Source of the DNA: a virus
Reading direction: 5' to 3' (one strand)
Length of the DNA: 64,000 nt
IMG/VR virus record: IMGVR_UViG_3300020147_000065
Location: 3,617-67,616 of that record
The position numbers and the translations under genes are program-made. This document shows, one piece after another, positions 1 through 64,000 of the stretch. Numbering within the stretch: position 1 is the first letter of the stretch; each line of letters starts with the position of its first letter. The notes below the pieces were generated by a model, which was not told the origin of the DNA, did no database searches, and saw only the letters and a program-made list of their open reading frames with translations.

Positions 1-1
1 G

Positions 2-193
2 GTAAATCCGTGGAATGACCCCGAAGGCGAGGGTAAAATCTTTCAGTGGAAAAAGACGGCTTCTTTGCGTCGTGCTCACTTTTGGGCAAAGCTCAAATTC
101 GCAAAAGAGTTCGACCCTGAGACTCACGAACTCGTTTTTGAAGATAGAGCTTTACAGGCTCGTGTAAACAGACTATTAAGACAAGGCGATTAA
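2..193 (+). CDS. 3' end of hypothetical protein (partial, runs in from window edge)
   Basis: Open frame VNPWNDPEGEGK...RLLRQGD ending TAA at 191-193. Confidence 0.6.
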   Translation, partial: VNPWNDPEGEGKIFQWKKTASLRRAHFWAKLKFAKEFDPETHELVFEDRALQARVNRLLRQGD

Positions 194-195
194 TA

Positions 196-216
196 GTCTG
201 CCCCCCCCCTTGCGCA
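196..216 (+). repeat. Left copy of inverted repeat GTCTG-C9-T-TGCGCA
   Basis: Reverse complement of 4011-4033 is GTCTG-C9-TCG-TGCGCA: 15 bp perfect plus TGCGCA after a 2-nt indel. Confidence 0.85.
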
Positions 217-238
217 CCAACCTCGACTACGATATAAT
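210..238 (+). promoter_or_regulatory. sigma70-type promoter, probably giving a leaderless mRNA
   Basis: TTGCGC-N17-TATAAT; ATG at 246 lies 7 nt after the -10 box. Confidence 0.6.
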
Positions 239-245
239 TTATTCC

Positions 246-800
246 ATGAGCGAACAAAAGACCACTAACTTTAAGGCCGGTGAGGACGTAATTGTTTACA
301 GCGATTTCCTCAACCAAAGGCGACCACTGGGAAAAGCCATGCTCGACGAGCGTTTAGGCGATTACCCCACAAAGAACCAATGGGCACTCGCACAGTGGCG
401 AGTGCGATTCTATGACGAACGCGGCAACTTGGAAACAGACGACGATAAAAAGCCTGTCTTTTCTACCATGCCGATTCTTGAAGTTGGCAAGCCAAACGAG
501 AATCGCCCACAATCTGAGGACTATTCGCAATATGGAGCGAAGCCCGAAGCTGACGAAACTGGCGAAGTTGTTGAAAAGAAAAAGCCGGAGAAGAAAGCAG
601 CCCCATCAACCGGCAGTCGTGGACGTGGACGCCCCGAAGTCCCAATGAATGAAATCAAGGCCCGTAACATTGTGCGACAACTCAAAGATAAAAAGCGCGA
701 TGGGCGACTTGATGAAGCTGTGGACTACCTTTTAAATGAGTGTCCAAAGGCCGCAAAATTCGTAGAAAAATACCTTGAATACCTTGACGGCAGCTTCTAA
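246..800 (+). CDS. Hypothetical early protein with RGRGRP (AT-hook-like) motif
   Basis: ORF track 210..800, start reassigned to ATG 246; charged protein. Confidence 0.75.
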   Translation: MSEQKTTNFKAGEDVIVYSDFLNQRRPLGKAMLDERLGDYPTKNQWALAQWRVRFYDERGNLETDDDKKPVFSTMPILEVGKPNENRPQSEDYSQYGAKPEADETGEVVEKKKPEKKAAPSTGSRGRGRPEVPMNEIKARNIVRQLKDKKRDGRLDEAVDYLLNECPKAAKFVEKYLEYLDGSF

Positions 801-812
801 TCTTGGTATAAT
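784..812 (+). promoter_or_regulatory. sigma70-type promoter for rIIA
   Basis: TTGACG-N17-TATAAT, then RBS TTAGGAGAAAACA-ATG. Confidence 0.8.
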
Positions 813-848
813 TTAATTGTCACATTGAAAGGAATTTAGGAGAAAACA

Positions 849-3020
849 ATGAGTATTCCCATCGCTGAAAAAGAGATTGTTGTGCTGTCCAACATGGACT
901 TTGAGAGTGCCGAAATGGGCATTGCAGAAGAAGATGTGCCGACTATCATCGCTATTCTGCGCGACAAACTTTATCGCAACAAAGAACGTGCAATCGTGCG
1001 CGAATATAGCACCAATGCGCGGGACGCAATGATTGAGTGCGATAATGGTAGTAATCCGTTTGAGGTTTGGCTACCCACGCGGTTAGACCCTGTTTTCAAA
1101 GTGCGCGACTATGGCACAGGTTTATCGGAAACTGCAATTAACCAAATCTTTCGTTTCTTGGGTAAGTCCACGAAGCGCGACAGCAATTTGGTAAACGGTC
1201 AGCTTGGCATCGGTGCGAAGTCCGGTCTTGCTCTTGCGAACCAGTTTAACGTAACGTCCTATGTGGATGGACAAGTGACCTTTTACGTTGTTTTGAATGA
1301 CCCATCGCGCAAAGGTCGCATTGATAAAATTGCAGGGCCATTACCTACTGATGAACCTAACGGCGTTTTAATCGAAGTGCCTATCCCTGCTGCCAGCATC
1401 GAAAAAATGCACCAAGAGGCTTCGTTTGTTTACAAGTATTTCGATTTGAAACCAACGATTCACGGTTTAGACGAAAGCAAATATCCTTTAACCCGTCCTA
1501 AACCAGTGTTGGAAGGTAAGACTTGGCGAATTGTGGGCGGCGAATCGGTTGCCATTATGGGCAACGTGGCCTATCCTATCGGTTCTGACTTCATCGTGCC
1601 GGAAGTTCACGGTGAAGAAGGCGAAAAGTGGAAGCAGTTTTTGAGTGCCGGTGTTGAGATTGACTTTCCTATCGGCTCAATCGAATTTGCCCCATCCCGC
1701 GAAGAACTGAGCTACAACGAACATACTATCAATGTTTTAATTGATACAATCAAGTCGGCTATCAAGGAAGCTGCCGACCTGATTACTGACAAACTGAAAA
1801 ACGCGCCTAACCGTTGGGAAGCCATGTGTTTAGTTTCAGCGTTGCAAGGTGAGTTAGGTGAGTTTGGCCGTAATCTCAAATCTGTTATTGGTAAAATCCA
1901 GTGGCAAGGAAAAGAGGTAGGCAATACAATTCACGTTGGCTATAATCACAATGCCGCAACTTCGGGTTGGATGGTGCGCGAGTATCAGAACAACACCTAT
2001 ACAAACCGTTTCTCTCACACCGGCAATCCTTCAAGCCTTTATGCTTCGCATAAAACACTCTTGATTGAGATTGACGATAAGAACGGCAAAGCGCAACCGG
2101 CGAAGATGAAGTATTACTGTGAGCAGAACGGCTATGAGCGTGTATATTTGCTCTCTTTCACTTCGGCAACTGCGCGGCAACTGTTTTATAAGTCGCACTT
2201 AGAAGATATTCCTGTAATGATGCAAACGGCTTTGCCGAAAGCGCCGCCATCAAGCAGTGGTTCGGGTGGAAGCGGCCCCGTAAACCCAAAGCATAGCTTA
2301 CAGGTATTCACTTTCAACTATTCGACAAGTAGCACCGCAAGCGAATCATGGGAGCAGGAAACCGTTGATGCTGTGAACGGTAAAGGCTACTACGTTGTTA
2401 TTGACCGTTTCAACGTGCAAAAGGAACACGGCACCGAACTTTACCCTAAAGACTACCTTGATACTTTGGAGTTCGCACACAAGTTGCTCGGCTTCAACTG
2501 GAAAAAGGAAACCATTATTGGTGTCAAGCGCAGTTTCTTTGACAATAAGAAACTGGGTAAGAACTGGAAACCGTTGTTTGAATATCTGCGCGATGCTGCT
2601 AAAAAGGTGCTGGAAAAGCAAAAGCAGTTTCAGGTGGCTATTGACTACTCAGAATATATGACGCATAGGGCACAGACGTTTGAGTGCTTTCAAAAAGAGT
2701 TAGTCAATCTACAATATCCTGATGAAGCGATGGGCACTTATTTGGCCGCAGCACAAGAGGCGTATTTCCGCCACGATAAAGTGACGAAGGGCAAGTTAAA
2801 CGAGGCCAAAACCCTGTTTGATAAAATCGGCTACCCGCTTCACTACACTTACACGCCGACTTATTTGTTTTCTGACGGTGCCGAAAAGATTACAGAAAGT
2901 TACCCGCTTATGGGCGTAGTCGGAACGGGTTATTACTCGCATGGCTACGCTCAAAACGTGGAGAAGTTTATCCACTATATCAACTTGTGCGATGCCGAAA
3001 CGGTGTCCAAACGTCTGTAA
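849..3020 (+). CDS. rIIA: rIIA-like protein (N-terminal GHKL/Hsp90-type ATPase)
   Basis: LRDKLYRNKERAIVREYSTNARDA, VRDYGTGLS, STKRDSN..GQLGIGAKS motifs; directly followed by rIIB-like gene. Confidence 0.9.
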   Translation: MSIPIAEKEIVVLSNMDFESAEMGIAEEDVPTIIAILRDKLYRNKERAIVREYSTNARDAMIECDNGSNPFEVWLPTRLDPVFKVRDYGTGLSETAINQIFRFLGKSTKRDSNLVNGQLGIGAKSGLALANQFNVTSYVDGQVTFYVVLNDPSRKGRIDKIAGPLPTDEPNGVLIEVPIPAASIEKMHQEASFVYKYFDLKPTIHGLDESKYPLTRPKPVLEGKTWRIVGGESVAIMGNVAYPIGSDFIVPEVHGEEGEKWKQFLSAGVEIDFPIGSIEFAPSREELSYNEHTINVLIDTIKSAIKEAADLITDKLKNAPNRWEAMCLVSALQGELGEFGRNLKSVIGKIQWQGKEVGNTIHVGYNHNAATSGWMVREYQNNTYTNRFSHTGNPSSLYASHKTLLIEIDDKNGKAQPAKMKYYCEQNGYERVYLLSFTSATARQLFYKSHLEDIPVMMQTALPKAPPSSSGSGGSGPVNPKHSLQVFTFNYSTSSTASESWEQETVDAVNGKGYYVVIDRFNVQKEHGTELYPKDYLDTLEFAHKLLGFNWKKETIIGVKRSFFDNKKLGKNWKPLFEYLRDAAKKVLEKQKQFQVAIDYSEYMTHRAQTFECFQKELVNLQYPDEAMGTYLAAAQEAYFRHDKVTKGKLNEAKTLFDKIGYPLHYTYTPTYLFSDGAEKITESYPLMGVVGTGYYSHGYAQNVEKFIHYINLCDAETVSKRL

Positions 3021-3028
3021 TTAGTAGA

Positions 3029-3066
3029 GGGCTACCCTTGACAGGGTAGCCCGAAACTGGTATAAT
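3029..3066 (+). promoter_or_regulatory. sigma70 promoter with its -35 box in the loop of a perfect 10-bp inverted repeat
   Basis: GGGCTACCCT-TGAC-AGGGTAGCCC; TTGACA(3038)-N17-TATAAT(3061). Confidence 0.85.
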
Positions 3067-3084
3067 TTCAGTTAGGAGAAAACA

Positions 3085-3963
3085 ATGGAACAATTACCTT
3101 GCATCTATTCACCGGATAAATCCGCAACCGTGTTTTTGGGCAGCAAAGCTGTAACGGTTGTGGCCGGACAACCGCACTTCCGCGAAGTGCAGGACGCGAT
3201 TATCGCGCAGGACTGGGAAGCTGTAGCCCGTTTGGTGGACGTTATCACTTCGATTAAAGCCTATTTAGTTAAAGACGGCGATTTCGAGATTTCCCGCGAA
3301 GAAATAAAATACCGCAACGAACCTGTTAAGGGTGTTATCGCTGACCGTATTTTGAGCTTCATGGAAAAGGGTTATCCTTCGGCTCCGCTTATCGAATTTC
3401 TGCGTAATTTAATGAGCAATCCGTCTTTCAACTCGCGTAATCAGCTTTACACGTTCTTAGAGCGTTGGAATCTGCCTATTACACCAAACGGCAACTTCTT
3501 GGCTTACAAAGCCGTTCGCAATGACTACATGAGCATTGCTTCTGACCGCAATACCGGCGAACACGTTGATAACTCGATTGGTCGCGTCGTAGTTATGGAC
3601 AGGGCAAAGATTGACGATAACCCGAAAAATCACTGCTCTGCCGGTTTACACGCCGGAGCCTTACAATACGTCCGTTGGTATGGTGGCATTTCTCACGGTG
3701 GAGCGATTGAAGGCGGAAACCGCGCAATCATCGTAGAGATTAACCCTGCTGACGTGGTTAGCGTTCCTAACGACCATGACTGCCAAAAGATGCGCGTCTG
3801 CAAGTATAAGGTGATTGGTGACTACATTGGCGAATTGCCTACCGATTACACCGACGCTGCCGTTTATGACGGTTATGAGGACGGTGACGAGGGCGACAGC
3901 TACGACGAGGACGATTATTGTCCTGATTGTGGCGAACCTTACGAAATCTGCAACTGTGACTAA
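3085..3963 (+). CDS. rIIB: rIIB-like protein
   Basis: FLRNLMSNPS..QLYTFLE..LPITPNGNFLAYKAV, CSAGLHAG, INPADVVSVPND..KMRVCKY. Confidence 0.9.
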   Translation: MEQLPCIYSPDKSATVFLGSKAVTVVAGQPHFREVQDAIIAQDWEAVARLVDVITSIKAYLVKDGDFEISREEIKYRNEPVKGVIADRILSFMEKGYPSAPLIEFLRNLMSNPSFNSRNQLYTFLERWNLPITPNGNFLAYKAVRNDYMSIASDRNTGEHVDNSIGRVVVMDRAKIDDNPKNHCSAGLHAGALQYVRWYGGISHGGAIEGGNRAIIVEINPADVVSVPNDHDCQKMRVCKYKVIGDYIGELPTDYTDAAVYDGYEDGDEGDSYDEDDYCPDCGEPYEICNCD

Positions 3964-3984
3964 ATTCCTGTGTGACAAGAAACT

Positions 3985-4009
3985 GGGGAGCCTTCGGGCT
4001 TCCCTTTTT
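3985..4009 (+). terminator. Rho-independent terminator
   Basis: GGGGAGCC-TTCG-GGCTTCCC followed by TTTTT. Confidence 0.85.
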
Positions 4010-4010
4010 C

Positions 4011-4033
4011 TGCGCACGAGGGGGGGGGCAGAC
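4011..4033 (-). repeat. Right copy of inverted repeat (TGCGCA-CGA-G9-CAGAC)
   Basis: Inverted match to 196-216. Confidence 0.85.
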
Positions 4034-4162
4034 AGGAAAATGCAAACACACCACAATACTCTAAATAAACTACCCCACATTACTTTTTCAACTATTTAGC
4101 CCCAAAACATTGGAAGATGACGTTGCCGGGTAAACCGGACAAAAATAAAAAAGAGAAATACG

Positions 4163-4630
4163 ATGGCGAGACAACTATATCTGGTCTGTGACCAATGCAA
4201 ACGAAAGAGCCTGGAATTTCAAGCGATCAACTGGATCGAGACGCGTTTAGCGGGGATTAATGCTATTACCACTGATATGGCACCCGTGGATGGTTTGTTC
4301 TGTAGTAGTGATTGTGTTGTGCGTTATTTTATCGCCAACCACGGGGCTAAGGCTACGAACCCATTCGATGACGAAGACGGTATCACAGAAGTTGAAAAGG
4401 AAAAGGCCGCTACGCGTGAGGCTGCGCGGCCTAACCCTGTATTCGGCCCATTATTAAAGGTTGAGCATGGGGTAGCTTCTACTTCTGATGTTCCTCCCGA
4501 ACTACAGAAGCGTTACAATGCTGACGGTACCCCAGCCGAAACAGGAGCAGGTTATGCTTTCCCATCCGGTGGTAAGCCAACGGGCGCTAACCTCGATAAA
4601 CAACTCAATCCAAAGGACTGGTTAGAATGA
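4163..4630 (+). CDS. Small Zn-finger protein (CxxC...W...FCSxxC)
   Basis: CDQC and FCSSDC motifs. Confidence 0.7.
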   Translation: MARQLYLVCDQCKRKSLEFQAINWIETRLAGINAITTDMAPVDGLFCSSDCVVRYFIANHGAKATNPFDDEDGITEVEKEKAATREAARPNPVFGPLLKVEHGVASTSDVPPELQKRYNADGTPAETGAGYAFPSGGKPTGANLDKQLNPKDWLE

Positions 4631-4833
4631 GTGAGCTAAGCGAATCCGCGCAATATAAATTGGGCCGGCATCATGCTTTAATTAAATCGGCCCCACGTTC
4701 TGCTAACAAAAGTTACATGGAGGGCTACAATAGTGTCCCTGTTTACGTAGCCCCACCATTCAAACCCAAACCAATTGAACCAGACAAAGACGGGGAGTAC
4801 CCCGGACTATTTAGCCACTGGCTGGAGGATTAA
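4627..4833 (+). CDS. Hypothetical protein, paralog of 5285..5470
   Basis: GRHHAL...SYMEGY vs GRYDAL...EYLKGF; ATGA overlap with upstream gene. Confidence 0.65.
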   Translation: MSELSESAQYKLGRHHALIKSAPRSANKSYMEGYNSVPVYVAPPFKPKPIEPDKDGEYPGLFSHWLED

Positions 4834-5270
4834 TGAACGAAGATACATATCCATTGAGAGCTAAGATTATTGATACGTTTCATGGAGCTAATGGAACAAT
4901 CCACGGGAATGGACAACATCAGGTAACCCGTGACGACATGTATGCCCGGTTAAAAGAGCGGGGCTTTACTATTTACACGGTCCGCGGTTTCATGCCGCGG
5001 ACCTACGAGGTAGGCGGAACAACGGATGAAGTAACTGCGAATGTTGCCATCAAGGGAAACCTTGAGAAACAATATTTTACAGTAAACGAAGCCAGAGAAT
5101 TCCAGGCATTCGTGGCCAGTAACTATCCGCCCTACGTCTACTTCAACGATGATGGTCCCTGGACAAAATACCCATCGAGTGATACAAAGGGAGTCAACCC
5201 CTGGCACAAACAGTATGTACCGGTCACTTATATGGAAGAAGGCGTGGCCGGGGAAACCGGTCAGAAATAA
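4833..5270 (+). CDS. Hypothetical protein, paralog of 5457..5885
   Basis: MYARLKERGF..V.GF...VYF...KYPSSD vs MEERLKKEGF..VEGF...VYF...KYPSED. Confidence 0.7.
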   Translation: MNEDTYPLRAKIIDTFHGANGTIHGNGQHQVTRDDMYARLKERGFTIYTVRGFMPRTYEVGGTTDEVTANVAIKGNLEKQYFTVNEAREFQAFVASNYPPYVYFNDDGPWTKYPSSDTKGVNPWHKQYVPVTYMEEGVAGETGQK

Positions 5271-5284
5271 AAAGGAAAGATACA

Positions 5285-5470
5285 ATGGGTGAAAGTAAAG
5301 ACAGAGAGAACAAAGCAATTGATTCAGGTCGTTATGATGCTTTACAGGGTTTTATGACACCACGCAACACTGATCCCGAATACCTCAAGGGATTTCGAGA
5401 GATTCGTGATGGAGCTACAACAGCCGGAGAAGCTTTAAAGAAAGAGAGACAATCTAATGGGACAATTTGA
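5285..5470 (+). CDS. Hypothetical protein, paralog of 4627..4833
   Basis: ORF with AAGGA RBS. Confidence 0.65.
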   Translation: MGESKDRENKAIDSGRYDALQGFMTPRNTDPEYLKGFREIRDGATTAGEALKKERQSNGTI

Positions 5471-5885
5471 TGATTCGATTTTAATAAATCCAGGGATCAA
5501 CCCTTACGCTGAATATAATGGCCATCGTGTGAGATTTTCTACGATGGAAGAACGTCTCAAGAAAGAAGGCTTCTTTGTGGAAGAGGTCGAGGGGTTCACC
5601 GACGAGAACATGCAACCGCTGCCAGGTGATTCCGGTATGTGGAAGACCAAACGTAAGGTGGCTGTTGATCCGATGGCCACAGTCTATTGTGGACCCTTCA
5701 CTGAGAATACCATCGGAGCTTACGAATTCCATACGCGCAGATGGTACTGGATCGAGGTCTACTTCAGTCGTGTTGCCGACAAGTATCCCAGCGAGGATGT
5801 TGGTAACCAATCGTGGGAAGAGCCTCATGATCTAACCCTCACAGGGAAAGAAGTCCTCGTGGAAGAAACTCCCCAGGACGCGTAA
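5457..5885 (+). CDS. Hypothetical protein, paralog of 4833..5270
   Basis: ORF track; similarity to 4833..5270. Confidence 0.7.
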   Translation: MGQFDDSILINPGINPYAEYNGHRVRFSTMEERLKKEGFFVEEVEGFTDENMQPLPGDSGMWKTKRKVAVDPMATVYCGPFTENTIGAYEFHTRRWYWIEVYFSRVADKYPSEDVGNQSWEEPHDLTLTGKEVLVEETPQDA

Positions 5886-5948
5886 TTTATTGGCGAATAC
5901 GTAGTATTCCCTTGGAAGAGGGGTTGGCGGCACCATCAGGATAGGAAT

Positions 5949-6122
5949 ATGAACGAAATTGACTTTTTTATGTTCGTTGACAATCTCGATGATGTCTCTG
6001 ACTTCCTCTTTTCGAAGAAATTATGGAAGAGGGCGCGGCGGCGTAAGCAGGATAGGAATAGGGATAAGTTATACATACATAGGGATAACTCGCCATCCGC
6101 GGGTGATAAAATCCAAAATTAA
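5949..6122 (+). CDS. Small hypothetical protein (57 aa, MNEIDFFMFVDNLDD...)
   Basis: Manually translated; AGGA upstream; below the ORF-track cut-off. Confidence 0.45.
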   Translation: MNEIDFFMFVDNLDDVSDFLFSKKLWKRARRRKQDRNRDKLYIHRDNSPSAGDKIQN

Positions 6123-6239
6123 TGTCGGAAATATCCTATTATGTCGGAAATAGGCGAAACCCAGTTTTCGAACCTCTCCCTATTAATAAGGAATTACTTC
6201 TCACCGGCAGCAGTAGGTCAACAGACCGAATGCTGCCTC

Positions 6240-6268
6240 TTGACAGATACATCTACATGCAGTATAAT
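6240..6268 (+). promoter_or_regulatory. sigma70 consensus promoter
   Basis: TTGACA-N17-TATAAT. Confidence 0.85.
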
Positions 6269-6298
6269 TATCCATGACGATGATTTAAGGATAGAATT

Positions 6299-6484
6299 AT
6301 GTTCGCTGTAGACTTACATCTGGACGAGGAGGGTTTCCCTTATGTCGGTACTTTTGATCTTGACCCCGATCTCATTTACTGGCACGAGGTTCTCCCGAAC
6401 GATTTCATGCGCGTTCGGCTTTCAGGAGCCGAACGTACCCTCGTGTTAAAGCATGATTCTTTATGGAAGAGATATTTTAAATGA
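6299..6484 (+). CDS. Small hypothetical protein
   Basis: ORF with AAGGA RBS downstream of consensus promoter. Confidence 0.65.
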   Translation: MFAVDLHLDEEGFPYVGTFDLDPDLIYWHEVLPNDFMRVRLSGAERTLVLKHDSLWKRYFK

Positions 6485-6502
6485 AAGGGAGGGTGATTAC
6501 CC

Positions 6503-6655
6503 GTGGATAGCAGAGTAAGACGAGCCTACGTATTGTACCATGACGGACAATTCAGGATGAACTGCATGTTGAACCTCGGATTAGGTAAGCACAAGCAGTT
6601 GACTCCTCAACTCTTGTGGAAGAAGGCATGGCATGTCGCAAGATTATCTGGTTAA
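6503..6655 (+). CDS. Small hypothetical protein (50 aa, GTG start)
   Basis: GGGAGG RBS; MDSRVRRAYVLYHDG...; followed by hairpin. Confidence 0.55.
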   Translation: MDSRVRRAYVLYHDGQFRMNCMLNLGLGKHKQLTPQLLWKKAWHVARLSG

Positions 6656-6663
6656 TGGAACGT

Positions 6664-6698
6664 AACCACCGGTTATCTCGTATGAGTAGCCGGTGGTT
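6664..6698 (+). terminator. Stem-loop, probable terminator
   Basis: AACCACCGG...CCGGTGGTT inverted repeat. Confidence 0.55.
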
Positions 6699-7175
6699 TC
6701 ACTTTACGGCAAAATCAGGGGGTAATAGCCCTGTGCGCGACAGCAAGGGTCCACTATGGTTACCTTTATGGTATTAGAGGTACCGGGCAGAGCTTTGGAG
6801 AGACAAAGTTACAAATTCGAAATGATCCTGTGAACTCCCTGGAATCCAGCGGAGTTGTTTTTGTCTGATTTTTTGGGTACTTGGGAAAGAGTTGTGTGTT
6901 CTGTTATAGAATATGTAGGTTATGATATGATTTACCCCGTGGATAGCCCAAAAATTGATGATTCCAGAGCAAAAATCGAATGAATTGACTATAATACCAT
7001 GAATAGAAAGAGAAAAAGTAGGGTCAAATCATTGGAAGAAGGCGTTAGCTGGTAAATTTTGTCAAAAATAGGAAGTTAGAATACGAATTTTTTAATAGTG
7101 TGTAGTGAGTTGAGTGGAAAATTGTAAAAATGGGGTGTCTCTCTCGCTTCTATGCCTATTAAATCCCATATTCTC

Positions 7176-7213
7176 ACCTTTGAAACCCAAAATCTAACCT
7201 TTGAAACCCAAAA
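7176..7213 (+). repeat. Two 17-bp direct repeats ACCTTTGAAACCCAAAA
   Basis: Copies at 7176-7192 and 7197-7213 (21-bp period). Confidence 0.9.
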
Positions 7214-7222
7214 CAAACCAAA

Positions 7223-7354
7223 ATGTCATTCTTCAAAAAGCCCAAAACCGAAGGTATTTTCATCGCAATCTGCCTATTATCCCTACTTTTACCCGGATTA
7301 CTCTTTCTTCTTTACTTATTTTACTCTATTCTACTTGGAAAACGTACTCTATAA
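7223..7354 (+). CDS. Membrane micropeptide 1 (43 aa)
   Basis: MSFFKKPKTEGIFIAICLLSLLLPGLLFLLYLFYSILLGKRTL. Confidence 0.55.
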   Translation: MSFFKKPKTEGIFIAICLLSLLLPGLLFLLYLFYSILLGKRTL

Positions 7355-7361
7355 TAAAACA

Positions 7362-7445
7362 ATGGCAACTATGGTAATAGTTGCTGGAATGATCTATGGG
7401 GTCCTCCACACTTTCGTGGAACCACCCGTCCCGAAGAGAGTGTAA
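7362..7445 (+). CDS. Membrane micropeptide 2 (27 aa)
   Basis: MATMVIVAGMIYGVLHTFVEPPVPKRV. Confidence 0.5.
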   Translation: MATMVIVAGMIYGVLHTFVEPPVPKRV

Positions 7446-7451
7446 CCACCT

Positions 7452-7523
7452 ATGTTTCTTAATATAGTACTATTGGTAGTATTCTTTGTTCTCTTTAAAA
7501 TTAGCAAACCACGGGGGAGGTAA
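7452..7523 (+). CDS. Membrane micropeptide 3 (23 aa)
   Basis: MFLNIVLLVVFFVLFKISKPRGR. Confidence 0.55.
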   Translation: MFLNIVLLVVFFVLFKISKPRGR

Positions 7524-7526
7524 TTC

Positions 7527-7622
7527 ATGAGGTTAGCCAAGGCCTTCATCACGCGTTGGCCTTTCATGTTCATGTGTCTCGTTGCTTTAGCATCCTACTT
7601 ACTGAGTAAATTATTTCAATGA
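7527..7622 (+). CDS. Membrane micropeptide 4 (31 aa)
   Basis: MRLAKAFITRWPFMFMCLVALASYLLSKLFQ; GGAGGT RBS. Confidence 0.65.
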   Translation: MRLAKAFITRWPFMFMCLVALASYLLSKLFQ

Positions 7623-7732
7623 TAAAACCACTACCACCAGGAATATTACTCCTCAGATGGTTAATCTTAGTATTCTTCTTCCTAACCTTATTAGTACTGA
7701 TAGAGGAAGATGTTCTTAAATTATTCAGCTAA
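7619..7732 (+). CDS. Membrane micropeptide 5 (37 aa)
   Basis: MIKPLPPGILLLRWLILVFFFLTLLVLIEEDVLKLFS; ATGA coupling. Confidence 0.65.
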   Translation: MIKPLPPGILLLRWLILVFFFLTLLVLIEEDVLKLFS

Positions 7733-7744
7733 CCACGGGTAAAA

Positions 7745-7825
7745 ATGAAATTCATCATTGGAATCATCATATTAGCTTTTATTAACTTTTACTTTGGTGA
7801 TGATAAACGGCCAGACCTGAAGTAA
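7745..7825 (+). CDS. Membrane micropeptide 6 (26 aa)
   Basis: MKFIIGIIILAFINFYFGDDKRPDLK. Confidence 0.55.
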   Translation: MKFIIGIIILAFINFYFGDDKRPDLK

Positions 7826-7900
7826 TTTCTTTTAGCTGCACGACGGTCTTTTGGGACCGTCTCCAGCTTTCCTTTGTCTGTAAGGTTGGTGGTGATTCCT

Positions 7901-8092
7901 ATGATCTTCGGATATGTGGTCTGCGACAACTGCCATAAGAAGGAGCACATTAGCAACACTAACGGATGGTTAATTCTAAAGCCTGAGCTAAATGACCGAC
8001 TTGAGCAGATTACGCCGCAAAAAGACTTTTGTGGTTACTCCTGCCTTGGGGCCTATGCCCGTAAAAAGACGGAGGAAGTACGTCAAGATTGA
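7901..8092 (+). CDS. Small Zn-finger protein (CDNC...W...FCGYSC)
   Basis: Same Cys pattern as 4163 and 12818. Confidence 0.65.
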   Translation: MIFGYVVCDNCHKKEHISNTNGWLILKPELNDRLEQITPQKDFCGYSCLGAYARKKTEEVRQD

Positions 8093-8095
8093 CAT

Positions 8096-8443
8096 ATGTA
8101 TCAAATTAATTCCCAATCGAACGAAGGACTATGTACACTCGAATTTAGATTCCGTGTGCTTCCGGCCAAACCAAAGAATCCTATGGGTTCTAATTGTTTA
8201 CTCGGTATTGAATGCCATGTACTCGATGTTAGCGACAGTCAATACACAGGTTACCCCGTGGGTGGGTTATCCCTCATTGGTGGCCAGGGTTGGGCTGACG
8301 ATTACGACAAGGCGAGACAAGATGCCCTCGCCCAGGCTCTCGAACTCATTGATCCGAAGTACCGTAGCAAACAAATCCATGCTGACGCGTGGACAACCTA
8401 CGTCAAAGAATACGGTTTATCTTCAGGAACAAGAAAGGTATGA
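8096..8443 (+). CDS. Hypothetical protein
   Basis: ORF track; GGAGG upstream. Confidence 0.65.
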   Translation: MYQINSQSNEGLCTLEFRFRVLPAKPKNPMGSNCLLGIECHVLDVSDSQYTGYPVGGLSLIGGQGWADDYDKARQDALAQALELIDPKYRSKQIHADAWTTYVKEYGLSSGTRKV

Positions 8444-8616
8444 AACACGAAAAGAAGATGGTCTGTCGTCAATGTGGTAAAATCTTCCCACTTCAAAGAA
8501 CGATGGATTGGGTCCACCCTCGTATAGAAGGTGAGAAAATATCAGGTGTATGCCCTGATTGTAATAGGAAAAGGATTGAATACGATGAGCGAACCGGTAA
8601 CATTAACCCTCGATGA
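8440..8616 (+). CDS. Small Zn-ribbon protein (CRQC...CPDC)
   Basis: ATGA coupling, two CxxC motifs. Confidence 0.6.
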   Translation: MKHEKKMVCRQCGKIFPLQRTMDWVHPRIEGEKISGVCPDCNRKRIEYDERTGNINPR

Positions 8617-8872
8617 GATTGTAAGCAAAATCTTCGAAAACAATGACACAGCATTAAATGCTTATTTGGCCGCACACGGGGCAGACGAATACACTATTCG
8701 CCGCTTTAAACCTGTGTACGAACCAAGTAAAGAACGACCTGAGAAGATCATTGATCGTGTGGCCATTGTTCCCAACGAAGATTTTCTGGCCGTCATTGAC
8801 CTTAGTTTCGATGAGCTAACTGAGAAAAAGTATCAGACTATCGAAATGACAACCAACATCAATTACAAATGA
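8585..8872 (+). CDS. Hypothetical protein
   Basis: ORF track, start reassigned to ATG after AAGGA. Confidence 0.6.
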   Translation: MSEPVTLTLDEIVSKIFENNDTALNAYLAAHGADEYTIRRFKPVYEPSKERPEKIIDRVAIVPNEDFLAVIDLSFDELTEKKYQTIEMTTNINYK

Positions 8873-8897
8873 GCGTGAAGATATTACGGAAAAGAAA

Positions 8898-9083
8898 GTG
8901 ATGTGTAAGGTTGCCACACCAGATGGCGATTTTATTCCTTATGAAATTTATCGAATGGAAGATGACGGTAATGGTAATTTCAAGGTTATAACTAATTTTG
9001 AAGGTAAAACCATTGTCGCACACGTCAGACAACTTCAATTTGATAAATACTTTACCACATATGACGAAAGGGAGATAACATGA
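8898..9083 (+). CDS. Hypothetical protein
   Basis: ORF track. Confidence 0.55.
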   Translation: MMCKVATPDGDFIPYEIYRMEDDGNGNFKVITNFEGKTIVAHVRQLQFDKYFTTYDEREIT

Positions 9084-9097
9084 GTTATCTCCCTTTC
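9066..9097. terminator. Bidirectional terminator between convergent genes
   Basis: GAAAGGGAGATAAC-ATGA-GTTATCTCCCTTTC, 14-bp stem. Confidence 0.75.
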
Positions 9098-9100
9098 TGC

Positions 9101-9190
9101 TTACTTGCGTCCGCCAGCCTTCTTACCAGAAGAGGTATTAACCATCTTGTAATAAGAGCCTGAACGCTTGGAATTTGTTACCTTCGCCAT
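9101..9190 (-). CDS. Very small basic peptide (29 aa)
   Basis: MAKVTNSKRSGSYYKMVNTSSGKKAGGRK; AGGAG RBS. Confidence 0.6.
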   Translation of the reverse strand: MAKVTNSKRSGSYYKMVNTSSGKKAGGRK

Positions 9191-9218
9191 TTGCTGTTCT
9201 CCTTGTTGTGTGGGTCGT

Positions 9219-9398
9219 TTAGCTGCCGCCTTCTACGTGAGACGGATCAGACTTCCAGTTAGGTGACTGGATATTGGAATGACTCTTCTGAGACATCGAA
9301 GTAATCGGTGCGGTGCCCAGAGGCTTTGCAGGACGAATAGGTTGGTTGCTCAGGGTTGGAGCCTTTTTGGGACTCGTTGAAATAATCTTTTTGGCCAT
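9219..9398 (-). CDS. Small basic Pro/Ser/Lys-rich peptide (59 aa)
   Basis: MAKKIISTSPKKAPTLSNQPIRPAKP...HVEGGS; GGAGGT RBS. Confidence 0.6.
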   Translation of the reverse strand: MAKKIISTSPKKAPTLSNQPIRPAKPLGTAPITSMSQKSHSNIQSPNWKSDPSHVEGGS

Positions 9399-9450
9399 TT
9401 AATGAGGTACCTCCGCGATTTTAAACGTATATGTTAGTACCCATGTTCCC

Positions 9451-10194
9451 CTAAACGTCTTTCCATGTTCGAAATTCCATAATAGACTGAATCGTGCTTC
9501 GTGCCACATTGAAGCGGTGGGCTAATTTACCGTAAGAAACAGTTCCTTTAAGGCCGCGAATTACCTGCACATCTTCGCGCGAGAGAATAGCTGCCGGTTT
9601 CTTTTCATTAAGAGTCTTACGAATAGCTTCTTTCTGCTGTTCTGATACTGCTCGACCCCGTCGCTGCTCTGACCATAGTTTCCTGGTTTCTGGGCTTGGT
9701 TTTCTTCCAAGATTATTAAGTCTCATTTGCTCAATATGCTGCGGTGAAAGTTTCCGACCTCTTAGAGGACTTGGGCGACCTTTCTGGGTCATACTTCTCT
9801 TTAAATTAGAGTCGGGTGTGGTGAAATTCAGAGCACCATATCTCTCTAACATAGTTCGATTTCTTTGGGCTATAGATTCGGGTGATCTTTTTACTCCTAA
9901 TGCAGTTGCTACAACTTCAACACAGATATTCAATTCAGGTTTAAGTTCGTTAACGTAAAATTGTTCTCTGTTAATTAAATCGTTTGTTTCTTCAAGTATA
10001 GAAAACTCAAACGCTTGTTCTCCGTACTTATTCCAAGAATTTTGTAATTTCTTGTTACAGTGGTTACCTTTTTTCAACGCATTGATGTGTTGTTTCCATC
10101 GAATTTCTATTTGAATAGAACTACCAATGTAGAACTTACCATTGACCTTGTTCGTTATCTGGTATATTCCAGATTTGTGGATTTTATTACCCAT
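9451..10194 (-). CDS. Free-standing GIY-YIG homing endonuclease with NUMOD3-like repeats
   Basis: SGIYQITNKVNGKFYIGSS..RWKQH, REQFY..LN; basic GRK-SPET repeats; C-terminal HTH. Confidence 0.92.
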   Translation of the reverse strand: MGNKIHKSGIYQITNKVNGKFYIGSSIQIEIRWKQHINALKKGNHCNKKLQNSWNKYGEQAFEFSILEETNDLINREQFYVNELKPELNICVEVVATALGVKRSPESIAQRNRTMLERYGALNFTTPDSNLKRSMTQKGRPSPLRGRKLSPQHIEQMRLNNLGRKPSPETRKLWSEQRRGRAVSEQQKEAIRKTLNEKKPAAILSREDVQVIRGLKGTVSYGKLAHRFNVARSTIQSIMEFRTWKDV

Positions 10195-11179
10195 GACTTC
10201 TTCTCCTAATTCTAAACCAACATTTGGTATAATGTGCACCACATTCGGTGGTGCTCCATACGTACATCTTCAGTTGGCGATCCGCCGAAAATTTTTCGGA
10301 AAGGTCCCTATGGCGATTATAGATGATTGTTCCTATCAGAGTAAAATTTTGATGAAGCTCTGCGAACATTACGATGCCTATTTTCTTTCCGGTAACGAAC
10401 GCCTCGGCCACCTGCAAGGCGACCTTCAGGCTCATCGTCTGGGCCTCGAATGGGCAAAATATCTCGGTTTGGAATACCTCGTAAAAATTTCCAGACGTTG
10501 TGTGCCCCTTTTTGACTGGACTGGTGCCTTTATAAAAACCGTTGAGGATACCGGACACCTTCCAACTTATGCGGGTACTGACAATTATTTTATGTACCCA
10601 CTACGCTCCGAATGCTGGGCCATGAATGTAGAGGAATGGTATCCAATTAAAGATGAAATTTTAGGTGTAGCAAAAGAAGCGGCTGAATATACTCTTCATC
10701 GTCATGCGGTCAGGCTCGGTAACATTGGCCCTGATTGGGGCCTCTGTGCTGAAAATCGTAGAGTGCGTAAAGAGGGAGTTCTGTGGCACGAAAATACTAC
10801 TCTGGAAGAATACGCTGCCGCAGCAAATCAATTTGGTTTAAAATATACCGCAGAAGATTTCGATAATGTAAATGGTGGACTCGGACTGGGAAATGAGAAA
10901 TGGCGTCATTCGGTACCGGGAAGTGTGCTTCCGTGTCCAGGAAAAGAAACTCGCCCTGAACAAACTATTCGAAAATTAGAACAAAACAGAGTAGGACAGA
11001 ATATTTCCGTACCAAAGGCTAAAAAATCTAAGCGAATTGAGACATGGCCACCAGTTAAAGAAAGGATTATCATTCCCAAATCAACTCGTAGAGGGGAAGA
11101 AGCGCCTATTCCACAACCGCGTCCATCTACTGGTGCGACGGTCAAACCAATTAATACCGACTATATTCACGGTGACTAA
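10193..11179 (+). CDS. Putative glycosyltransferase-like (GT-A) protein
   Basis: N-terminal GIMCTTF...AIIDDCS pattern typical of GT2; start uncertain. Confidence 0.5.
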   Translation: MTSSPNSKPTFGIMCTTFGGAPYVHLQLAIRRKFFGKVPMAIIDDCSYQSKILMKLCEHYDAYFLSGNERLGHLQGDLQAHRLGLEWAKYLGLEYLVKISRRCVPLFDWTGAFIKTVEDTGHLPTYAGTDNYFMYPLRSECWAMNVEEWYPIKDEILGVAKEAAEYTLHRHAVRLGNIGPDWGLCAENRRVRKEGVLWHENTTLEEYAAAANQFGLKYTAEDFDNVNGGLGLGNEKWRHSVPGSVLPCPGKETRPEQTIRKLEQNRVGQNISVPKAKKSKRIETWPPVKERIIIPKSTRRGEEAPIPQPRPSTGATVKPINTDYIHGD

Positions 11180-12000
11180 TGTTTTTTGTTACACAACCAA
11201 TTTTTATTCCTGCGGCAGACAAAGCACAGAGGTATATTGATTCCATCACCTCATTAGGTGAATACATGCGAAAGTATTATCCAACTGATCGCCGTATTAG
11301 CTTCGCCTTCGGAGGATGGTGTTTTGATGATGAATTTTGGGGAGTAGCAGCAGCCACCATTAAAGAGTACTTTCCTGATGCTCCCTGTGTTAGATATAAA
11401 GAAAATAAAGGTAAAGCAGTTATCATCAACGATCTTTCCAGACAGTTTCTTTATGATAATCCTTACCTTATCTCCGTGGATAGCGATATTTTATTTCCTT
11501 TCTACACACCATACATGTTTGATAGACTGGATATAATGTTTCAGATGTCTCAGAAGATAAGAAAAACACCACCTGGAGTGATAGGGCTTAAACAGGATGA
11601 GAATGGTGTTCACTATCAGTCTGTTTATAGTAATCAATATGAGTATGAGACGGCCATCCACGGGGTAAATTATCGTGAGAGGTTCGTGTGGCCCAATATC
11701 CGTGGAGGCATTGGTGGCGGATGCCTTTTAATCAACGCTGAGTTATGGAAGAAGATTGGTGGATACAGAGTAATGGGAGTTTACTCGTCTGATGACGGTA
11801 AACTCCTGTTGGATGCTCGTAATAACGGTTATTCTATACAGGTTTCTGACTCCATTTCTATTATTCATCCCATAGAAGATGATCCGACTTATGGTGTATG
11901 GAAGCGTAGAGTGTGTCAGGCTACTACTCGAACTGGTGTGAAGGCTGATATTACACAACAAATTAAAGAAGCTGATGATTTTTGGGCACGTAGACGTTGA
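11179..12000 (+). CDS. Glycosyltransferase family 2 protein
   Basis: ENKGKAVIIN, LISVDSDI (DxD), GGGCLLI..W.KIGGY..YSSDD. Confidence 0.8.
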   Translation: MFFVTQPIFIPAADKAQRYIDSITSLGEYMRKYYPTDRRISFAFGGWCFDDEFWGVAAATIKEYFPDAPCVRYKENKGKAVIINDLSRQFLYDNPYLISVDSDILFPFYTPYMFDRLDIMFQMSQKIRKTPPGVIGLKQDENGVHYQSVYSNQYEYETAIHGVNYRERFVWPNIRGGIGGGCLLINAELWKKIGGYRVMGVYSSDDGKLLLDARNNGYSIQVSDSISIIHPIEDDPTYGVWKRRVCQATTRTGVKADITQQIKEADDFWARRR

Positions 12001-12025
12001 CTTACGTGCTCATTTTTGTTATACT
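11997..12025 (+). promoter_or_regulatory. sigma70-type promoter
   Basis: TTGACT-N17-TATACT. Confidence 0.7.
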
Positions 12026-12044
12026 GTACGTGAGGTACACAAAC

Positions 12045-12818
12045 ATGATATTGATTGAAACAAACAACACCTTCTTTGCTGTGGCACATGAGGACGATGG
12101 GATTTTCAAACCAGATCGCCGCCCCATCATTTTAAATGAGCCTGGACCAACTGCAAAAGCTATCAAACATCTTAAAGATGCGGGAGCAGACTCTTATTTA
12201 AGCTCTACTGGTAAGTTTGGTAATAAAAACATACAAAAACCACAACCACCCTCTCCCTACAATGATGTCAGGGTTGGTGTGGAAGAAGAAAATCCAGATC
12301 AGCTACGTTTAAAACTTCTTGAAGAGAATCCTGGTATTAACTCTGACGCTGACTTTCTTCCTCACCCTGATGAATTACGTGCTCAGGCTCTTGATCTCGT
12401 TTTGAGTGGAATGGCGGCTGCAACCGGAACTCCTGTTGAACACGTAAGAGAAAACTTTAACAAAAGTCTCTACAGAAAAGATGAGAAGCAAAGTTTGATT
12501 GAGGCATCTGAAAGGATCGTCAACAAATTAAAGAATAATCCTGAAGAAGCCAGGAAATTCCTGACTTCTCTTCGACCAAAAGAGGCCCCTTACCGACCAA
12601 ACAGAAAGCGTAAAGATTTACTGAAAGCTGGTCTTGCGGCTCCTGAATACATGAGTAAGCCTGTTTCTACATTTGCTACTCGTTTAGAGGGTTACCTACC
12701 ACGGGGTATTTATATTACAGACCCAGAGGAAAAAGTCACCCATGAAGTGAGTGATGATGTGAAGTTAGCGAAAGCTGTTCTCGGATTGAACTCAAAATAT
12801 AAGGTGAGATTAGGATAA
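12045..12818 (+). CDS. Hypothetical protein
   Basis: ORF track; start at ATG after GAGGT. Confidence 0.7.
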   Translation: MILIETNNTFFAVAHEDDGIFKPDRRPIILNEPGPTAKAIKHLKDAGADSYLSSTGKFGNKNIQKPQPPSPYNDVRVGVEEENPDQLRLKLLEENPGINSDADFLPHPDELRAQALDLVLSGMAAATGTPVEHVRENFNKSLYRKDEKQSLIEASERIVNKLKNNPEEARKFLTSLRPKEAPYRPNRKRKDLLKAGLAAPEYMSKPVSTFATRLEGYLPRGIYITDPEEKVTHEVSDDVKLAKAVLGLNSKYKVRLG

Positions 12819-13057
12819 TGCCGAAAACAATTGAATACAAATGTGAAGTTTGTGGAAAGAGAACGTCGGCCTTTGACCTTGAGGGTCAAGACTCGACGCA
12901 AATTTGGCTGCTCCTAACCGAAGAAGTTGTCATGCCTTATTATGAATATGCTGCTCCACCGATCAGAAAACGTCTGTCGGGTATTTATTGCTCCCCAGCC
13001 TGTCTGGTTTCGTGTGTAGCACCGGAAATAAGGGTAGTTGATCTTGATGACAAGTAA
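12818..13057 (+). CDS. Small Zn-finger protein (CEVC...W...YCSPAC)
   Basis: Cys pattern shared with 4163 and 7901. Confidence 0.7.
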   Translation: MPKTIEYKCEVCGKRTSAFDLEGQDSTQIWLLLTEEVVMPYYEYAAPPIRKRLSGIYCSPACLVSCVAPEIRVVDLDDK

Positions 13058-13268
13058 ATTTATAGTTATTTATCTTGATGATACCTACTTCTGTGTGGCC
13101 ACACAAAAAGAGTACATCGAGAGATTCGAAAAAGGACTGGGTGTTTATAAAAAGTCAGAACCAAACTCTGTTAATGCGAGACACATGAGAATGGCAATGG
13201 AATATTCTTCATGGATATGGAGATTGTTTTATACCGAGGCTTTACCATATAAAGGTTACTATTACTAA
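13047..13268 (+). CDS. Hypothetical protein
   Basis: ORF track. Confidence 0.55.
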   Translation: MTSKFIVIYLDDTYFCVATQKEYIERFEKGLGVYKKSEPNSVNARHMRMAMEYSSWIWRLFYTEALPYKGYYY

Positions 13269-13353
13269 GGAACTCGAAGGTAAGCTAAGCCTTCTTACTT
13301 TACGAACTATTCCCTTTGCCAAGAAGGGAGCTTTTATTTAGGAGAAAACAAAA

Positions 13354-13995
13354 ATGGCAAACAGAGTTTGGGTTGGTACTACGAGTACGGCCTATAATAC
13401 CACAACCAACTGGCAGGGTGGAACAGTTCCCGTAAACGGTGATTCTGTAACTGTAGCGGCTGCGGCTGTCAACGACCTTGTTCTAAACCCAGGTACAGCA
13501 TTATCCCTGGCTTCTATTGCTAACGAAGTCCCCGCTAACCCTATTCGTGGTTATAAGAAAGTACACCTTGGTAGCGATGCTTCTGGTGTTGCTTCTGTAG
13601 GTAAGGTAACCGTTACCGGAGACGCTAAGGCTAACTTTGGTAATGTATCAAACTTTGAAGTAGATGGTGATATGACCGCACCCGCCGAGGCTTCATTCCT
13701 CGACGGTAAGGTAGACGGTAAGCTAACTCTTGAAGTTATAGCTGATGTTTCTGAACTGACACTTGCAGAAGACCCTGATCTTAATATCAAATCAACTGTT
13801 GGTGCCGGTGATGAACTTGAAGGTACAGTGTCTCTTGGAGAGGACGCTGTTAAACCAGGCTCTATTATCTCTGATGAGCGTCAGGCCATGCTTGATGCTA
13901 TGGATGAGGGACTGGCCACAGGTAGTGTTCGGGGCACATTCCGCGTTGATCGTGGTAAAGTAGTCCCACGCAGCCAGTTCTTAACATCACAATAA
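13354..13995 (+). CDS. Probable virion/appendage protein with W-x-G...NW..G.VP..GD N-terminal motif
   Basis: MANRVWVGTTSTAYNTTTNWQGGTVPVNGDSV; strong RBS, own terminator. Confidence 0.55.
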   Translation: MANRVWVGTTSTAYNTTTNWQGGTVPVNGDSVTVAAAAVNDLVLNPGTALSLASIANEVPANPIRGYKKVHLGSDASGVASVGKVTVTGDAKANFGNVSNFEVDGDMTAPAEASFLDGKVDGKLTLEVIADVSELTLAEDPDLNIKSTVGAGDELEGTVSLGEDAVKPGSIISDERQAMLDAMDEGLATGSVRGTFRVDRGKVVPRSQFLTSQ

Positions 13996-14013
13996 AAATT
14001 GGTATTGATAATG

Positions 14014-14047
14014 AGGGGCAAGTCTTTTGGCTTGCCCCTCTTTTTTG
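14014..14047 (+). terminator. Rho-independent terminator
   Basis: GAGGGGCAAGTC-TTTT-GGCTTGCCCCTC followed by T7. Confidence 0.85.
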
Positions 14048-14130
14048 GGTACAAAAAGAATCTCGATGCATTTTGCTTCGTTAGGAAATACAGGATACCG
14101 ACTAAACGGTACAACAAAGGAACAATAAAA

Positions 14131-14439
14131 ATGAACCCACTAGATTACCTCTCTCCTGAACAAGGAAAAAACTTGTACAATCAATACGTCCAGCAGGACG
14201 CGGCAGAAGTAGTTAACTACAGCCGAGTATTGTCCAAGGCAAAGACCAAATTAACTGTAACAGAAGCTCAGCAAGCTGCCAATCAAGACGCTAAGAAAGT
14301 CAAGTTCTATGAACAGGCTGTCGCAGAATGCCTAAATGAAATTAGCAATGCCGAACTTCGTTTAGAACAGGCAAAAGCTTTCTTAGAAACAAGTGTTTCT
14401 GAAATGAATTCTGCTTTCCCACCTGAAGCTGGAGAATAA
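14131..14439 (+). CDS. Coiled-coil hypothetical protein (possible fibre chaperone)
   Basis: AAGGA RBS; Ala/Glu/Gln-rich helical sequence. Confidence 0.6.
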   Translation: MNPLDYLSPEQGKNLYNQYVQQDAAEVVNYSRVLSKAKTKLTVTEAQQAANQDAKKVKFYEQAVAECLNEISNAELRLEQAKAFLETSVSEMNSAFPPEAGE

Positions 14440-14444
14440 AATAA

Positions 14445-16424
14445 ATGCCTGATGTAGCTTATGTTCCATTTTCCTTAGCGGAACTTTCTGATGATGTTGA
14501 ACTAACCCCGGTAGTTTCTACCGGGGATTTGTTGATGTTTGGATTAGAAGGTAAGTGGAGGAATCTGGAACATGGGCCTGAAGGTTATATTTTAACTTCC
14601 CACGGGGATAACGAAGAGCTTAGTTGGGAGCCTCCTGCTATCCCAACATCTTTAAACAACGGTGGCGGCAGTGTCGCTGTGAACTTATCGGGTGCCATTA
14701 CGCTGACTCCTGCGAGTGGGCAGCCCATTTCTCTCATCAATAACGATGTTGGTTTTTTTGTTGATGCTGACAATGAAATTCGCGTTATGAATGCGTCTCG
14801 AACAGGCTGGCGAAATCTCACGTTCGGCGGATTCTACGCATACAACAGTGCAACGGTCTCAGGTGGGTTTCGGGCAGGTCAGGCAGTCGTTGCCAACACG
14901 GCGTTATCCGTTACGCCTGGCGCTGTGCTTCACGTTGTCAACTCTGACGCTTCTCAGCCTGTCCTAAGGCTCGATTGCGCTCTTGGTCAAAGCGCGAATG
15001 CGTTCGAGGTGCGCGATAGTGACCGTGTAATTAAAGCCTCGATAGACGCAAGCGGCACGATAAGAGCAGCGCAGAGCGAGTTTGCTGGTGCAGCGACTTT
15101 GGGCTATTACGGAAGCACTGATTTTGCTAAATTCCAGCACGTCGGCGCGAACACGTATGGGCTATTGCAAGGCGTAGATGGCGCAACGTATCTCAACGCA
15201 GCGGCAGGGCGATCTATTCATTTTCGCATTGACAACTCGGAAAAAATGACGATGGACTCGAACGGCAACCTGAGCGCGGCGAGTGCAACGATAGGCGATA
15301 ACACGTTAATGTTGGGCGGACAAGGCGGAGTTCAATTGATTGTCCGTAGGAGTTCTGCGGACATTGTTGCTTTCGGCAGAAACGCATTTCTTGCTCCATT
15401 TCTCGCTCTTGCCTCTAACGCGCTCGTTACGTGGGGAGGCACCGCCAACTCTGTTAATGCAATTCCTGACACGGATATTCATCGTGCTTCGGCTGGTGTT
15501 GTCGGTATTGGAGACGGTGCAGGAGGACTCGGCAACCTGAGCGCAGCGGGTGCGACGTTTAACACAGGTGGAAGCATAAAGATTGCCGGGTTGCCGGGTG
15601 TTGAATCATCGTATGGCGCATTGTGGATGGCCCAAGGCTCACCTTCTGGCTCTAATTACGCGCTGACAGGTAGTGCGAACGAAACGATTTTGAACGCGAC
15701 GAATATTATTTACCTGCGGCTCAATAATGGAATTAAAGGGACTCTTGACTCAACGGGATTGGCCCTAAGCGGCAACCTGAGCGCAAATCAGGGGAACTTT
15801 GGTGGCCTCATTCAGAATCAGAACGGAATCTATTGGAATAACTTTGCTGGTCTTGGGCTAACTACTACAGCCGGAGTGCCGGGACGATTGATTCTGGAAA
15901 GTGCAACGGCAGCCGTTGCACTTGGAGGGATAACGGGCGCTTACCCAATGCTCAAGCGCAACGGCACCGGCATAGATTTCCGACTGGCTGACGATTCGGC
16001 CTACGCCAATATCGCAGTGGCGGGGCTTGATGTTGAAGGCCGCTTCAATGACGAAATCAGTGTGCGTGGCACGGGTAAAATCCATCATTCGGGTGGAGCT
16101 TTCTATATTGATGATGCGACGCATGATTTAGCTCTACAAGTTGGAAGCGTTGGAAGCGTTGGAATTGGTATATATAATCCGAGTGAGAAGTTGCACGTAG
16201 ATGGAAATATATTATCTACGGGTGGAATTACTTCATCAACTAGAATTTCGATTTATAATGGTGGTATAGAACAAGCTTACTTTGATGACAGCGGTAACTT
16301 GGGAATTACCGGCGCAATAAAATCTTCTCTTGCTGATTCAGCACCCGGTGATCCTACTGTTCCAGTTGCCTGGAAAGTCGAATACGTTGATGGTGTTCCT
16401 TACAAACGCCCTTTATATCTTTAA
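14445..16424 (+). CDS. Mosaic tail fibre / receptor-binding protein
   Basis: Gly/Ala/Asn-rich; GSVGIGIYNPSEKLHVDGNI fibre-shaft motif; repeated GNLSA junctions. Confidence 0.8.
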   Translation: MPDVAYVPFSLAELSDDVELTPVVSTGDLLMFGLEGKWRNLEHGPEGYILTSHGDNEELSWEPPAIPTSLNNGGGSVAVNLSGAITLTPASGQPISLINNDVGFFVDADNEIRVMNASRTGWRNLTFGGFYAYNSATVSGGFRAGQAVVANTALSVTPGAVLHVVNSDASQPVLRLDCALGQSANAFEVRDSDRVIKASIDASGTIRAAQSEFAGAATLGYYGSTDFAKFQHVGANTYGLLQGVDGATYLNAAAGRSIHFRIDNSEKMTMDSNGNLSAASATIGDNTLMLGGQGGVQLIVRRSSADIVAFGRNAFLAPFLALASNALVTWGGTANSVNAIPDTDIHRASAGVVGIGDGAGGLGNLSAAGATFNTGGSIKIAGLPGVESSYGALWMAQGSPSGSNYALTGSANETILNATNIIYLRLNNGIKGTLDSTGLALSGNLSANQGNFGGLIQNQNGIYWNNFAGLGLTTTAGVPGRLILESATAAVALGGITGAYPMLKRNGTGIDFRLADDSAYANIAVAGLDVEGRFNDEISVRGTGKIHHSGGAFYIDDATHDLALQVGSVGSVGIGIYNPSEKLHVDGNILSTGGITSSTRISIYNGGIEQAYFDDSGNLGITGAIKSSLADSAPGDPTVPVAWKVEYVDGVPYKRPLYL

Positions 16425-16428
16425 TACC

Positions 16429-17145
16429 ATGAGTTACACACGAATTTTTACAATTGATGCGCACCCACTCGCTGAATTAACAGCACAGTTGGTAGATAAG
16501 GATGGCTCCCTTTCAGGGGGAGCCATCCCTTTCTCTTCTTTCAATTTACTTAATAGCTCAGCAAAAGTAAATAATTATGCGGTAGAGGTTACGGTACCGG
16601 ATGATTTTACTGGTGCTTTGCTTATAAATAATTCTTTAAATGAAAGAACATCTTCTATCTCTATAAACAAAGATATATCAACTTTGTTGAATTCTATCAA
16701 GAGTAAAACTGATAGTATCGTGGACGGAAGAGTTACAGTATTGTCCTCAATTTTACAGGATGATGGTGTAGTTAACGTATTTAGATATGACACCTGGAAT
16801 CTCAACATGTCTAATCTGGGTAACCTCAGTGATAAAGTTGTAATTTTTTCTCTGGCTAACTCTAATCCAACTGACACTAAACCGTATTTATTAATACGGA
16901 GTGACACAGGATTGGAAATGATTAAAGGAAAGGTCACAACCGAAGAAGAAAAAAGTTTAGGTTCTGTAACCTTATTAGATGAAACCAATGGACGTATTGG
17001 AATAAGAGTTGATGAATCTATCACAAGTCAGCTAACCACGGGGAGATTCATGTGGAGTGTAAAATCTTCTGAGAACGATGACATTCAAACACTTGCTTAT
17101 GGAGACTTTAAAATCATAAAAGAAATTTCCAGAGTCATAGTATAA
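16429..17145 (+). CDS. Putative structural (baseplate/fibre adaptor-like) protein
   Basis: Beta-rich; C-terminal GRIGIRVDESITSQL...TLAYGDFKI pattern; context. Confidence 0.5.
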   Translation: MSYTRIFTIDAHPLAELTAQLVDKDGSLSGGAIPFSSFNLLNSSAKVNNYAVEVTVPDDFTGALLINNSLNERTSSISINKDISTLLNSIKSKTDSIVDGRVTVLSSILQDDGVVNVFRYDTWNLNMSNLGNLSDKVVIFSLANSNPTDTKPYLLIRSDTGLEMIKGKVTTEEEKSLGSVTLLDETNGRIGIRVDESITSQLTTGRFMWSVKSSENDDIQTLAYGDFKIIKEISRVIV

Positions 17146-17148
17146 GAG

Positions 17149-19230
17149 GTGAGTTCTATAGCCGATCTAGTTTATGTTCCTTTTGCTCTTAAAGAGTTAA
17201 AGGAAGATGTTAATATAACAAACCCTGCTCCTGGTGATACCTTACAACGTAGTGCTGAAGGTAAATGGATAAACACACCTATGGAGCAATTAACTGGTGC
17301 CCAAGGACCGCAAGGTGCTCAGGGATCGGCTGGTGCTCAGGGGCCGCAAGGCTCTGCTGGTGCTCAGGGGCCGCAGGGTTATGAAGGTATAGCTGGAACA
17401 CAGGGGCCGCAAGGCACACAAGGAAGACAAGGCTTTCAAGGTGTGCAGGGTGCAGTTGGTACACAGGGTACTCAGGGTATAGCCGGTGCGCAAGGTGCAA
17501 CTGGTTCACAAGGTACTCAGGGAGTTCAGGGTACTCAGGGTACTCAGGGTACTCAGGGAAGACAAGGATTCCAAGGTGTGCAAGGCACACAAGGAGTACA
17601 GGGTGCCGTAGGTGTACAAGGCCCACAAGGTATAACTGGTTCTCAAGGAGAAACTGGACCACAGGGTACTCAGGGTAGTCGTGGTTATCAAGGATACCAA
17701 GGTTATCAGGGAGCCGCAGGTGCTCAAGGTGTGCAAGGTGCTGTTGGTGTAGCAGGAGATACTGGTCCACAGGGTGCTCAAGGTTCAACTGGTGCGACCG
17801 GAGCGCAAGGTCCACAGGGAACACAGGGTTCTACCGGCGCTCAGGGAACTGCTGGAATTACTGGCCCACAAGGTGTGCAGGGTGCTGCTGGAACACAAGG
17901 TCCACAAGGTTATCAAGGTGCGACCGGGGCCGGAACTCAGGGACCACAAGGTGTGCAAGGTTCTCAGGGTGTTCCCGGTGAAAGCGCGGATATTGGTGCG
18001 CAAGGTCCGCAGGGTGCGACTGGACCACAAGGTGTACAGGGTGCGACTGGACAAGGATTTAACATTGCTAAATCTTATGCATCTGTTGCCGCCCTAACTG
18101 CGGATACTAATCCTTCTGATATACTACCTGGTGAGTTTGCGATTATCTTATCCACGGTTGATGATCCAGACAACTCTAAGTTATATCTCTGGGACGGCGA
18201 AGATTATATTTATACCTCTGATCTTTCGGGTGCGGCAGGTATTACCGGACCACAGGGTACACAGGGAGCTACCGGAGCACAGGGTGTGCAGGGTTCTCAA
18301 GGTGTAGCCGGTGCGACTGGTCCACAAGGGGATGCCGGTGAAGCCGGTGCTGCTGGACCACAGGGTGCAGCGGGGGCACAGGGACCGCAAGGAACTGCTG
18401 GTGCAGCCGGAGAAGCTGGTGAAGCTGGTGCCCAAGGTCCACAAGGATTTCAGGGCGCTGCCGGTGCTCAGGGAGCTACCGGAGCGCAAGGTTCTGCCGG
18501 AGCTACCGGAGCACAGGGACCACAGGGAGACGTTGGTGCTCAAGGATCAACTGGTGCTCAGGGTGCTGCGGGGGCGCAGGGCACACAAGGTGTAGCCGGA
18601 GCGCAGGGCGCAGCCGGAGCCGAAGGTCCGCAAGGTAATCAGGGGGCACAAGGTCCACAAGGTTATCAGGGTAGCCAAGGTGTTGCCGGTGCTCAGGGTC
18701 CGCAGGGAACACAAGGTTATCAGGGACTTACTGGTGAAGGAACACAGGGTCCGCAGGGAACACAGGGTCCGCAAGGCGCGTCAGGTGGAGGAGCAGGTGG
18801 AACGGGTGCGTCCATCTCTGTTGTTCAGAATAGTCATGGTTTCGCGGTTGGCGATGTTGTTCGTTTGAGTGGGTCAGCAACATACACAAAAGCTTTAGCT
18901 GATTCCGCAGCAAACGCTGAAGTAGCGGGTATTGTTTCGGCTGTTGCAGATTCTAACAATTTTACTCTGAGTCTTGTCGGACAGGTAACCGGTCTAACTG
19001 GTCTTTCGGCAGAAACGCTTTACTTTCTGAGTCCAACGGTGGCCGGTGCTATGACATCTACCGAACCAACAGTCACCGGTCAAATTAGTAAACCTGTATT
19101 TTTGGCAGACACAACAACATCAGGTTTTGTTATCACACAAATGCGCGGATACATTATATCAGATACCGGTGGTGCTGTAGGAGGATCATCGGTGGGCGGT
19201 AATATTTATCTGAGTCGCAACTTCATTTAA
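17149..19230 (+). CDS. Collagen-like fibre protein (long Gly-X-Gln tracts)
   Basis: Two long (G-A/P/T/V-Q)n segments separated by a globular insert; C-terminal HGFAVGD domain. Confidence 0.9.
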   Translation: MSSIADLVYVPFALKELKEDVNITNPAPGDTLQRSAEGKWINTPMEQLTGAQGPQGAQGSAGAQGPQGSAGAQGPQGYEGIAGTQGPQGTQGRQGFQGVQGAVGTQGTQGIAGAQGATGSQGTQGVQGTQGTQGTQGRQGFQGVQGTQGVQGAVGVQGPQGITGSQGETGPQGTQGSRGYQGYQGYQGAAGAQGVQGAVGVAGDTGPQGAQGSTGATGAQGPQGTQGSTGAQGTAGITGPQGVQGAAGTQGPQGYQGATGAGTQGPQGVQGSQGVPGESADIGAQGPQGATGPQGVQGATGQGFNIAKSYASVAALTADTNPSDILPGEFAIILSTVDDPDNSKLYLWDGEDYIYTSDLSGAAGITGPQGTQGATGAQGVQGSQGVAGATGPQGDAGEAGAAGPQGAAGAQGPQGTAGAAGEAGEAGAQGPQGFQGAAGAQGATGAQGSAGATGAQGPQGDVGAQGSTGAQGAAGAQGTQGVAGAQGAAGAEGPQGNQGAQGPQGYQGSQGVAGAQGPQGTQGYQGLTGEGTQGPQGTQGPQGASGGGAGGTGASISVVQNSHGFAVGDVVRLSGSATYTKALADSAANAEVAGIVSAVADSNNFTLSLVGQVTGLTGLSAETLYFLSPTVAGAMTSTEPTVTGQISKPVFLADTTTSGFVITQMRGYIISDTGGAVGGSSVGGNIYLSRNFI

Positions 19231-19240
19231 GGTATTTATT

Positions 19241-19636
19241 ATGGCAAATGAACCCAATTTCGTAGCAACACCTCGTAACGCAATAGCACAGGTTAGCGCG
19301 GCAAATACCGCTCGTGATGGCACGGGCACTGTTGTCACAGTTTTTACAGCGGGTGCCTCTGGTTCTCGTATAGATCGCATTACCATCGAGGCTGTGGCAA
19401 CAACAACGGCAGGAATGATTCGTCTTTTTGTTAATGACGGTAGTAATTCCCGTTTATGGCGTGAAGTATCTGTTTCAGCGATTACGCCCAGTGGAACGGT
19501 GGCAACTTTTACAACTGAAATCAACAGTAGTAATAGTGCTTTACCTTTGCTTATTTTACCAAATGGCTACTCGTTACGTGCCTCAACACATAACGCGGAG
19601 ACATTTAATATTATAGCAGAGGGTGGAGATTTTTAA
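19241..19636 (+). CDS. Small beta-rich virion/fibre-associated protein
   Basis: ANTARDGTGT..VFTAGASGSRIDRI...GGDF; context. Confidence 0.6.
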   Translation: MANEPNFVATPRNAIAQVSAANTARDGTGTVVTVFTAGASGSRIDRITIEAVATTTAGMIRLFVNDGSNSRLWREVSVSAITPSGTVATFTTEINSSNSALPLLILPNGYSLRASTHNAETFNIIAEGGDF

Positions 19637-20361
19637 TGAGCAACGGGCTTTTTGGTTTTCCCAGTGGAGCGGCAACTCAAAACAGAGGTTTTACTAAACC
19701 TACCGCGGGTAGTCGTCTGAATCCATCACACAGCTTGGCTTCTGGATTAAGAGCACGTTACCTTTTTAATGAATCGGGTGTAGTAATTCAGGATTATTCG
19801 GCCAACTGTTATCATCTTACACTTTCTGGTGACTGGAAAAGAGTTCAAACTCCAGAAGGTATGGCTGTTAACTTTATTAAAGCGACCGGTAAAAAAGGTA
19901 ATGCGTTCGTTGCAAGTAATCTTGGTATCACCAACACCTTTACGTTGTGGTGTCGCTTCAAAGTAACCGCATTAAATGCGGCTGGTGCGTTAATGAAACT
20001 CGGAGCTAATAATGATGGAATCGGATTTGGTATTGGGGACACCACAATGGATGCAGCAGGTAATAAATTAGTTGCACTTGCTGAAAATGTAGTGTGGCAT
20101 CCAACGACCGTGACCATTACTACGGAGTATTTAAATATCGCCCTTACAGCCAACACAATTTATAACCGCGATGTTATAGCTAAAACCAGTGTTTATTTTT
20201 CTAATCCCGGCAACCTGTTTAGTGTCGGTGGATACACTGCGATTGGTGCAGTAGAACGTTACCTTGATTGCATTGTTCAATCCGTGGGCGTATGGAACAG
20301 AGCTTTAACGGCAAATGAATTGGGGTTATTAGAGAACAACCCATATTGTGATTTTGCATAA
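19636..20361 (+). CDS. LamG/concanavalin-A-like domain protein
   Basis: GLRARYLFNESG..DYSAN, FTLWCRFK, VGVWNRALTANE. Confidence 0.75.
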   Translation: MSNGLFGFPSGAATQNRGFTKPTAGSRLNPSHSLASGLRARYLFNESGVVIQDYSANCYHLTLSGDWKRVQTPEGMAVNFIKATGKKGNAFVASNLGITNTFTLWCRFKVTALNAAGALMKLGANNDGIGFGIGDTTMDAAGNKLVALAENVVWHPTTVTITTEYLNIALTANTIYNRDVIAKTSVYFSNPGNLFSVGGYTAIGAVERYLDCIVQSVGVWNRALTANELGLLENNPYCDFA

Positions 20362-20383
20362 GACTCACGCAGGAGAATGTTAA

Positions 20384-21514
20384 ATGGCAAACAGTGTATT
20401 ACCGGGATTAGCATATCAAGGACCACAGGGTGTTCAGGGTGTTCAGGGTGTTCAGGGAGCACAAGGATACCAGGGAGCACAAGGATACCAGGGAGCTACC
20501 GGATCAGGTGCTCAGGGACCGCAAGGTGTTCAGGGACCACAGGGGGCTGACGGCGGCGGTGGAGGCGGAAGTGGTAGTGGTGACAGCCTTACCATTAATG
20601 TCTCACAGACAGCCCACGGTTTTGCTGTTGGTGATCTTGTAAGACACAACGGAACAACTTATGTAAAAGCACAGGCTGACAGTGCAACAAATGCTAACGT
20701 CGCAGGTATGGTTAAAACTGTAACCGACGCTAATAACTTTGTACTTACATTGCCCGGCTCTTATATAACTGGTTTGTCTGGTCTGACAGCAGGAGAGACA
20801 TACTTTCTCTCACCGTCATCTGCCGGAGCGATGACGGCTACCGAGCCTTCAACAACTGGACAGATAAGAAAAGTTGTTCTCATTGCGACCAGCACAACAG
20901 CCGGTATTCTTCAATCAGACATTGGCTTTTTGTTACAAACAGCAGTAGCTTATGAGACCACGGTTGCTCCCGGTAAATTTAGAACCAGTGGTGCCGTAGT
21001 TCAGTTTGGTATTCCCGGCAGAAGTCCAGCGGCGGCGGCTACAACTTTTGCTTTCACAGCCAACCGAATTTATTATGAACCAATTATGGTAGAAGATACC
21101 ATAACACTTGATAGAATTATCGCTGAGGTTACAACATTAATTACATCTTCCACAATTCGTCTTGGTATTTACAATGCTGACGAAAACTGGCAGCCCACTA
21201 CTCTTGTATTAGATGCTGGAACCATTGATTCTGCCACCACGGGAGTAAAGACAATTACAATCAACCAGATTCTAACTCGTGGACGTTATCTACTTGCGTT
21301 GCATAGTGGACATGCACCAACTGTTCGAGCATTGTTGATGGCTGGTTCAATTACTGGACCAATTGCCCCCGCTGTGGGTACTAACTCCAATATAGTTCAA
21401 CTATATAAAGCAAGTCAGGCGTATGCTGCTTATGCTTCCAGTGGAGTTCAATGGGATACAGCAGTGGCAGCCAACACAGCATTTAGACATGCGGCAATGT
21501 TGAGGTGGACATAA
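20384..21514 (+). CDS. Collagen-like fibre protein 2
   Basis: Short Gly-X-Gln tract plus HGFAVGD domain paralogous to the 17149 C-terminus. Confidence 0.85.
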   Translation: MANSVLPGLAYQGPQGVQGVQGVQGAQGYQGAQGYQGATGSGAQGPQGVQGPQGADGGGGGGSGSGDSLTINVSQTAHGFAVGDLVRHNGTTYVKAQADSATNANVAGMVKTVTDANNFVLTLPGSYITGLSGLTAGETYFLSPSSAGAMTATEPSTTGQIRKVVLIATSTTAGILQSDIGFLLQTAVAYETTVAPGKFRTSGAVVQFGIPGRSPAAAATTFAFTANRIYYEPIMVEDTITLDRIIAEVTTLITSSTIRLGIYNADENWQPTTLVLDAGTIDSATTGVKTITINQILTRGRYLLALHSGHAPTVRALLMAGSITGPIAPAVGTNSNIVQLYKASQAYAAYASSGVQWDTAVAANTAFRHAAMLRWT

Positions 21515-21822
21515 TGAATAAGAGATACAACGAAGAGTATGGAATTGGAGGATTTAATCCTTCTCTTCCTGATAATAATCTTGTGAGTAGGGAAGAAATT
21601 CCCTACTCATGGGAGGAAATTCGAGAATTAAGAGAGCCACTTCTTGTGGAAGCGGATATTCTTATTAATCGTGCAACTGATTTGTCACTCACCGCGGGTA
21701 ATGTGAATGCAGATTATCTGAAAGCTTTAAGCGAATATCGCATGGCCCTAAGAGACATCACAAAAACATACGAAAATCCCAACGATGTTGAGTGGCCCGT
21801 TAAGCCGGAGGTAATAGTTTAA
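21514..21822 (+). CDS. Phage tail fibre assembly chaperone
   Basis: WEEIRELREPLLVEAD...YRMALRDIT...VEWPVKP. Confidence 0.85.
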   Translation: MNKRYNEEYGIGGFNPSLPDNNLVSREEIPYSWEEIRELREPLLVEADILINRATDLSLTAGNVNADYLKALSEYRMALRDITKTYENPNDVEWPVKPEVIV

Positions 21823-22673
21823 TGGCAACTACCGCACTAACACAATCAAATATACGCGGACCACAGGGAACACAAGGCTTTCAGGGTAATCAGGGAACAC
21901 AAGGTGTGCAAGGCACCCAAGGATTTCAAGGTAACCAAGGATTTCAAGGATTCCAAGGTAACCAAGGCACTCAGGGAGTGCAGGGACCACAACCTTCTTT
22001 AAACGGCACCTCTACTACTTCCATATTAATGGGTAACGGCACGAAAGTGTTCACAACTCAAGCTAACCTTGCATGGAGTAATGGATATAGAATTCGAGTA
22101 TCACAAACTTCTGATCCATCAGCAAACTACATGGAAGGAGTTGTCTCTTCTTATTCCGATACAACATTAACTGTTACAATAGATTATGTTGTAGGAAGCG
22201 GAACACTAAGTGATTGGAGCTTTGCTCTTGCGGGAGAAAGAGGCGCTCAGGGAGCAGCCGGAGCAACAGGAGCACAGGGAAGTGGAGGAGCAGGAACAAT
22301 GTCTCGTGCAAGCGTAGTTGTTACAACGGCTTCACTTGCTGATCTTGCTACTGAAAATGCTGCGCCCACAATTGCAAAGACCGCACTATTACTTTCCGTC
22401 CAAACTGATCGTGCGGCATGGGTAAGAGTTTATAATTCGGCGGCGGCTCGGACAGCCGACGCCTCACGTTCAATTGCTGACGACCCCGTGGCAAGCAGTG
22501 GAGTAGTAGCTGAAATAATTACCACCGGAGCCGAGACAATCAATCTTGCACCACCATATGAAATTTATAGCGCAGAGGCGGTCCCCTCTGCTAATCTATC
22601 TGTCGCTATTCAGAACAGAAGTGGTAGCACATCAACGGTCCAAGTAACATTCACCTATCTGGTATTGGAGTAA
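21822..22673 (+). CDS. Collagen-like fibre protein 3
   Basis: NIRGPQG(T/F/N)Q tract; GTSTTSI..G.GTKVFTTQ...YMEGVVSSY domain. Confidence 0.8.
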   Translation: MATTALTQSNIRGPQGTQGFQGNQGTQGVQGTQGFQGNQGFQGFQGNQGTQGVQGPQPSLNGTSTTSILMGNGTKVFTTQANLAWSNGYRIRVSQTSDPSANYMEGVVSSYSDTTLTVTIDYVVGSGTLSDWSFALAGERGAQGAAGATGAQGSGGAGTMSRASVVVTTASLADLATENAAPTIAKTALLLSVQTDRAAWVRVYNSAAARTADASRSIADDPVASSGVVAEIITTGAETINLAPPYEIYSAEAVPSANLSVAIQNRSGSTSTVQVTFTYLVLE

Positions 22674-22674
22674 A

Positions 22675-23565
22675 ATGGCAACAGCAAGTAATACACTCAA
22701 CCTGGGTATCTCCACCGACGCGGCGTTTCGTGCTTGGGCATCTGTCATATCTACTCGTCTTGGGGATATGGGACTTGTGAAGTTAGTTATCTCTGGTGAG
22801 ATTGATATGGGTACAGTTACTAAACCAAACCCAAGCACAAGTAACTGGCCGTATGATGGTTTTGAGTCTAAGGGTTTTCAAATCTGGAGACTCGATGATG
22901 CTTTACAAGCAGCATATCCTGTGTATTTAAAAATTGAATATGGTGGTCAGCAAATCAACACTCCCTGGTGGACTGAATATGGTGCCGCTCTTAGACTTAC
23001 ATTAGGTAGAGGTTACAGTGGAACAGATTTAACAAATGCAACTGCAAGTAAGGTCGTTTATAGTTATCCCCATGCATCAACTGAATGTCGTTTTAGCGGC
23101 TCGACTTCTCGATTTGCAGCATTAATCGGTAATATATTTTTCGCATTCGAAAGAATAAAAGATTATGCTGGAAATGATACAGGTATCGGAGCCTCAATCA
23201 TAGGGGATAGTTATCATGCCGTGGATGGCTCCACAGTATATGGCATAGATTACAAATGGCAGATGACTCTATTAAGCTCCGGTAGTAATCCACCAACCGA
23301 AAGTCGGTGGGGAGTTTTGCTTCCAACTACTGCCGATGGTGTGATAAACACAGAGAGTCATGGTTACACTGTCCATCCTTTTACACCGAGACAAGAACAC
23401 GCATTATTAAATGCGCTTGTCTTCTTTACTGGTAACCTTGTTTCTGGAACTGAATATGATATTTCTGTGTCGGGTAAGAGTAGACATTATTTGTTCGTAG
23501 GAGAACATAATTATATTACTACTATACGACCAACTGAAGTATCGCTTGCAATGCGCTGGGAGTAA
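22675..23565 (+). CDS. Hypothetical virion-associated protein
   Basis: ORF track; context. Confidence 0.55.
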   Translation: MATASNTLNLGISTDAAFRAWASVISTRLGDMGLVKLVISGEIDMGTVTKPNPSTSNWPYDGFESKGFQIWRLDDALQAAYPVYLKIEYGGQQINTPWWTEYGAALRLTLGRGYSGTDLTNATASKVVYSYPHASTECRFSGSTSRFAALIGNIFFAFERIKDYAGNDTGIGASIIGDSYHAVDGSTVYGIDYKWQMTLLSSGSNPPTESRWGVLLPTTADGVINTESHGYTVHPFTPRQEHALLNALVFFTGNLVSGTEYDISVSGKSRHYLFVGEHNYITTIRPTEVSLAMRWE

Positions 23566-23567
23566 CT

Positions 23568-24311
23568 ATGATTCCATATATTTTTAATTTTATTCATCTG
23601 GGCGACAAGAAACTTAGCCTCGAAAAAAGAGCTTACATCCAAAGTTTTAAAGACACTAATCCTAATGCAGAGATAAAGGTGTGGTCTAATGCTGATGTTC
23701 AAGCTCTTACATTGCCTGAATCATTCTATAAAGAAGAAGATTTCCGTGCGAAGAGTGACGTTCTTCGTTATTGGATTTTAGCCAACCACGGGGGAATCTA
23801 TTGCGACACGGACGTAATCTCTTTAAATTCATGGGAAGAATGGCTTCAAGGCAAAGAAGTTTTTGTAGCCCAGTATGATGTCGGACGACTTGCACTTACC
23901 AATGCTATCATGGGTGCAGCTCCGGGTAACGCATTCTTTCCAAAACTTGTTGATATGCTACCCGGTGCTGAAGTAATCTTTCGTAATGGTGGTTATCTAC
24001 AGAGAGTCGGTTCTCATTTGATTGACCTTTTGCTTGCTACTGGTAAATACCCCGAAGTCCATCGAATTGAACCGGACAAAACTTGTTCGTTGACACTTGC
24101 AGAAAGAGCCAAGGGTGTTATACCAAATCTCATTAAACTCAAGGAAGAAGGCGCTCTTTGCGTTCACCTTTGGGCAACTGCCGGAGATCAACCAAGTATA
24201 GCTAAAACCTATCCTGCTCTGGCAAATGCTATGTTAAATGCTTTGGGTCATGACCACATATTCTTTGGTGAAGACCCAGACCTTCTACCAGAACCAAGGA
24301 ACAATAAATGA
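23568..24311 (+). CDS. Glycosyltransferase, DXD sugar-binding (GT32/OCH1-like)
   Basis: MIPYIFNFIHLG, KSDVLRYWILANHGGIYCDTD, NAIMGAAPG, VHLW. Confidence 0.9.
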   Translation: MIPYIFNFIHLGDKKLSLEKRAYIQSFKDTNPNAEIKVWSNADVQALTLPESFYKEEDFRAKSDVLRYWILANHGGIYCDTDVISLNSWEEWLQGKEVFVAQYDVGRLALTNAIMGAAPGNAFFPKLVDMLPGAEVIFRNGGYLQRVGSHLIDLLLATGKYPEVHRIEPDKTCSLTLAERAKGVIPNLIKLKEEGALCVHLWATAGDQPSIAKTYPALANAMLNALGHDHIFFGEDPDLLPEPRNNK

Positions 24312-24715
24312 ATGTTAATGTAACCTTTCAGAACACACAAGCATCATATGAGTGGCCGGGTTTTACATGGAGACTTAATAGAGTCACAGGCTCCAGTTGT
24401 GAAGGTTACACCACTGAGGTCGCTGCCACCAGTACTACTCCCAACGGTTTCGCAGTAACATTACCCTCTGGTCTTGCTGCCGCAGACCACGGTACTACTC
24501 AGGTTGCTGTGGTTACCCCGCCAACTTCGGGTGATATTAACTACTATTATTTCCTTGAAGTATGGGCAGCTATTGATTCTGGTTATGGTGATCCAAACTA
24601 TGATCGCTGGATGAACAGTGCATCACCTTTTCAAGTACTCGTTCTTGATAGTGTTGATGCCGGAATGAGGACACGACCAATGAGAGGTGCTGTCTGGCCT
24701 CGTAATATACGTTGA
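24308..24715 (+). CDS. Hypothetical protein
   Basis: ORF track; ATGA-type coupling. Confidence 0.55.
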   Translation: MNVNVTFQNTQASYEWPGFTWRLNRVTGSSCEGYTTEVAATSTTPNGFAVTLPSGLAAADHGTTQVAVVTPPTSGDINYYYFLEVWAAIDSGYGDPNYDRWMNSASPFQVLVLDSVDAGMRTRPMRGAVWPRNIR

Positions 24716-24740
24716 CGAAATGAGGAATTTGTGCTATACT
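24712..24740 (+). promoter_or_regulatory. sigma70-type promoter
   Basis: TTGACG-N17-TATACT. Confidence 0.7.
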
Positions 24741-24770
24741 AATTCCTCATTCCATTTTGATCGGAGTCTT

Positions 24771-26036
24771 ATGTTGTTTTCTATTTTTACCCCCACTAAT
24801 CGCCCGGACTATCTTCTTGAACTATATGAAAGTCTTTTAGCACAAAAGTACACCAACTGGGAGTGGATTATTGTTCCCAACGGTGGTTGTCGTATTCCTG
24901 ATGTGATTCTGGAGAATAAGAAAGTTATTGTGCGTGAACCAGGCGTACCAAATTCTAATATCGGTGCTCTAAAGAGATTTGCGTGTTCCCTTGCCTCTGG
25001 AGACATTCTCGTTGAGGTAGATCATGATGACATGCTTTTACCAAACTGTTTGGATGAATTAAATTACTGGTTCAATAGACCGGAAAATTATGGTTTTGTC
25101 TATTCAGACAATTTAGTTCTCTCTGATAACTTTATACCATTTAATTCCGCATTTGGTTGGACACATGATAAAATTACCCTAAATGATTACAAACAGGGTA
25201 GTGGATTAACTTCAACGGAATGCATTCGAATGCATTCCTTCGAGCCATCCGCGGCATCAATGGCTTTTATATGGTATGCTCCCGACCACGTAAGAGCTTG
25301 GAGAAAAAACGTATATTGGCAGATTGGTGGACATAATGCTGAGATGGATGTATTAGACGATCATGAATTGTTGATACGTACTTATTTGCATACTCCGATG
25401 GCCAAGACAATGAATCCTCTCTACATCTACCGGCATACGGGTCACAACACATCAATGAGTTCTGAAAAGAATGCAAAGATACAGAAAGGTACTGTTGAAT
25501 TATTTCACACCTACGGGTTTGATCTCGTACAACGCGAAGCCGATCTCCGCGGTTTGAGAAAGCTTGATCTTGGTGGTGGATTTAATGCCCCAAGAGGCTA
25601 CGAAACAGTTGATCTCGTTAATGGAGACATTACATGCGACCTGAATGAGCCTTGGCCGTTTGAAGATGGTAGTGTTGGAGTTCTACGTGCCCATCATATC
25701 TTCGAGCATCTAAAGAATCCTTTATTCACAATGCAGGAAGCACATAGAGTACTTGCAGATGGTGGTTGGTTAATGGTTGAAGTGCCATCCACGGATGGTA
25801 GGGGAGCATGGTGTGATCCCACGCATGTTTCTTACTGGAATCAGGTAAGTTTTTTCTACTATACTCGTGCTGAACAAGCGGGGTATATTTATAATGATAC
25901 CGCCAAATTTCAGGAATTCAGATTGGAAACGCGTTATCCAAACCCCTATTTCGAAGCCAATCACATTCCATGCGTAACATTTTGGGGTAGAGCAATAAAA
26001 TCTAATGAGCGACGACCTCATTTAATTCAGGTGTAA
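24771..26036 (+). CDS. GT2 glycosyltransferase fused to class I SAM-methyltransferase domain
   Basis: FSIFTPT, NWEWII, EVDHDD, DDHELL; C-terminal LDLGGG...HIFEH...LADGGWLMVEVP..DPTH. Confidence 0.88.
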   Translation: MLFSIFTPTNRPDYLLELYESLLAQKYTNWEWIIVPNGGCRIPDVILENKKVIVREPGVPNSNIGALKRFACSLASGDILVEVDHDDMLLPNCLDELNYWFNRPENYGFVYSDNLVLSDNFIPFNSAFGWTHDKITLNDYKQGSGLTSTECIRMHSFEPSAASMAFIWYAPDHVRAWRKNVYWQIGGHNAEMDVLDDHELLIRTYLHTPMAKTMNPLYIYRHTGHNTSMSSEKNAKIQKGTVELFHTYGFDLVQREADLRGLRKLDLGGGFNAPRGYETVDLVNGDITCDLNEPWPFEDGSVGVLRAHHIFEHLKNPLFTMQEAHRVLADGGWLMVEVPSTDGRGAWCDPTHVSYWNQVSFFYYTRAEQAGYIYNDTAKFQEFRLETRYPNPYFEANHIPCVTFWGRAIKSNERRPHLIQV

Positions 26037-26038
26037 GC

Positions 26039-26881
26039 ATGAAATATACTAAAACCATTTCCTTAAATCTCGGAGCAGTTAACGCTGGTTTGACTTTGGA
26101 AGCCCAACCTGTTGATCAGACTGGTGCTGATTCCGGCGATCCAATTGACACTGGCTTTGTTGAACTATTCCCTGGTAACTATCTATGGACAGGTGAATTG
26201 GAAGAAACACTCCGTGGTGCGGTTAAGTTCAAGAACATGGACACGGGCCAGTTTTATGGTGCCGTAGCCGTTGAACCTAATCCGGTTAGTGGTTTTGGTC
26301 CTTATGTGGTCACGATACTCGTAAAGAGTCTTACATCAGGATTACCTATTGCGAACGCCTCAGTACGTTTATTTAATGATACAGAGGACGTAAGCAAGAC
26401 TACAGGTGTTGATGGATTAGTTTCATTAAATGTGAAATCCGGTACATTCAAACGTATAGTTAGTGCAGGTGGATTTGTAACTGTATCTGACGAGGTTGAT
26501 GTTGTAGGAGACGAGGAATTATCTGACGTATCTCTTTCAATCCAATCAATTCCTGTTGTTGAAACAGAAGGTATGACCATTGTCACCTGTCTTGCTTCTG
26601 ATTTTGGTAAACCACAAAAGAATGTGAAGTTTGTTTTGAGTTTCGAAGATAAGAGTAAGAACTTCGTTAACGGTGTATTTCAACCTGATAAAGAACAGGA
26701 AGGTTATACAAATGCTAATGGTAGAGCCGAACTTCAAGTTTGGCCAAGCTATGTTCTTCAAGACAATGATTTTGAACCGGCAACATATGCCGCCTACGTG
26801 GATGGCACCTTTATAGGTAGAGTACTTGTTCCATCAGGTGGAGGAAATCTTTCTGATTTAATTATAGCGGAAGATGATTAA
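26039..26881 (+). CDS. Ig/transthyretin-like (carboxypeptidase-regulatory-like) domain protein
   Basis: GLPIANASVRL...TTGVDG, TNANGRA motifs. Confidence 0.6.
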   Translation: MKYTKTISLNLGAVNAGLTLEAQPVDQTGADSGDPIDTGFVELFPGNYLWTGELEETLRGAVKFKNMDTGQFYGAVAVEPNPVSGFGPYVVTILVKSLTSGLPIANASVRLFNDTEDVSKTTGVDGLVSLNVKSGTFKRIVSAGGFVTVSDEVDVVGDEELSDVSLSIQSIPVVETEGMTIVTCLASDFGKPQKNVKFVLSFEDKSKNFVNGVFQPDKEQEGYTNANGRAELQVWPSYVLQDNDFEPATYAAYVDGTFIGRVLVPSGGGNLSDLIIAEDD

Positions 26882-26882
26882 C

Positions 26883-26913
26883 GAAAAGGCCATGCTTTAT
26901 GCATGGCCTTTTC
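26883..26913. terminator. Bidirectional terminator at strand switch
   Basis: GAAAAGGCCATGC-TTTAT-GCATGGCCTTTTC. Confidence 0.85.
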
Positions 26914-26914
26914 C

Positions 26915-27292
26915 TTAGATTATTGTCGGTGGATATTGATGCATTGGAAGGAGACGCCCAGGAATCAATTCTCCTGTTTCAGTGTCGTAATAGTTTAACG
27001 CAGGATAAATTTCTGAGGGGCGTCTTCTCACTAAACAAGGACCACTCATAGTTTTCACCGTCATGGTCACACAATCTGGAGTAACAAATTCGATTCGCCC
27101 TATGAAGACATTGTTACCATCCCTAAATTCAGCCACATAACCTTTCTTAGCTGATTTAAACCAGAACGCATTAAATCGCCTGATCTTTTCTTTGTATTCT
27201 TTCTTTTCCTTTCCACAGCAATAAAGTCTATGGGAAAGTAATACAATACAAATCAGACCCATAATAATTAAAAGAGTTAAACCCCTGTCCAT
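26915..27292 (-). CDS. Hypothetical protein with N-terminal TM helix
   Basis: ORF track; AGGAG RBS. Confidence 0.65.
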   Translation of the reverse strand: MDRGLTLLIIMGLICIVLLSHRLYCCGKEKKEYKEKIRRFNAFWFKSAKKGYVAEFRDGNNVFIGRIEFVTPDCVTMTVKTMSGPCLVRRRPSEIYPALNYYDTETGELIPGRLLPMHQYPPTII

Positions 27293-27322
27293 TTTAGGCT
27301 CCTACATATTCTCTTTTCCCTG

Positions 27323-27889
27323 TCAAAGTGGTTTAAGTGCAAAGGTCATTTGCATTTCTGGCTTTACGATGTTACCACGAATAATTAAAAAGCTTCCGCC
27401 CCATAAAACAGGACGAAGTTCTCCGTGTAATCCAAGTAAAGCTCTGTCTGGCCCGGCTACTTTGAGAAATTCTTGAAGCTCTGATTCAGTAAATTCTTTT
27501 ACTTCCGCTTCTCCGCTTTCCCCTGCCATAACTACGAAATATTTATCGTTGGGATTATTTTCCCTGCGTTGACGCTGCGGAGGACGTTCGTAATAAACGT
27601 CTTCAACCTGAGAATTAGTTGCCTCTATCCATTCTTCTTCTGGAATGGCTACAGGTTCCTGGGCCTGTGCTGCTGCAAGCTGCTCAGGCGGTGGGGGTGG
27701 AATGTCTTCTTCCATGCGACGCGGAGAACGAGAAAGAAATGATCTCGCATCTTTTGGTCCATCATCGGGTACCGCAACACCTATCGGTCTTCGGCCCCTT
27801 CCCATATAAGGAGCCTGTTGTTGTTCCAGTGGATGACCTATTGGTTGCTGGGTTCGCATATCTCTTGGGCCTCGTGTTCGGCTACTCAT
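27323..27889 (-). CDS. Hypothetical protein
   Basis: ORF track; GGAGG RBS. Confidence 0.7.
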   Translation of the reverse strand: MSSRTRGPRDMRTQQPIGHPLEQQQAPYMGRGRRPIGVAVPDDGPKDARSFLSRSPRRMEEDIPPPPPEQLAAAQAQEPVAIPEEEWIEATNSQVEDVYYERPPQRQRRENNPNDKYFVVMAGESGEAEVKEFTESELQEFLKVAGPDRALLGLHGELRPVLWGGSFLIIRGNIVKPEMQMTFALKPL

Positions 27890-28155
27890 TTGTTACCTCC
27901 TGCGAAAAATCGAGAGAAGGCATCCATAAATTCAGCACCGTCCACAGAACCAGTAGTTGCCTTTATACGGGCTTTTACGGTTGGTATTTTAACTCGTAAA
28001 AGCATATCAGATAAAACCACTATCGGGCGTCTCTGTGATTTAATTTCACCATTCTCCACGTTTCTAACGTCTACAAAGGTGTCAAGTTCGGTGTAGATAA
28101 CTACATCTTCATTGGGACTATCAAGAAGTTGTCGTGCTAACTCATGTGCTTTCAT
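27886..28155 (-). CDS. Hypothetical protein
   Basis: MKAHELARQLL phage-type N-terminus. Confidence 0.65.
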   Translation of the reverse strand: MKAHELARQLLDSPNEDVVIYTELDTFVDVRNVENGEIKSQRRPIVVLSDMLLRVKIPTVKARIKATTGSVDGAEFMDAFSRFFAGGNK

Positions 28156-28315
28156 TATCTTCCTCCAATTGCGCTACCAATAAACCATAGTAAAATACCT
28201 AAAATAAGACCGTTGATCTTAATGTCCAAATCTTCCTTACTACTCATAAGGGTAGCACAAAGGATTATAAGTGCCAGAACACGGAATATAACAAACAGGC
28301 TTACCGTAATAAGTT

Positions 28316-28984
28316 CTACCATAAGTCTTCACCTTCTTTCGGTGTAATCACGGGTGCTTCCTTGGCTGTTGGTTCAATAAGACGGTAACGCTGTCGTAAA
28401 CCTGGCTTCTGTTCCTCTTTACTTACTTGTAACGGAACATCAAAATTCCACATAAATGGTGGAAGAGGATTAAGTTCATGGGCAACTCGTGTATGAATTT
28501 TACCAAACTTGGTATCTACGAGATTGCGCTCAAGAACAGAAGACTTTTCCCATCCTATTAGGTACACAGTCTGTGGCTCGTCTGGATAAGCAAGAGCTAA
28601 AACATAAATGCGATTAGGATGCATATCAATAGGTCGAACAAATAGTTTATAATCCAGAATGTTCATTTTCCTGTTACGCATGAAGGATGCCTTAATATCT
28701 ACGTTACTACCAGTTACATCAGCACCGTTATCGCCTAACCACGGGGTTTTATTAATCTCTTCACGACGAGTAAAGTATTCGTCGGCAGACCCACGTAACC
28801 AAATACAACCGGCCCACTCACCGAGTTGGCCGATTAGCTGGTCTTCTGCATTGGTTTTCTTTTGTTCAGCCCGGTCTTTGATCTTCGAGCCATAGCAGAG
28901 GTTTGCTGCCTCTGCATTGGCTTTAATTAATTCAAAGTCATCGCCTGGGATGTCAAGGATTAAGATGTCTTCTTCTCTAATCAT
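28316..28984 (-). CDS. Putative PD-(D/E)xK-fold nuclease-like protein
   Basis: GQLGE...DNGADV..VDIKAS pattern. Confidence 0.45.
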   Translation of the reverse strand: MIREEDILILDIPGDDFELIKANAEAANLCYGSKIKDRAEQKKTNAEDQLIGQLGEWAGCIWLRGSADEYFTRREEINKTPWLGDNGADVTGSNVDIKASFMRNRKMNILDYKLFVRPIDMHPNRIYVLALAYPDEPQTVYLIGWEKSSVLERNLVDTKFGKIHTRVAHELNPLPPFMWNFDVPLQVSKEEQKPGLRQRYRLIEPTAKEAPVITPKEGEDLW

Positions 28985-29622
28985 GGTGAAATATCTGAAT
29001 CAGGTCGGTTGATTCTCTCTTTATTCTTTGTCATCTCTACTGGGTCCCCGTGGATGGCATAAACAATTAGTTTCTTTAGTTCGTTTATACATTCAGTACA
29101 GTAAATCCCACCTAATATAGAAGGTTGTAGCTCTGAATAAGCATTATGTAGTTCTCTACCCCACATCATGACGCGTTTACCACATTTGTCACAACATCTA
29201 CTACGAAAAGTGTTCGCACTGTTACCAACAGGGAATTGTTTGTTGAATGCCCGTCTTACTTTCTCCATCTCAACAGCTTCTCGATGGATTGTTTCACAAT
29301 TAAAAGCTTCTGTTTCGCTATCGTATTGCTGATTACATTCACCACATTCCCACTTCTCTATTTTCTTCGGCATTATCCTTCTACCTTTCGATTCATAGCA
29401 TTTTATCTCACAATTGACAGCATCTTCACAGAGATCGTAACTACTACCACAAATGTGACACAGATACTTTTCAATGGGAGGATAGCTTGGTCGCTTATGT
29501 TCAGGCCAAGTATTAACTCTATCTACCGTTCTGGCTACAAATAGCCAGAACTGTCGGTTTTCTTCTGTGGATAGATTCATTCCGAATTTCATACGTAACC
29601 TCTGGCCAGAATTTCGGCCCAC
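28981..29622 (-). CDS. Cys-rich hypothetical protein (repeated CxxC...CE)
   Basis: ORF track; may be two fused genes. Confidence 0.55.
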   Translation of the reverse strand: MGRNSGQRLRMKFGMNLSTEENRQFWLFVARTVDRVNTWPEHKRPSYPPIEKYLCHICGSSYDLCEDAVNCEIKCYESKGRRIMPKKIEKWECGECNQQYDSETEAFNCETIHREAVEMEKVRRAFNKQFPVGNSANTFRSRCCDKCGKRVMMWGRELHNAYSELQPSILGGIYCTECINELKKLIVYAIHGDPVEMTKNKERINRPDSDISP

Positions 29623-30323
29623 CTATCGAGATAAGCGTCAGCATATAAGTCGGGATAAATACTATAAGCACCCAGCGCGGGGAAGTCGTTTACTTCGATA
29701 AGAACTGTGTTAGTTCTTAGCTTGGTCTGGATTACACCCACATCAAGTCCGTAAGCAATAGGTGAATCTTTATAAGCCGCCATCATATCACGTATGATTT
29801 TCCAGTTTGGTGTTGCTTCTGGATTACCTTTGTAGAAAGAGAAGCCGATTGCATCATTATTATGTACAAATACTCTGTACTCGGCATCAAAATGAACCAC
29901 ATCTGATTTCCAGACCATACTATCTATAAATTCATTTCGTAGTGCTGGTGAAAAGTATCTGTTTTCTTTGGCTTCGAATTGCTTCGTGACAACAGGTTTA
30001 ATGAAGCATTTTTCTTCTGGTTTTATATCCCTTAATTTTACCTGCTTTATATTACGGGCAAACCACGGGTGCAAAGACTCTGGATAATCCAGATAATTGA
30101 GTTTGATTTCGCTGTTGCGAAGATAACGATGCACGAAAGCAACACTGCCCGTTGCTACTTCATCAGGGAGAAGACCAAAATGACCATCAGAGCTACGTCT
30201 CAACTGTGGAATAAAAGCGGTTTCGTTGCTCGCCATTCCGTTCATCAAAACGACGGCTTCTGGAAGCTTGGGAAGTTGATCGTTAAAACTTTCGATTAGC
30301 AGGGTAATCATTGATTTCTCCAA
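29589..30323 (-). CDS. ATP-grasp domain protein (R2K/DUF4343-like)
   Basis: DYPESL, FIKPV..KQF, EYRVFV, AYGLDVG, LIEVND. Confidence 0.85.
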   Translation of the reverse strand: MEKSMITLLIESFNDQLPKLPEAVVLMNGMASNETAFIPQLRRSSDGHFGLLPDEVATGSVAFVHRYLRNSEIKLNYLDYPESLHPWFARNIKQVKLRDIKPEEKCFIKPVVTKQFEAKENRYFSPALRNEFIDSMVWKSDVVHFDAEYRVFVHNNDAIGFSFYKGNPEATPNWKIIRDMMAAYKDSPIAYGLDVGVIQTKLRTNTVLIEVNDFPALGAYSIYPDLYADAYLDRWAEILARGYV

Positions 30324-30547
30324 TCATCATTATCTTTTTCTTTGACTTCCTCAACGCGAAGCATCAACATCGCATAAGCTGTTTTCGCCTGAGAAGCTGC
30401 ACACATAGCCGATAATGCATTAGCTTCTACCACTGTAATTAAACCAGTCTTGGAGTATTCTGTAGTGAGTTGAGCTACAGCGTCATCCATGACTTTAGCT
30501 TGACGTAGTGCTTCTACTGTTTCAGGTCTAAATTCTTGTAACGGCAT
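30308..30547 (-). CDS. Hypothetical protein
   Basis: ORF track. Confidence 0.6.
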   Translation of the reverse strand: MPLQEFRPETVEALRQAKVMDDAVAQLTTEYSKTGLITVVEANALSAMCAASQAKTAYAMLMLRVEEVKEKDNDDWRNQ

Positions 30548-30900
30548 TATTTTTCCTTTACCAGTTCTCCATTGACGAATTTACCAATTCTCTCTCCGTA
30601 TTCATATGCGATGTCGTCATCGTCAACGGATACCCAGCCTTTATTTTTGGTACTAATCCACTCGTAAGCAATACCTTTAATATACTCATCATCTGGAAGC
30701 CGTTTGGAACCCTCAATCATTTTGTCATGAGCAAGAGCCATAGCAAAACAACCAGCTAAAGAATTATCCCATGTGTATTTAGTTGTCATGTATGCACCCG
30801 TGGGTAGCACACATCGTACAATCATGGTCGGTTCTTTCACAGTTTTAGCATACCAACGTAAAAGAAAAGACCCCCAGAGGTCAAGTAATTTTCTTCGCAT
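30547..30900 (-). CDS. Hypothetical protein (likely leaderless)
   Basis: ATG 6 nt after TATAAT of promoter 30907-30935. Confidence 0.6.
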   Translation of the reverse strand: MRRKLLDLWGSFLLRWYAKTVKEPTMIVRCVLPTGAYMTTKYTWDNSLAGCFAMALAHDKMIEGSKRLPDDEYIKGIAYEWISTKNKGWVSVDDDDIAYEYGERIGKFVNGELVKEK

Positions 30901-30906
30901 AAGAAG

Positions 30907-30935
30907 ATTATACCAGTTCTGAGGGTCTGCGTCAA
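30907..30935 (-). promoter_or_regulatory. sigma70-type promoter
   Basis: TTGACG-N17-TATAAT on minus strand. Confidence 0.75.
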
Positions 30936-30938
30936 GGG

Positions 30939-31277
30939 TCAGAGCCAATCGTTATCGTCGTCGAGGAAGTCATTCTTTACGGGTGAAGGAATAGAGGGAA
31001 TTTCCTGAGTCTTCTTCTCTCTTTCCCTGATAGCCGCAGCAGAGAAATCATCGTCTGTCAATATGAGAAGAGGAATATCATCTAATGATGACGGAAAAGT
31101 GTGTTTGACCCCTGGTTTGCACATAATCACAATCGAGGAGTCCGTCATTTTGATTCCCCATACTCCCTCCCGATTCATTATCGAATTGGAGTATTTCAGT
31201 TTCACTTCGGCTATCTGACGATTGTAAGGAGTCGCGCAGATAGTTGGCTGCTTTACGGAGTCTTGTGGAGTTGTCAT
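30939..31277 (-). CDS. Hypothetical protein
   Basis: ORF track; overlapped by the tail of the EndoVII ORF. Confidence 0.6.
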   Translation of the reverse strand: MTTPQDSVKQPTICATPYNRQIAEVKLKYSNSIMNREGVWGIKMTDSSIVIMCKPGVKHTFPSSLDDIPLLILTDDDFSAAAIREREKKTQEIPSIPSPVKNDFLDDDNDWL

Positions 31278-31653
31278 AAAAATTCCCTATTCCCAAATTA
31301 CAACTTGAACATAGTAAACCGCGTACCTTACCTGTACTATGGTCATGGTCTACACATAGCTGCTTTTCGTGTTTTTGTGGTTTAAATCCACAGATGGCAC
31401 AGGAATTATCCTGTGCCTCTAATAATTGTGTATATTCTTCTTCTGTAATTTGACATAGTGGTTCTCCAGGCTTTGTGCGAGAACGTATTCGTCTATTAAT
31501 TATTCTTATGCGGCTTTTGAGTATCTTGTTGCGCTCTCTTGCCTTATCTTCTTTACATTTCTTACAATATGTGTCGTAACCATCTGAGCTACTATTAGAT
31601 TTATGGCACGTTAATGGTGTCTTTTCAATGTCGCAAATAGGACAATTAGGCAT
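31078..31653 (-). CDS. Recombination endonuclease VII-family (His-Me finger) endonuclease
   Basis: QDNSCAIC...LCVDHDHSTGKVRGLLCSSCNLGIG..D..LRKAANYL. Confidence 0.92.
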   Translation of the reverse strand: MPNCPICDIEKTPLTCHKSNSSSDGYDTYCKKCKEDKARERNKILKSRIRIINRRIRSRTKPGEPLCQITEEEYTQLLEAQDNSCAICGFKPQKHEKQLCVDHDHSTGKVRGLLCSSCNLGIGNFYDNSTRLRKAANYLRDSLQSSDSRSETEILQFDNESGGSMGNQNDGLLDCDYVQTRGQTHFSVIIR

Positions 31654-31710
31654 TGGGTGTCTCCTAAGACTGGTACTCTAAGGAGACACCCGCGACCACA
31701 AAGGTTCCAC

Positions 31711-31806
31711 TTAACTAATCATACTGGCATAAGGGTAGCGTTTAAAAGCGTTGGATAAAACCCTTCTGCGTTGCCAATTATACGCAATTCGCTTCAATAT
31801 AGCCAT
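31711..31806 (-). CDS. Small basic peptide (31 aa)
   Basis: MAILKRIAYNWQRRRVLSNAFKRYPYASMIS; GGGAGGT RBS. Confidence 0.5.
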   Translation of the reverse strand: MAILKRIAYNWQRRRVLSNAFKRYPYASMIS

Positions 31807-31898
31807 AACTACCTCCCTTTTATGGCGATGTAGTTATGACGATTAATGTGTTTTTACGTGTTGTTTATTTCTTATCTAACTTATGTTATGTATAGTTG

Positions 31899-32417
31899 TC
31901 AAGAATAAACATATGCGCGTAATTTTCTTTCGACTTTTTCTCTGGCTCTCCATGAACGAGACTTAACTGTTCCAATAGGTACTTGTAACTTTGCTGCCGT
32001 TTCTTCAACATCCAGATTACCTAAGTAACGTGTAACAAGTATCCGTTGTGAAACAGGACTTAGGGTATCTATTACTTCACCGGCTAAAACTCTTAACTCC
32101 GCAGACTCTACAATCTCATGTGGTAAATCATCAGCAACATCAGTACACGCTGCTATGATTTTATCCATATTCTCACGGTAACGTAGTTTACGTCTGATAA
32201 GATCGCAGCAATAATTCCTTGCTACCGCTTTTACCCATTCACGCATCTTAGTTGTTTCTGTTACTGTATGACGGTTCAACCAACAACGTAACAACACATC
32301 TTGTTCTGCGTCTTCTATGAAAGCAGGTTCATGTTTTAATATATAGCCGAGCATTAAGCGAACCACGGGTCTATAATCTGCGTAGTACGCTTCCATTTCT
32401 GTTAGCGTTTTTTGCAT
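31899..32417 (-). CDS. ECF-type RNA polymerase sigma factor
   Basis: EDAEQDVLLRCW, WVKAVARNYCCDLIRR (region 2); EETAAKLQVPIGTVKSR (region 4). Confidence 0.92.
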   Translation of the reverse strand: MQKTLTEMEAYYADYRPVVRLMLGYILKHEPAFIEDAEQDVLLRCWLNRHTVTETTKMREWVKAVARNYCCDLIRRKLRYRENMDKIIAACTDVADDLPHEIVESAELRVLAGEVIDTLSPVSQRILVTRYLGNLDVEETAAKLQVPIGTVKSRSWRAREKVERKLRAYVYS

Positions 32418-32758
32418 ATCACTTCCCCATCTACTGCAAAGTAGACTTCTTTAGTGAGGCGATCCTTGACTCTCTGATTAATTTCGATGGTATCTTGGGC
32501 GTGTTCCGCTGTCATCGAAGCAGCATACAAACGTTCAAATCCCAAGCGAACAAGTTCAGCCACCTGTTGTTCTGTTGCCTTTTCGGGTTCAGGAGAAGGT
32601 ACCGGAAAAGATATTGCGGGGAATGGAAGGTCTTCTACATCAACAATATTTTCTTTTGGTAAAGGGGTTTTAAAGAGGAAGTGAGGGCGACTGACCTTCG
32701 AAAGGTCAGTCGCCACTGTTCTCCCCAGCGGTTTAGGAAAAGGGTATCTGCTGGACAT
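32402..32758 (-). CDS. Hypothetical protein
   Basis: ORF track 32402..32800; likely start MSSRYP after AGGAG. Confidence 0.55.
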   Translation of the reverse strand: MSSRYPFPKPLGRTVATDLSKVSRPHFLFKTPLPKENIVDVEDLPFPAISFPVPSPEPEKATEQQVAELVRLGFERLYAASMTAEHAQDTIEINQRVKDRLTKEVYFAVDGEVICKKR

Positions 32759-32978
32759 GAATTGCTGCTCCTGGTTTTGGAGTATAACCAATAAGTTCAA
32801 TAGCTAAATCGCCTTCTTCTGGCATTTTAGCACTGATTAGAATTTCACTTCGATCTGGACGAACTTTCTTGCGTCCAAAGGCCATCACGTTTGTGCGAGG
32901 AGAGAAGATAACGAATATATCGTCTCCGTTTTCAAGCAAAGCTTTCTCTAAATAAGCTCTGGGGATTGAGACTTGCAT
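32733..32978 (-). CDS. Hypothetical protein
   Basis: AGGAG RBS. Confidence 0.6.
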   Translation of the reverse strand: MQVSIPRAYLEKALLENGDDIFVIFSPRTNVMAFGRKKVRPDRSEILISAKMPEEGDLAIELIGYTPKPGAAIHVQQIPFS

Positions 32979-33369
32979 AAGACTCCTGTGGTATATAGTG
33001 GTTGTGGACTTTATTTATATCTTCCACGCAAACCTGTGGTAGCTCAGAAACTACACTAAATAACTGTTCGGATTTACTTAGACGCTGTGGTACTTCACGA
33101 TAACTCCAGAAAACGTAGTACTCGTCATCCACTGCATCTAATTCCATCCACCAACCGTCACCTACAACAACAAGGTCACAAGCTGGACCGGTGTAATTTG
33201 GGACGTAAGCTGTCTGAGGCAGCTTCATAAATTCATCCCAAGTCACACTAAACTTACCGTCTTTAGAGCCAATCCATTCAATATCCTCTGGATTTTTGCA
33301 ATTGGCGGCTAAATTATATTCGATTTCCTCAACCATATTTATGGTCGGTATTGATTTTTGGTCATTCAT
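32932..33369 (-). CDS. Hypothetical phage protein
   Basis: EDIEWIGSKDG...DLVVVGDGWWME pattern. Confidence 0.7.
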   Translation of the reverse strand: MNDQKSIPTINMVEEIEYNLAANCKNPEDIEWIGSKDGKFSVTWDEFMKLPQTAYVPNYTGPACDLVVVGDGWWMELDAVDDEYYVFWSYREVPQRLSKSEQLFSVVSELPQVCVEDINKVHNHYIPQESYASLNPQSLFRESFA

Positions 33370-33387
33370 TTTTCATCACCAAGCTAA

Positions 33388-33416
33388 ATTATAGCAGATT
33401 CCAGCTATGTCGTCAA
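33388..33416 (-). promoter_or_regulatory. sigma70-type promoter
   Basis: TTGACG-N17-TATAAT. Confidence 0.75.
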
Positions 33417-33469
33417 GTCCTGACAAACCTGAGAATGAGTTATGCGTATGAAGATGAGGAGGAAGCACC

Positions 33470-33691
33470 ATGATTATCAAAATTGATGGCAAACTTGTTT
33501 GTGGAATTTGCTTCATGGATGCTGAATTGGTGGAAAGCGGGTGTGGGCGATCCGACTGCCCTTACCGAGATGGTGCAAACGATGAAGTGTGTCATTTATG
33601 CGGGAAACCCATGAAAGAACACAACGATGTTGCTTGTCGGGAAGAGGTAAGGGAGGATAGAAATGGAGAACAATACTACGGGGTTAATTAG
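33470..33691 (+). CDS. Small Cys-rich protein
   Basis: GGAGG RBS; several CxxC. Confidence 0.6.
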   Translation: MIIKIDGKLVCGICFMDAELVESGCGRSDCPYRDGANDEVCHLCGKPMKEHNDVACREEVREDRNGEQYYGVN

Positions 33692-34436
33692 TCGCGGTTT
33701 AGGCCGACGTGTTCCTCCCGATTGGGAACACGTAAATAATTTTCCTCTTCGTGCTTTAGGTCGTAGCACCATTGCTAATGTCGAATCAACTTTAATTCTA
33801 CCTACGTGGGTTGCAGAACACGATCAGGGAAGTGAAGGCGCGTGTGTTGGTTTTGGCACATCTATGATGTTAGCTATAATCAACGAGAATCAGTGCCGAA
33901 ATCAGGGGGCACAGGGTGTAAATATCCGATATAACCCCTGGTGGCTATGGAATCAGGCAAAGATGCGTGATCCCTTCGCTGACACCAATCCTGGCGACCA
34001 CAATGGTACTACCGTTCGTGCAGCCTGTGAAGTGTTGCGCGATCTCGGACACGTACTCTGGAACATCGAGAATCCAACTTGTGTAGATAACTGCACACCA
34101 GACCTCAACTTTGGTGTATCTGCCTTCCGCTGGGCTACATCTGTTGATGAAGTCCGAACCGCTATTGGAACCAACTCACCTCTTTCTATTGGTGTAAACT
34201 GGTATTCAGGATTTGATAGTCCTGAAGAAAAGAATGGTGAAGCCTGGATTACCTCTTTTGGTTATCAGCGTGGTGGACACTGTGTTTGTGTCTATGCTGC
34301 CTCAGATAAGAGACAGGCTATTGGTTTTGTTAACTCATGGGGTAGAAACTACCCACGGTTGACATGGGTTAGCTATGCTGACTTTGATAGGCTAATTAGG
34401 GAAGAAGGGGAAATCGCGGTCGTGACAGACCGATGA
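33663..34436 (+). CDS. Papain-like (C1) cysteine peptidase
   Basis: DQGSEGACVGF (Gln/Cys), GGHCV (His), NSWG (Asn). Confidence 0.9.
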   Translation: MENNTTGLISRGLGRRVPPDWEHVNNFPLRALGRSTIANVESTLILPTWVAEHDQGSEGACVGFGTSMMLAIINENQCRNQGAQGVNIRYNPWWLWNQAKMRDPFADTNPGDHNGTTVRAACEVLRDLGHVLWNIENPTCVDNCTPDLNFGVSAFRWATSVDEVRTAIGTNSPLSIGVNWYSGFDSPEEKNGEAWITSFGYQRGGHCVCVYAASDKRQAIGFVNSWGRNYPRLTWVSYADFDRLIREEGEIAVVTDR

Positions 34437-34496
34437 TCGGTAATTATTGCAACTTGTAAAGTAAACCTCCGTCAGATAAAGACGGAGGTTTCTTTT

Positions 34497-35255
34497 ATGA
34501 AAAAGAAATGCACACGATGTGGTATCGAAAAACACGAAGACGAGTTCAGGAAAGCGAAGGGTTATAAGAATGGAATTTACAGTCAATGTAAACTCTGCGA
34601 AAAGGAAAAATTAGAAGAATGGCGAAAAGCCAATCCTGATAAGTTCAAAGCACAACAAAAAAGAACAGACCGAAATAAAAACAATGAGAAGGCTGCGCGT
34701 TATCGAGAAACACATAGAGAGAAGGTAAACGAAGCCGCCAAAGAGCGACGTAAGGAAAATTCAGGAAAAGAAAAGCCTGAAATCAAAGAGTTAAAATGCA
34801 CTTCCTGTGGTCACACTAAAGAAGCATCAAAACATTTCTTTAAGGATAAAAGCACAGCAACAGGGTATAAGTTCATTTGTAAAGATTGCTACAAAGACAC
34901 TGACTATTATAAGAACCGCAAGAAAACTAATAATCGAACTCCGGCTTCTCGTGAATCAAAGAATAAATGGAAGAAAAGAAATCCTGAGAAGGTTAGACAG
35001 GATACCAGAGACAGACGTTTATTCCGTAGGGTCGGTAGAGATAAAGAGGCATTAGAATATGCTAAAGTACTACGTAATGATCCTTGTTCCTATTGTGGTA
35101 AACCTGGGCCGTCCACGGTGGATCATATAATCCCAGTATCTAAAGGTGGAACAAATGATATTTCCAATTTGACTGCTGCTTGTGCTGACTGCAATTCATT
35201 AAAACACAATAAGGACGTGTTAACTTTCATGTTACAAAGAGTAACTGATAGATAA
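34497..35255 (+). CDS. HNH endonuclease with N-terminal Zn-ribbon repeats
   Basis: CSYCG...TVDHIIPVSKGGTNDISNLTAACADCNSLK. Confidence 0.92.
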   Translation: MKKKCTRCGIEKHEDEFRKAKGYKNGIYSQCKLCEKEKLEEWRKANPDKFKAQQKRTDRNKNNEKAARYRETHREKVNEAAKERRKENSGKEKPEIKELKCTSCGHTKEASKHFFKDKSTATGYKFICKDCYKDTDYYKNRKKTNNRTPASRESKNKWKKRNPEKVRQDTRDRRLFRRVGRDKEALEYAKVLRNDPCSYCGKPGPSTVDHIIPVSKGGTNDISNLTAACADCNSLKHNKDVLTFMLQRVTDR

Positions 35256-35256
35256 G

Positions 35257-35287
35257 GAAAAGGGAAGCTTTTAAAGCTTCCCTTTTC
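35257..35287. terminator. Bidirectional terminator
   Basis: GAAAAGGGAAGCTT-TTA-AAGCTTCCCTTTTC. Confidence 0.8.
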
Positions 35288-35509
35288 TCATTCCTTACCA
35301 TGTTTTTTAAAGTATTCCCGTTTCTTAACAGAAATCCGAGCCTCGATTTGATCAGCCACAGTATCTCTTCCTCGTTCACGAAATGCATCAGCCAATCTCT
35401 GAGCAAGCAATAAGACGGAATCCGGTTCGGTCGAATTAACGGCAAGGTCAACCCATTGTACTAAACCGTTTTCTAATTGTTCTGTTGTATAAGGTTTTGG
35501 ATCAGCCAT
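35288..35509 (-). CDS. Hypothetical protein
   Basis: ORF track; GAGG RBS. Confidence 0.65.
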   Translation of the reverse strand: MADPKPYTTEQLENGLVQWVDLAVNSTEPDSVLLLAQRLADAFRERGRDTVADQIEARISVKKREYFKKHGKE

Positions 35510-35708
35510 TATTATCCTCGTGTTTTTGCCAAGACAGATAAATCAAATCATGAATCTTTGCAGCCATAATCTCAGCATCCCCAAGAGTAACACTACTTGG
35601 GAGATTCACCCAAAGGAAATTGTTAATTTGTTCTTTTAAATCCTCTGGTATTTCCTCTGGTAATAATGTAAATCCAACTTGTGGAAATGTGTTTTCTTCA
35701 ACCATCAT
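35502..35708 (-). CDS. Hypothetical protein
   Basis: Start reassigned to ATG after GGAGGA. Confidence 0.6.
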   Translation of the reverse strand: MMVEENTFPQVGFTLLPEEIPEDLKEQINNFLWVNLPSSVTLGDAEIMAAKIHDLIYLSWQKHEDNNG

Positions 35709-36035
35709 ATCCTCCTTCAATCTCAACTTCTCTGGTGCCATATGATATAAAAGGTTTCATACCTTCTTTTCTATCGTATTTCTCTATCAGGTCATGAACA
35801 TTTGTACCAAAGAAAATTGTTTCTTTTAAACGAAGAATTCTTTTAAAAAACCAGATTCGTTTTTGCTGTTCGTAATAACGTGTCGCGTAAGCCTCTCTTG
35901 AAAAGCATCAAGATAAACATCATAGTGATTACCAGTCAGCCTGTATAAGGCGCAAGCCACGGGGCACGATTGTGCTGATTTGGGGCGACCTTTATCAATA
36001 TCTTCCTGTGTCACGGTTAAACAAAAACTTGACAT
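35698..36035 (-). CDS. Paralog of 36874..37164, interrupted by a -1 frameshift
   Basis: VTQEDIDKG...CPVACAL; -1 frame after T-TTT-TTA supplies the matching DLIEKYD...EVEI C-terminus. Confidence 0.6.
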
Positions 36036-36037
36036 AA

Positions 36038-36877
36038 TTAAATTCCTAATGGTGGTTTGGGAATACTAAACCCGGCTGCGGTTCGATGACCGCCGCCTCC
36101 CCTTTTCTTAGCAATCAAGCTTACGTCTACATCACCGGATTTAGAAGAACGCATGGAGAAAACTCTCTTGTCTTCAGTATCAAAATACATCACAACAAAC
36201 GGGTAATCATTAGCCAGAGCATCACCAATTTCACTTATCATGTTAGTAGCATTGATGCAGGGCACCCGATAGCCATCTAACTCAATCATTGGTAGCTTCC
36301 TACGCATAATAGTACCAATTTGCTGCTGTTGATAGCGCAGGATAGCCTCACCATCATTAGCCAGTTGATCCAAACCAAAACCATTTAAATAACTATCCCA
36401 GTTGGATTGTAGCATCGGCATTGATTTGAGTCCAGCAGACAATTCACGGCTGCGTAATAACTCAAACTTCCAGAGATCATAATCCTCAATGTATTTTAAG
36501 AATAAAGGTACAGGTTCGAACTCAAAGAAATACTTCCATGCTAAGACGGCACCCGAATGATTCATATCAAAAACGATGTCATCACTTATAAGGTCTTTAA
36601 GGTTTTCCTCTGCTGTTTTGTGATGGTCAATGACAACAACCCAATCAGCCTTCTCTTGCATATCTTCGATGACGGCCCGTGGAAAGCTAAAATCAACCAT
36701 GATGATGTTGTCACCCGGCTCTACAGATAATGGTTCATCACCATATTGACTTGCAATGAACTCAACATTATTTCTAACAAAGTCAAAGTTGTAGTCACGA
36801 AGTAGCCAACGACGCACAACCATCATTCCCGCAAATCCGTCTGCACAACAACCATGATAATAAACAACGTATCTCAT
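36038..36877 (-). CDS. DHH/DHHA1 phosphoesterase (oligoribonuclease NrnB-like)
   Basis: YHGCCADG, VDFS, IDHHKT, SGAVLAW, EDYDLW, GGGGHRTAAGF. Confidence 0.92.
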   Translation of the reverse strand: MRYVVYYHGCCADGFAGMMVVRRWLLRDYNFDFVRNNVEFIASQYGDEPLSVEPGDNIIMVDFSFPRAVIEDMQEKADWVVVIDHHKTAEENLKDLISDDIVFDMNHSGAVLAWKYFFEFEPVPLFLKYIEDYDLWKFELLRSRELSAGLKSMPMLQSNWDSYLNGFGLDQLANDGEAILRYQQQQIGTIMRRKLPMIELDGYRVPCINATNMISEIGDALANDYPFVVMYFDTEDKRVFSMRSSKSGDVDVSLIAKKRGGGGHRTAAGFSIPKPPLGI

Positions 36878-37164
36878 TTCACAGTCTCCACTTCTATTTC
36901 AAAGCAACCCACGGACATTCTTCTACCTTTATCGAACCGTTCAATGTCGGTGGCAAGAGGTTTTGGAATTTCACATACTTTAGTTCCTGTGAACGAATTA
37001 TCTGAACCCATCCAAAAATCCTCAGCAGGATATACTTGCCAACTACCACCTAATGTTCTATTAAGTGCTTTAGCTACCGGACAACATTCGGAATCACCTG
37101 GTACGGCATGAAGAATGTCACCAGGAGTAATAGAAACTTTAACTTTTTCTCTGGTCACTTTCAT
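36874..37164 (-). CDS. Hypothetical phage protein (CPVA-AL family)
   Basis: ITPGDI...[10 protein letters not shown]...IERFD. Confidence 0.7.
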
Positions 37165-37754
37165 TTCCTATTTCCTTTCAGAAGTTCAAGGTATTTCTCA
37201 TCTTGTAGCTCTTTCAACATGTTACAGAATAAGACACCTTGTTCAATAGCGTCGTCAAGTGCCTTGTGTGTATGACGATGACCTTTACCAAACCATCGGT
37301 TTGGCATATTCTTTTTGATAGACTGTCTGTAAGGTGTACCCATCATCGCCATCGCAAAGCTTTTGATGTCGAGAGCCGACCACGAGAAGGGGCTACGGCC
37401 AGCAAATCGAATCATATACCAATACATGAATAGAAAGTCAAAACCAGCAGGGTAGGCGACAAATACTGGCTTGTATTCTTTAAAGCTTTCTATCCATTCA
37501 ACATACCGTGTCATAGCATATTTAGGATCAGCAGGGTCTTCTCTACATGCTGCCCATGCTTCCGGTTGTGTCTCCCACCACTTCATCGTGTCAGGATCGC
37601 CTTGCGCATCAGGCAGTGTTTTGAGATTCATTTCAAAACATGCCAACATACTCCCATCCTCAGTAAAAGCAGCCGACGCAAAAGAAAGCATCGAGTGTGG
37701 ACCAGGAATCTTTCCGTCAGTCTCTATATCTGTCGAAAAGTAAAGTTCTTTCAT
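37161..37754 (-). CDS. DEDDh 3'-5' exo(ribo)nuclease
   Basis: [24 protein letters not shown]. Confidence 0.88.
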
Positions 37755-38122
37755 AAAAATTCCTCATTTCGTTTCTTGCGTCGTTCGAGGTTACGCGCTG
37801 TGCCGGATTTCTCTCGACCAGGACGTACCCATGCAATATCGTAATCGGATGCCGCAGTCATGGCGGCATCCTTAGCAGTTTGTGAAGGATACTCACCACG
37901 GGTGGGAAATCCTGCATTGTTTCTCGGCGTCTGGTGGGTGTGATAAATTATTGCATGACCACATAGAGCCTTAATTAGATACTGGGCCATTTTATCGGCC
38001 CCGGCAGCATCACCAATAACAAATGTATGATGAAGGGTGATCGCATCATTTATCTGGTCACAGTAATGCTGCTCAAATTCTTCCTGGGTCAGGTCTAAAT
38101 GACCACTAACAAAAGCTATCAC
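37751..38122 (-). CDS. SLOG/Rossmann-like hypothetical protein
   Basis: [25 protein letters not shown]. Confidence 0.55.
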
Positions 38123-38325
38123 TCAATTTCCTTTCTCATTATTAGATAGCCAAACGCTATGAATACATTTAACATGGCCCATAGCGAGAACAAGAATGAT
38201 AGCTCGAATCGCAACATAAGGCGGGTAAACAAATCAATATTTGCGGTTCTGACTACATATTCAAAGGTGGCCACGGGGGATAAAATAAAAACAGCCAGAA
38301 GAAGTTGAAGAACTAAACTTTTCAT
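38119..38325 (-). CDS. Small membrane protein
   Basis: Two hydrophobic segments. Confidence 0.55.
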   Translation of the reverse strand: MKSLVLQLLLAVFILSPVATFEYVVRTANIDLFTRLMLRFELSFLFSLWAMLNVFIAFGYLIMRKEIE

Positions 38326-38825
38326 AATTCATCCGCCAGACTTTTGATCCACTCGTAATCATCCTGAGTATAACCAAAACGCTCTTTGTTTATCTCGATT
38401 GATTTGTAGATGTCTCCAGTGATATGTTTGCGACAGGCCGCTCTCCAGTCACAGACCATTTCAATTCTATCTAATGCACACATTCTATTGTATGCCTGTC
38501 CATCCTCAATATCTTCATCTTTTAAAAGGTAATATTGAGGATGGTGTGAATTGTGAGCATAATGATGAACAAGAGATTTAGCAACACTTCCAAGTGATTC
38601 TTTGTATGCATCAGAACCATAATCCGACTCCCGTGGATAGCTTGTACGTGCAAATGCTTCTGCTTCTACCCATTGATACTTACTCATATCATGCATTATA
38701 GCTCTCCACATTAGCTTTGCACAAACTCGTGTCATGTAATAGACAACCCAAAACTTATGTATTGTAGTTTGATACTGGGTTACCACATAACCTTTCCACG
38801 GGAATGATTTTAGATTCTCCACCAC
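38322..38825 (-). CDS. HD-like (DUF5662-type) protein
   Basis: HKFWV, HDMSK, HHYAHNSHHP, EMVCDW. Confidence 0.8.
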   Translation of the reverse strand: MVENLKSFPWKGYVVTQYQTTIHKFWVVYYMTRVCAKLMWRAIMHDMSKYQWVEAEAFARTSYPRESDYGSDAYKESLGSVAKSLVHHYAHNSHHPQYYLLKDEDIEDGQAYNRMCALDRIEMVCDWRAACRKHITGDIYKSIEINKERFGYTQDDYEWIKSLADEL

Positions 38826-39340
38826 GGTTTACTCACTTTCTTTTCTTTGTCTTTTTCGTCCAGTTCTGCTTTGGCTGCTCTACGTCTGGTTTCTTCCTCT
38901 GCTTCAAGCTGATACTCACGATATTTTGACATCGTGTATCTTTCATCTTCAAGGAAAGATACATAGCTTAGTAAATCATATACAGAACGGTTCTGGTCCA
39001 TGTAAAGAAATGCTTCATTATAGAAATGGTCATATCCTGCTCGTGGAAAATAAGCGAATAAGGTTTTTCTTTCGCCGTGAGGGCAAACTTCAAACTTTCG
39101 TCCTTCGTAAGTGAAAGCTACCGATCTATCCTCGGATTTATATCGAGTTACCTCTTCCAATTCTCTCGCATTGAACTTTGCGTTTTCGAGAAATGTCTCA
39201 AAGGAAATCTCATAAAAAATTTTATTAAAAGACTGCCAACAGGTATGCTTAACAGCTAATTCATTATCTTTATAAGCCTTTTCTTTGTTGGCAAAGGCCC
39301 ACTGGTCAATAGGTCTTTCGTTAATTGATTCATCAGTCAT
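38810..39340 (-). CDS. Hypothetical protein
   Basis: ORF track. Confidence 0.65.
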   Translation of the reverse strand: MTDESINERPIDQWAFANKEKAYKDNELAVKHTCWQSFNKIFYEISFETFLENAKFNARELEEVTRYKSEDRSVAFTYEGRKFEVCPHGERKTLFAYFPRAGYDHFYNEAFLYMDQNRSVYDLLSYVSFLEDERYTMSKYREYQLEAEEETRRRAAKAELDEKDKEKKVSKPWWRI

Positions 39341-39926
39341 AACGAACTATACCCCCTTCTCCACCTAAACGAGCAATATAAAACGGTGCGCTGGTGGTCA
39401 TACAGTGCTTATTAGCCGCCTTGAGTGCGTTAAGCATTGTAGCTACTGGTGGGCAACCAATTTGATAAGTTGCGGCGAGGGCGCCCATCATAAAATCCTG
39501 ACCGGAAGCATCCGCCCAGTATTCGGTAATCTCATCTACGTCAAACTCTTTATCAATCACAAAGAGTTTGTCACGATAACCTAACATGAAGATAGTGTTG
39601 CTGCCACCCACGCGGTTACGCATCTCAGCCAAAGCACCATGATCTTCAAGTAAATCTCTAAAAACAGGCAACCATTCAGCCACGATAAATTCTTCTACAC
39701 CCATATTATCTGGATGCTTTACCTGACCGATTACATGCTTCCAGATTGCTGCTGCTCTCCCGTGGCCAGCATAAGCCACGAGCATTTCATCTTTTTGTTC
39801 GGGACCATTTTTATGGATGAACAACTTACCTGCTACGGTTGAAATCATTGCTTCATCAGTAATAGCAGAGTCAGCACCCATTACTATTCCGGTTGTGGTC
39901 ACCATTCCTGCAATTAAACTCATCAT
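39333..39926 (-). CDS. Ntn-hydrolase (HslV/proteasome beta-like) protein
   Basis: SLIAG...VMGADS, GKLF, AYAG, ASGQDFMMGAL, AANKH...SAPF. Confidence 0.75.
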   Translation of the reverse strand: MMSLIAGMVTTTGIVMGADSAITDEAMISTVAGKLFIHKNGPEQKDEMLVAYAGHGRAAAIWKHVIGQVKHPDNMGVEEFIVAEWLPVFRDLLEDHGALAEMRNRVGGSNTIFMLGYRDKLFVIDKEFDVDEITEYWADASGQDFMMGALAATYQIGCPPVATMLNALKAANKHCMTTSAPFYIARLGGEGGIVRYD

Positions 39927-39944
39927 TTTCTCCCATCAAGACAG

Positions 39945-39983
39945 ATTATACAGCAAAAAGGGGAGGCTGTCAAGCCTCCCCTT
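39945..39983 (-). promoter_or_regulatory. sigma70 promoter with -35 box in the loop of a terminator-like hairpin
   Basis: AAGGGGAGGCT-TGAC-AGCCTCCCCTT followed by TTT; TTGACA-N17-TATAAT. Confidence 0.8.
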
Positions 39984-39985
39984 CC

Positions 39986-40552
39986 TCAGTGTACGTCACT
40001 TGTTGGACGTTTCCCAAATGTTCTAACCACATGGTCAAGACTCGCTTCGTATTCTTTAACCTCTTCTTCCTTCTTGCGTGTAACAATTCCACAAACAATC
40101 ATTGCGGCAAACGCAGAAGTCATAAGGTCAAGCGCGAGGCTCGGACCAATTGAAGGAAAATGAGAATCAAGATGACTTAAAATGACTCCTGTTTGATTCT
40201 TTAGAATCCCAGCACATTGAGCGGTTGTGTAACTTTTCCATAGGTAAGCTCTTTGTGGAATAACATTGTGAGAAAATTGTCTCAATGTTTCTTCATCTTG
40301 CTCCAACCTAAGTGCCCTGTAAGCGATTGCAGCCACTTTCCTAAAGGCACATAGCGCACGATGATCGCCAGCAAACTTAACCCAAAGAAGGCAACTCTCT
40401 TCCGCGTAGACATTTGCCATAACCATATAGTCCGCAAGCGTCTTAGAAGAACCGTCAGTTCGGTCGCCGCCAAGTGCATTCTGATATTCGATTTCATCCG
40501 TGACGGCATCTAAAATCTCCTCAATTAGAGCACCGTATTCATTCTGGCTCAT
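39986..40552 (-). CDS. Hypothetical protein
   Basis: ORF track; likely start MSQNEY after GGAG. Confidence 0.6.
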   Translation of the reverse strand: MSQNEYGALIEEILDAVTDEIEYQNALGGDRTDGSSKTLADYMVMANVYAEESCLLWVKFAGDHRALCAFRKVAAIAYRALRLEQDEETLRQFSHNVIPQRAYLWKSYTTAQCAGILKNQTGVILSHLDSHFPSIGPSLALDLMTSAFAAMIVCGIVTRKKEEEVKEYEASLDHVVRTFGKRPTSDVH

Positions 40553-41432
40553 CGGTGGACTCTCCCTTCTTCTGCGCAATTTCACGCGCAATACATTGTT
40601 GATTCCAGGCAGAGGTAGGATAACTTTTCATAAAGTCACCATCTGCCTCACTGGTTTTCTTCATGAAAGCAAAGTAAGCAGCATGGACGCGCTGAGGAGG
40701 TGTTAACACCGCGGTTTGCTCAATGAGTCCAGAACTCAGTGCAGCATCCATGATTTCTTCTTCGGTAAGAGTAAGATTACTTTCATTTGGATTACCTTCA
40801 AGAGCATCAATAATATCAGAAAGATACTTTACTCTATCTTGACCATTGAAAGATGCCATATCATAAGCACGTTTAGCAAGTTCATTTGAGGCTTCCGCTG
40901 TCCACAGGATTTCGGGATCATATCCCTTCAACCATCTTTGTATAAACTTGGAAGTATCAGCAATAATAGATTCGTAGGCTTCAGCCTCAGCTTTACCAAT
41001 ACGATTACTCATTTTGAATCCTTTGTCAGACAACTTGATTGTTTGCCAGCGTACTCGGCCCTCCTGAATACACCGTTTAATTTTTCTCTCGGTGGGCGTC
41101 AGTTGAGCGTTGCCGGTTTTCACGTCAACAAAAACAATCTCATTAATATCAGCATCATTTTCCCTGGCCGCGCTCATTCCATCAATAACTACGTAATCGA
41201 ATGGGCTACCAAAATGTTTACAATCTGAACCTAACCACGGCCAACCCTGCATAACAGGACCCATTTCTTCCCATAGTTGACCTTTAACTACATAGCGTTG
41301 CTTGTTCAAGGCATCAGCTATTTTCTTTTTCAGTTCCTTATCCCACTTTTTATCTATGAGCCATTTAACGAGGAGGCCAGTCAAAGTAGCGGTAACAAGG
41401 ATACTTGCGCCTAAGATTATGTAAGATACCAT
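40539..41432 (-). CDS. Membrane-anchored Holliday-junction-resolvase-like endonuclease fused to an extra C-terminal domain
   Basis: TM helix, KGQLWEEMGP, GSPFDYVVIDG, IVFVDVKTG..L...E..I...I..G.V.W. Confidence 0.8.
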   Translation of the reverse strand: MVSYIILGASILVTATLTGLLVKWLIDKKWDKELKKKIADALNKQRYVVKGQLWEEMGPVMQGWPWLGSDCKHFGSPFDYVVIDGMSAARENDADINEIVFVDVKTGNAQLTPTERKIKRCIQEGRVRWQTIKLSDKGFKMSNRIGKAEAEAYESIIADTSKFIQRWLKGYDPEILWTAEASNELAKRAYDMASFNGQDRVKYLSDIIDALEGNPNESNLTLTEEEIMDAALSSGLIEQTAVLTPPQRVHAAYFAFMKKTSEADGDFMKSYPTSAWNQQCIAREIAQKKGESTDEPE

Positions 41433-41638
41433 TTTCTATTTCCCTTTTAGGGTTGTAACCCATCCTCTGGCCCAGCCTTGAGATGGCTGGGCCAATTACT
41501 ACAAAGTATAACACAAGTAGCAGGACGATTACAAGTACCATTTTAGAAGTGACTCTTACAGATTATGCAACCATAACTAAAACCCAATGCAACAGGACAA
41601 TTAGAAGGACAGCAGCAACGGCTGCGGCCCCAGCTAAT

Positions 41639-42214
41639 TTAAAGAAGTTTCTTCTGTTCATTTTTCTCATCCAATCTATCACAATGAGCAACAAGAATAG
41701 TAAACACAGATAACATTTTCTGTTGCTTGTTTAACTCCGAACCTTTAGGTGCAATAAACATTTGATATGCGCGTTGTTTTATTGTCTCATGAGTAACAGA
41801 AATACCATAAGGATATAGTGCTCTTGTGTTTCCAATCAAGCCAGAAATAATATTCTGGGCAACTCTTTCCCGTGGATAGCCTGTGTCGTCTGACATATCA
41901 ACAATCATATTCCAGCAGGAATCAGCCATACCTGAAGCTTCTTCTTTCGGGAATTTATATGCAGTAGCAAGAAGGCTGTAAAAAATACCTTTTGTTTTAA
42001 CATCCAAAGGAATATCTTTATATACCTCTGGATGCAATGCCATTAAAAAGCACTGCTCGGCGGTTAAACCTAAAACTTCTTCCGTTTGAGGTAATGGTTT
42101 TGGTTTATCTCTTTCTGCATTCTGTTCTTCAAGATATTTAATACCTTGATTCATTGGTAATGCTAAGAAGGTTGTTAGCATTGTTGATTTTGTGAGAAAC
42201 TCTCTTCTATTCAT
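41639..42214 (-). CDS. Twin-arginine signal protein with tape-measure-like domain
   Basis: MNRREFL; C-terminal ...ISGLIGNTRALYPYGISVT...ELNKQQK. Confidence 0.65.
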   Translation of the reverse strand: MNRREFLTKSTMLTTFLALPMNQGIKYLEEQNAERDKPKPLPQTEEVLGLTAEQCFLMALHPEVYKDIPLDVKTKGIFYSLLATAYKFPKEEASGMADSCWNMIVDMSDDTGYPRERVAQNIISGLIGNTRALYPYGISVTHETIKQRAYQMFIAPKGSELNKQQKMLSVFTILVAHCDRLDEKNEQKKLL

Positions 42215-42419
42215 TATCTCTCCTCATTTCACCCACCGCTAAAGAAACTGCAAACCAAAAGACAACTAAGATAGTTGCACAGCTAATTACCGAACCAATC
42301 TGATTCACAACATCTTTAGTTTGTCCGTAATACACATAAAATGCGTAAGCAGAATAGATGATAGACAAACTAATCATCAAAATCGACAAAGTCGCTAATA
42401 TTTTACGTAACATTATCAT
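42207..42419 (-). CDS. Small two-TM membrane protein
   Basis: Hydrophobic segments. Confidence 0.6.
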   Translation of the reverse strand: MIMLRKILATLSILMISLSIIYSAYAFYVYYGQTKDVVNQIGSVISCATILVVFWFAVSLAVGEMRRDNE

Positions 42420-42895
42420 CCTTTCTGTAACTCAAACAAGTCAACTATCTCTTGCACCTTTTCTAAAGTTAAACCTTGTTGGGGATCAGTCCTGACAAGA
42501 TTGGTAACTTTACCACCTAATTGTTCATCCGACATATCATCAACTACAACGAATTGATTGATATGTTTATGTTCAATGTAGGTTTTGATTTGTTTATCTC
42601 GTCCAGCAAGTGCTTCATCAGAACACGTATGACCGATTAGCTTACCACGGGCATTGGCTCCCGCAATCAAAAGAATATATTCAAATCCTTTAAGGCTGAC
42701 ATCGCAGCCGAGAATCATATATCTCCATGCAGAGCTAAGGACAATTCGCATTTCAGGGATTTTCTCGAAAAGCACATTGAGATTTTCTATGCAGTCTTGT
42801 CTTAATCCACAGTAACCATTCGGCCACCTTTCGTGACCATTTAGAACGCCGTCGCAGTCGAGAAACAGGATAGGTATGTTCGTCAGTCTTTGCAT
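42416..42895 (-). CDS. HAD-family phosphatase (HAD_SAK_2-like)
   Basis: LFLDCDGVLN, IVLSSAWR, FVVVDD, TDPQQGLT. Confidence 0.88.
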   Translation of the reverse strand: MQRLTNIPILFLDCDGVLNGHERWPNGYCGLRQDCIENLNVLFEKIPEMRIVLSSAWRYMILGCDVSLKGFEYILLIAGANARGKLIGHTCSDEALAGRDKQIKTYIEHKHINQFVVVDDMSDEQLGGKVTNLVRTDPQQGLTLEKVQEIVDLFELQKG

Positions 42896-43044
42896 TTTTT
42901 CGTACCTTATAAGGGAAATGACATTCTTCCCATTCTTTAATTGTTGGTGGTGGACACGGCATCAGGATACCACCTTAATTAACCATGTGGCTAATAAAAA
43001 ACCAAGAATCAAACCACCAAGGAAAGCGCAGAAAACTATTCCTG

Positions 43045-43668
43045 TCAAGTTGGCCACCAACCCATGAAAATAATACCAATTTCCGCGTCTGACTCCAGTA
43101 AATTCTTGCGGACTCGATTGATTATCGGACAACCATAATTTTCAAGTTTAGGATCGAAGTGTGGGGTGTAAATATCGAGTCCGGTTATGATAACCCCAGG
43201 TTGAAGCATATCAAAGGCTTCAAGTAGATTATCACCAAAAACTTTAGTGTGTAACCGAGCACCATCAATATTCCAGGTGTCACGCATGATCTGATAGTCA
43301 ACAATTTTACCATATTCATCGTGGATTTCTCGTAAATCCTGCTGATGCTCTGGATTCATTTCTGAGAAGAAATATTTTGTACCATTAATATCTATTACTA
43401 ATGGAAACTGTTGATTAGCTAAACCTTTTACGGGATTATGGCGAGGAGATAGTTTATCAGGAATTATTTGTGGAGGTTGAGTGACCTCTGATACTTCTTC
43501 AATGTCATCTTCCAATTCCCATTCATCATCAGATAAATCTAATTCCTCTACCTCTTCAACAGAGGGAAGAGGCTTCAAAGCCTCTTCCGCATCGCTTATT
43601 TTAGCCGCCACTAAAGTAGCAGGAATAATCCCAAAAAGTCGTAAGAATCCACGTCTATTGATATTCAT
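43045..43668 (-). CDS. Twin-arginine signal protein, acidic linker, unknown domain
   Basis: MNINRRGFLRLFGIIPATLVAAK. Confidence 0.7.
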   Translation of the reverse strand: MNINRRGFLRLFGIIPATLVAAKISDAEEALKPLPSVEEVEELDLSDDEWELEDDIEEVSEVTQPPQIIPDKLSPRHNPVKGLANQQFPLVIDINGTKYFFSEMNPEHQQDLREIHDEYGKIVDYQIMRDTWNIDGARLHTKVFGDNLLEAFDMLQPGVIITGLDIYTPHFDPKLENYGCPIINRVRKNLLESDAEIGIIFMGWWPT

Positions 43669-44126
43669 TATGGTCCCTGTAAAATTGGCGTTGGGTCATT
43701 CAATGCACTTACCGAATAAGTAAACATGTCATTATGGCCCTTCGCGTGTTCGATTGCCATTGGGATCAACCATTTGAGGTTGGGAACGGTTGGTTCTTTC
43801 TCTAAATTGGAAACTTCGATGAATGTAATCTTTTCATCGGTTAACGTCTCAAATTTATTCCAATCCTCTCTGACAACATAAAAGAAATATAATTCGGTTC
43901 CATGAGGAAAGTCTAATTTCATCAAGGGTTTCCATTCATCCCAGGGAATATTTAAACCACATTCCTCACGAACCTCTCTGGCTACGGCATCAACAGCAAA
44001 CTCGAAAGGTTCAATCTTGCCACCAATCCCATTTAATAAACCGGCTTGCCACGCCGGGCGATTCTTCTCCACCAGAGTTACTGCCTGTAATTCTGGTGAG
44101 AAGATAAATCCTACAACATACCGCAT
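43668..44126 (-). CDS. Nudix hydrolase
   Basis: NGIGGKIEPFEFAVDAVAREVREECGL Nudix box. Confidence 0.92.
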   Translation of the reverse strand: MRYVVGFIFSPELQAVTLVEKNRPAWQAGLLNGIGGKIEPFEFAVDAVAREVREECGLNIPWDEWKPLMKLDFPHGTELYFFYVVREDWNKFETLTDEKITFIEVSNLEKEPTVPNLKWLIPMAIEHAKGHNDMFTYSVSALNDPTPILQGP

Positions 44127-44881
44127 AAATCCTCCTTCATTGCTACCTGATAACGAGCCTTATTGATGAACGGAGTATAAGCACTCAATAAAATGTTGTT
44201 AGCCAATTCATCATCAAACTTACGATCCATAAATTGAGATTCTTTAAATGCTTCATCAAACTTCTCGTAAGCATTTTCCATCATTGTTTTTACTTCTTCT
44301 GGTTTAAAAGTAAGAGGGTTACACTTTAAATTCCAACAGATGTTCATGTGTCTCTTTGGTTTAACTGTGAATACCCCCGTGGTTAGCAGGTTAATAGCAG
44401 ATTCCGAAAGTCGCATGACGTGATAAGCTGGTTTGTTAGCATATCCATATTTTGAAATCATTTCTGCTCTTGCTTTACCTTCTTCGGCTTTTCCACTCGC
44501 GTTAAAAACAGCCTGGATTTGATTTCTTAGATAACCATCAAACCCACCAGCAACCTTTCTAACATCTGTCAACCTTTCCCGATTGCGACGAACGACATCG
44601 AATAACGGTGTTGTTACCTCAAAAGCATCGTCCGGTGCCCATAGTGCTTCGAGAGCAGGTGTTGCTCCACCTTTTATTTTGGTAAGAAACTCACGAAGTT
44701 CAGAGTAATCTACATCCACCTCGCTGTTTTGCTTAACAAGATGTTTGTTTTGAGTATGTTCTATACCAAGTATTTTTGAAATTTCAGTATTGAGAAAAAC
44801 ACCACGTTCATCAATATCTGACTCAGGAGTAGCAAGACCATATAAATAGCTACCCCCTCGAAATTTAGCCAAGATAATCAT
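44111..44881 (-). CDS. Pol-beta superfamily nucleotidyltransferase (RlaP/YcgL-like)
   Basis: GGSYLYGLATPESDIDERGVF; K.AYHVMRL. Confidence 0.88.
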   Translation of the reverse strand: MIILAKFRGGSYLYGLATPESDIDERGVFLNTEISKILGIEHTQNKHLVKQNSEVDVDYSELREFLTKIKGGATPALEALWAPDDAFEVTTPLFDVVRRNRERLTDVRKVAGGFDGYLRNQIQAVFNASGKAEEGKARAEMISKYGYANKPAYHVMRLSESAINLLTTGVFTVKPKRHMNICWNLKCNPLTFKPEEVKTMMENAYEKFDEAFKESQFMDRKFDDELANNILLSAYTPFINKARYQVAMKEDLCGML

Positions 44882-45311
44882 TATTAATCTTCTCCCTTAT
44901 TTTCTTCTTATTGATACTCCATCCGTGTGCATCAAGATAATCAAGAGCAAGAGTAACATCAAGAACTCGTAAAAAATTGGCAGTAAATAGATACCACACA
45001 AGACCGAATACCACAGTGGTTTGAAACAATTCATTTCCACTGTGGCATCCTATCATATCAGCAGCTTGAAGTAAATGAATGACTCCAAACGCCAAAAACA
45101 ACCATATAAACATGAAGAATGGAAATGTATTTTCATCACACATTCCAACCCACGGTTTAAAGCAACGAGCCTGAATATATGTTAGCCAGGAAGACTTGTC
45201 AATTTTATTCCTTGCTGACTCAAGCGACTTAACCATCAACTTCTCACGATTAGAGCAACCTACTTTCCTACCCAATAAGGCGCTCATACCGCTATGTGGA
45301 ACGTAACGCAT
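44865..45311 (-). CDS. Membrane protein
   Basis: Two TM segments. Confidence 0.6.
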   Translation of the reverse strand: MRYVPHSGMSALLGRKVGCSNREKLMVKSLESARNKIDKSSWLTYIQARCFKPWVGMCDENTFPFFMFIWLFLAFGVIHLLQAADMIGCHSGNELFQTTVVFGLVWYLFTANFLRVLDVTLALDYLDAHGWSINKKKIREKINNDYLG

Positions 45312-45375
45312 GTCGTCCCCCCGTTTACTTCAATTTGCTTATATGACTATTTTGGTTTAGTAGCGTTCGACATCA

Positions 45376-46287
45376 TTACAAATCAGTATCGTCTGGTCGC
45401 TCCAAAGCTTCGCCAACTACTAACACTCCAGCAAAACCTTTTTCCTCGCACCATTGCTCAACCCTTGGCCATGTTGGTTGGTCGGCTCCTACTGGGCCGA
45501 CCAGTTTAGCAAGTTGCATATCTGAATAATGGTAAAGATACATTCGGCGCTTTACTTCGGCAGGGAGAGAACATAACTCCTCAACCGAAGCATGAACCAA
45601 ACCCTTACCTTCAAACTGGCAATCGTGTAGGATAACGATGTTTTGTTCAGAAGCAAAAGCGACAATTAACGCCGGATCGAATTGAGTATCTCCACTGATG
45701 AACAATTCCTCATTCACTAAGAGTCCAGAAGACCACATATAATACTGAGACATTTTAGCCAAACCACGGGGTGGTGGTCCACCTGGTGTATGCTTGGTCT
45801 GAAATGCAAGAAGTTTAAACCCTTCCCATTCAATTCCGTAACATTCACGATAACTGGTAGGGTCACATTCCTGTCGCTCCATTCTAATTATCTCAGCGTA
45901 ATCATCCAGATTGAGATAAGGAAATTCTGCTTTGTAAAGACCACCCTTCAAAGTTTCTTCCCAGAGAGGAGTAAGAATTGGTTCAGGAGCGAGAAGCTTG
46001 ACACGCTTCTTCGCCATATAACGGGCAGCAAACAATACCTCACCAAAGCCATAGCAGTGGTCAGGATGTGTATGTGTAATGTAATATGCATCGAAATCAG
46101 CGATGTTGATTCCATCGGACTTCAGCGCGTCAGGAACATTGGCACCACAATCCACCAGAATTGTCTTACCGTGGTAAGCCAGGATAAAACTGCTGTTGGT
46201 CTGAGACGCGAACGCACTGCCGACGCCCACCGGAGTCACGATGAGTCGGTCTTCGCTATCAATGCGAATCTGCTCTAAAGTATTCAT
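45376..46287 (-). CDS. MBL-fold metallo-hydrolase, Apyc1 (anti-Pycsar)-like
   Basis: GVGSAF, LVDCG, ITHTHPDH, LWEETLKGGL, SGDTQFD, HDCQ...VHAS.EEL..LP...MYLYHYSD. Confidence 0.8.
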   Translation of the reverse strand: MNTLEQIRIDSEDRLIVTPVGVGSAFASQTNSSFILAYHGKTILVDCGANVPDALKSDGINIADFDAYYITHTHPDHCYGFGEVLFAARYMAKKRVKLLAPEPILTPLWEETLKGGLYKAEFPYLNLDDYAEIIRMERQECDPTSYRECYGIEWEGFKLLAFQTKHTPGGPPPRGLAKMSQYYMWSSGLLVNEELFISGDTQFDPALIVAFASEQNIVILHDCQFEGKGLVHASVEELCSLPAEVKRRMYLYHYSDMQLAKLVGPVGADQPTWPRVEQWCEEKGFAGVLVVGEALERPDDTDL

Positions 46288-46297
46288 CTTGGTTGTA

Positions 46298-46326
46298 ATT
46301 ATACACGAACCCAAGAGGTATGTCAA
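46298..46326 (-). promoter_or_regulatory. sigma70 consensus promoter
   Basis: TTGACA-N17-TATAAT. Confidence 0.85.
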
Positions 46327-46329
46327 GAC

Positions 46330-46908
46330 ATGGAGAAAAGAATTCCTGAAGTCTCTGATGCAAGAGCACATTGTCCCAATCCGGGGGCATGGAATTGTTA
46401 TGATGGTATGTCTTCGGAAATCGAAGTCATTGATTTTTTAGGCGCTCTAACACGCTTAATCAAACCCCAGCTTATCGTTGAAACCGGCACTTTTCATGGG
46501 AGAAGTACACTCTCTATGGCAATGGCACTTAGAGAAAACGGATTCGGAAGGCTCTACTCGCTTGATGTTGATCCAGAAAGCATTAAAATTGCCTCAGAAA
46601 GATGTCAAGATTATCCCGAAGCTGAAATTTTACAGCGTTCATCGCTCGATTATGAACCAGTTGGAAAAATTAATCTTCTTTTTTGTGACAGTGAATTACA
46701 TCTGAGAGCAACAGAGATACTACATTTTCTCCCGTGGATGGATGAAAGAAGTATCATAGCTGTGCATGACACAGGTAATCATCGCCCAAGACCACTCAAC
46801 GATCTTGAAAAGCTAAGAAACGATGGTGTTGCTAACCTGATTCACTTCGACACACCTCGTGGCTTATCTCTTTTACAACTAAGACCGGGTTACGGAGGAA
46901 GAAAATAA
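46330..46908 (+). CDS. Class I SAM-dependent methyltransferase (Methyltransf_24-like)
   Basis: IVETGTFHGRST, SLDVD, LLFCDS, IIAVHDT. Confidence 0.85.
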   Translation: MEKRIPEVSDARAHCPNPGAWNCYDGMSSEIEVIDFLGALTRLIKPQLIVETGTFHGRSTLSMAMALRENGFGRLYSLDVDPESIKIASERCQDYPEAEILQRSSLDYEPVGKINLLFCDSELHLRATEILHFLPWMDERSIIAVHDTGNHRPRPLNDLEKLRNDGVANLIHFDTPRGLSLLQLRPGYGGRK

Positions 46909-46941
46909 AAAAGCCCCGCAGGGTTGCTCTGCGGGGCTTTT
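46909..46941. terminator. Bidirectional terminator
   Basis: AAAAGCCCCGCAG-GGTTGCT-CTGCGGGGCTTTT. Confidence 0.85.
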
Positions 46942-47233
46942 GGTTCGAAGGACACCGGGCCTGGGGATTATGGCCTTTTACTTTGGTGTGAACCTTGAGG
47001 ACGGATTTTGTTATATGAGGCTAACTCGGCAACCAACAAAGAGTAAACATCGTTGCTGTCTTCACCGCCTCAAATTCCAGAATCAAAAAAGTCACACTGG
47101 TTCCAATCTAAACCTGAGAGTCTTGAGTCAAAAATCTTCGTCACTTGCCACAAATCTCCAAACTTTGCACAATTAGTCACATGTGTTGTTAATGAGTGTT
47201 AAACTTATGGAGAAACTAAGAAAGGGAAGAAGA

Positions 47234-47971
47234 ATGAATTTCAGAGAAGCTAAGAAGATATGCGTGAATATCACCGCTTCCTATGAAGGTACTGGATACG
47301 ACAGAGTTGTAGGTAACTTCGATGGGCAAGGTTTCACGTTCGGACTCTTTGGTTTTTGCTTAGGACAAGGCTCCCTTCAGAGCCTTGTGCGAAAGATGCA
47401 TAACAAGAATCCAGAGAAATTTAGTAACGCTTGTACAGTTTTTGTACCTCACTACGGAAAGCACATGAATTTGGCTGCTACATTGCTTGAGGCGTGTACT
47501 CTGTCACCCTCTCAAGCTGTAGAATGGGCTAAAGACAGGCAAAAGAATAACGTCCCCGACCCCCAGTGGAAGGCGGTATTTTCAAATTTAGGTAACATAT
47601 CTGAGTTCAGAGAAGTTCAGATAGAAGCGGTTCAACCACGCTTCATTAGGGCCAGAGACTACTGTGTGAAATATAAGATGCCCACAGTTCGTGCTCTGGC
47701 TTTGTTCTTTGACTGCACCATTCAACAAGGGAGTCTTAAAGCTGCAACCACCGCAAAGATAGCATTTCGATCTCTATCAGCCAAAAATTACAAAGAGCGA
47801 ATGACAATCATCGCTCAAGAGATGGCTAATCAGGCTAACCCTAAGTGGAGACAAGATGTTCTTTCTCGTAGGATGGCGATAGTTCGTGGTTGGGGTACCG
47901 TCCACGGGAGACAGTATTTCCTTGATCGTGAATTTGATTTGTCAGATTCGGAGGTAGATTTCAATGGATAA
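47234..47971 (+). CDS. Putative endolysin (lysozyme/chitosanase-like glycoside hydrolase)
   Basis: ITASYEG, GNFDGQGFTFG..GQGSLQ, RALALFFD..IQQG, DVLSRR..I..G.G.VHG. Confidence 0.75.
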   Translation: MNFREAKKICVNITASYEGTGYDRVVGNFDGQGFTFGLFGFCLGQGSLQSLVRKMHNKNPEKFSNACTVFVPHYGKHMNLAATLLEACTLSPSQAVEWAKDRQKNNVPDPQWKAVFSNLGNISEFREVQIEAVQPRFIRARDYCVKYKMPTVRALALFFDCTIQQGSLKAATTAKIAFRSLSAKNYKERMTIIAQEMANQANPKWRQDVLSRRMAIVRGWGTVHGRQYFLDREFDLSDSEVDFNG

Positions 47972-48284
47972 ATGGATTGGTTTAGCGAAAGAGGCGGAAT
48001 CAAGACTGATGAATACGCCTGAATTTTTAGACGAACTCTGGCTTTGTTCATATACATTTCTCGCTTTGGTATCTTTACTAGCCAATGAAGCTGGGATTGT
48101 GAAGCATGACAGTTGGACTGCCGATTTGCTAACAAACCCTGACCTAAAATTTGGCCCGGAATGGCCATACACCAGAGAAGATATGAGTCGAGCAGTGTTG
48201 GTGCGCGAACGTGCTGCCCGAATTAATCAGGAATGGCTTCGATTCTGTGAAAAGAACGAACTAACTAATTTGGTTGACCTCTAA
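47964..48284 (+). CDS. Hypothetical protein
   Basis: GGAGG RBS. Confidence 0.6.
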   Translation: MDKWIGLAKEAESRLMNTPEFLDELWLCSYTFLALVSLLANEAGIVKHDSWTADLLTNPDLKFGPEWPYTREDMSRAVLVRERAARINQEWLRFCEKNELTNLVDL

Positions 48285-48287
48285 CCC

Positions 48288-48316
48288 TTGACGCAGGATG
48301 GCAGAAATGCTATAAT
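48288..48316 (+). promoter_or_regulatory. sigma70-type promoter (leaderless mRNA)
   Basis: TTGACG-N17-TATAAT; ATG 7 nt downstream. Confidence 0.75.
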
Positions 48317-48323
48317 GCTGAAT

Positions 48324-48632
48324 ATGAACGAATTAGCTTTGACTTGCTTGATTTTATTTATCATGGGTGCATTGTGGGTTATTTTCAATACATTGCTTCA
48401 ATACTTCGTGCTCAAAAAAGAGACACTTGGTATATTTTTAGTGGCTATATTGATTGGTTATATGTGGCCAGGAATTGCTTTTATGTCTGTGAGTACCGTA
48501 TTCACCAAAGGGGCGGACACGATTAGTGTACTTTTTATGTCCTTTGCTTTAGGTTATGCTTTCGCTATGGTAGCGGTACAAAAAATTAATCTTGATAAAA
48601 CGGTAGAGGTTCCCCGTGATCGTCGCTCTTAA
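48324..48632 (+). CDS. Three-TM membrane protein
   Basis: Hydrophobic helices. Confidence 0.6.
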   Translation: MNELALTCLILFIMGALWVIFNTLLQYFVLKKETLGIFLVAILIGYMWPGIAFMSVSTVFTKGADTISVLFMSFALGYAFAMVAVQKINLDKTVEVPRDRRS

Positions 48633-49053
48633 ACATCCTGATGGTGATTACCTGTTGTTCGACGATCCTTCGGGATCGTCGGACGGTAAGACATATCAAC
48701 ACAAGGACAAAATAAAAGCTGCCGGTGGCAAATGGGACGGCACCCGATGGAGAGTCCCAAGCGTCGAGAAATTATCCTTTGTGGAGAAGTTGTTCGACGT
48801 GGAAGTATCAGCCTTCTGTCATATGCCACCACAGGATTATGTTGCAACTGCTTCTGAGGTAAAAAAGAAATCTTTGAAGCTAACATGTTGGGGTTGCGAA
48901 AAGAAGCCTAACAAAGGCTTCGTTAAAATAGTGAAGGTTATAGGTGAATCGGTAATTCTCCGACCTGACAATCCACCACAAGAAGTCAAGCCGGAACCAG
49001 AGGATGACTTTCTAACCTCTGATTCACCAAAAGAGTCTGTAGATTTGTGGTAA
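48616..49053 (+). CDS. Hypothetical protein
   Basis: GKTYQHKDKIKAAGGKWD..W motif. Confidence 0.65.
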   Translation: MIVALKHPDGDYLLFDDPSGSSDGKTYQHKDKIKAAGGKWDGTRWRVPSVEKLSFVEKLFDVEVSAFCHMPPQDYVATASEVKKKSLKLTCWGCEKKPNKGFVKIVKVIGESVILRPDNPPQEVKPEPEDDFLTSDSPKESVDLW

Positions 49054-49064
49054 AGGGTGATCCT

Positions 49065-49349
49065 ATGAAACTGAAAGTTTGGCAACCAATTGACCTTGAA
49101 GTAAACTGCACACCTGAAGAATTTGTTGATCTCATTGCTGAGATTAGAGATCAATGGGATATTGGACCAGAAGAACCAATTTCTTTCTCTGATGTTCTTA
49201 CTTATGGAGCAAAACTTGGCTATGTTACTAATTGTCCACCGGGTTTCTTCATAATGGACAAAGAATTTAAAGGTGTAGCCACAGAGGAAGAGTTGATTGA
49301 GGCCCACGCACTTGATAGGCTCGTGGGAGGTAATCTGCGGCTATGCTAA
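49065..49349 (+). CDS. Hypothetical protein
   Basis: ORF track 49047..49349; likely start MKLKVW. Confidence 0.55.
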   Translation: MKLKVWQPIDLEVNCTPEEFVDLIAEIRDQWDIGPEEPISFSDVLTYGAKLGYVTNCPPGFFIMDKEFKGVATEEELIEAHALDRLVGGNLRLC

Positions 49350-50914
49350 AAGGCACCGAATACGTTGGAATTACAGAAAGAAAATGGGGCGAGGTAGCGC
49401 AAGCATACCTCGCCTCTATTGTTGAATCCTCCAGTGATGCCATCTTTTCTACATCAAAAGATGGGGTAATTACCACATGGAATGCTGCCGCACAGCAAAT
49501 TTTTGGTTATAGTAACCATGAAATTTTAGGTTATCCTGTATCATCCATCATTCCAGAGGGTCATCATATTAATCTGGAAGACATTTACGGTGAAATAGTC
49601 AATGAAAACAAATCTGTAAGTTATGAATCCTTCATAATGCACAAAAACAAAACTCTTGTGCCAGTATGGATAACTCTATCACCAATACGTGATGTTCACG
49701 GTAGTATAATTGGTGTCTCTGGTATTGTTCGTGATATGAGCCATCAAAAGAAACTGGAATCAGCTATCGCGGCTATTCACAGAACCTTTCAACTGGCTCT
49801 ATCGGCTTCACCTGACGCTATTTTAATTACAAATCAAGATGGCTGCATCACATACTGGAATGATGGTGCTGCTAATCTATTTGGTTACCAAGAAAAGGAT
49901 ATTCTTGGCCGACCTGTGAGCCAACTATTACCAAAAGAAACCGCAAGTAAATATGAAGGATGTATCAATAAGATGCTTGATAGCGGCTTCCCTGATGGAA
50001 GCCGCAAAATGGTTGAGATAACGGCCAAAAAGAAAGATGATACATTCTTTCCGGCTGAGGCTTCAATAGCTGTTCTTGATACTGAGTACGGTAGGCTTTG
50101 CTGTGCAATTATTCGTGATATAACAGATCGCTTGAGACAGGAAGAAAAGCTTGTTAAGACTAACGAGGAGATGCAAACCAACTTAATTCTTGCCCGAAAG
50201 GTTCAAGAAGCATTGCTTCCATCCGCCGAAGTTAAACATGAACGTTTTAAATCTTTGACAGTAGCATCAAAATATATTCCTGCTTCCGACCTTGGAGGGG
50301 ATTTCTTTGTTTGCCTACCAGTTAAACAAGACACCTTAGGTATCTTTGTTGGTGATGTAATGGGTCACGGAGTTCGTTCTGCCCTTCTTACTTCAATGCT
50401 TTATGCTCTTGTTGAAGAACTTAGTCCAGAAGAAAAAGACCCTTCAATTTTCATGACTCACCTTAATCGTAGCTTCACTCATATCATGGAGAAGACCAGT
50501 TGTAATATCTTTGCGTCTGGAGTATATGCTCAATTAAATACTACAAACAATATTGCCACAGTAGTAAGTGCTGGGCATCCTGCGCCGGTAAGGGTTTCAA
50601 AAGATGGTAAGGCTGTCTTCCTACGACCATCAGATAATTCTCCTGCTCTCGGTTTAATTAATGATTGGGTATATGGTGGATTATCTATAAATTATGAACC
50701 TGGTGATAAATTTGTCTTTTACACAGACGGATTAACCGAAGTTGATCCCTCCCGTGGTAAGATTCTCCCTGATGTTGGTTTATTGGAGTTAATCTCGACC
50801 AATGCTAACTTAAAAGCATCTGCATTACTCGAAAGATTACTGGAAGTCTCCAACAAAATGTCTTCTAATGATGAGAGACACGATGATATTTGCCTTCTGG
50901 CTGTAGAAACTTAG
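49343..50914 (+). CDS. PAS-PAS-SpoIIE (PP2C) phosphatase, RsbP/RsbU-like
   Basis: Two PAS/PAC domains (WNAAAQQIFGY..E; WNDGAANLFGY; RDITDR); ARKVQEALLP, GGDFF, GDVMGHG, AGHP, YTDGLTE, DDICLL. Confidence 0.93.
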   Translation: MLKGTEYVGITERKWGEVAQAYLASIVESSSDAIFSTSKDGVITTWNAAAQQIFGYSNHEILGYPVSSIIPEGHHINLEDIYGEIVNENKSVSYESFIMHKNKTLVPVWITLSPIRDVHGSIIGVSGIVRDMSHQKKLESAIAAIHRTFQLALSASPDAILITNQDGCITYWNDGAANLFGYQEKDILGRPVSQLLPKETASKYEGCINKMLDSGFPDGSRKMVEITAKKKDDTFFPAEASIAVLDTEYGRLCCAIIRDITDRLRQEEKLVKTNEEMQTNLILARKVQEALLPSAEVKHERFKSLTVASKYIPASDLGGDFFVCLPVKQDTLGIFVGDVMGHGVRSALLTSMLYALVEELSPEEKDPSIFMTHLNRSFTHIMEKTSCNIFASGVYAQLNTTNNIATVVSAGHPAPVRVSKDGKAVFLRPSDNSPALGLINDWVYGGLSINYEPGDKFVFYTDGLTEVDPSRGKILPDVGLLELISTNANLKASALLERLLEVSNKMSSNDERHDDICLLAVET

Positions 50915-50943
50915 GAAATTTTAAGAATTTTTCCGAAAACCTC

Positions 50944-50972
50944 TTGACAAACGGGAACGAGTGGTGTACAAT
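50944..50972 (+). promoter_or_regulatory. sigma70-type promoter
   Basis: TTGACA-N17-TACAAT. Confidence 0.75.
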
Positions 50973-50988
50973 ATACATCAATACGGCT

Positions 50989-52140
50989 ATGAAACGCACA
51001 AACATCTACCTTTCAGACGACCAAAACCGCGAATTAGAAATTCTTGCGAAAGCAGGAGTCTCTTCTGCGGAACATGTCCGCCGCGCGGTGGATGCTTATC
51101 TGCAAAGGCCACACATCAGGAGACAATTAGAAATGTCAACAACAGGCGCAACGCGCACCATCCCGTCCCGTCAATCGGCTCAATTAGGCCCACTGACCGT
51201 TGTTTTCCATCGTACCATTCGTGTACCACAGGGAAACACTCCGTCCTCTTTACCACCAAGTCGTGGTACTTTTCCTGTCTACAAGGTTTCTGATCTGGGT
51301 TCACTTGCTCTTCCACAGTGGGATCGTGAAGGTTACGTGATTCCTATCAAGGAAACCGAAGCAATGTGGATGGCATTCTCATGTGCATGGGACAAGCAAC
51401 CCGTTGCTGTCGCCATCGGTGCTGGTGGAATCAACGCTGTCTCTGGTGAGAAGATGAGCAGGAAGCTTCAAGAGGATGGATATTTAGTAACTCCACCTCA
51501 ACCCTGGCTTGATGGGTTTAAGTCACCAGATGGTCATGTTTATCAGTTTGTGGGAACAGAACATAAGGGCGGCGAAGGTCATACCGTAGCCGAACAGATT
51601 ATCGGTGAAGAGTCGGTTTCTGGCGGTCTTGCTTTCTCTGTTTATGAAGCAAAGGAGGGCGCCATTGTTGTTCCCAAACCCTCAACACATCTTGAATGCT
51701 TTACTATGTCTATGGATAGTGACATTAAAAGTTTCTCTCCGGCAGCAGCATCTTTATCTTCGTCTCCAAGACGTATGAGAATGATGCGTGGTAATGAATA
51801 CAGTCAACCAGACGTTCAGAAATGTGCAACGCGTGGGCCTGTGGAAATGGGTCTTGGACGTGGTGGAGCTATCGAACAGAAGGTTTATCCTGATCCTCAC
51901 GGATTATCCGCGTGGAAGGCCGAACCATCTGCTGTTGCTGTAGTATATCTTATTAGTGAACGTGAGTTTAATGCTCTTCTTGGGCTACCCACGGGTGACG
52001 TTGCTTCTACAGACAATACTTCTGGACCATACTTCAAAACTCAGGATAAACATCTTGCCGACACAGAAGGCAGCGAGAAATTCGAGAAAGTCAAAGCTGT
52101 TCCAGTCGGTGCGAAAGCTAAGCTCTTTCCGGGTGACTAA
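50989..52140 (+). CDS. Ribbon-helix-helix domain fused to a conserved uncharacterised domain
   Basis: MKRTNIYLSDDQ..L..LA...SAEHVRRAVDAYL; then FHRTIRVP..LPP..G.FP, EAMWMAF, PPQPWLDG, EMGLG.GG.IEQKVYPD. Confidence 0.75.
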   Translation: MKRTNIYLSDDQNRELEILAKAGVSSAEHVRRAVDAYLQRPHIRRQLEMSTTGATRTIPSRQSAQLGPLTVVFHRTIRVPQGNTPSSLPPSRGTFPVYKVSDLGSLALPQWDREGYVIPIKETEAMWMAFSCAWDKQPVAVAIGAGGINAVSGEKMSRKLQEDGYLVTPPQPWLDGFKSPDGHVYQFVGTEHKGGEGHTVAEQIIGEESVSGGLAFSVYEAKEGAIVVPKPSTHLECFTMSMDSDIKSFSPAAASLSSSPRRMRMMRGNEYSQPDVQKCATRGPVEMGLGRGGAIEQKVYPDPHGLSAWKAEPSAVAVVYLISEREFNALLGLPTGDVASTDNTSGPYFKTQDKHLADTEGSEKFEKVKAVPVGAKAKLFPGD

Positions 52141-52175
52141 ATGATAGTCGAAATAAACGTGGTCATCAAAAATAC

Positions 52176-52433
52176 TTGTTTGTTCGATGTAATAATTGCG
52201 GATTTCAAGTACCAATAGGGTTAATGACCAAATATTTCGCTTTTGACTTCAAAATACTCGACGAAGATGGTAGTCCACCACCACTACCCGAACAACAAGA
52301 ACACTTCTGTGGCAACGGCTATGGATGTGCTGAAAAAGAAAACCTCCCCGTCAAGGGAGGTTTTCTTATTTTGTCTGGTGCTTGTCATGCCATCGTGCGT
52401 CAGAACCCTATATTGAAAGCACAGGGGTTATAA
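52176..52433 (+). CDS. Small Cys-rich protein (CNNC...HFC...C)
   Basis: ORF track; start uncertain. Confidence 0.45.
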   Translation: MFVRCNNCGFQVPIGLMTKYFAFDFKILDEDGSPPPLPEQQEHFCGNGYGCAEKENLPVKGGFLILSGACHAIVRQNPILKAQGL

Positions 52434-52434
52434 T

Positions 52435-52878
52435 ATGACCATAAAAGAAAATATTATGGTGCGTTGGGAGTTACTCAAAGCGGTACACCGTCGCGCTCTG
52501 ATTTCTGATACATTTTCTACCGAGTGCTGGATAGCGTGGTTAATTATTTTGGTAGGATTATCAGTAATCTTAATTCCTAATTTATTTTCACCAAGCTTCT
52601 GGCTTATGGAGATTATTCTCAAGATACCGAGATGGTTATGGGGAAGTCTCCTGATATACACTGGCTATAAGTCACTTATAGCCTTGACTGAAGAAAATAC
52701 AACAAGAGCAAGGCACGATGCTACACGCTTCGGACTTAGAGTTGGCGTTTTCTTCACAGGAATGACTCTCTTTTCAGCATTTGCTGGCAATATAGGGCTT
52801 GGGTTGGTTGTGTTTCCCTTTTATGCATTCCAACAACTTATGATGTTATGGAGGTTCGCCGGAAAATTTAACACGTAA
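52435..52878 (+). CDS. Four-TM membrane protein (possible holin-like)
   Basis: Hydrophobic helices. Confidence 0.55.
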   Translation: MTIKENIMVRWELLKAVHRRALISDTFSTECWIAWLIILVGLSVILIPNLFSPSFWLMEIILKIPRWLWGSLLIYTGYKSLIALTEENTTRARHDATRFGLRVGVFFTGMTLFSAFAGNIGLGLVVFPFYAFQQLMMLWRFAGKFNT

Positions 52879-52893
52879 TAGGAGTAAACGTCT

Positions 52894-53370
52894 ATGCCTC
52901 CTGAGAATTTAGAACAGGGCATTAGCCCCCTGAGCGTTGCTCTTTCTATTCTTACAACACTCATAATCTCAATGCTTGCTCCTATTGCGGTCGAATATTT
53001 TAAGAACCGCTTGGCAAAGGATACCGATGACGAGAAGGAGGAGAAGACCGATGAAGAAATAGAGCACGAACACGAAATTAAAGCGATTCGTCTCGAATTT
53101 CAAAATAGGATTCTTCTCGACAAAGCTGAAAGACTCGCTCAGAAAACAAAACGAGTAATTTGGTTCGTCCGTAGTCAAGACCCCGCTCTTGATTACATCC
53201 TGGCCGATCTTGAAGCAGAAATGGCTTCGCTTGGTTTCAGCCCTGATCCGGCTAAAGCGTCGGTTACAGAGCGAATCTATGAACCACAAGGTGCCCCATT
53301 ACAAGTGCCGCCTATCAGAGAAACACCTGAGCGTTCTCTGCGACCACCACCAGACAACTCACCTTCTTAA
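52894..53370 (+). CDS. Single-TM coiled-coil protein
   Basis: AGGAG RBS; TM helix then charged helix. Confidence 0.6.
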   Translation: MPPENLEQGISPLSVALSILTTLIISMLAPIAVEYFKNRLAKDTDDEKEEKTDEEIEHEHEIKAIRLEFQNRILLDKAERLAQKTKRVIWFVRSQDPALDYILADLEAEMASLGFSPDPAKASVTERIYEPQGAPLQVPPIRETPERSLRPPPDNSPS

Positions 53371-53418
53371 ATAACGTCCTGTTTGTGGAAAATACCCAAA
53401 CAGGACGTTCTTTTTAGC

Positions 53419-53447
53419 TTGACAAAAAGCCCGGAAACCGCTATAAT
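53419..53447 (+). promoter_or_regulatory. sigma70 consensus promoter (leaderless mRNA)
   Basis: TTGACA-N17-TATAAT; ATG 7 nt downstream; terminator hairpin 53373-53409 just upstream. Confidence 0.85.
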
Positions 53448-53454
53448 TTAATAC

Positions 53455-53733
53455 ATGATCGAGATTAGATTCAGAGACTACCCCGAAGATAACTTCGATT
53501 CTTTTTATGATTTCCCCACAAAAACGGAAGCCATCAGTTGGTGGAATACGTTCTTAGCTGAGAAAAAAGAATCTGGAGCAGAAGTTACTGTCTTCAAGGA
53601 GTGGCCCGAAGATGAAGATACCCTAAAGTCTTTGGGTTTAAATTCTCCCACCTTTGGTGGCGAGTTTATGAAAGGGTATTGTATAACCGGAGGAGAAAAG
53701 GCATTATGGGTGCTAATACTGTCATTACAGTAG
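53455..53733 (+). CDS. Hypothetical protein
   Basis: ORF track. Confidence 0.65.
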   Translation: MIEIRFRDYPEDNFDSFYDFPTKTEAISWWNTFLAEKKESGAEVTVFKEWPEDEDTLKSLGLNSPTFGGEFMKGYCITGGEKALWVLILSLQ

Positions 53734-55190
53734 AAGAGCGAGATAAAGAACGAGTAATATCTAACTTAGCAGTGGAAAGCGGAAGCCTCGCACTGTCAAT
53801 GATGTATGAAGAATGTGCAGATGCGGCTGTAGAAAAATTAACGCCAGAAGATTTTTATTGGCCTCATCACCAAGTTATTTTCGATGTAATTCGTGACCTA
53901 TTTAAACAGAACAGACACATTGACCACAACATCGTCTCAGATGAACTTCAAAAGCGAGGAAAATTAGAAGAAGCTAAAGGAAAAGTATATGTTTCCAACC
54001 TTGTAGACCTTGCCCCAGCTAAAGAAGCTACTGATGAATACATTAAAGCTATCCAGGGGTGGTCTTTACTCCGAGAGATTGACGAAGGTGCGCGAGAAAC
54101 ACACTCAAGGATTACACTTGGATACCTGAGTGATCCACTTGAGGCTATTAACCAGTTGGGTACAAGACTTGATAAAGCTACAACTCGTCTTCGTCGCGCT
54201 AAGGTTGAGACAGTTGCTTCTATATGTGATGAAATTCTTGGAGACATTGCTCGCGCAATGGCTACAGGAATTGACGAGTCTGGTATTCCTACCGGATTTG
54301 AAGGCTTCGATGATTTGACCGGTGGTGTGCAACCAGGTGAAAACCTTGTAGTTGCTGCCCGTACATCAGTTGGTAAAACAGCATTCGTTCTTCAGATGGC
54401 AGCACAGATTGCCATCAACCAAAAGAAACCAGCATTAATCTTCTCTCTGGAAATGCCTAAGAAGAAATTAATGTTTCGTTTGATTTGCTCTTATGCCAAA
54501 GTGAACTCACGCGATGCTCGTCGAGGTAAGATTACTCAAGAGCAATACGATAAGATGCAGGAAGCAGCTAAAATGCTTAGTGAATGCCCTCTTCTTATTG
54601 ATGATAACACATCTGCCACATTAATTGAGATGATGGCAGCTACCAAAAAATTGATTAGGGATCACGGAGAACTCGGTTGTGTTGTAATTGACAACCTCCC
54701 TTTGGTTTCTCCGACAAACCCAGGTGCAGATGGTCATGTGCAGACAGCGGAACTAAGCCGTGGACTAAACCGTTTCTGTATGGATGTAGGAGTACCGTTG
54801 GTAACGGTTACTCAGCTTAACCGAGCAACAGAAGAAAAGACGGATAAAAAACCAACTTTATCTAACATCGCCGGTTCTGACTGTGTGGCACGAGATGCGG
54901 CTACTGTGGCATTGTTATGGCGACCAGAATACTACGACGACAAGGTTGCCAAGACACAGCAACAGGAGCGTTACGTCAACGCGAAACGAGAAGAACAAAG
55001 ACAGTTGATTACGCCTCAACCTTTGGTAGTGCCTGAACAAAAAACTGTTGTAATTGTAGATAAACAACGCAATGGCCCAACGGGAACATTTAACCTGTGG
55101 TTTGATATGAACTGCTCGTATTTCTCAGACAAGCCAACAATGGAGAGTTTCAGTTACACTGACGATAAGCGCAACGACTTCTTTGACTGA
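53706..55190 (+). CDS. dnaB: Replicative DNA helicase
   Basis: N-terminal DnaB domain; GIPTGF, AARTSVGKT, FSLEM, QLNR, VDKQRNGPTG. Confidence 0.95.
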   Translation: MGANTVITVEERDKERVISNLAVESGSLALSMMYEECADAAVEKLTPEDFYWPHHQVIFDVIRDLFKQNRHIDHNIVSDELQKRGKLEEAKGKVYVSNLVDLAPAKEATDEYIKAIQGWSLLREIDEGARETHSRITLGYLSDPLEAINQLGTRLDKATTRLRRAKVETVASICDEILGDIARAMATGIDESGIPTGFEGFDDLTGGVQPGENLVVAARTSVGKTAFVLQMAAQIAINQKKPALIFSLEMPKKKLMFRLICSYAKVNSRDARRGKITQEQYDKMQEAAKMLSECPLLIDDNTSATLIEMMAATKKLIRDHGELGCVVIDNLPLVSPTNPGADGHVQTAELSRGLNRFCMDVGVPLVTVTQLNRATEEKTDKKPTLSNIAGSDCVARDAATVALLWRPEYYDDKVAKTQQQERYVNAKREEQRQLITPQPLVVPEQKTVVIVDKQRNGPTGTFNLWFDMNCSYFSDKPTMESFSYTDDKRNDFFD

Positions 55191-55201
55191 GGAGAAAACA
55201 A

Positions 55202-55798
55202 ATGGAATTAGTACTGGTTTTGTTTCGGTTCATGGATACCGACTCACGCGTAACTCATGAGGCAGGGGATTATCTCTACTACAATGATAAAGTTATGCAA
55301 ATTCGCGCGGATGCAAGTGGCATCCGAAAACTTATAGTTCGACTAAAAGACGGTAATAAGGTTGTTCTTGAGACACGAGGTACTCGTGTCGTTAATTACA
55401 AGCCTGGCGAGTGGGAAGAGCATGTTAAGTCAATTGCTTCTGATGCGTTCGCTGCTCACCGTGAAGAGAATGAGGAACAGGCTCAGAACGTAGAGAGCCG
55501 TGTTCAGGAACAGCTTCAGGTAGCCCTGAGTGCTGAACCAGACCCCGTAGAAGTTCTGGTCGAAGACGAAGTAGCTGTAGTAGCTCCCAGCTTTGGTCCA
55601 TCAAACGTAGATACTACGAATGAATCCAAGCCGGACGAATTACTCTCTGCTCCATCTCCTGTACCCGCAGGTGATGATGTAGTCGAACCAGAGACAACTG
55701 AAGAATCGCAATCCACGGAGGAATCAAAAGCTGACGAAGCTCCGGTTCCAGTAAGTGAAGCGGCCTTCGGCGGAAGACGCAAGCAACCGCGCAATTAA
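55202..55798 (+). CDS. Hypothetical protein with acidic disordered tail
   Basis: GAGGAG RBS. Confidence 0.7.
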   Translation: MELVLVLFRFMDTDSRVTHEAGDYLYYNDKVMQIRADASGIRKLIVRLKDGNKVVLETRGTRVVNYKPGEWEEHVKSIASDAFAAHREENEEQAQNVESRVQEQLQVALSAEPDPVEVLVEDEVAVVAPSFGPSNVDTTNESKPDELLSAPSPVPAGDDVVEPETTEESQSTEESKADEAPVPVSEAAFGGRRKQPRN

Positions 55799-55834
55799 CC
55801 AATAAAGGGCCAGGAGATTTTCTTCTCCTGGCCC

Positions 55835-55863
55835 TTGACTTTTAGTGTGTATGTTGGTATAAT
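55835..55863 (+). promoter_or_regulatory. sigma70-type promoter
   Basis: TTGACT-N17-TATAAT, overlapping the end of hairpin 55805-55836. Confidence 0.8.
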
Positions 55864-55898
55864 TTACTGTAGCTTTATAAATAAGGAGTCCATTTCAA

Positions 55899-56534
55899 AT
55901 GGCAAAAGCAGCAGTAGCACAGGCAGAGGATAACTCTGCAACCCCTGAAAAAGTCAAGCGTAACCACGGCCAGGAATTTAAAGAGGCAGCCGGTGACGTA
56001 GCAAAACAGCTTGAAATTATTGACGATTTCGTAGCAAACGTAATGCGTAAAGGTGAAGATTACGGTATCATTCCTGGTACAAATAAACCTTCTCTTTACA
56101 AAGGTGGAGCAGAAAAGCTTTTAGGCTTGCTCGACGCGACTCCTCGATTCGAAATCCTCGAATACATCTTCGATCCCGATAAAGTTGTTACCACTCTTGA
56201 GTGGGATAATGCAACTAAAACAAAGAAACCAAAAGAAAGTAGAGTCGGTTTAGCTTCTTTTACTTTTAAGTGCGTCCTCGTGGATGGCGACGAAAAAGAA
56301 CTTGGTTCAGGCTTTGGTCATTGTAATTCCCTTGAAGGGAAGTATGCCAAACAAGGTGCAGTAAACGTAGCTAACACTGCGTTGAAAATGTCGAAGAAAC
56401 GTTCATTGGTGGACGCCATTCTAACAGCTACTCGTATTTCTGGTCAGTTCACGCAGGACGTGGAAGACATGGACTTGGGTGGAGGTAGTAGTGGAGGAGG
56501 ACGAAAGCCTTCCAGCGACGATTTTGAACTCTAA
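55899..56534 (+). CDS. Conserved phage protein, possible ssDNA-annealing/recombination protein
   Basis: GEDYGIIPGTNKPSLYKGGAEKL, NTALKMSKKRSLVDA...FTQDVED; acidic tail. Confidence 0.55.
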   Translation: MAKAAVAQAEDNSATPEKVKRNHGQEFKEAAGDVAKQLEIIDDFVANVMRKGEDYGIIPGTNKPSLYKGGAEKLLGLLDATPRFEILEYIFDPDKVVTTLEWDNATKTKKPKESRVGLASFTFKCVLVDGDEKELGSGFGHCNSLEGKYAKQGAVNVANTALKMSKKRSLVDAILTATRISGQFTQDVEDMDLGGGSSGGGRKPSSDDFEL

Positions 56535-56544
56535 CCGAAGGAGA

Positions 56545-56569
56545 AAAGGGGGCTTCGGCCCCCTTTTTT
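56545..56569 (+). terminator. Rho-independent terminator
   Basis: AAAGGGGGC-TTCG-GCCCCC-TTTTTT. Confidence 0.85.
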
Positions 56570-56572
56570 GTT

Positions 56573-57112
56573 ATGATTGACCTCTTTACTGGTGCCGGTA
56601 AATGGCACCCTTACAGCAAACTTCTTGCTGAAATGGTAGGTTCAGCTACAGCCTCCATATTCCTACAATCCGTGATAGAGAAGTGGGATAATTTTAAAGA
56701 ACCATTCTACTGGTTCGATGAGCCAACTGCACATAAAAACTACGTTCGTAATCGAAGTTGGAGAGAAAACCTGGGCTTTCATGAAGAAGACCTAATGCTG
56801 GCACTCTCTAAGGTTGGCACTAAGATAACAGAAAAGAGGCCGCGTAATTTAATTATCTCTGATAACACGGCGGCTTTCACACCTAAACGTAAACTTTTAA
56901 ATGCTCCTCACCTTGTCTTATACCGATGGGACTCAGGTAAGAAGTTGATGTGGTATGAATTGAATGTCAGCTTGTTAGAGTCGGCATTGTCAACGCACGT
57001 AATGGCTCTCCATTCACTCTGCTTGACCACACCTAACTTTGAATTACGAGAACAAGAGCGTTTGAACAAACTTAGAGAAGAACATCCCGACTGGTTTGAG
57101 GGGAAAAAGTAG
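56573..57112 (+). CDS. Replication-initiator-like winged-helix protein
   Basis: YSKLLAEMVGSATASIFLQ...FY...SWRENLG pattern of phage Rep N-termini. Confidence 0.5.
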   Translation: MIDLFTGAGKWHPYSKLLAEMVGSATASIFLQSVIEKWDNFKEPFYWFDEPTAHKNYVRNRSWRENLGFHEEDLMLALSKVGTKITEKRPRNLIISDNTAAFTPKRKLLNAPHLVLYRWDSGKKLMWYELNVSLLESALSTHVMALHSLCLTTPNFELREQERLNKLREEHPDWFEGKK

Positions 57113-57119
57113 GTGCCAC

Positions 57120-57386
57120 ATGGCAGTAGACAGACATAATCTCTCATTCAAAGAAAAGGATTGGAAAGAACTGAATGGTGTAGCCAATTCTTACAAACTT
57201 GAACTGAGTGCATTTCTACGCGCAGTACTATTTCTTTTTCGTGATCACAAAGATGTAATTAAACCTTTATTGGTGGAGATTATTGATAAACATCGAAGTG
57301 AAATAGTGTTGAGTCGTGGTAGAAAAAACAAACCGCTCCCTCTTGACTTTAGTGGTCTTGAGGGTATTTTTGGAGCAAACAAATGA
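57120..57386 (+). CDS. Small putative DNA-binding (RHH-like) protein
   Basis: RHNLSF...W..L...A....LSAFLR. Confidence 0.5.
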   Translation: MAVDRHNLSFKEKDWKELNGVANSYKLELSAFLRAVLFLFRDHKDVIKPLLVEIIDKHRSEIVLSRGRKNKPLPLDFSGLEGIFGANK

Positions 57387-57766
57387 AAATTTTAGCAATC
57401 GAATACGAAAGAAAAGTGGGCGATGAAACAATTCGCGTTCAAGCGGAAGTCACAGGTGATGAAACACCTGAACAGGCTTATTTTGGTGTCCGTGATTGGG
57501 TTTCTGATAGAGTAAAGGAAACCGAGACACATGAGCAGCAGCGAGTTGCTCAACAAGAAGAAGAACAACGGAAAGCCGAGGAAGCTGCCAAACGTGAGGA
57601 GTTAAAAACCAAAGCCGCACAAACACTTGCAGAGTTAAAGGCTTCTGGATTTAATGAAGAAGATATTGCTGCCATCGTAGCAGCGCAAGCGGCTGTAGCT
57701 GCTTCCGAGGCCGCACCAGAACCTCAGAATAGTTCACTACCAGGTCAAGAAACAACTGAACTTTAA
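57383..57766 (+). CDS. Hypothetical coiled-coil protein
   Basis: ORF track. Confidence 0.65.
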   Translation: MKILAIEYERKVGDETIRVQAEVTGDETPEQAYFGVRDWVSDRVKETETHEQQRVAQQEEEQRKAEEAAKREELKTKAAQTLAELKASGFNEEDIAAIVAAQAAVAASEAAPEPQNSSLPGQETTEL

Positions 57767-57777
57767 GGAAAATAATA

Positions 57778-58707
57778 ATGGCATTTAATGCAACAGTGAT
57801 AGCTGACTCTATCAATCCCCGTGGTGTGCGTATGATTACGATGGAATTAACCTTTCCACGGGTTGTATTAGCCGAGTTCAACACCCACAGGGCTTTCTCT
57901 CGTAACGCTGCATCTTCCCGTGCTATCCCGGTCGAAAAGATGATTCAGCGTGTTCTCGATGATCCTTTTATTCCTGTCTTCCAGAAGAATAAAAAGGGTA
58001 TGCAATCAACCGAACCTCTCTCCGTTGAAGAGACTGTGGCCGCTACCTCTATTTGGCTACGGCAGCGCGATGATGCTGTCGCTGCGGTTAGAAAACTCAT
58101 TGGTAAATACGAGGTAAACGAACGCGGGGAACATTGGAGTAATCCATGGAAAGATGGAATCACCCTCGACGTTCATAAACAATTCGCCAACCGTCTGCTT
58201 GAGCCGTGGATGTGGACGACTGATATTGTGACGTTTACGGACGTTGCAAATTACGCTAATCTGCGCTTTTCCCCACATGCCGAGCCTTCGATGGCTCGGA
58301 TTACCGAGATGGGCCTTGAGCAGATTGCTTTATCTGTTCCAAAGAAACTTCGCAAAGGTCAATGGCATTTACCCTTGATTTTTGAGGAAGACTATGATAT
58401 GCTTAGGAAAGAGCAGATCACTTTCGACGATTTAATTAAAATTTCTGTGGGCCGATGTGCCAGAGTTTCTTACTTGACACACGATGGCCGGAGAGATTTA
58501 CAGGCAGACATTGATTTACACGACCGATTACTCGCTAACGGACATATGTCTCCATTCGAGCATCAAGGTCGTGCAATGAACTCTAAAGTGAAGCGTTCTG
58601 GAAATCTTGTTGGCTTCGAACAGTACCGTAAGATGCTTCCTAACGAAAACAGAACGTATTTCAAATGTACTCTACCAAGTGGTCGTGAATTAATTTTGGA
58701 GAGATAA
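57778..58707 (+). CDS. thyX: FAD-dependent thymidylate synthase
   Basis: AEFNTHRAFSRNAASSRAIP, HKQFANRLLEPW, RCARVSY, HMSPFEHQ. Confidence 0.92.
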   Translation: MAFNATVIADSINPRGVRMITMELTFPRVVLAEFNTHRAFSRNAASSRAIPVEKMIQRVLDDPFIPVFQKNKKGMQSTEPLSVEETVAATSIWLRQRDDAVAAVRKLIGKYEVNERGEHWSNPWKDGITLDVHKQFANRLLEPWMWTTDIVTFTDVANYANLRFSPHAEPSMARITEMGLEQIALSVPKKLRKGQWHLPLIFEEDYDMLRKEQITFDDLIKISVGRCARVSYLTHDGRRDLQADIDLHDRLLANGHMSPFEHQGRAMNSKVKRSGNLVGFEQYRKMLPNENRTYFKCTLPSGRELILER

Positions 58708-58708
58708 A

Positions 58709-59422
58709 ATGCCCTATTATGAAAAGGCACCTCTGCGCTTAAAGGCAGAGCAATTTCGATTTATTGATGGACCAGACGGCGACGAAACTCGCCGTCTGGC
58801 TCAATCACTTGGACTCATACAACGATATGAGGTTTATCGTGATGGAGACTTTATTGATAACTCTTCACCTTGGGAAGTCCAGACACTTGAAGGTTGGGTT
58901 ACGGTAAACGATGGTGACTATGTTATCATTGGTATAGAGGGTGAAAAGTATCCTCGTAGCGAAGAAGATTTTCAAAAGAATTACACAAAGGTTGAGGGTG
59001 AAGAGAACTTATATGAACGTAAGCCCATATGTGTAAAAGCTTTCCAGTGGTGGAAGAATGGAGATCATCCAGAGGATGAGTCGGAGCTAATTACTGGTTC
59101 TGATGGTGAAATGTTTCTTAGTGAAGGTAAGATAGTCAGACGATTTAATCATCCTAACATTTCATCGCAAGAAAAGTGTGAAGTTTGTGATCACGTAATG
59201 GGTAATCATGGTTGGATTGATAGGGGTGAAAACGGTTTACGTGTTTGCCCAGGTGATATGATTATCCAAACTTACGGTGAAGAACCTTATCCATGCAAGC
59301 CGCGGATTTTCATAAAAACATATTACCTACTTACGTTTGAACAATTTCCGAAGCCTGTGGGAGAAGATGAAGATGAATTTGGAACAGAAGGGCCGATTAG
59401 TAGTGAAGCATCTGAGGCATGA
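58709..59422 (+). CDS. Protein with two PGDY(G)-type domains
   Basis: TLEGW..V..GDYVI.G.EGE.YP; CPGDMII....EPYPCKP.IF.KTY. Confidence 0.75.
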   Translation: MPYYEKAPLRLKAEQFRFIDGPDGDETRRLAQSLGLIQRYEVYRDGDFIDNSSPWEVQTLEGWVTVNDGDYVIIGIEGEKYPRSEEDFQKNYTKVEGEENLYERKPICVKAFQWWKNGDHPEDESELITGSDGEMFLSEGKIVRRFNHPNISSQEKCEVCDHVMGNHGWIDRGENGLRVCPGDMIIQTYGEEPYPCKPRIFIKTYYLLTFEQFPKPVGEDEDEFGTEGPISSEASEA

Positions 59423-59948
59423 CCCTCATTCTCTTGGATTTAATTCTCTTTTAACCGGTGGCTATCTCCCCGTGGATAGCTTATTAAATTCTATCTGGAA
59501 ATACAAGGGTGTACGTATAACCAGAGATGAATTAAACGAGATCGTCGAAACCAATAACAAACAACGTCTTTCCTATGATACAACTGGTACTCTAATCAGA
59601 GCAAACCAGGGGCACAGTATTCCTGTGGACTTGCAGTTGACTCCTGAGACTCCACCGGCTGTACTATATCATGGTACAGATGAAAAATATGTTGACTCAA
59701 TTAATGAGACTGGTATATACAAGAGTTCTCGTCATGCCGTTCATTTATCCGAAGATGTACATACCGCAGGTAAAGTAGGCGCTCGTCACAGCGGAAACCC
59801 ATATGTTCTTGGGGTAGATGCCGAGCAAATGTATAAAGACGGATACTTGTTCTACAAATCAGAAAATGGCGTGTGGCTTACTGATTTTGTGCCACAGGGA
59901 TATTTACTAAGAGAGGAACATGGATATGAACCGATTCGATTTTATTGA
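59373..59948 (+). CDS. kptA: RNA 2'-phosphotransferase (Tpt1/KptA)
   Basis: LRHDP, NNKQRL, IRANQGHS, LYHGT, RHAVHLS, SENGVWLTDFVP. Confidence 0.92.
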   Translation: MNLEQKGRLVVKHLRHDPHSLGFNSLLTGGYLPVDSLLNSIWKYKGVRITRDELNEIVETNNKQRLSYDTTGTLIRANQGHSIPVDLQLTPETPPAVLYHGTDEKYVDSINETGIYKSSRHAVHLSEDVHTAGKVGARHSGNPYVLGVDAEQMYKDGYLFYKSENGVWLTDFVPQGYLLREEHGYEPIRFY

Positions 59949-60186
59949 GAGGATCGAACGTGAACAATTTAGGGCCGTATTATACCTCAGAAACAATACT
60001 CGTCATAACTTCCATGTGATCGCCAAAAAGGATGAATCTGTGGTAGTTGGTGATGAAATTGAATATGAACCATACTGTTTTAATTTTGGTTATTTTGTGA
60101 AAAAGGTGACAGAAGATGAAGAGGAAATAGCTCGACTCAAAGCTCTTGGGACGCGACGCTCACATTGCGGCTCTGAGAGCAGGTAA
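59926..60186 (+). CDS. Hypothetical protein
   Basis: ORF track. Confidence 0.5.
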   Translation: MNRFDFIERIEREQFRAVLYLRNNTRHNFHVIAKKDESVVVGDEIEYEPYCFNFGYFVKKVTEDEEEIARLKALGTRRSHCGSESR

Positions 60187-60448
60187 AACAGTGAGTTTCC
60201 GTGAAGGCGGAAACTCTATGACACCACGGATTAAACATAGACAGAAGTGTACTTATACACCCGTGGTTGGCCCCAGCGACGTGAAGAAAGGTGATGCTGT
60301 CTTTTGTAAGGTAGGACACCGATACTTCACACACTTGATTACAGCAATCAAGGGAGATCAATATCAAATCAGCAACAACCACGGGTTTGTGAATGGTTGG
60401 GTGACAATTGATAATATCTTTGGAAAGGTGATAAAGGTGGAGAACTAA
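60146..60448 (+). CDS. S24/S26 peptidase-like small protein
   Basis: GNSMTPRI...GDAVFCKV...HLI. Confidence 0.65.
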   Translation: MGRDAHIAALRAGKTVSFREGGNSMTPRIKHRQKCTYTPVVGPSDVKKGDAVFCKVGHRYFTHLITAIKGDQYQISNNHGFVNGWVTIDNIFGKVIKVEN

Positions 60449-60733
60449 ATGAAACAATTCGGGTATGGCGAAATGAAACTCGCCCGTGCGTATGCTTACG
60501 ATGGTGGACAGGCGTTATATGTAATGACTTTGACCGTAAACCATAAACTCTACCCACGGTATCCCGAAATAGGCCACCTTTTTGACCAAGATAAGACGCG
60601 CCTAATTTTCATCGCCCGAAGATTAGGCGTTCGTCGTATTAAATTAAAGCGAGAGGGTTCAAAGAAACAATACATGACCCTCTGCGGTAAACCTTTGGAA
60701 AGAGCAAAGAAACTCTGTTCAAAGACAAAATGA
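60449..60733 (+). CDS. Hypothetical protein (DUF4031-like)
   Basis: HLFD.D...L...ARRLG pattern. Confidence 0.55.
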   Translation: MKQFGYGEMKLARAYAYDGGQALYVMTLTVNHKLYPRYPEIGHLFDQDKTRLIFIARRLGVRRIKLKREGSKKQYMTLCGKPLERAKKLCSKTK

Positions 60734-60740
60734 GGTTCGG

Positions 60741-61154
60741 ATGAAAAAGTATTACAAGAAAGAGTATGTGGAGGCTGAACAATATCTTCCACCAGAACAG
60801 ATTCCAGAGGGAGTAACTTTTGCTGTTCATGGTCCTTATTCTCCCTATGCTGGGCAGAATGTCGCGTCATTCGGTCCATATATGATATTACCTGGAGATT
60901 ATGTCGTGATTGATTCTTATGGCGGTAAGCAGGTAATGACTCAAAAGGCATTTGAACATAATTATTCTGAGGCACCCGTGGAGAGTTTCGCACCCGGTGT
61001 CGTAATAAACGGTATTCACTACACTCCTACAGGTAAAGAATGGTTGGTTGCATTTGCTATGGCAGGTTGTCAATGGGCAATTGAGGCTTTAGTAAGAGAA
61101 AAACCTCTTGATGCTGAGGAAGAAAGAGAACAACACAACGCTAAACTCTTATGA
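60741..61154 (+). CDS. PGDY-type domain protein
   Basis: YYKK..VEAEQ...PGDYVV. Confidence 0.65.
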   Translation: MKKYYKKEYVEAEQYLPPEQIPEGVTFAVHGPYSPYAGQNVASFGPYMILPGDYVVIDSYGGKQVMTQKAFEHNYSEAPVESFAPGVVINGIHYTPTGKEWLVAFAMAGCQWAIEALVREKPLDAEEEREQHNAKLL

Positions 61155-61303
61155 AATACCGCAAGAAAATCCATCGCCGTTTCCCTCGCAGATATAAGCA
61201 ATATGAGGTCAAGTGGGTAATACCTAATCCGAAATATCCAGAATATGGTTACTGGGTAGGTATCCAAGTTTGGCCCAAGAGAAAAAAATAAATTGAAATC
61301 CTC

Positions 61304-61331
61304 TTGACAACTACCAGAAACCTGGTATAAT
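61304..61331 (+). promoter_or_regulatory. sigma70-type promoter
   Basis: TTGACA-N16-TATAAT. Confidence 0.75.
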
Positions 61332-61352
61332 TTTCCCTGGTGATCGAAACAT

Positions 61353-61955
61353 ATGAATAGAAACAGACCGAACTACGCGCTACTCGGATGCGGTGGAGTA
61401 GCAACCCTTGGCCTTGTGGCCATCCTGATCTTTGCTCTCTCCGCCATCGGGGTTAGCAATAGCGAAAAGCAGTTGCGAAATACAATTGTCGCTAAACAAG
61501 AAGTTCTTCGTTCGAACTACGACAAGATGTGGAAAATTCTGGCTCAACAGGCCGGAGTATCTGCTGAATACAAGAACTCCTTCAAAGAGATTTACCCGGC
61601 CTTAATGGAAGGCCGATATGGAAATGCTCGTGGTGGTGCTCTAATGTCATGGGTTCACGAACATAACCCTGAGTTCTCTCCCCGACTTTTCGAGCAACTT
61701 AACAACTCGATTCAGGATCAAAGAACCGAATACTTCAAGCAGGAAGAAGCTGCCCTCGACCTAAAACGTGAACACGACAACATGATTGATACTTTTCCAA
61801 GTAGCTTGATTCTAAGTATTCTTGGTAGAGATAAGATTAAACTCCAACTTGTTCGTTCTGAGCGTACAGATAATGCTTTTGAAACTGGACAAGATAATGA
61901 GGTAAATCTATTCCCGACTGCGCAGCCACAAAAGGCGCCCGTAAAGGTAAAATAA
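61353..61955 (+). CDS. LemA-like membrane-anchored protein
   Basis: N-terminal TM, coiled coil, C-terminal H...IDTFPS.LI. Confidence 0.7.
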   Translation: MNRNRPNYALLGCGGVATLGLVAILIFALSAIGVSNSEKQLRNTIVAKQEVLRSNYDKMWKILAQQAGVSAEYKNSFKEIYPALMEGRYGNARGGALMSWVHEHNPEFSPRLFEQLNNSIQDQRTEYFKQEEAALDLKREHDNMIDTFPSSLILSILGRDKIKLQLVRSERTDNAFETGQDNEVNLFPTAQPQKAPVKVK

Positions 61956-62326
61956 TGTCCGTAGAAGTAATCGAAGATAAATTTTCTGGAGTCGCAAATG
62001 ACTTCTTAATTGGTTTTACTGAGATGCAAGAGGCGGTTTACAAAACCGCCGTCGAGCATGGTTGGTGGGATGATGAGCGCAATAACGGAGAATTAATCGC
62101 TCTTATGCACTCTGAACTGTCAGAGGGTCTTGACTCTTTGCGACATGGCGATCCTCCCAGCGATCATATTCCTGAGTTCAGTGGTCTTGAAGAAGAATTT
62201 GCTGATGTGATAATCCGAATTATGGATTATGCTCAGGCTCGTGGACTTCGTGTTGGTGAAGCTGTTCTTGCCAAAGCCAAGTTTAATGAAAGCAGACGAT
62301 ACAAACACGGAGGAAAGAAGTTCTAA
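61955..62326 (+). CDS. MazG-like NTP pyrophosphohydrolase
   Basis: LIALMHSELSEGL, EEEFADVIIRIMD, K...N..R.YKHGGK. Confidence 0.88.
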   Translation: MSVEVIEDKFSGVANDFLIGFTEMQEAVYKTAVEHGWWDDERNNGELIALMHSELSEGLDSLRHGDPPSDHIPEFSGLEEEFADVIIRIMDYAQARGLRVGEAVLAKAKFNESRRYKHGGKKF

Positions 62327-62622
62327 TGGGTGAATTTAACGAACTACTCTTTAACAATCCTGTGTTCAATAAAGGTCTAAATCTTACTGTACGCAGAGGC
62401 ATCAAATGGTCTTTACAATCTGGTGCCCATATTGAGAATGTCGGCTCAGTTTTAATTAATACTCAGGTCATGAGATTCTCTGATTTGACCGATAGAGATT
62501 TAAAATTTGAGCATGACCCAGCCTGTCGAACCGTTACAGGACTTTATCAGGTATTGCAGGATACTTATCCTGGTTTTGACCCAAGAGAAATTGTTACTCT
62601 TGTTAGTTTCGAAGTCAGATAA
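62326..62622 (+). CDS. ASCH/PUA-like small protein
   Basis: LTVRRG.KW...L...YPGF...EIVTLV.F. Confidence 0.55.
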   Translation: MGEFNELLFNNPVFNKGLNLTVRRGIKWSLQSGAHIENVGSVLINTQVMRFSDLTDRDLKFEHDPACRTVTGLYQVLQDTYPGFDPREIVTLVSFEVR

Positions 62623-62624
62623 CA

Positions 62625-62660
62625 AAGAGGGCGGCTCTTCCGAGAGTTCGCCCTCTTTTT
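62625..62660 (+). terminator. Rho-independent terminator
   Basis: AAAGAGGGCG...CGCCCTCTTTTT. Confidence 0.7.
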
Positions 62661-62675
62661 GGAAGGGTGATTTAA

Positions 62676-63845
62676 ATGTTGATTTGGGGAGCACTTATAA
62701 TTCCGATTATCTTAACGATAATCTTCGTAATTAAATGGCATAATAAAATGGCCTGGTGGGAGTACGTTATTCCAACTTTAGCAGTTCTTATGATTATCGC
62801 CGTCTTTAAAAGCGGTACAGAAAGTATGCAAGTTCAGGACACAGAGTATCATGGCTCATGGGTAGCTACAGCAACCTACGAAGAGCCTTGGGATGAGTGG
62901 ATTGAAGATACCTGCACCAAAACAGTGTCATGTGGTAAAGACTGTACGACCACTGAAACTTATGACTGTTCTTATAGAAAAGACCATCCAGCTCAGTATT
63001 ATATCGAGGAAGGTGCTGGTGGAAAAGTTCTTAACATAGACCCCGGTTATTTTAACTGGTTGTGCGAACATTTTGGTAACAAGAACTTTATTGAAATGAA
63101 TCGAGATTACTATCGAATTGATGGTAACGCTTATCAGACAATATGGGGTGGAGAGCGCAATAAACTGGTGCCTGTCTCTACAATCCATAACTATGTGAAT
63201 AGGATTCAGGCTTCAACAAGCGTATATCGCTTCCGCGAAATCCCTGAAAAAGAAGCGAAATCAAAAGGTCTTTATGAGTATCCTGGTGTAGATGCCCAAT
63301 ACCAGACCGAAAATATTCTTGGTCCGGCAGGTAATCAAAAGAATGATGCTGAGCGATACATTCAATTGTTAAATGCTACAATGGGCAGACCTAATCAGGT
63401 TCGGTTATACATTCTAATCTTTCAGGACAAACCACGGGATGTCGCTTTCGACCAACAGGCATATTGGGGTGGAGGCAACAAGAACGAGTTCGTTGTTTGC
63501 ATTGGAATTGATAAAGAGCGTAAAGTCAAATGGTGTGTACCATTCTCATGGATGGACAAACAGGGACTTACAACTAATATCCGTACCGATGTTTTACAAC
63601 AGACAGGAAAACCCCTTGACCTTTTGAAAGTAATACGACACCTTGAGGTAAGAGTACCAAAAGAGTGGGAGAGAAAGCAGTTCGCTGACTTTAACTATCT
63701 TACGGTTGAGCCTCCTCTGTGGGCAGTTATTATTACATACCTTGCCTCCATATTAGTTACCGGAGGAACTCTTTACTGGTGTCATTGCAACGACTTTGAA
63801 TGTGGTGGTCATAAAACTCCGTATCGGAGCCGTTATCGTTACTAA
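62676..63845 (+). CDS. Membrane protein with large extracytoplasmic domain (probable LemA partner)
   Basis: 2 N-terminal TM + C-terminal TM; YEEPWDEW..CT..C..YDC; W.GGNKNE. Confidence 0.7.
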   Translation: MLIWGALIIPIILTIIFVIKWHNKMAWWEYVIPTLAVLMIIAVFKSGTESMQVQDTEYHGSWVATATYEEPWDEWIEDTCTKTVSCGKDCTTTETYDCSYRKDHPAQYYIEEGAGGKVLNIDPGYFNWLCEHFGNKNFIEMNRDYYRIDGNAYQTIWGGERNKLVPVSTIHNYVNRIQASTSVYRFREIPEKEAKSKGLYEYPGVDAQYQTENILGPAGNQKNDAERYIQLLNATMGRPNQVRLYILIFQDKPRDVAFDQQAYWGGGNKNEFVVCIGIDKERKVKWCVPFSWMDKQGLTTNIRTDVLQQTGKPLDLLKVIRHLEVRVPKEWERKQFADFNYLTVEPPLWAVIITYLASILVTGGTLYWCHCNDFECGGHKTPYRSRYRY

Positions 63846-64000
63846 ACGTGTTTACTCACATGAGCGAAGAAAAGAGCCCAAGACATCAAGCGGCGGATTT
63901 AATTTCCGCCGCGATCATTAAACAGAAATTGAACAAGCCTTTTGGTGGTTCGGTGATTTTAACTGAATCCAACCCAAGACATTATCGAGTAGGCTTTTCT

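Follow-up and report, generated by a model that had tools for sequence, protein, structure and literature searches.

A 74-kb restriction-depleted arc ending in rIIA/rIIB: candidate first-entering DNA of an uncultured soil jumbo phage

A 3.8-kb block carrying rIIA and rIIB, flagged for the inverted repeat that bounds it, is the final module of a 74-kb restriction-depleted arc in the 221-kb, effectively circular contig of an uncultured soil jumbo phage; the inverted repeat itself is ordinary. The arc is likely the first-entering early region of this phage. To the fuller reading, that the 74-kb array enters first from a fixed end near the terminase and is possibly duplicated as a 75-85-kb direct terminal repeat, we assign a probability of roughly 0.55. 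The window is the 64,000-nucleotide stretch that was analysed (positions 3,617 to 67,616 of IMG/VR record IMGVR_UViG_3300020147_000065); window positions are genome positions minus 3616.

The depleted arc and its right-hand edge

The arc runs from genome 154.1 kb to 220.9 kb, across the origin, and on through 1-7.65 kb (to window ~4028-4030); the core outside it comprises 142,750 bp (~143 kb). The window holds one end of it:

1-4030, no strand: right-hand end of the 74-kb restriction-depleted early arc (change-point analysis and zone table)

Change-point analysis separates 1.54 from 7.39 sites/kb and confines the right edge to genome 7478-7778, a sharpness of about 300 bp. The avoided words form two tiers, 24 being avoided in arc and core, 13 in the arc only and none in the core only; beyond the genome-wide set, GATC, GTAC, CCWGG, GGWCC and several 6-mers are depleted throughout the arc (GTAC, 24/168 in the arc versus 343/540 in the core; GGWCC, 4/62 versus 126/141; AAGCTT, 2/18 versus 59/67). 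Codon bias was rejected as the cause, since the depletion persists under codon-preserving shuffles. Early transcription was rejected as well: DNA downstream of 18 selected sigma70-like promoters outside the arc has 8.4 sites/kb, a core-like rate (core mean, 8.3). Together with these promoters, the small ORFs to the right of the G9 run that closes the block, at 11 sites/kb, and genome 1-3811, which has core-like codons and still no GTAC or GGWCC, establish that the depletion is positional and not a property of gene type. Positional avoidance has been shown for T5/BF23 (PMC10644984), and it has been argued that such avoidance needs fixed genome ends (PMC12455610). As a control, T5 first-step DNA shows the extra depletion (CCWGG, 2/14 versus 40/57); here, too, sites are depleted only in the presumed first-entering segment.

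Inside the arc, depletion is uneven. The first 4.6 kb retain 11 GATC (3.7 sites/kb), the tRNA zone has 3.2 sites/kb and the rII block has 0 (P ~0.003 at the mean arc rate, ~0.05 over 19 windows). That the strongest depletion does not lie at the presumed entering end counts against our preferred reading.

A second repeat, K, is limited to the arc and the 2-3 kb past it. It forms three clusters (genome 158-165 kb, 192-196 kb and just past the G9), the last of which lies in the window:

4033-7135, + strand: site-rich (11 per kb) small-ORF zone, past the protected part; predicted inner end of the terminal repeat
4111-4152, + strand: polar 42-bp K repeat, 83 bp past the G9, with a TGGAAGA-rich start and a GTCA-AAATAAA-rich end
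5233-5274, + strand: K repeat (leave-one-out score, 46.6 bits)
5913-5954, + strand: K repeat (20.8 bits)
6024-6065, + strand: K repeat (21.5 bits)
7033-7150, + strand: weak last K copy (7.3 bits) and a non-coding purine-to-pyrimidine switch; candidate inner repeat end, its position presumed

Two K copies are placed 52 nt before a start codon, and the repeat may instead be a second class of promoter.

Probable first entry and a possible giant terminal repeat

The terminase genes lie at genome 146-149 kb (TerL at 146.2-148.9 kb), ~5 kb from the arc's start. The arc itself is made up mostly of ORFans, with tRNAs (36 calls at genome 195.4-216.5 kb), ligase, PARP-like and rIIA/B genes in addition, and its codon use is shifted relative to the core, the core-like stretch at genome 1-3811 excepted. 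In the mechanism that we favor, this array of tRNAs and small genes, promoted one by one, would be the first DNA into the cell, led by a fixed genome end close to the terminase genes, and host RNA polymerase would transcribe its cassettes at once, mostly as leaderless mRNAs. Because arc DNA would have to function at a time when the host's restriction enzymes remain active, it would have lost words that the later-entering core tolerates. rIIA and rIIB would serve counter-defence during this unprotected phase, whose end the G9 and the following K cluster would mark, as the T5 injection stop does inside its repeat. No DNA methyltransferase (PF00145, PF01555, PF02086, PF05869) and no ArdA was found, nor any known anti-restriction protein by Pfam and PHROG in arc-region sets of 113 and 139 ORFs.

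Two precedents bear on this proposal. The first-step DNA of T5/BF23 (Tequintavirus), as described in PMC10644984 and 10.1101/866236, resembles the arc in that extra depletion is limited to one end region, in its host-type promoters and small unknown genes, and in having repeats where the depleted DNA ends; the G9 and K cluster are located at the inner edge, where T5 has its repeat-rich stop signal, and may have a similar role. It differs in size (~9.6 kb against 74 kb); the arc also carries tRNAs and the ligase, PARP-like and rIIA/B genes, and its K repeats are interspersed with ORFs instead of forming one non-coding block. T5 injects in two steps, with a pause until early genes have been expressed; the arc may be delivered in a similar way. 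Among the 113 and 139 arc-region ORFs no Pfam or PHROG match to A1 or A2 was found, and the phage gave no match to a T5-like capsid. All 50 tblastn matches listed for its capsid are Mycobacterium, Gordonia or Arthrobacter phages (about 24-26% in 25 of these 50), none of them Demerecviridae or Rak2/XacN1-like.

The 66-kb direct terminal repeat of Xanthomonas phage XacN1 (PMC5852040; AP018399), similar in size to the arc, holds ORFans, a tRNA cluster that likewise includes a CUA-anticodon tRNA, and rIIA/B, in the order found in the arc; rIIA/B lie 4-8 kb from its inner end, and in the arc also the rII genes are near the inner end. The XacN1 capsid is unrelated to that of the present phage. Unlike the arc, the XacN1 repeat shows no extra depletion when set against 34 kb of the XacN1 core, and 100 kb of that phage contains not one C/G run of at least 7; T5 and XacN1 therefore support different halves of the model. 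The giant repeat is proven in XacN1, by depth, PFGE and end sequencing (PMC5852040). For the arc we put a 75-85-kb direct terminal repeat at about even odds, because the gene order matches the XacN1 repeat and the terminase abuts the arc's start. The XacN1 paper speculates on a 170-kb repeat in phage G (PMC5852040); our literature searches, at the level of listings, returned nothing matching for repeats longer than that of XacN1.

Sequencing depth offers a weak hint. In one run (X1) an all-arc contig has a depth of 22.6 and a 75%-core contig 15.2, which implies a ratio of ~1.8 with the core depth itself inferred, these being contig depths only and no contig lying wholly in the core. The contig that spans the G9, at 21.2, exceeds the depth predicted by a step placed at the G9 (16.8) or one placed at 10.75 kb (18.5). 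A smooth replication gradient fits the three contig depths equally well (rss 0.23).

That fit is among the grounds for the strongest competing explanation, which we consider possible but unlikely: a first-entering arc with fixed ends and a short terminal repeat only, the excess depth being due to intracellular DNA that replicates from an origin near 205 kb. Infected cells may be present in the run, which is labelled soil metagenome, and the tRNAs of T5 lie outside its repeat; against this stand the match of gene order to the XacN1 repeat and the fact that two repeat families both stop at the right edge of the arc, within 3 kb of one another. Distinctly less likely is a hyperplastic accessory region, assembled from genes purged in other phages or hosts, for which entry order is irrelevant. 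The preponderance of ORFans, the shifted codon use and the unevenness of depletion would suit such a region, but purging is complete in conserved rIIA/B, whereas ORFans immediately beyond the G9 are rich in sites; it also extends to the core-like genes of genome 1-3811, and its edge falls within about 300 bp.

The coverage pattern of a second run (X2) was not counted as evidence, since gaps among filtered contigs carry no weight, GC in that region drops from 0.445 to 0.414 and the split was made post hoc. The run has 24 short contigs, all at least 99% alike, which reach 19 of the first 21 bins (genome 1-10,500) but only 1 of the final 9. Simulated flat-depth trials reproduce this pattern in at most 0.3% of cases at that place and in 1.8% at any place, as against up to 24% when a twofold step is introduced. 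Relatives sought by rIIA, capsid, capsid alignment and paralog alignment in viral_contigs, and by capsid alignment in genome_contigs, were not found; capsid homologs at 51-66% turned up only as protein sequences. A PAS-phosphatase tried for host assignment has named matches spread over several phyla.

The rIIA/rIIB block and its poly-C boundary elements

The features of the block are the following:

169-200, + strand: hairpin without a U-tract, directly before the C-run; source of the GTCTG in the left repeat
199-209, + strand: TG-C9 boundary element, one of 95 TG-C(7-11) copies
210-238, + strand: sigma70-like promoter TTGCGC-17-TATAAT, with ATG 7 nt past the -10 box; predicted leaderless
246-800, + strand: 184-aa ORF of no known family
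784-812, + strand: promoter-like TTGACG-17-TATAAT upstream of rIIA
849-3020, + strand: rIIA, 723 aa (PHROG 612, E 4e-96)
3029-3066, + strand: hairpin overlapping a consensus TTGACA-17-TATAAT promoter, PeSL-like geometry (z = -4.9)
3085-3963, + strand: rIIB, 292 aa (PHROG 609, E 1e-60)
3985-4010, + strand: intrinsic-terminator-like hairpin with a U-tract, 3' of rIIB
4020-4030, - strand: final boundary-element copy, inverted and not followed by a promoter; the depleted DNA ends here

As in T4, rIIA and rIIB form an adjacent pair matching the RIIA and RIIB profiles, which bears out their proposed identities. They are ~30% identical to the T4 proteins, which counter RexAB (PMC13716836), and their function in this host is a prediction from sequence. 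The nearest homolog of rIIA is at 32%, and XacN1 rIIA is at 28% over 297 aa. The 184-aa ORF has no Pfam or PHROG match, and Atlas gives leads only, all under 0.8.

Much of what the preliminary description recorded is accurate. GTCTG-C9-T-TGCGCA is present at 196-216 and its inverse at 4011-4033; the first sites after the block are where they were placed (GATC 4225/4234, GTAC 4527, CCWGG 4210, GGWCC 4979); each gene has its promoter (210-238, 784-812, 3038-3066); and the Arg codons are mostly of the CGN type, only 3 of the 55 being AGR, with 3 AGA among the 11 of the gene left of the repeat. GAT and GTA are indeed abundant (53 and 39 times), and chance does not account for the lack of sites: when the three genes were put through 1000 codon-preserving shuffles, the results held on average 10.6 GATC and 11.1 GTAC, with a minimum of 3 each, against 0 observed. 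CCCGTGG is also absent, but with 2.4 expected its absence is not noteworthy. Nor is this the longest such gap, a stretch of 5.3 kb free of the same four words lying at genome 177.7-183.1 kb.

The boundary elements place the block in its context. All 98 C or G runs of at least 7 lie in the arc and none in the 142,750-bp core; 95 of the 98 have the form TG-C(7-11), and the median spacing of 81 C-run units is 425 bp. Most runs have a hairpin on one side, with 75 of 87 units folding at -10 kcal/mol or below, and on the other a sigma70-like promoter that is usually leaderless; some copies lie in inverted orientation or lack a promoter. TG-C-TTG...-10 promoters number 67 on the plus strand and 2 on the minus strand, and the ATG follows 6-7 nt past the -10 box in 52 of the 67, whose genes are predicted on this basis to be leaderless. 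The arrangement recalls the PeSL elements of T4-type phages (PMC2839356, PMC4122927), also many copies of an intergenic stem-loop with a sigma70-like promoter before ORFans (~50 per genome, here ~70-95). It departs from them in having the TG-C(7-11) run in place of an AT-rich upstream element, in genes that are mostly leaderless (52/67) and not Shine-Dalgarno-led, in its inverted or promoterless units and in belonging to a phage that is not T4-like. The C-run promoter pattern has 0 matches in viral_contigs and 19 single matches, with no array, in metagenome_contigs; a shorter pattern has 37 single matches, 4 of them promoter-like with 1-2 copies per record. The TG-C9 array was found in no other record searched, and literature searches at the level of listings returned nothing matching for poly-C phage promoters.

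The TG-C run is most likely a double-stranded protein-binding or structural boundary mark that would work in either orientation, and most likely also provides ~14 bp of shared sequence for the duplication and exchange of cassettes; under the same explanation it would not be an end-processing signal. The position of the run, upstream of the -35 box, led us to reject phase variation of promoter spacing. Indels between relatives map to the elements in PeSL phages; here eight tandem paralogs, one per cassette (38-57% to the first copy), would be indirect support for the same. Searches placed these paralogs, like the 184-aa ORF, in no known family, an SH3-like fold being a lead only.

Recent import of the block's three genes alone from a phage of another host is very improbable, because their promoter unit aligns with other arc units and their codon use recurs elsewhere in the arc, as does an even longer site-free gap; no donor is closer than 32%. 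In its favor, the block is the cleanest stretch of its size nearby, and its GC3 is 0.51 as against 0.40 immediately to the left. The proposal that the block is a collapsed 3.8-kb terminal repeat with symmetric processing signals is scarcely credible. The G9 is a real boundary, but none exists at the C9, where depletion simply runs on to the left; there are 97 other runs; the GTCTG taken for an end signal is the 3' arm of the local hairpin; and the terminase is at the arc's far end. Among the 91 C-run units no flank match is better than that of C9/G9, yet a score as high is reached by 3 of 97 pairs of neighbours and by 73 of 4753 pairs overall. What survives of that proposal is its core, purged first-entering DNA with early rIIA/rIIB, which fits at ~20 times the scale, in 74 kb instead of 3.8.

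Invertible cassettes of the Gin/Hin type have a dedicated recombinase and are present in both orientations. An inverted pair does flank the three genes here and RecA is encoded in the record, but switching at C9/G9 can be virtually dismissed: a single contig passes through both ends with no inversion joint (contigs drop rare variants), no integrase or resolvase family match and no tyrosine or serine recombinase was found in the record, and inversion would not switch genes that carry their own promoters.

Implications

A more detailed picture, tentative and rather unlikely as a whole, is that of a virion genome of ~300 kb whose direct terminal repeat, at ~78 kb, would exceed the 66 kb of XacN1; 74 kb of it would be delivered in stages, before all other DNA, with K clusters as pause or stop signals, and ~95 TG-C9 sites would bind one protein that insulates, and later silences, leaderless single-gene cassettes able to work even if the DNA is cut. 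If the preferred reading of first entry from a fixed end is true, the T5 principle, that only first-entering DNA must avoid restriction sites, would apply not just to ~10 kb but to one third of a jumbo genome, and would be combined with a repeat of XacN1 size. It would also provide a sequence-only method for placing the ends of uncultured jumbo phages, and ~150 early ORFs, with the 8-copy family and rIIA/B among them, would become candidates for counter-defence.

Extent of the restriction-site depletion

The three-gene block at window 196..4033 lacks GATC and GTAC altogether, against means of 10.6 and 11.1 (minimum 3) in 1000 codon-preserving shuffles. Its coordinates and first site occurrences, as given in a preliminary description, were all right on recount, and the identity of its rIIA and rIIB genes was borne out. 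CCCGTGG is indeed absent from it, but that absence is within chance and does not set the block apart. The site depletion itself proved not to be confined to the block: a two-change-point fit yields one depleted segment, from genome 154.2-157.7 kb to 7,478-7,778 (1.54 versus 7.39 sites/kb; genome coordinates are window coordinates plus 3616). This segment corresponds to a 74-kb arc, running from genome ~154.1 kb via the origin to the G9 run at the block's right end; the remaining ~143 kb is the core. G9 therefore marks the right edge of the depletion, a true boundary, although not that of a bounded 3.8-kb unit. Small ORFs to its right are site-rich.

The depletion has two tiers. Avoidance is genome-wide for 24 words, which are CTAG and, for the most part, classic 6-bp restriction sites; for 13 further words (GATC, GTAC, CCWGG, GGWCC, AAGCTT, GAATTC, GTTAAC and others) it is found mainly in the arc, and for none in the core only. 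Depletion follows position. The genes at genome 1-3811 lack GTAC and GGWCC although their codon use is core-like, and no depletion is seen downstream of 18 selected sigma70-like promoters that lie outside the arc. Searches of four families found no DNA methyltransferase. CCCGTGG itself occurs 137 times genome-wide on both strands (62/75), about once per 1.7 kb (e.g., window 4283, 4339, 4901), with a G four bases after it in 128 copies (CCCGTGG-N3-G, often WWRGC); it looks like a candidate dispersed protein-binding or self-tag motif.

C-run elements and the K repeat

The C9/G9 repeat that had been taken as the mark of the block comprises two of 98 runs of ≥7 C or G in the genome. These runs all lie between 154,131 and 7,644 via the origin, the 142,750-bp core being free of them, and 95 have the sequence TG-C(n) on one of the strands. 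The typical unit is ordered hairpin, TG-C(7-11), TTG, ~20 nt, TAnAAT-type box, ATG. Hairpins at least as stable as -10 kcal/mol occur in 75/87 units (median -16.6 versus -8.4 shuffled), and a T-tract precedes the run in only 11/88. The unit at window 201, the block's left C-run, aligns with other arc units, and the GTCTG of the left repeat is an arm of a local hairpin. The match of C9 to G9 is joint best among 91, but is equalled by 3/97 neighbouring pairs. Inversion of the block is not supported: a contig of X1, a metagenome run matching the record, spans genome 62 to ~18,528 and crosses both C9 and G9 with no inversion joint, and a search of the record found no integrase or resolvase. The 3.8-kb inverted-repeat model is rejected; its signal is real and belongs to the 74-kb early region.

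The ATG lies 6-7 nt past the -10 box in 52/67 plus-strand promoters, and it is therefore predicted that most arc promoters would yield leaderless mRNAs. G9 is the final copy of the element, inverted and lacking a promoter, and three further such copies lie at the arc start (154.1-154.9 kb); with inverted promoterless copies at both ends, it appears to function whichever way it is oriented. Sequence searches of other records found no C-run arrays, and literature listings yielded no matching paper on C-run promoters or longer repeats.

Leave-one-out scoring from 13 seeds chosen by eye gives 11 copies above 20 bits for a polar 42-bp repeat, K. All are plus-strand and fall into clusters at 158-165.5 kb, 192-196 kb and 7.7-9.6 kb; a further, weak copy lies at 10.65 kb, and the core has no copy, its one match scoring 9.4 bits. 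A C/G run precedes K by ≤85 bp for eight copies. K may serve to signal a stop or an end, or may represent a second class of promoter.

Genome ends and entry of the arc

The landmarks of the genome are these (L001-L010 denote other stretches of the record):

genome 142.1-143.2 kb, capsid gene
genome 146.2-148.9 kb, TerL
L008:9868-14137 (genome 177.9-182.1 kb), eight tandem paralogs of ~140 aa, one per cassette
genome 195-216.5 kb, 36 tRNA calls and a tmRNA
L010:7818-7890 and L010:15374-15447, tRNAs with CUA (amber-suppressor-like) and UCA anticodons
L009:12130-12525, minus strand, phage tmRNA whose predicted tag, at 26 codons, is unusually long

Positional avoidance implies fixed genome ends, as PMC12455610 argues, and so does the position of the terminase genes next to the arc start. 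For T5 and BF23, cutting requires that the sites fall in first-transferred DNA (PMC10644984), and T5, as a control, likewise has an extra depletion tier. The arc is therefore read as first-entering DNA, with a probability of about three in four. Depletion is uneven, which counts against a simple fall-off from the entering end: it is partial in the first 4.6 kb and in the tRNA zone, and complete in the far-end rII block. Host polymerase would transcribe this first-entering arc as many independent cassettes, and rIIA/B would likely act as counter-defence by analogy with T4 rII, which counters RexAB (PMC13716836).

Whether the arc is also duplicated in the virion as a terminal repeat is close to a coin toss. 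X1 contig depths are 22.6 for an all-arc contig, 21.2 for the one spanning G9 and 15.2 for one that is 75% core, whose placement relies on a loose end and on exact repeats; they imply a core depth of ~12.8. A replication gradient accounts for these depths as well as does a step that ends at 10-18 kb (best 16 kb), and the arc's excess is a weak hint of duplication. The contig coverage of a second run, X2, was set aside as evidence: gaps among filtered contigs carry no weight, and the split point was picked post hoc. Both candidate ends (L007:3480-3570, genome ~153.5 kb; window 7119-7150) have TGGGG(G)TGT preceded by A-rich sequence, and a pair of hairpins flanks the left one. Exact short tandem duplications (35 bp; 15-bp unit) lie at X1 contig breaks (L007:19284-19354, genome 169,284-169,354; genome 105,531-105,584).

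The record, a single sequence of 221,108 bp of which the window is bases 3617-67616, has first 187 and last 186 bases identical save one C in a C-run, and is therefore effectively a 220,922-bp circle broken at that run. The two copies (L001:61-71 and the L010 end; genome 61 and 220,983) differ in run length only (11 versus 10), and X1 contigs also break there; slippage or sequencing error at runs would account for this.

Gene content and known systems

Matching runs are labelled soil metagenome. The closest homologs are distant (capsid 51-66%, rIIA 32%), and by sequence this is a phage without close relatives. DNA polymerase, RecA and RNR are also encoded. TAG is the stop in 18/157 longer ORFs, despite the CUA-anticodon tRNA. 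The eight-paralog array sits in the longest site-free stretch; its arrangement suggests growth by whole-cassette expansion. A structure model of the paralog is confident for the N-terminal domain, its SH3-like resemblance being a lead only. Further genes, with coordinates in the order named, are:

window 49343-50914; L004:3814-4596; L002:11448-12098; L003:16551-17375 (minus strand); window 31899-32417 (minus strand): PAS-PAS-SpoIIE phosphatase, GGDEF protein, CHASE3 protein, PP2C, small sigma factor
L010:12574-13887, 18872-19447, 15709-17190; window 59373-59948, 44111-44881, 45376-46371: PARP-like, macrodomain, DUF2828, Tpt1, RlaP-like and Apyc1-like genes
window 17149-26036; L004:14324-16539: collagen-repeat fibre genes next to two glycosyltransferase clusters

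The first of these is a signalling set of a kind unusual in phage; the second is a putative ADP-ribose and RNA-repair conflict kit; the adjacency in the third suggests glycosylated virion fibres.

The arc would resemble the first-step region of T5 in its mode of working. The 65,875-bp repeat of XacN1 (PMC5852040) shares the arc's gene order and carries rIIA/B at 4-8 kb from the inner end, but unlike the arc it has neither extra depletion nor C-runs. The promoter/stem-loop (PeSL) arrays of T4-type phages, as described in PMC2839356 and PMC4122927, are punctuated in like manner, but by a different element. With its capsid unrelated to those of T5- and XacN1-like phages and its element different, the arc belongs to none of these three classes. 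It joins predicted T5-like working, XacN1-like layout and PeSL-like punctuation.

Follow-up and report, generated by a model that had tools for sequence, protein, structure and literature searches.

A non-palindromic DNA word, (C)CCGTGG-NNN-G, is spread over both strands of a phage genome far more densely than codon use predicts, and it probably marks where the Prim-Pol primase encoded by the phage starts lagging-strand primers. A first-pass annotation of the DNA had proposed selection on the DNA itself for a sequence-specific reader. The evidence below supports such a reader, but the roles listed for it omitted the one that fits best, priming.

A gapped word enriched beyond codon use

The word comes from an uncultured soil virus that infects bacteria, with a 221-kb phage genome. 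The window, i.e., the whole stretch of 64,000 nucleotides analysed, holds 42 dispersed heptamers between positions 4283 and 63438, which extend to a functional word (C)CCGTGG-W-T-R-G(C). The 18 copies of CCCGTGG on the + strand and the 24 of CCACGGG (the word on the − strand) lie exactly where the first-pass annotation placed them. Its estimate of about 3 copies by chance is close to the simple expectation of 3.7 at the window's 43.2% GC. Its account of the flanks also holds: a G lies four bases past the heptamer at 39 of the 42 sites, a GC continuation is present at 24 of 42, CCCGTGGATAGC is found 5 times, and both near-variants of the heptamer are in the window. The complete genome has 137 unique heptamer sites (62 on +, 75 on −).

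The heptamer ranks first among non-palindromic 7-mers (log10 p −38). A check run with a codon-preserving null gave 17.9 ± 3.9 in-gene sites (maximum 29) in 300 synonymous-codon shuffles, against 99 observed. For CCCGTGG-NNN-G inside genes, the count is 91 vs 7.2, a 12.6-fold excess, whereas heptamers without the downstream G are at background (8 in genes vs 10.1 expected). Because G-less sites show no enrichment, the G four bases downstream belongs to the word, and the real word is (C)CCGTGG-NNN-G. The C run 5′ of GTGG is graded in strength, with CCC at 91 vs 7.2, DCC at 44 vs 12.7, DC at 60 vs 43 and DGTGG at 215 vs 229. The most frequent bases after TGG are T, T and A (62, 87 and 61 of 137 sites). 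Only the CC-NNN-GG frame of the site is symmetric; its centre and 3′ G are one-sided. Enrichment is seen in all six frames.

Sites repel one another along the same strand only

Orientation had been described as mixed. Both strands do carry the word, but its orientation is not random: it alternates, at 94 of 137 neighbours vs 68.4 expected (0 of 10,000 shuffles), and the runs z of 4.35 ranks first among 65 common 7-mers. Same-strand pairs closer than 1 kb number 18, against 42.1 under uniform placement or 34.4 with strand labels permuted (0 of 3000), whereas opposite-strand pairs at the same distance number 51 vs 42.1 expected, i.e., there is no repulsion across strands. In-gene sites alone give 5 same-strand pairs vs 16.3 expected. 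The depletion is gone by 1.5–2 kb, the median same-strand gap is 2.0–2.6 kb, and the + strand taken alone is weakly even (CV 0.84, p 0.10). Repulsion confined to the same strand fits a single-strand process with a scale of 1–1.5 kb.

Every 20-kb bin of the genome holds the word. Opposed pairs within 100 bp occur genome-wide 5 times in the +/− order of the pair at +4283 and −4339 (4283..4345), and 0 times in the other order; a further opposed close pair, +57818 and −57856 (57818..57862), lies within a ThyX-like gene. Weak sites filling the gaps between strong ones were not seen. GC skew tracks gene direction and gave no strand switch or origin.

Sites in genes, promoters and flanks

The first-pass annotation described the word as embedded in coding sequence, which is largely true of the window, where 37 of 42 sites are in called genes, but less so of the genome, where 38 of 137 are intergenic (gene calls, from our own gene caller, cover 88% of the genome). 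In sigma-70-like promoter spacers, 16 sites have one orientation and 1 the other; positions in the spacer ahead of the −10 box are rich in G in any case, and this may account for the bias. Some sites are in near-identical promoters. An operator or promoter element, which would be mainly intergenic, was rejected as an identity: 99 of 137 sites lie inside called genes, only 11 of 98 poly-C promoters bear a site, and offsets to the −10 box vary (11–14, 19 and 20).

Flanks outside the word are unrelated between sites. G is depleted on either side (0.151 vs 0.202 and 0.143 vs 0.207). The CCCGTGG strand is predicted to fold less strongly (p 0.009), the opposite strand is not (p 0.997), and for the word itself pairing probability shows no significant decrease (p 0.089). 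Searches of the window for tRNAs and Rfam families found none, and a second sequencing run contained short identical pieces only, with no variants; no RNA run was listed as carrying the sequence.

Replication genes and a candidate reader

The phage encodes two Prim-Pol (AEP) primases (PF09250; Pfam 7.6e-34 and 4.6e-21), a DnaB, a family B polymerase, a ligase and a RecA (7.3e-48), as well as a ParB-like gene close to the terminase. A PF08275 profile search for DnaG found none in the genome (the positive control matched 10 of 14). The DnaB-type replicative helicase (53706..55190, + strand; Pfam DnaB_C 2.6e-67, DnaB 2.2e-20; phrog_19) is likely the partner of the primase. Both Prim-Pols lie outside the window. 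P0003, a stand-alone protein of 333 aa on the + strand, starts 233 bases past its end (genome 67849-68850; L002:1849-2850); P0001, which has a winged-helix domain, lies with the DNA polymerase P0002 at genome 96238-99814 (L003:11238-14814).

P0003 is the best candidate reader of the word, likelier than P0001. Its layout is an AEP domain followed by a predicted C-terminal helix bundle (structure model pLDDT 81; helices at 216-293, mostly >75). Across 20 aligned sequences, catalytic residues D102 and H129 are invariant and D100 nearly so. The C-terminal part of P0003 has no PriCT match in Pfam; PriCT_1/2 is present in 7 of the 20. The P0003 family profile matches ORF904 at 9.5e-10, and every one of the 10 structures that Foldseek matched at E ≤0.001 is ORF904 (4) or the NrS-1 primase (6), with low whole-chain TM-scores of 0.25–0.35. 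Profile-profile comparison with the NrS-1 primase is weak (probability 12.6%), and an initial structure model was too poor (pLDDT 47) and its fold search gave nothing. The proteins at 50989, 57120, 56573 and 28316, suggested earlier as candidates, have no Pfam or PHROG match, so nothing links them to the word.

A proposed priming model

In the model that we favour, DnaB would unwind the duplex and the template would be the strand reading 5′-CCCGTGG-3′. The primase helix bundle would bind GTGG and the bases that follow on its 3′ side, the G among them, and synthesis would start opposite the C immediately 5′ of GTG, such that the new strand begins 5′-GGG. A second site within ~1 kb on the same strand would add little, and selection would thereby spread sites per strand. 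Sites would be needed on both strands because, we propose, forks run either way. Bacterial Okazaki fragments are 1–2 kb. In favour of the model are the per-strand spacing, a gene set with two Prim-Pols and no DnaG, the matches of P0003 to ORF904 and NrS-1, the GTGG core with its graded C run and following TTA, and the G-poor flanks with weaker folding on one strand. Against it stand the lack of such a word in other Prim-Pol phages, the low TM-scores and missing PriCT match of P0003, the pairing probability of the word, the gaps left unfilled by weak sites, the weakly even + strand and the one-sided orientation in promoter spacers. We hold somewhat less firmly, at a little under an even chance, that the stand-alone AEP primase and DnaB read a gapped 10–12-base code, an Okazaki-fragment map written in the genome at about one site per 2–3 kb per strand.

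Two features of AEP Prim-Pol template sites are present here: a GTG(G) core preceded by pyrimidines, and an encoded Prim-Pol with catalytic motifs. According to the available text of PMC8718748, ORF904 recognises GTG, the most efficient NrS-1 sites are GTGG and GTGA, and Prim-Pol initiation occurs chiefly at the first base that lies upstream of the site; the preferred first primer base is a purine, in the portion available of PMC10250227.

Comparison with known Prim-Pol systems

RSF1010 RepB′ (Foldseek rank 11, E 0.004) offers a precedent: at ssiA-ssiB, an AEP-like enzyme carries out sequence-specific priming from sites on both strands, as proposed for the phage word. These are two structured sites at the origin, whereas the phage word is short and dispersed. 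ORF904 and the NrS-1 primase are the solved relatives of P0003, and the sites described for them in the accessible parts of PMC8718748 and PMC7102993 (GTG for pRN1 ORF904; GTGG/GTGA and TTTGGTTA for NrS-1) share the GTGG core with the phage word. The last three bases of TTTGGTTA, TTA, are also the commonest bases after TGG in the phage. Unlike the characterised sites of the family, which are 3–8 contiguous bases, the phage word spans 10–12 bases, with a 5′ C run and, beyond a 3-nt gap, a G that is required; no required base after such a gap was found among characterised Prim-Pol sites in the literature examined. Whereas the phage has ~130 selected copies spread per strand, the NrS-1 8-mer has one or two and no such pattern: it occurs once in the NrS-1 record, and two copies in the genome are given in the text available to us. 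A further difference is that P0003 stands alone, with a separate DnaB and no fusion to a helicase.

None of the 13 annotated phages that encode a related Prim-Pol, NrS-1 among them, has a dominant two-strand GTG word; 7 of these were covered in part, about 50 kb each, and when the genome studied here is cut into pieces of that length, the word comes first in 3 of 4. In two of the 13, Neville (which also has DnaB) and Ec-ZZ2, the Prim-Pol is short and stand-alone. The word is not in 23 viral Prim-Pol loci, nearly all with long fusion proteins or cut off. That the word travels with the polymerase was rejected, with 0 enriched among the 23 of 28 polymerase loci that are at least 10 kb long. Both word and Prim-Pol are absent from portal relatives (0 of 27 records). 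Scans of viral contigs for close relatives with primase and capsid returned one distant locus and none, respectively; a capsid scan of genomes had no match; and metagenomes yielded two contigs with the capsid, neither bearing a site but both too short (1.8 and 2.2 kb) to tell. Pattern scans yielded 7 loci without an excess of the word and 23 sharing no protein with the phage.

Alternative explanations

A by-product of codon use or promoter-cassette copying, to which near-identical promoters carrying some sites might point, is already contradicted and barely credible: the 12.6-fold excess over codon-preserving shuffles holds in six frames, flanks past the word are unrelated, and the spacing persists with in-gene sites only. 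It is rather unlikely that a phage protein (a repressor, nucleoid organiser or packaging factor, e.g., through the winged-helix domain of P0001) binds the word as double-stranded DNA. The gapped consensus suits such a protein, the ParB-like gene lies near the terminase, 38 of 137 sites are intergenic, and 16 sites fall in promoter spacers in one orientation; yet such binding offers no simple reason for repulsion on the same strand but not the opposite one, genes contain 99 of the sites and in every frame, and only 11 of 98 poly-C promoters bear a site, with varying −10 box offsets. Two specific identities were also rejected, a parS/matS-type organising site, given that there is no palindrome for a dimeric binder and only CC-NNN-GG is symmetric, and a DnaA box, for which a conserved 9-mer of the TGTGGATAA type would cluster at an origin. 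The sites are dispersed, and the DnaA-box likeness raised in the first-pass annotation fails, with ATA following the heptamer in 12 of 128 G-bearing sites. Restriction-type systems cause depletion of sites, not enrichment, and it is quite improbable that phage DNA is marked as self by a modification or nick made in one strand at the word. The site is non-palindromic, a mark at intervals per strand would give the same spacing, and restriction pressure is heavy (GATATC, ATCGAT, CTGCAG and GCGCGC, 0 each; CTAG, 28 vs 704), but the word is enriched, and no DNA methyltransferase catalytic domain or linked nicking enzyme was found in 275 Pfam-scanned proteins, a set of larger ORFs.

A host Chi-like site, which the phage would have collected to keep in check a helicase-nuclease of the RecBCD/AddAB type that enters at DNA breaks from both directions, is unlikely, although per-strand spacing is compatible with it. 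According to the available text of PMC5041463, E. coli Chi has GTGG at its end and is recognised on a single strand, and A/G at nucleotides 4–7 on its 3′ side modulates it; the G of the phage word sits at nucleotide 4. The likeness to Chi in phages LLS, MD8 and P1, as far as the accessible text of PMC12315714 goes, comprises the GTGG end, the purine four bases 3′, sites within genes and a density of about one per 1.6–1.9 kb (Chi build-up reaches one per 1.9 kb). In that text, Chi in these phages is in a single orientation (20:3, 32:0) and clustered at ends, and the lambdoid Chi-rich phages are without a recombination module, whereas the phage word is two-stranded (62:75), in every 20-kb bin, and accompanied by the phage's own RecA. 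The E. coli Chi sequence occurs in the phage genome at the background level (8 vs 9.0). No enrichment of the word is seen in genomes of two soil phyla (121 Acidobacteriota and 101 Actinomycetota), of which none is a known host, nor across 52 portal-relative loci, of which none is known to share the host. As possible pointers to the host, PAS-SpoIIE look-alikes lean to Verrucomicrobiota, and the capsid matches mycobacteriophages at 24–26%.

Implications

Should the word prove Chi-like, it would represent that kind of signal from a soil host that is unstudied. As a rule, primase sites are too short for a genome to show their mark. If the priming model is correct, P0003 would be a candidate site-specific priming enzyme that copies phage DNA while mostly ignoring host DNA, and the prediction is exact to the base: new strands would start at the GGG of CCACGGG. 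Primase specificity could then be inferred directly from phage genomes, and the word would show, as is rarely possible, how selection on Okazaki spacing works through coding sequence.

A selected word with a downstream G

The word CCCGTGG (complement CCACGGG) is real and strongly selected, with a per-strand spacing. All 42 window coordinates listed for the heptamer in the first-pass annotation were exact on recount, as were the further details given there, among them a G four bases past the heptamer at 39 of the 42 sites. The whole genome has 137 unique sites (62 reading CCCGTGG on the + strand, 75 on the − strand), and no non-palindromic 7-mer ranks higher. Its enrichment persists under a codon-preserving null, with 99 in-gene sites vs 17.9 ± 3.9 in 300 synonymous-codon shuffles, and the claim that sites fall in different frames also holds, the word being enriched in all six. 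The entire excess is confined to sites carrying the G four bases after the heptamer: heptamers with this G number 91 in genes vs 7.2 in shuffles, and those without it 8 vs 10.1. Enrichment is graded by the 5′ C run, from DCCGTGGNNNG (44 vs 12.7) through DCGTGGNNNG (60 vs 43) to DGTGGNNNG, which shows no excess (215 vs 229). The three-base gap favors W, T, and R, and C follows the G at most sites, giving (C)CCGTGG-W-T-R-G(C) as the word.

Spacing and orientation of sites

Orientation had been described as mixed; both strands are indeed used, but the order is alternating rather than random, with a switch between neighbors at 94 of 137 sites vs 68.4 expected (0 of 10,000 shuffles as high; rank 1 among 65 common words). 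Neighbors alternate because same-strand sites repel each other: same-strand pairs <1 kb apart number 18 vs 42.1 (uniform) and 34.4 (labels permuted), whereas opposite-strand pairs are near chance (51 vs 42.1). This repulsion is also present for in-gene sites alone (5 pairs vs 16.3) and for refined words, and dies away by 1.5–2 kb. Therefore, each strand apparently requires sites at intervals of a few kilobases, independently of the other strand. Spacing is clearly even on the − strand (CV 0.68) and weakly so on the + strand (CV 0.84, p 0.10). Close pairs tend weakly to be ordered + then − (5, with 0 in reverse; 2.1 expected for each). Genome-wide, weak sites were not found filling gaps between strong ones. 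Site density is lowest in the large virion genes (L004–L005, genome 119–142 kb), with 4 sites in 120–140 kb and the largest gap, 10.5 kb.

The phage genome

The virus record is 221,108 bases long, the window being its bases 3617–67616. Because the record's ends overlap by ~186 bases, with one base differing, the genome was treated as circular (220,921 bases counted); the record itself is classed as linear and 89% complete. It represents a large tailed phage with a major head protein and rIIA/rIIB (PHROGs), and its source may be soil, the best-matching run being a soil metagenome. Our own script called 368 genes (88% coding), so small genes are uncertain. Palindromes are extremely avoided genome-wide (GATATC, ATCGAT, GCGCGC, CTGCAG, TCCGGA, CACGTG, CGGCCG, and AGCGCT, 0 each), and CTAG occurs 28 times vs 704 expected; a host equipped with numerous type II restriction systems is likely.

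Other genes include an RNA-repair and ADP-ribose set (RlaP, HAD_SAK_2, Tpt1, PARP, Macro, a DUF2828 protein) with an Apyc1-like (anti-Pycsar) protein (window 42416–46371 and 59337–59948; L009:14682–19298; L010:8872–9447), host-type signaling proteins (PAS-SpoIIE phosphatase, GGDEF, and CHASE3; window 49343–50914, L003:14814–15596, and L002:5448–6098), and an ECF-type sigma factor (window 31899–32417). The probable large terminase (890 aa, L006:4183–6855) contains a LAGLIDADG domain, likely an intein.

Replication genes and candidate readers

Pfam scans over 275 proteins matched DnaB (window 53706–55190), RecA, ligase, and two PF09250 Prim-Pols; PHROGs added a DNA polymerase, and DnaG was not found in a six-frame search of the genome. 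The stand-alone Prim-Pol P0003 (333 aa), the likelier candidate reader, starts 233 bases past the window end. Its family profile, built from 20 sequences (P0003, two database proteins, and 17 of 23 viral loci), matches pRN1 ORF904 at 9.5e-10. The P0003 structure model (pLDDT 81) combines an AEP domain with a C-terminal helix set; ORF904 and NrS-1 primase account for every one of its 10 fold matches at E ≤ 0.001, at low TM-scores. The second Prim-Pol, P0001 (494 aa, with a winged-helix domain), is the second candidate reader; it had no match in 50,697 phage records. Its gene contains an opposed site pair and overlaps the adjoining polymerase gene (together L003:11238–14814, genome 96238–99814), whose product is 53–60% identical to polymerases of low-GC phages.

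Flanks, promoters, and alternative roles

Flanks around sites are G-poor, and predicted folding is weaker on the CCCGTGG strand (p 0.009), not on the opposite strand (p 0.997); for the word itself, pairing shows no significant reduction (p 0.089). In the poly-C promoters, 98 runs of 7–11 C, nearly all TG-C(n)-TTG..-17 nt-TA...T with the C run lying 5′ of the −35 box, each precede a small gene, often after a hairpin (window 201–209 and 4020–4028; mostly L006–L008, genome 154–195 kb). In 56 of the 98, the ATG lies 6–7 bases past the −10 box, suggesting leaderless early transcripts.

Eleven of these 98 promoters carry a site. Promoter spacers hold 16 sites in one orientation vs 1 in the other, at varying offsets; in our reading, these sites occupy spacer sequence that is unconstrained and tolerates G, an operator role being a less likely alternative. 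A Chi-like site of the host is an unlikely explanation. Chi likewise ends in GTGG, and purines 4–7 bases 3′ of it modulate it (PMC5041463), but Chi-rich phages, as described in PMC12315714, carry sites in one orientation, clustered at the ends, and lack recombination genes, unlike this phage. Moreover, CCCCGTGGWWRGC reaches at most 8 copies per genome in 121 genomes (the phylum of a Bryobacteraceae genome) vs 19 in the phage, and CCCGTGGWTRG at most 13 in 101 genomes (the phylum of an Acidothermaceae genome) vs 48, none of these genomes being known as host. Six are marked unpublished; the maxima are independent of them.

A probable primase start signal

A set of 13 annotated phages whose Prim-Pol is related, seven of them read in part, yielded no dominant two-strand GTG word; therefore, this primase family alone does not predict the word. 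Two carry strongly enriched non-GTG words without alternation (AGGCAAG in Kurnik, CTTGAGC in ctLpZ231); these, CTGCAGC, and GCTTGCA are enriched two-strand words in other phages, and GTTGTGA occurs 14 times vs 2.7 in one Prim-Pol locus (loci for the five words: L046, L049, L154, L139, L022). In NrS-1, TGTGGAC occurs 10 times vs 1.7, with nine copies on a single strand, an excess that does not clearly survive correction for multiple testing; the NrS-1 8-mer was counted once in the phage's record, and twice according to PMC7102993. The word is not enriched in 23 viral Prim-Pol loci, in the 23 of 28 polymerase loci analyzed, or in 52 portal-relative loci (≤3 G-bearing sites per locus; shuffle test on the 37 long enough). 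PF09250 is absent from all 27 records of portal relatives, which fits a priming role weakly because those relatives are distant.

In the open literature, we found no description of this word in a phage, or of phage genomes in which primase sites are over-represented or regularly spaced. According to PMC8718748, ORF904 recognizes GTG, GTGG/GTGA are the best sites for NrS-1 primase, and initiation is mainly one base upstream of the site. The phage word has GTGG at its core, and the commonest bases following that core are the end of NrS-1's 8-mer. It plausibly belongs among AEP recognition sites. The C run would template G as the first primer base, matching the purine initiation of primers reported in PMC10250227 and PMC12205980. 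On balance, and with moderate confidence, the likeliest role of the word is that of a primase start signal, i.e., a lagging-strand priming site for the phage's own Prim-Pol.
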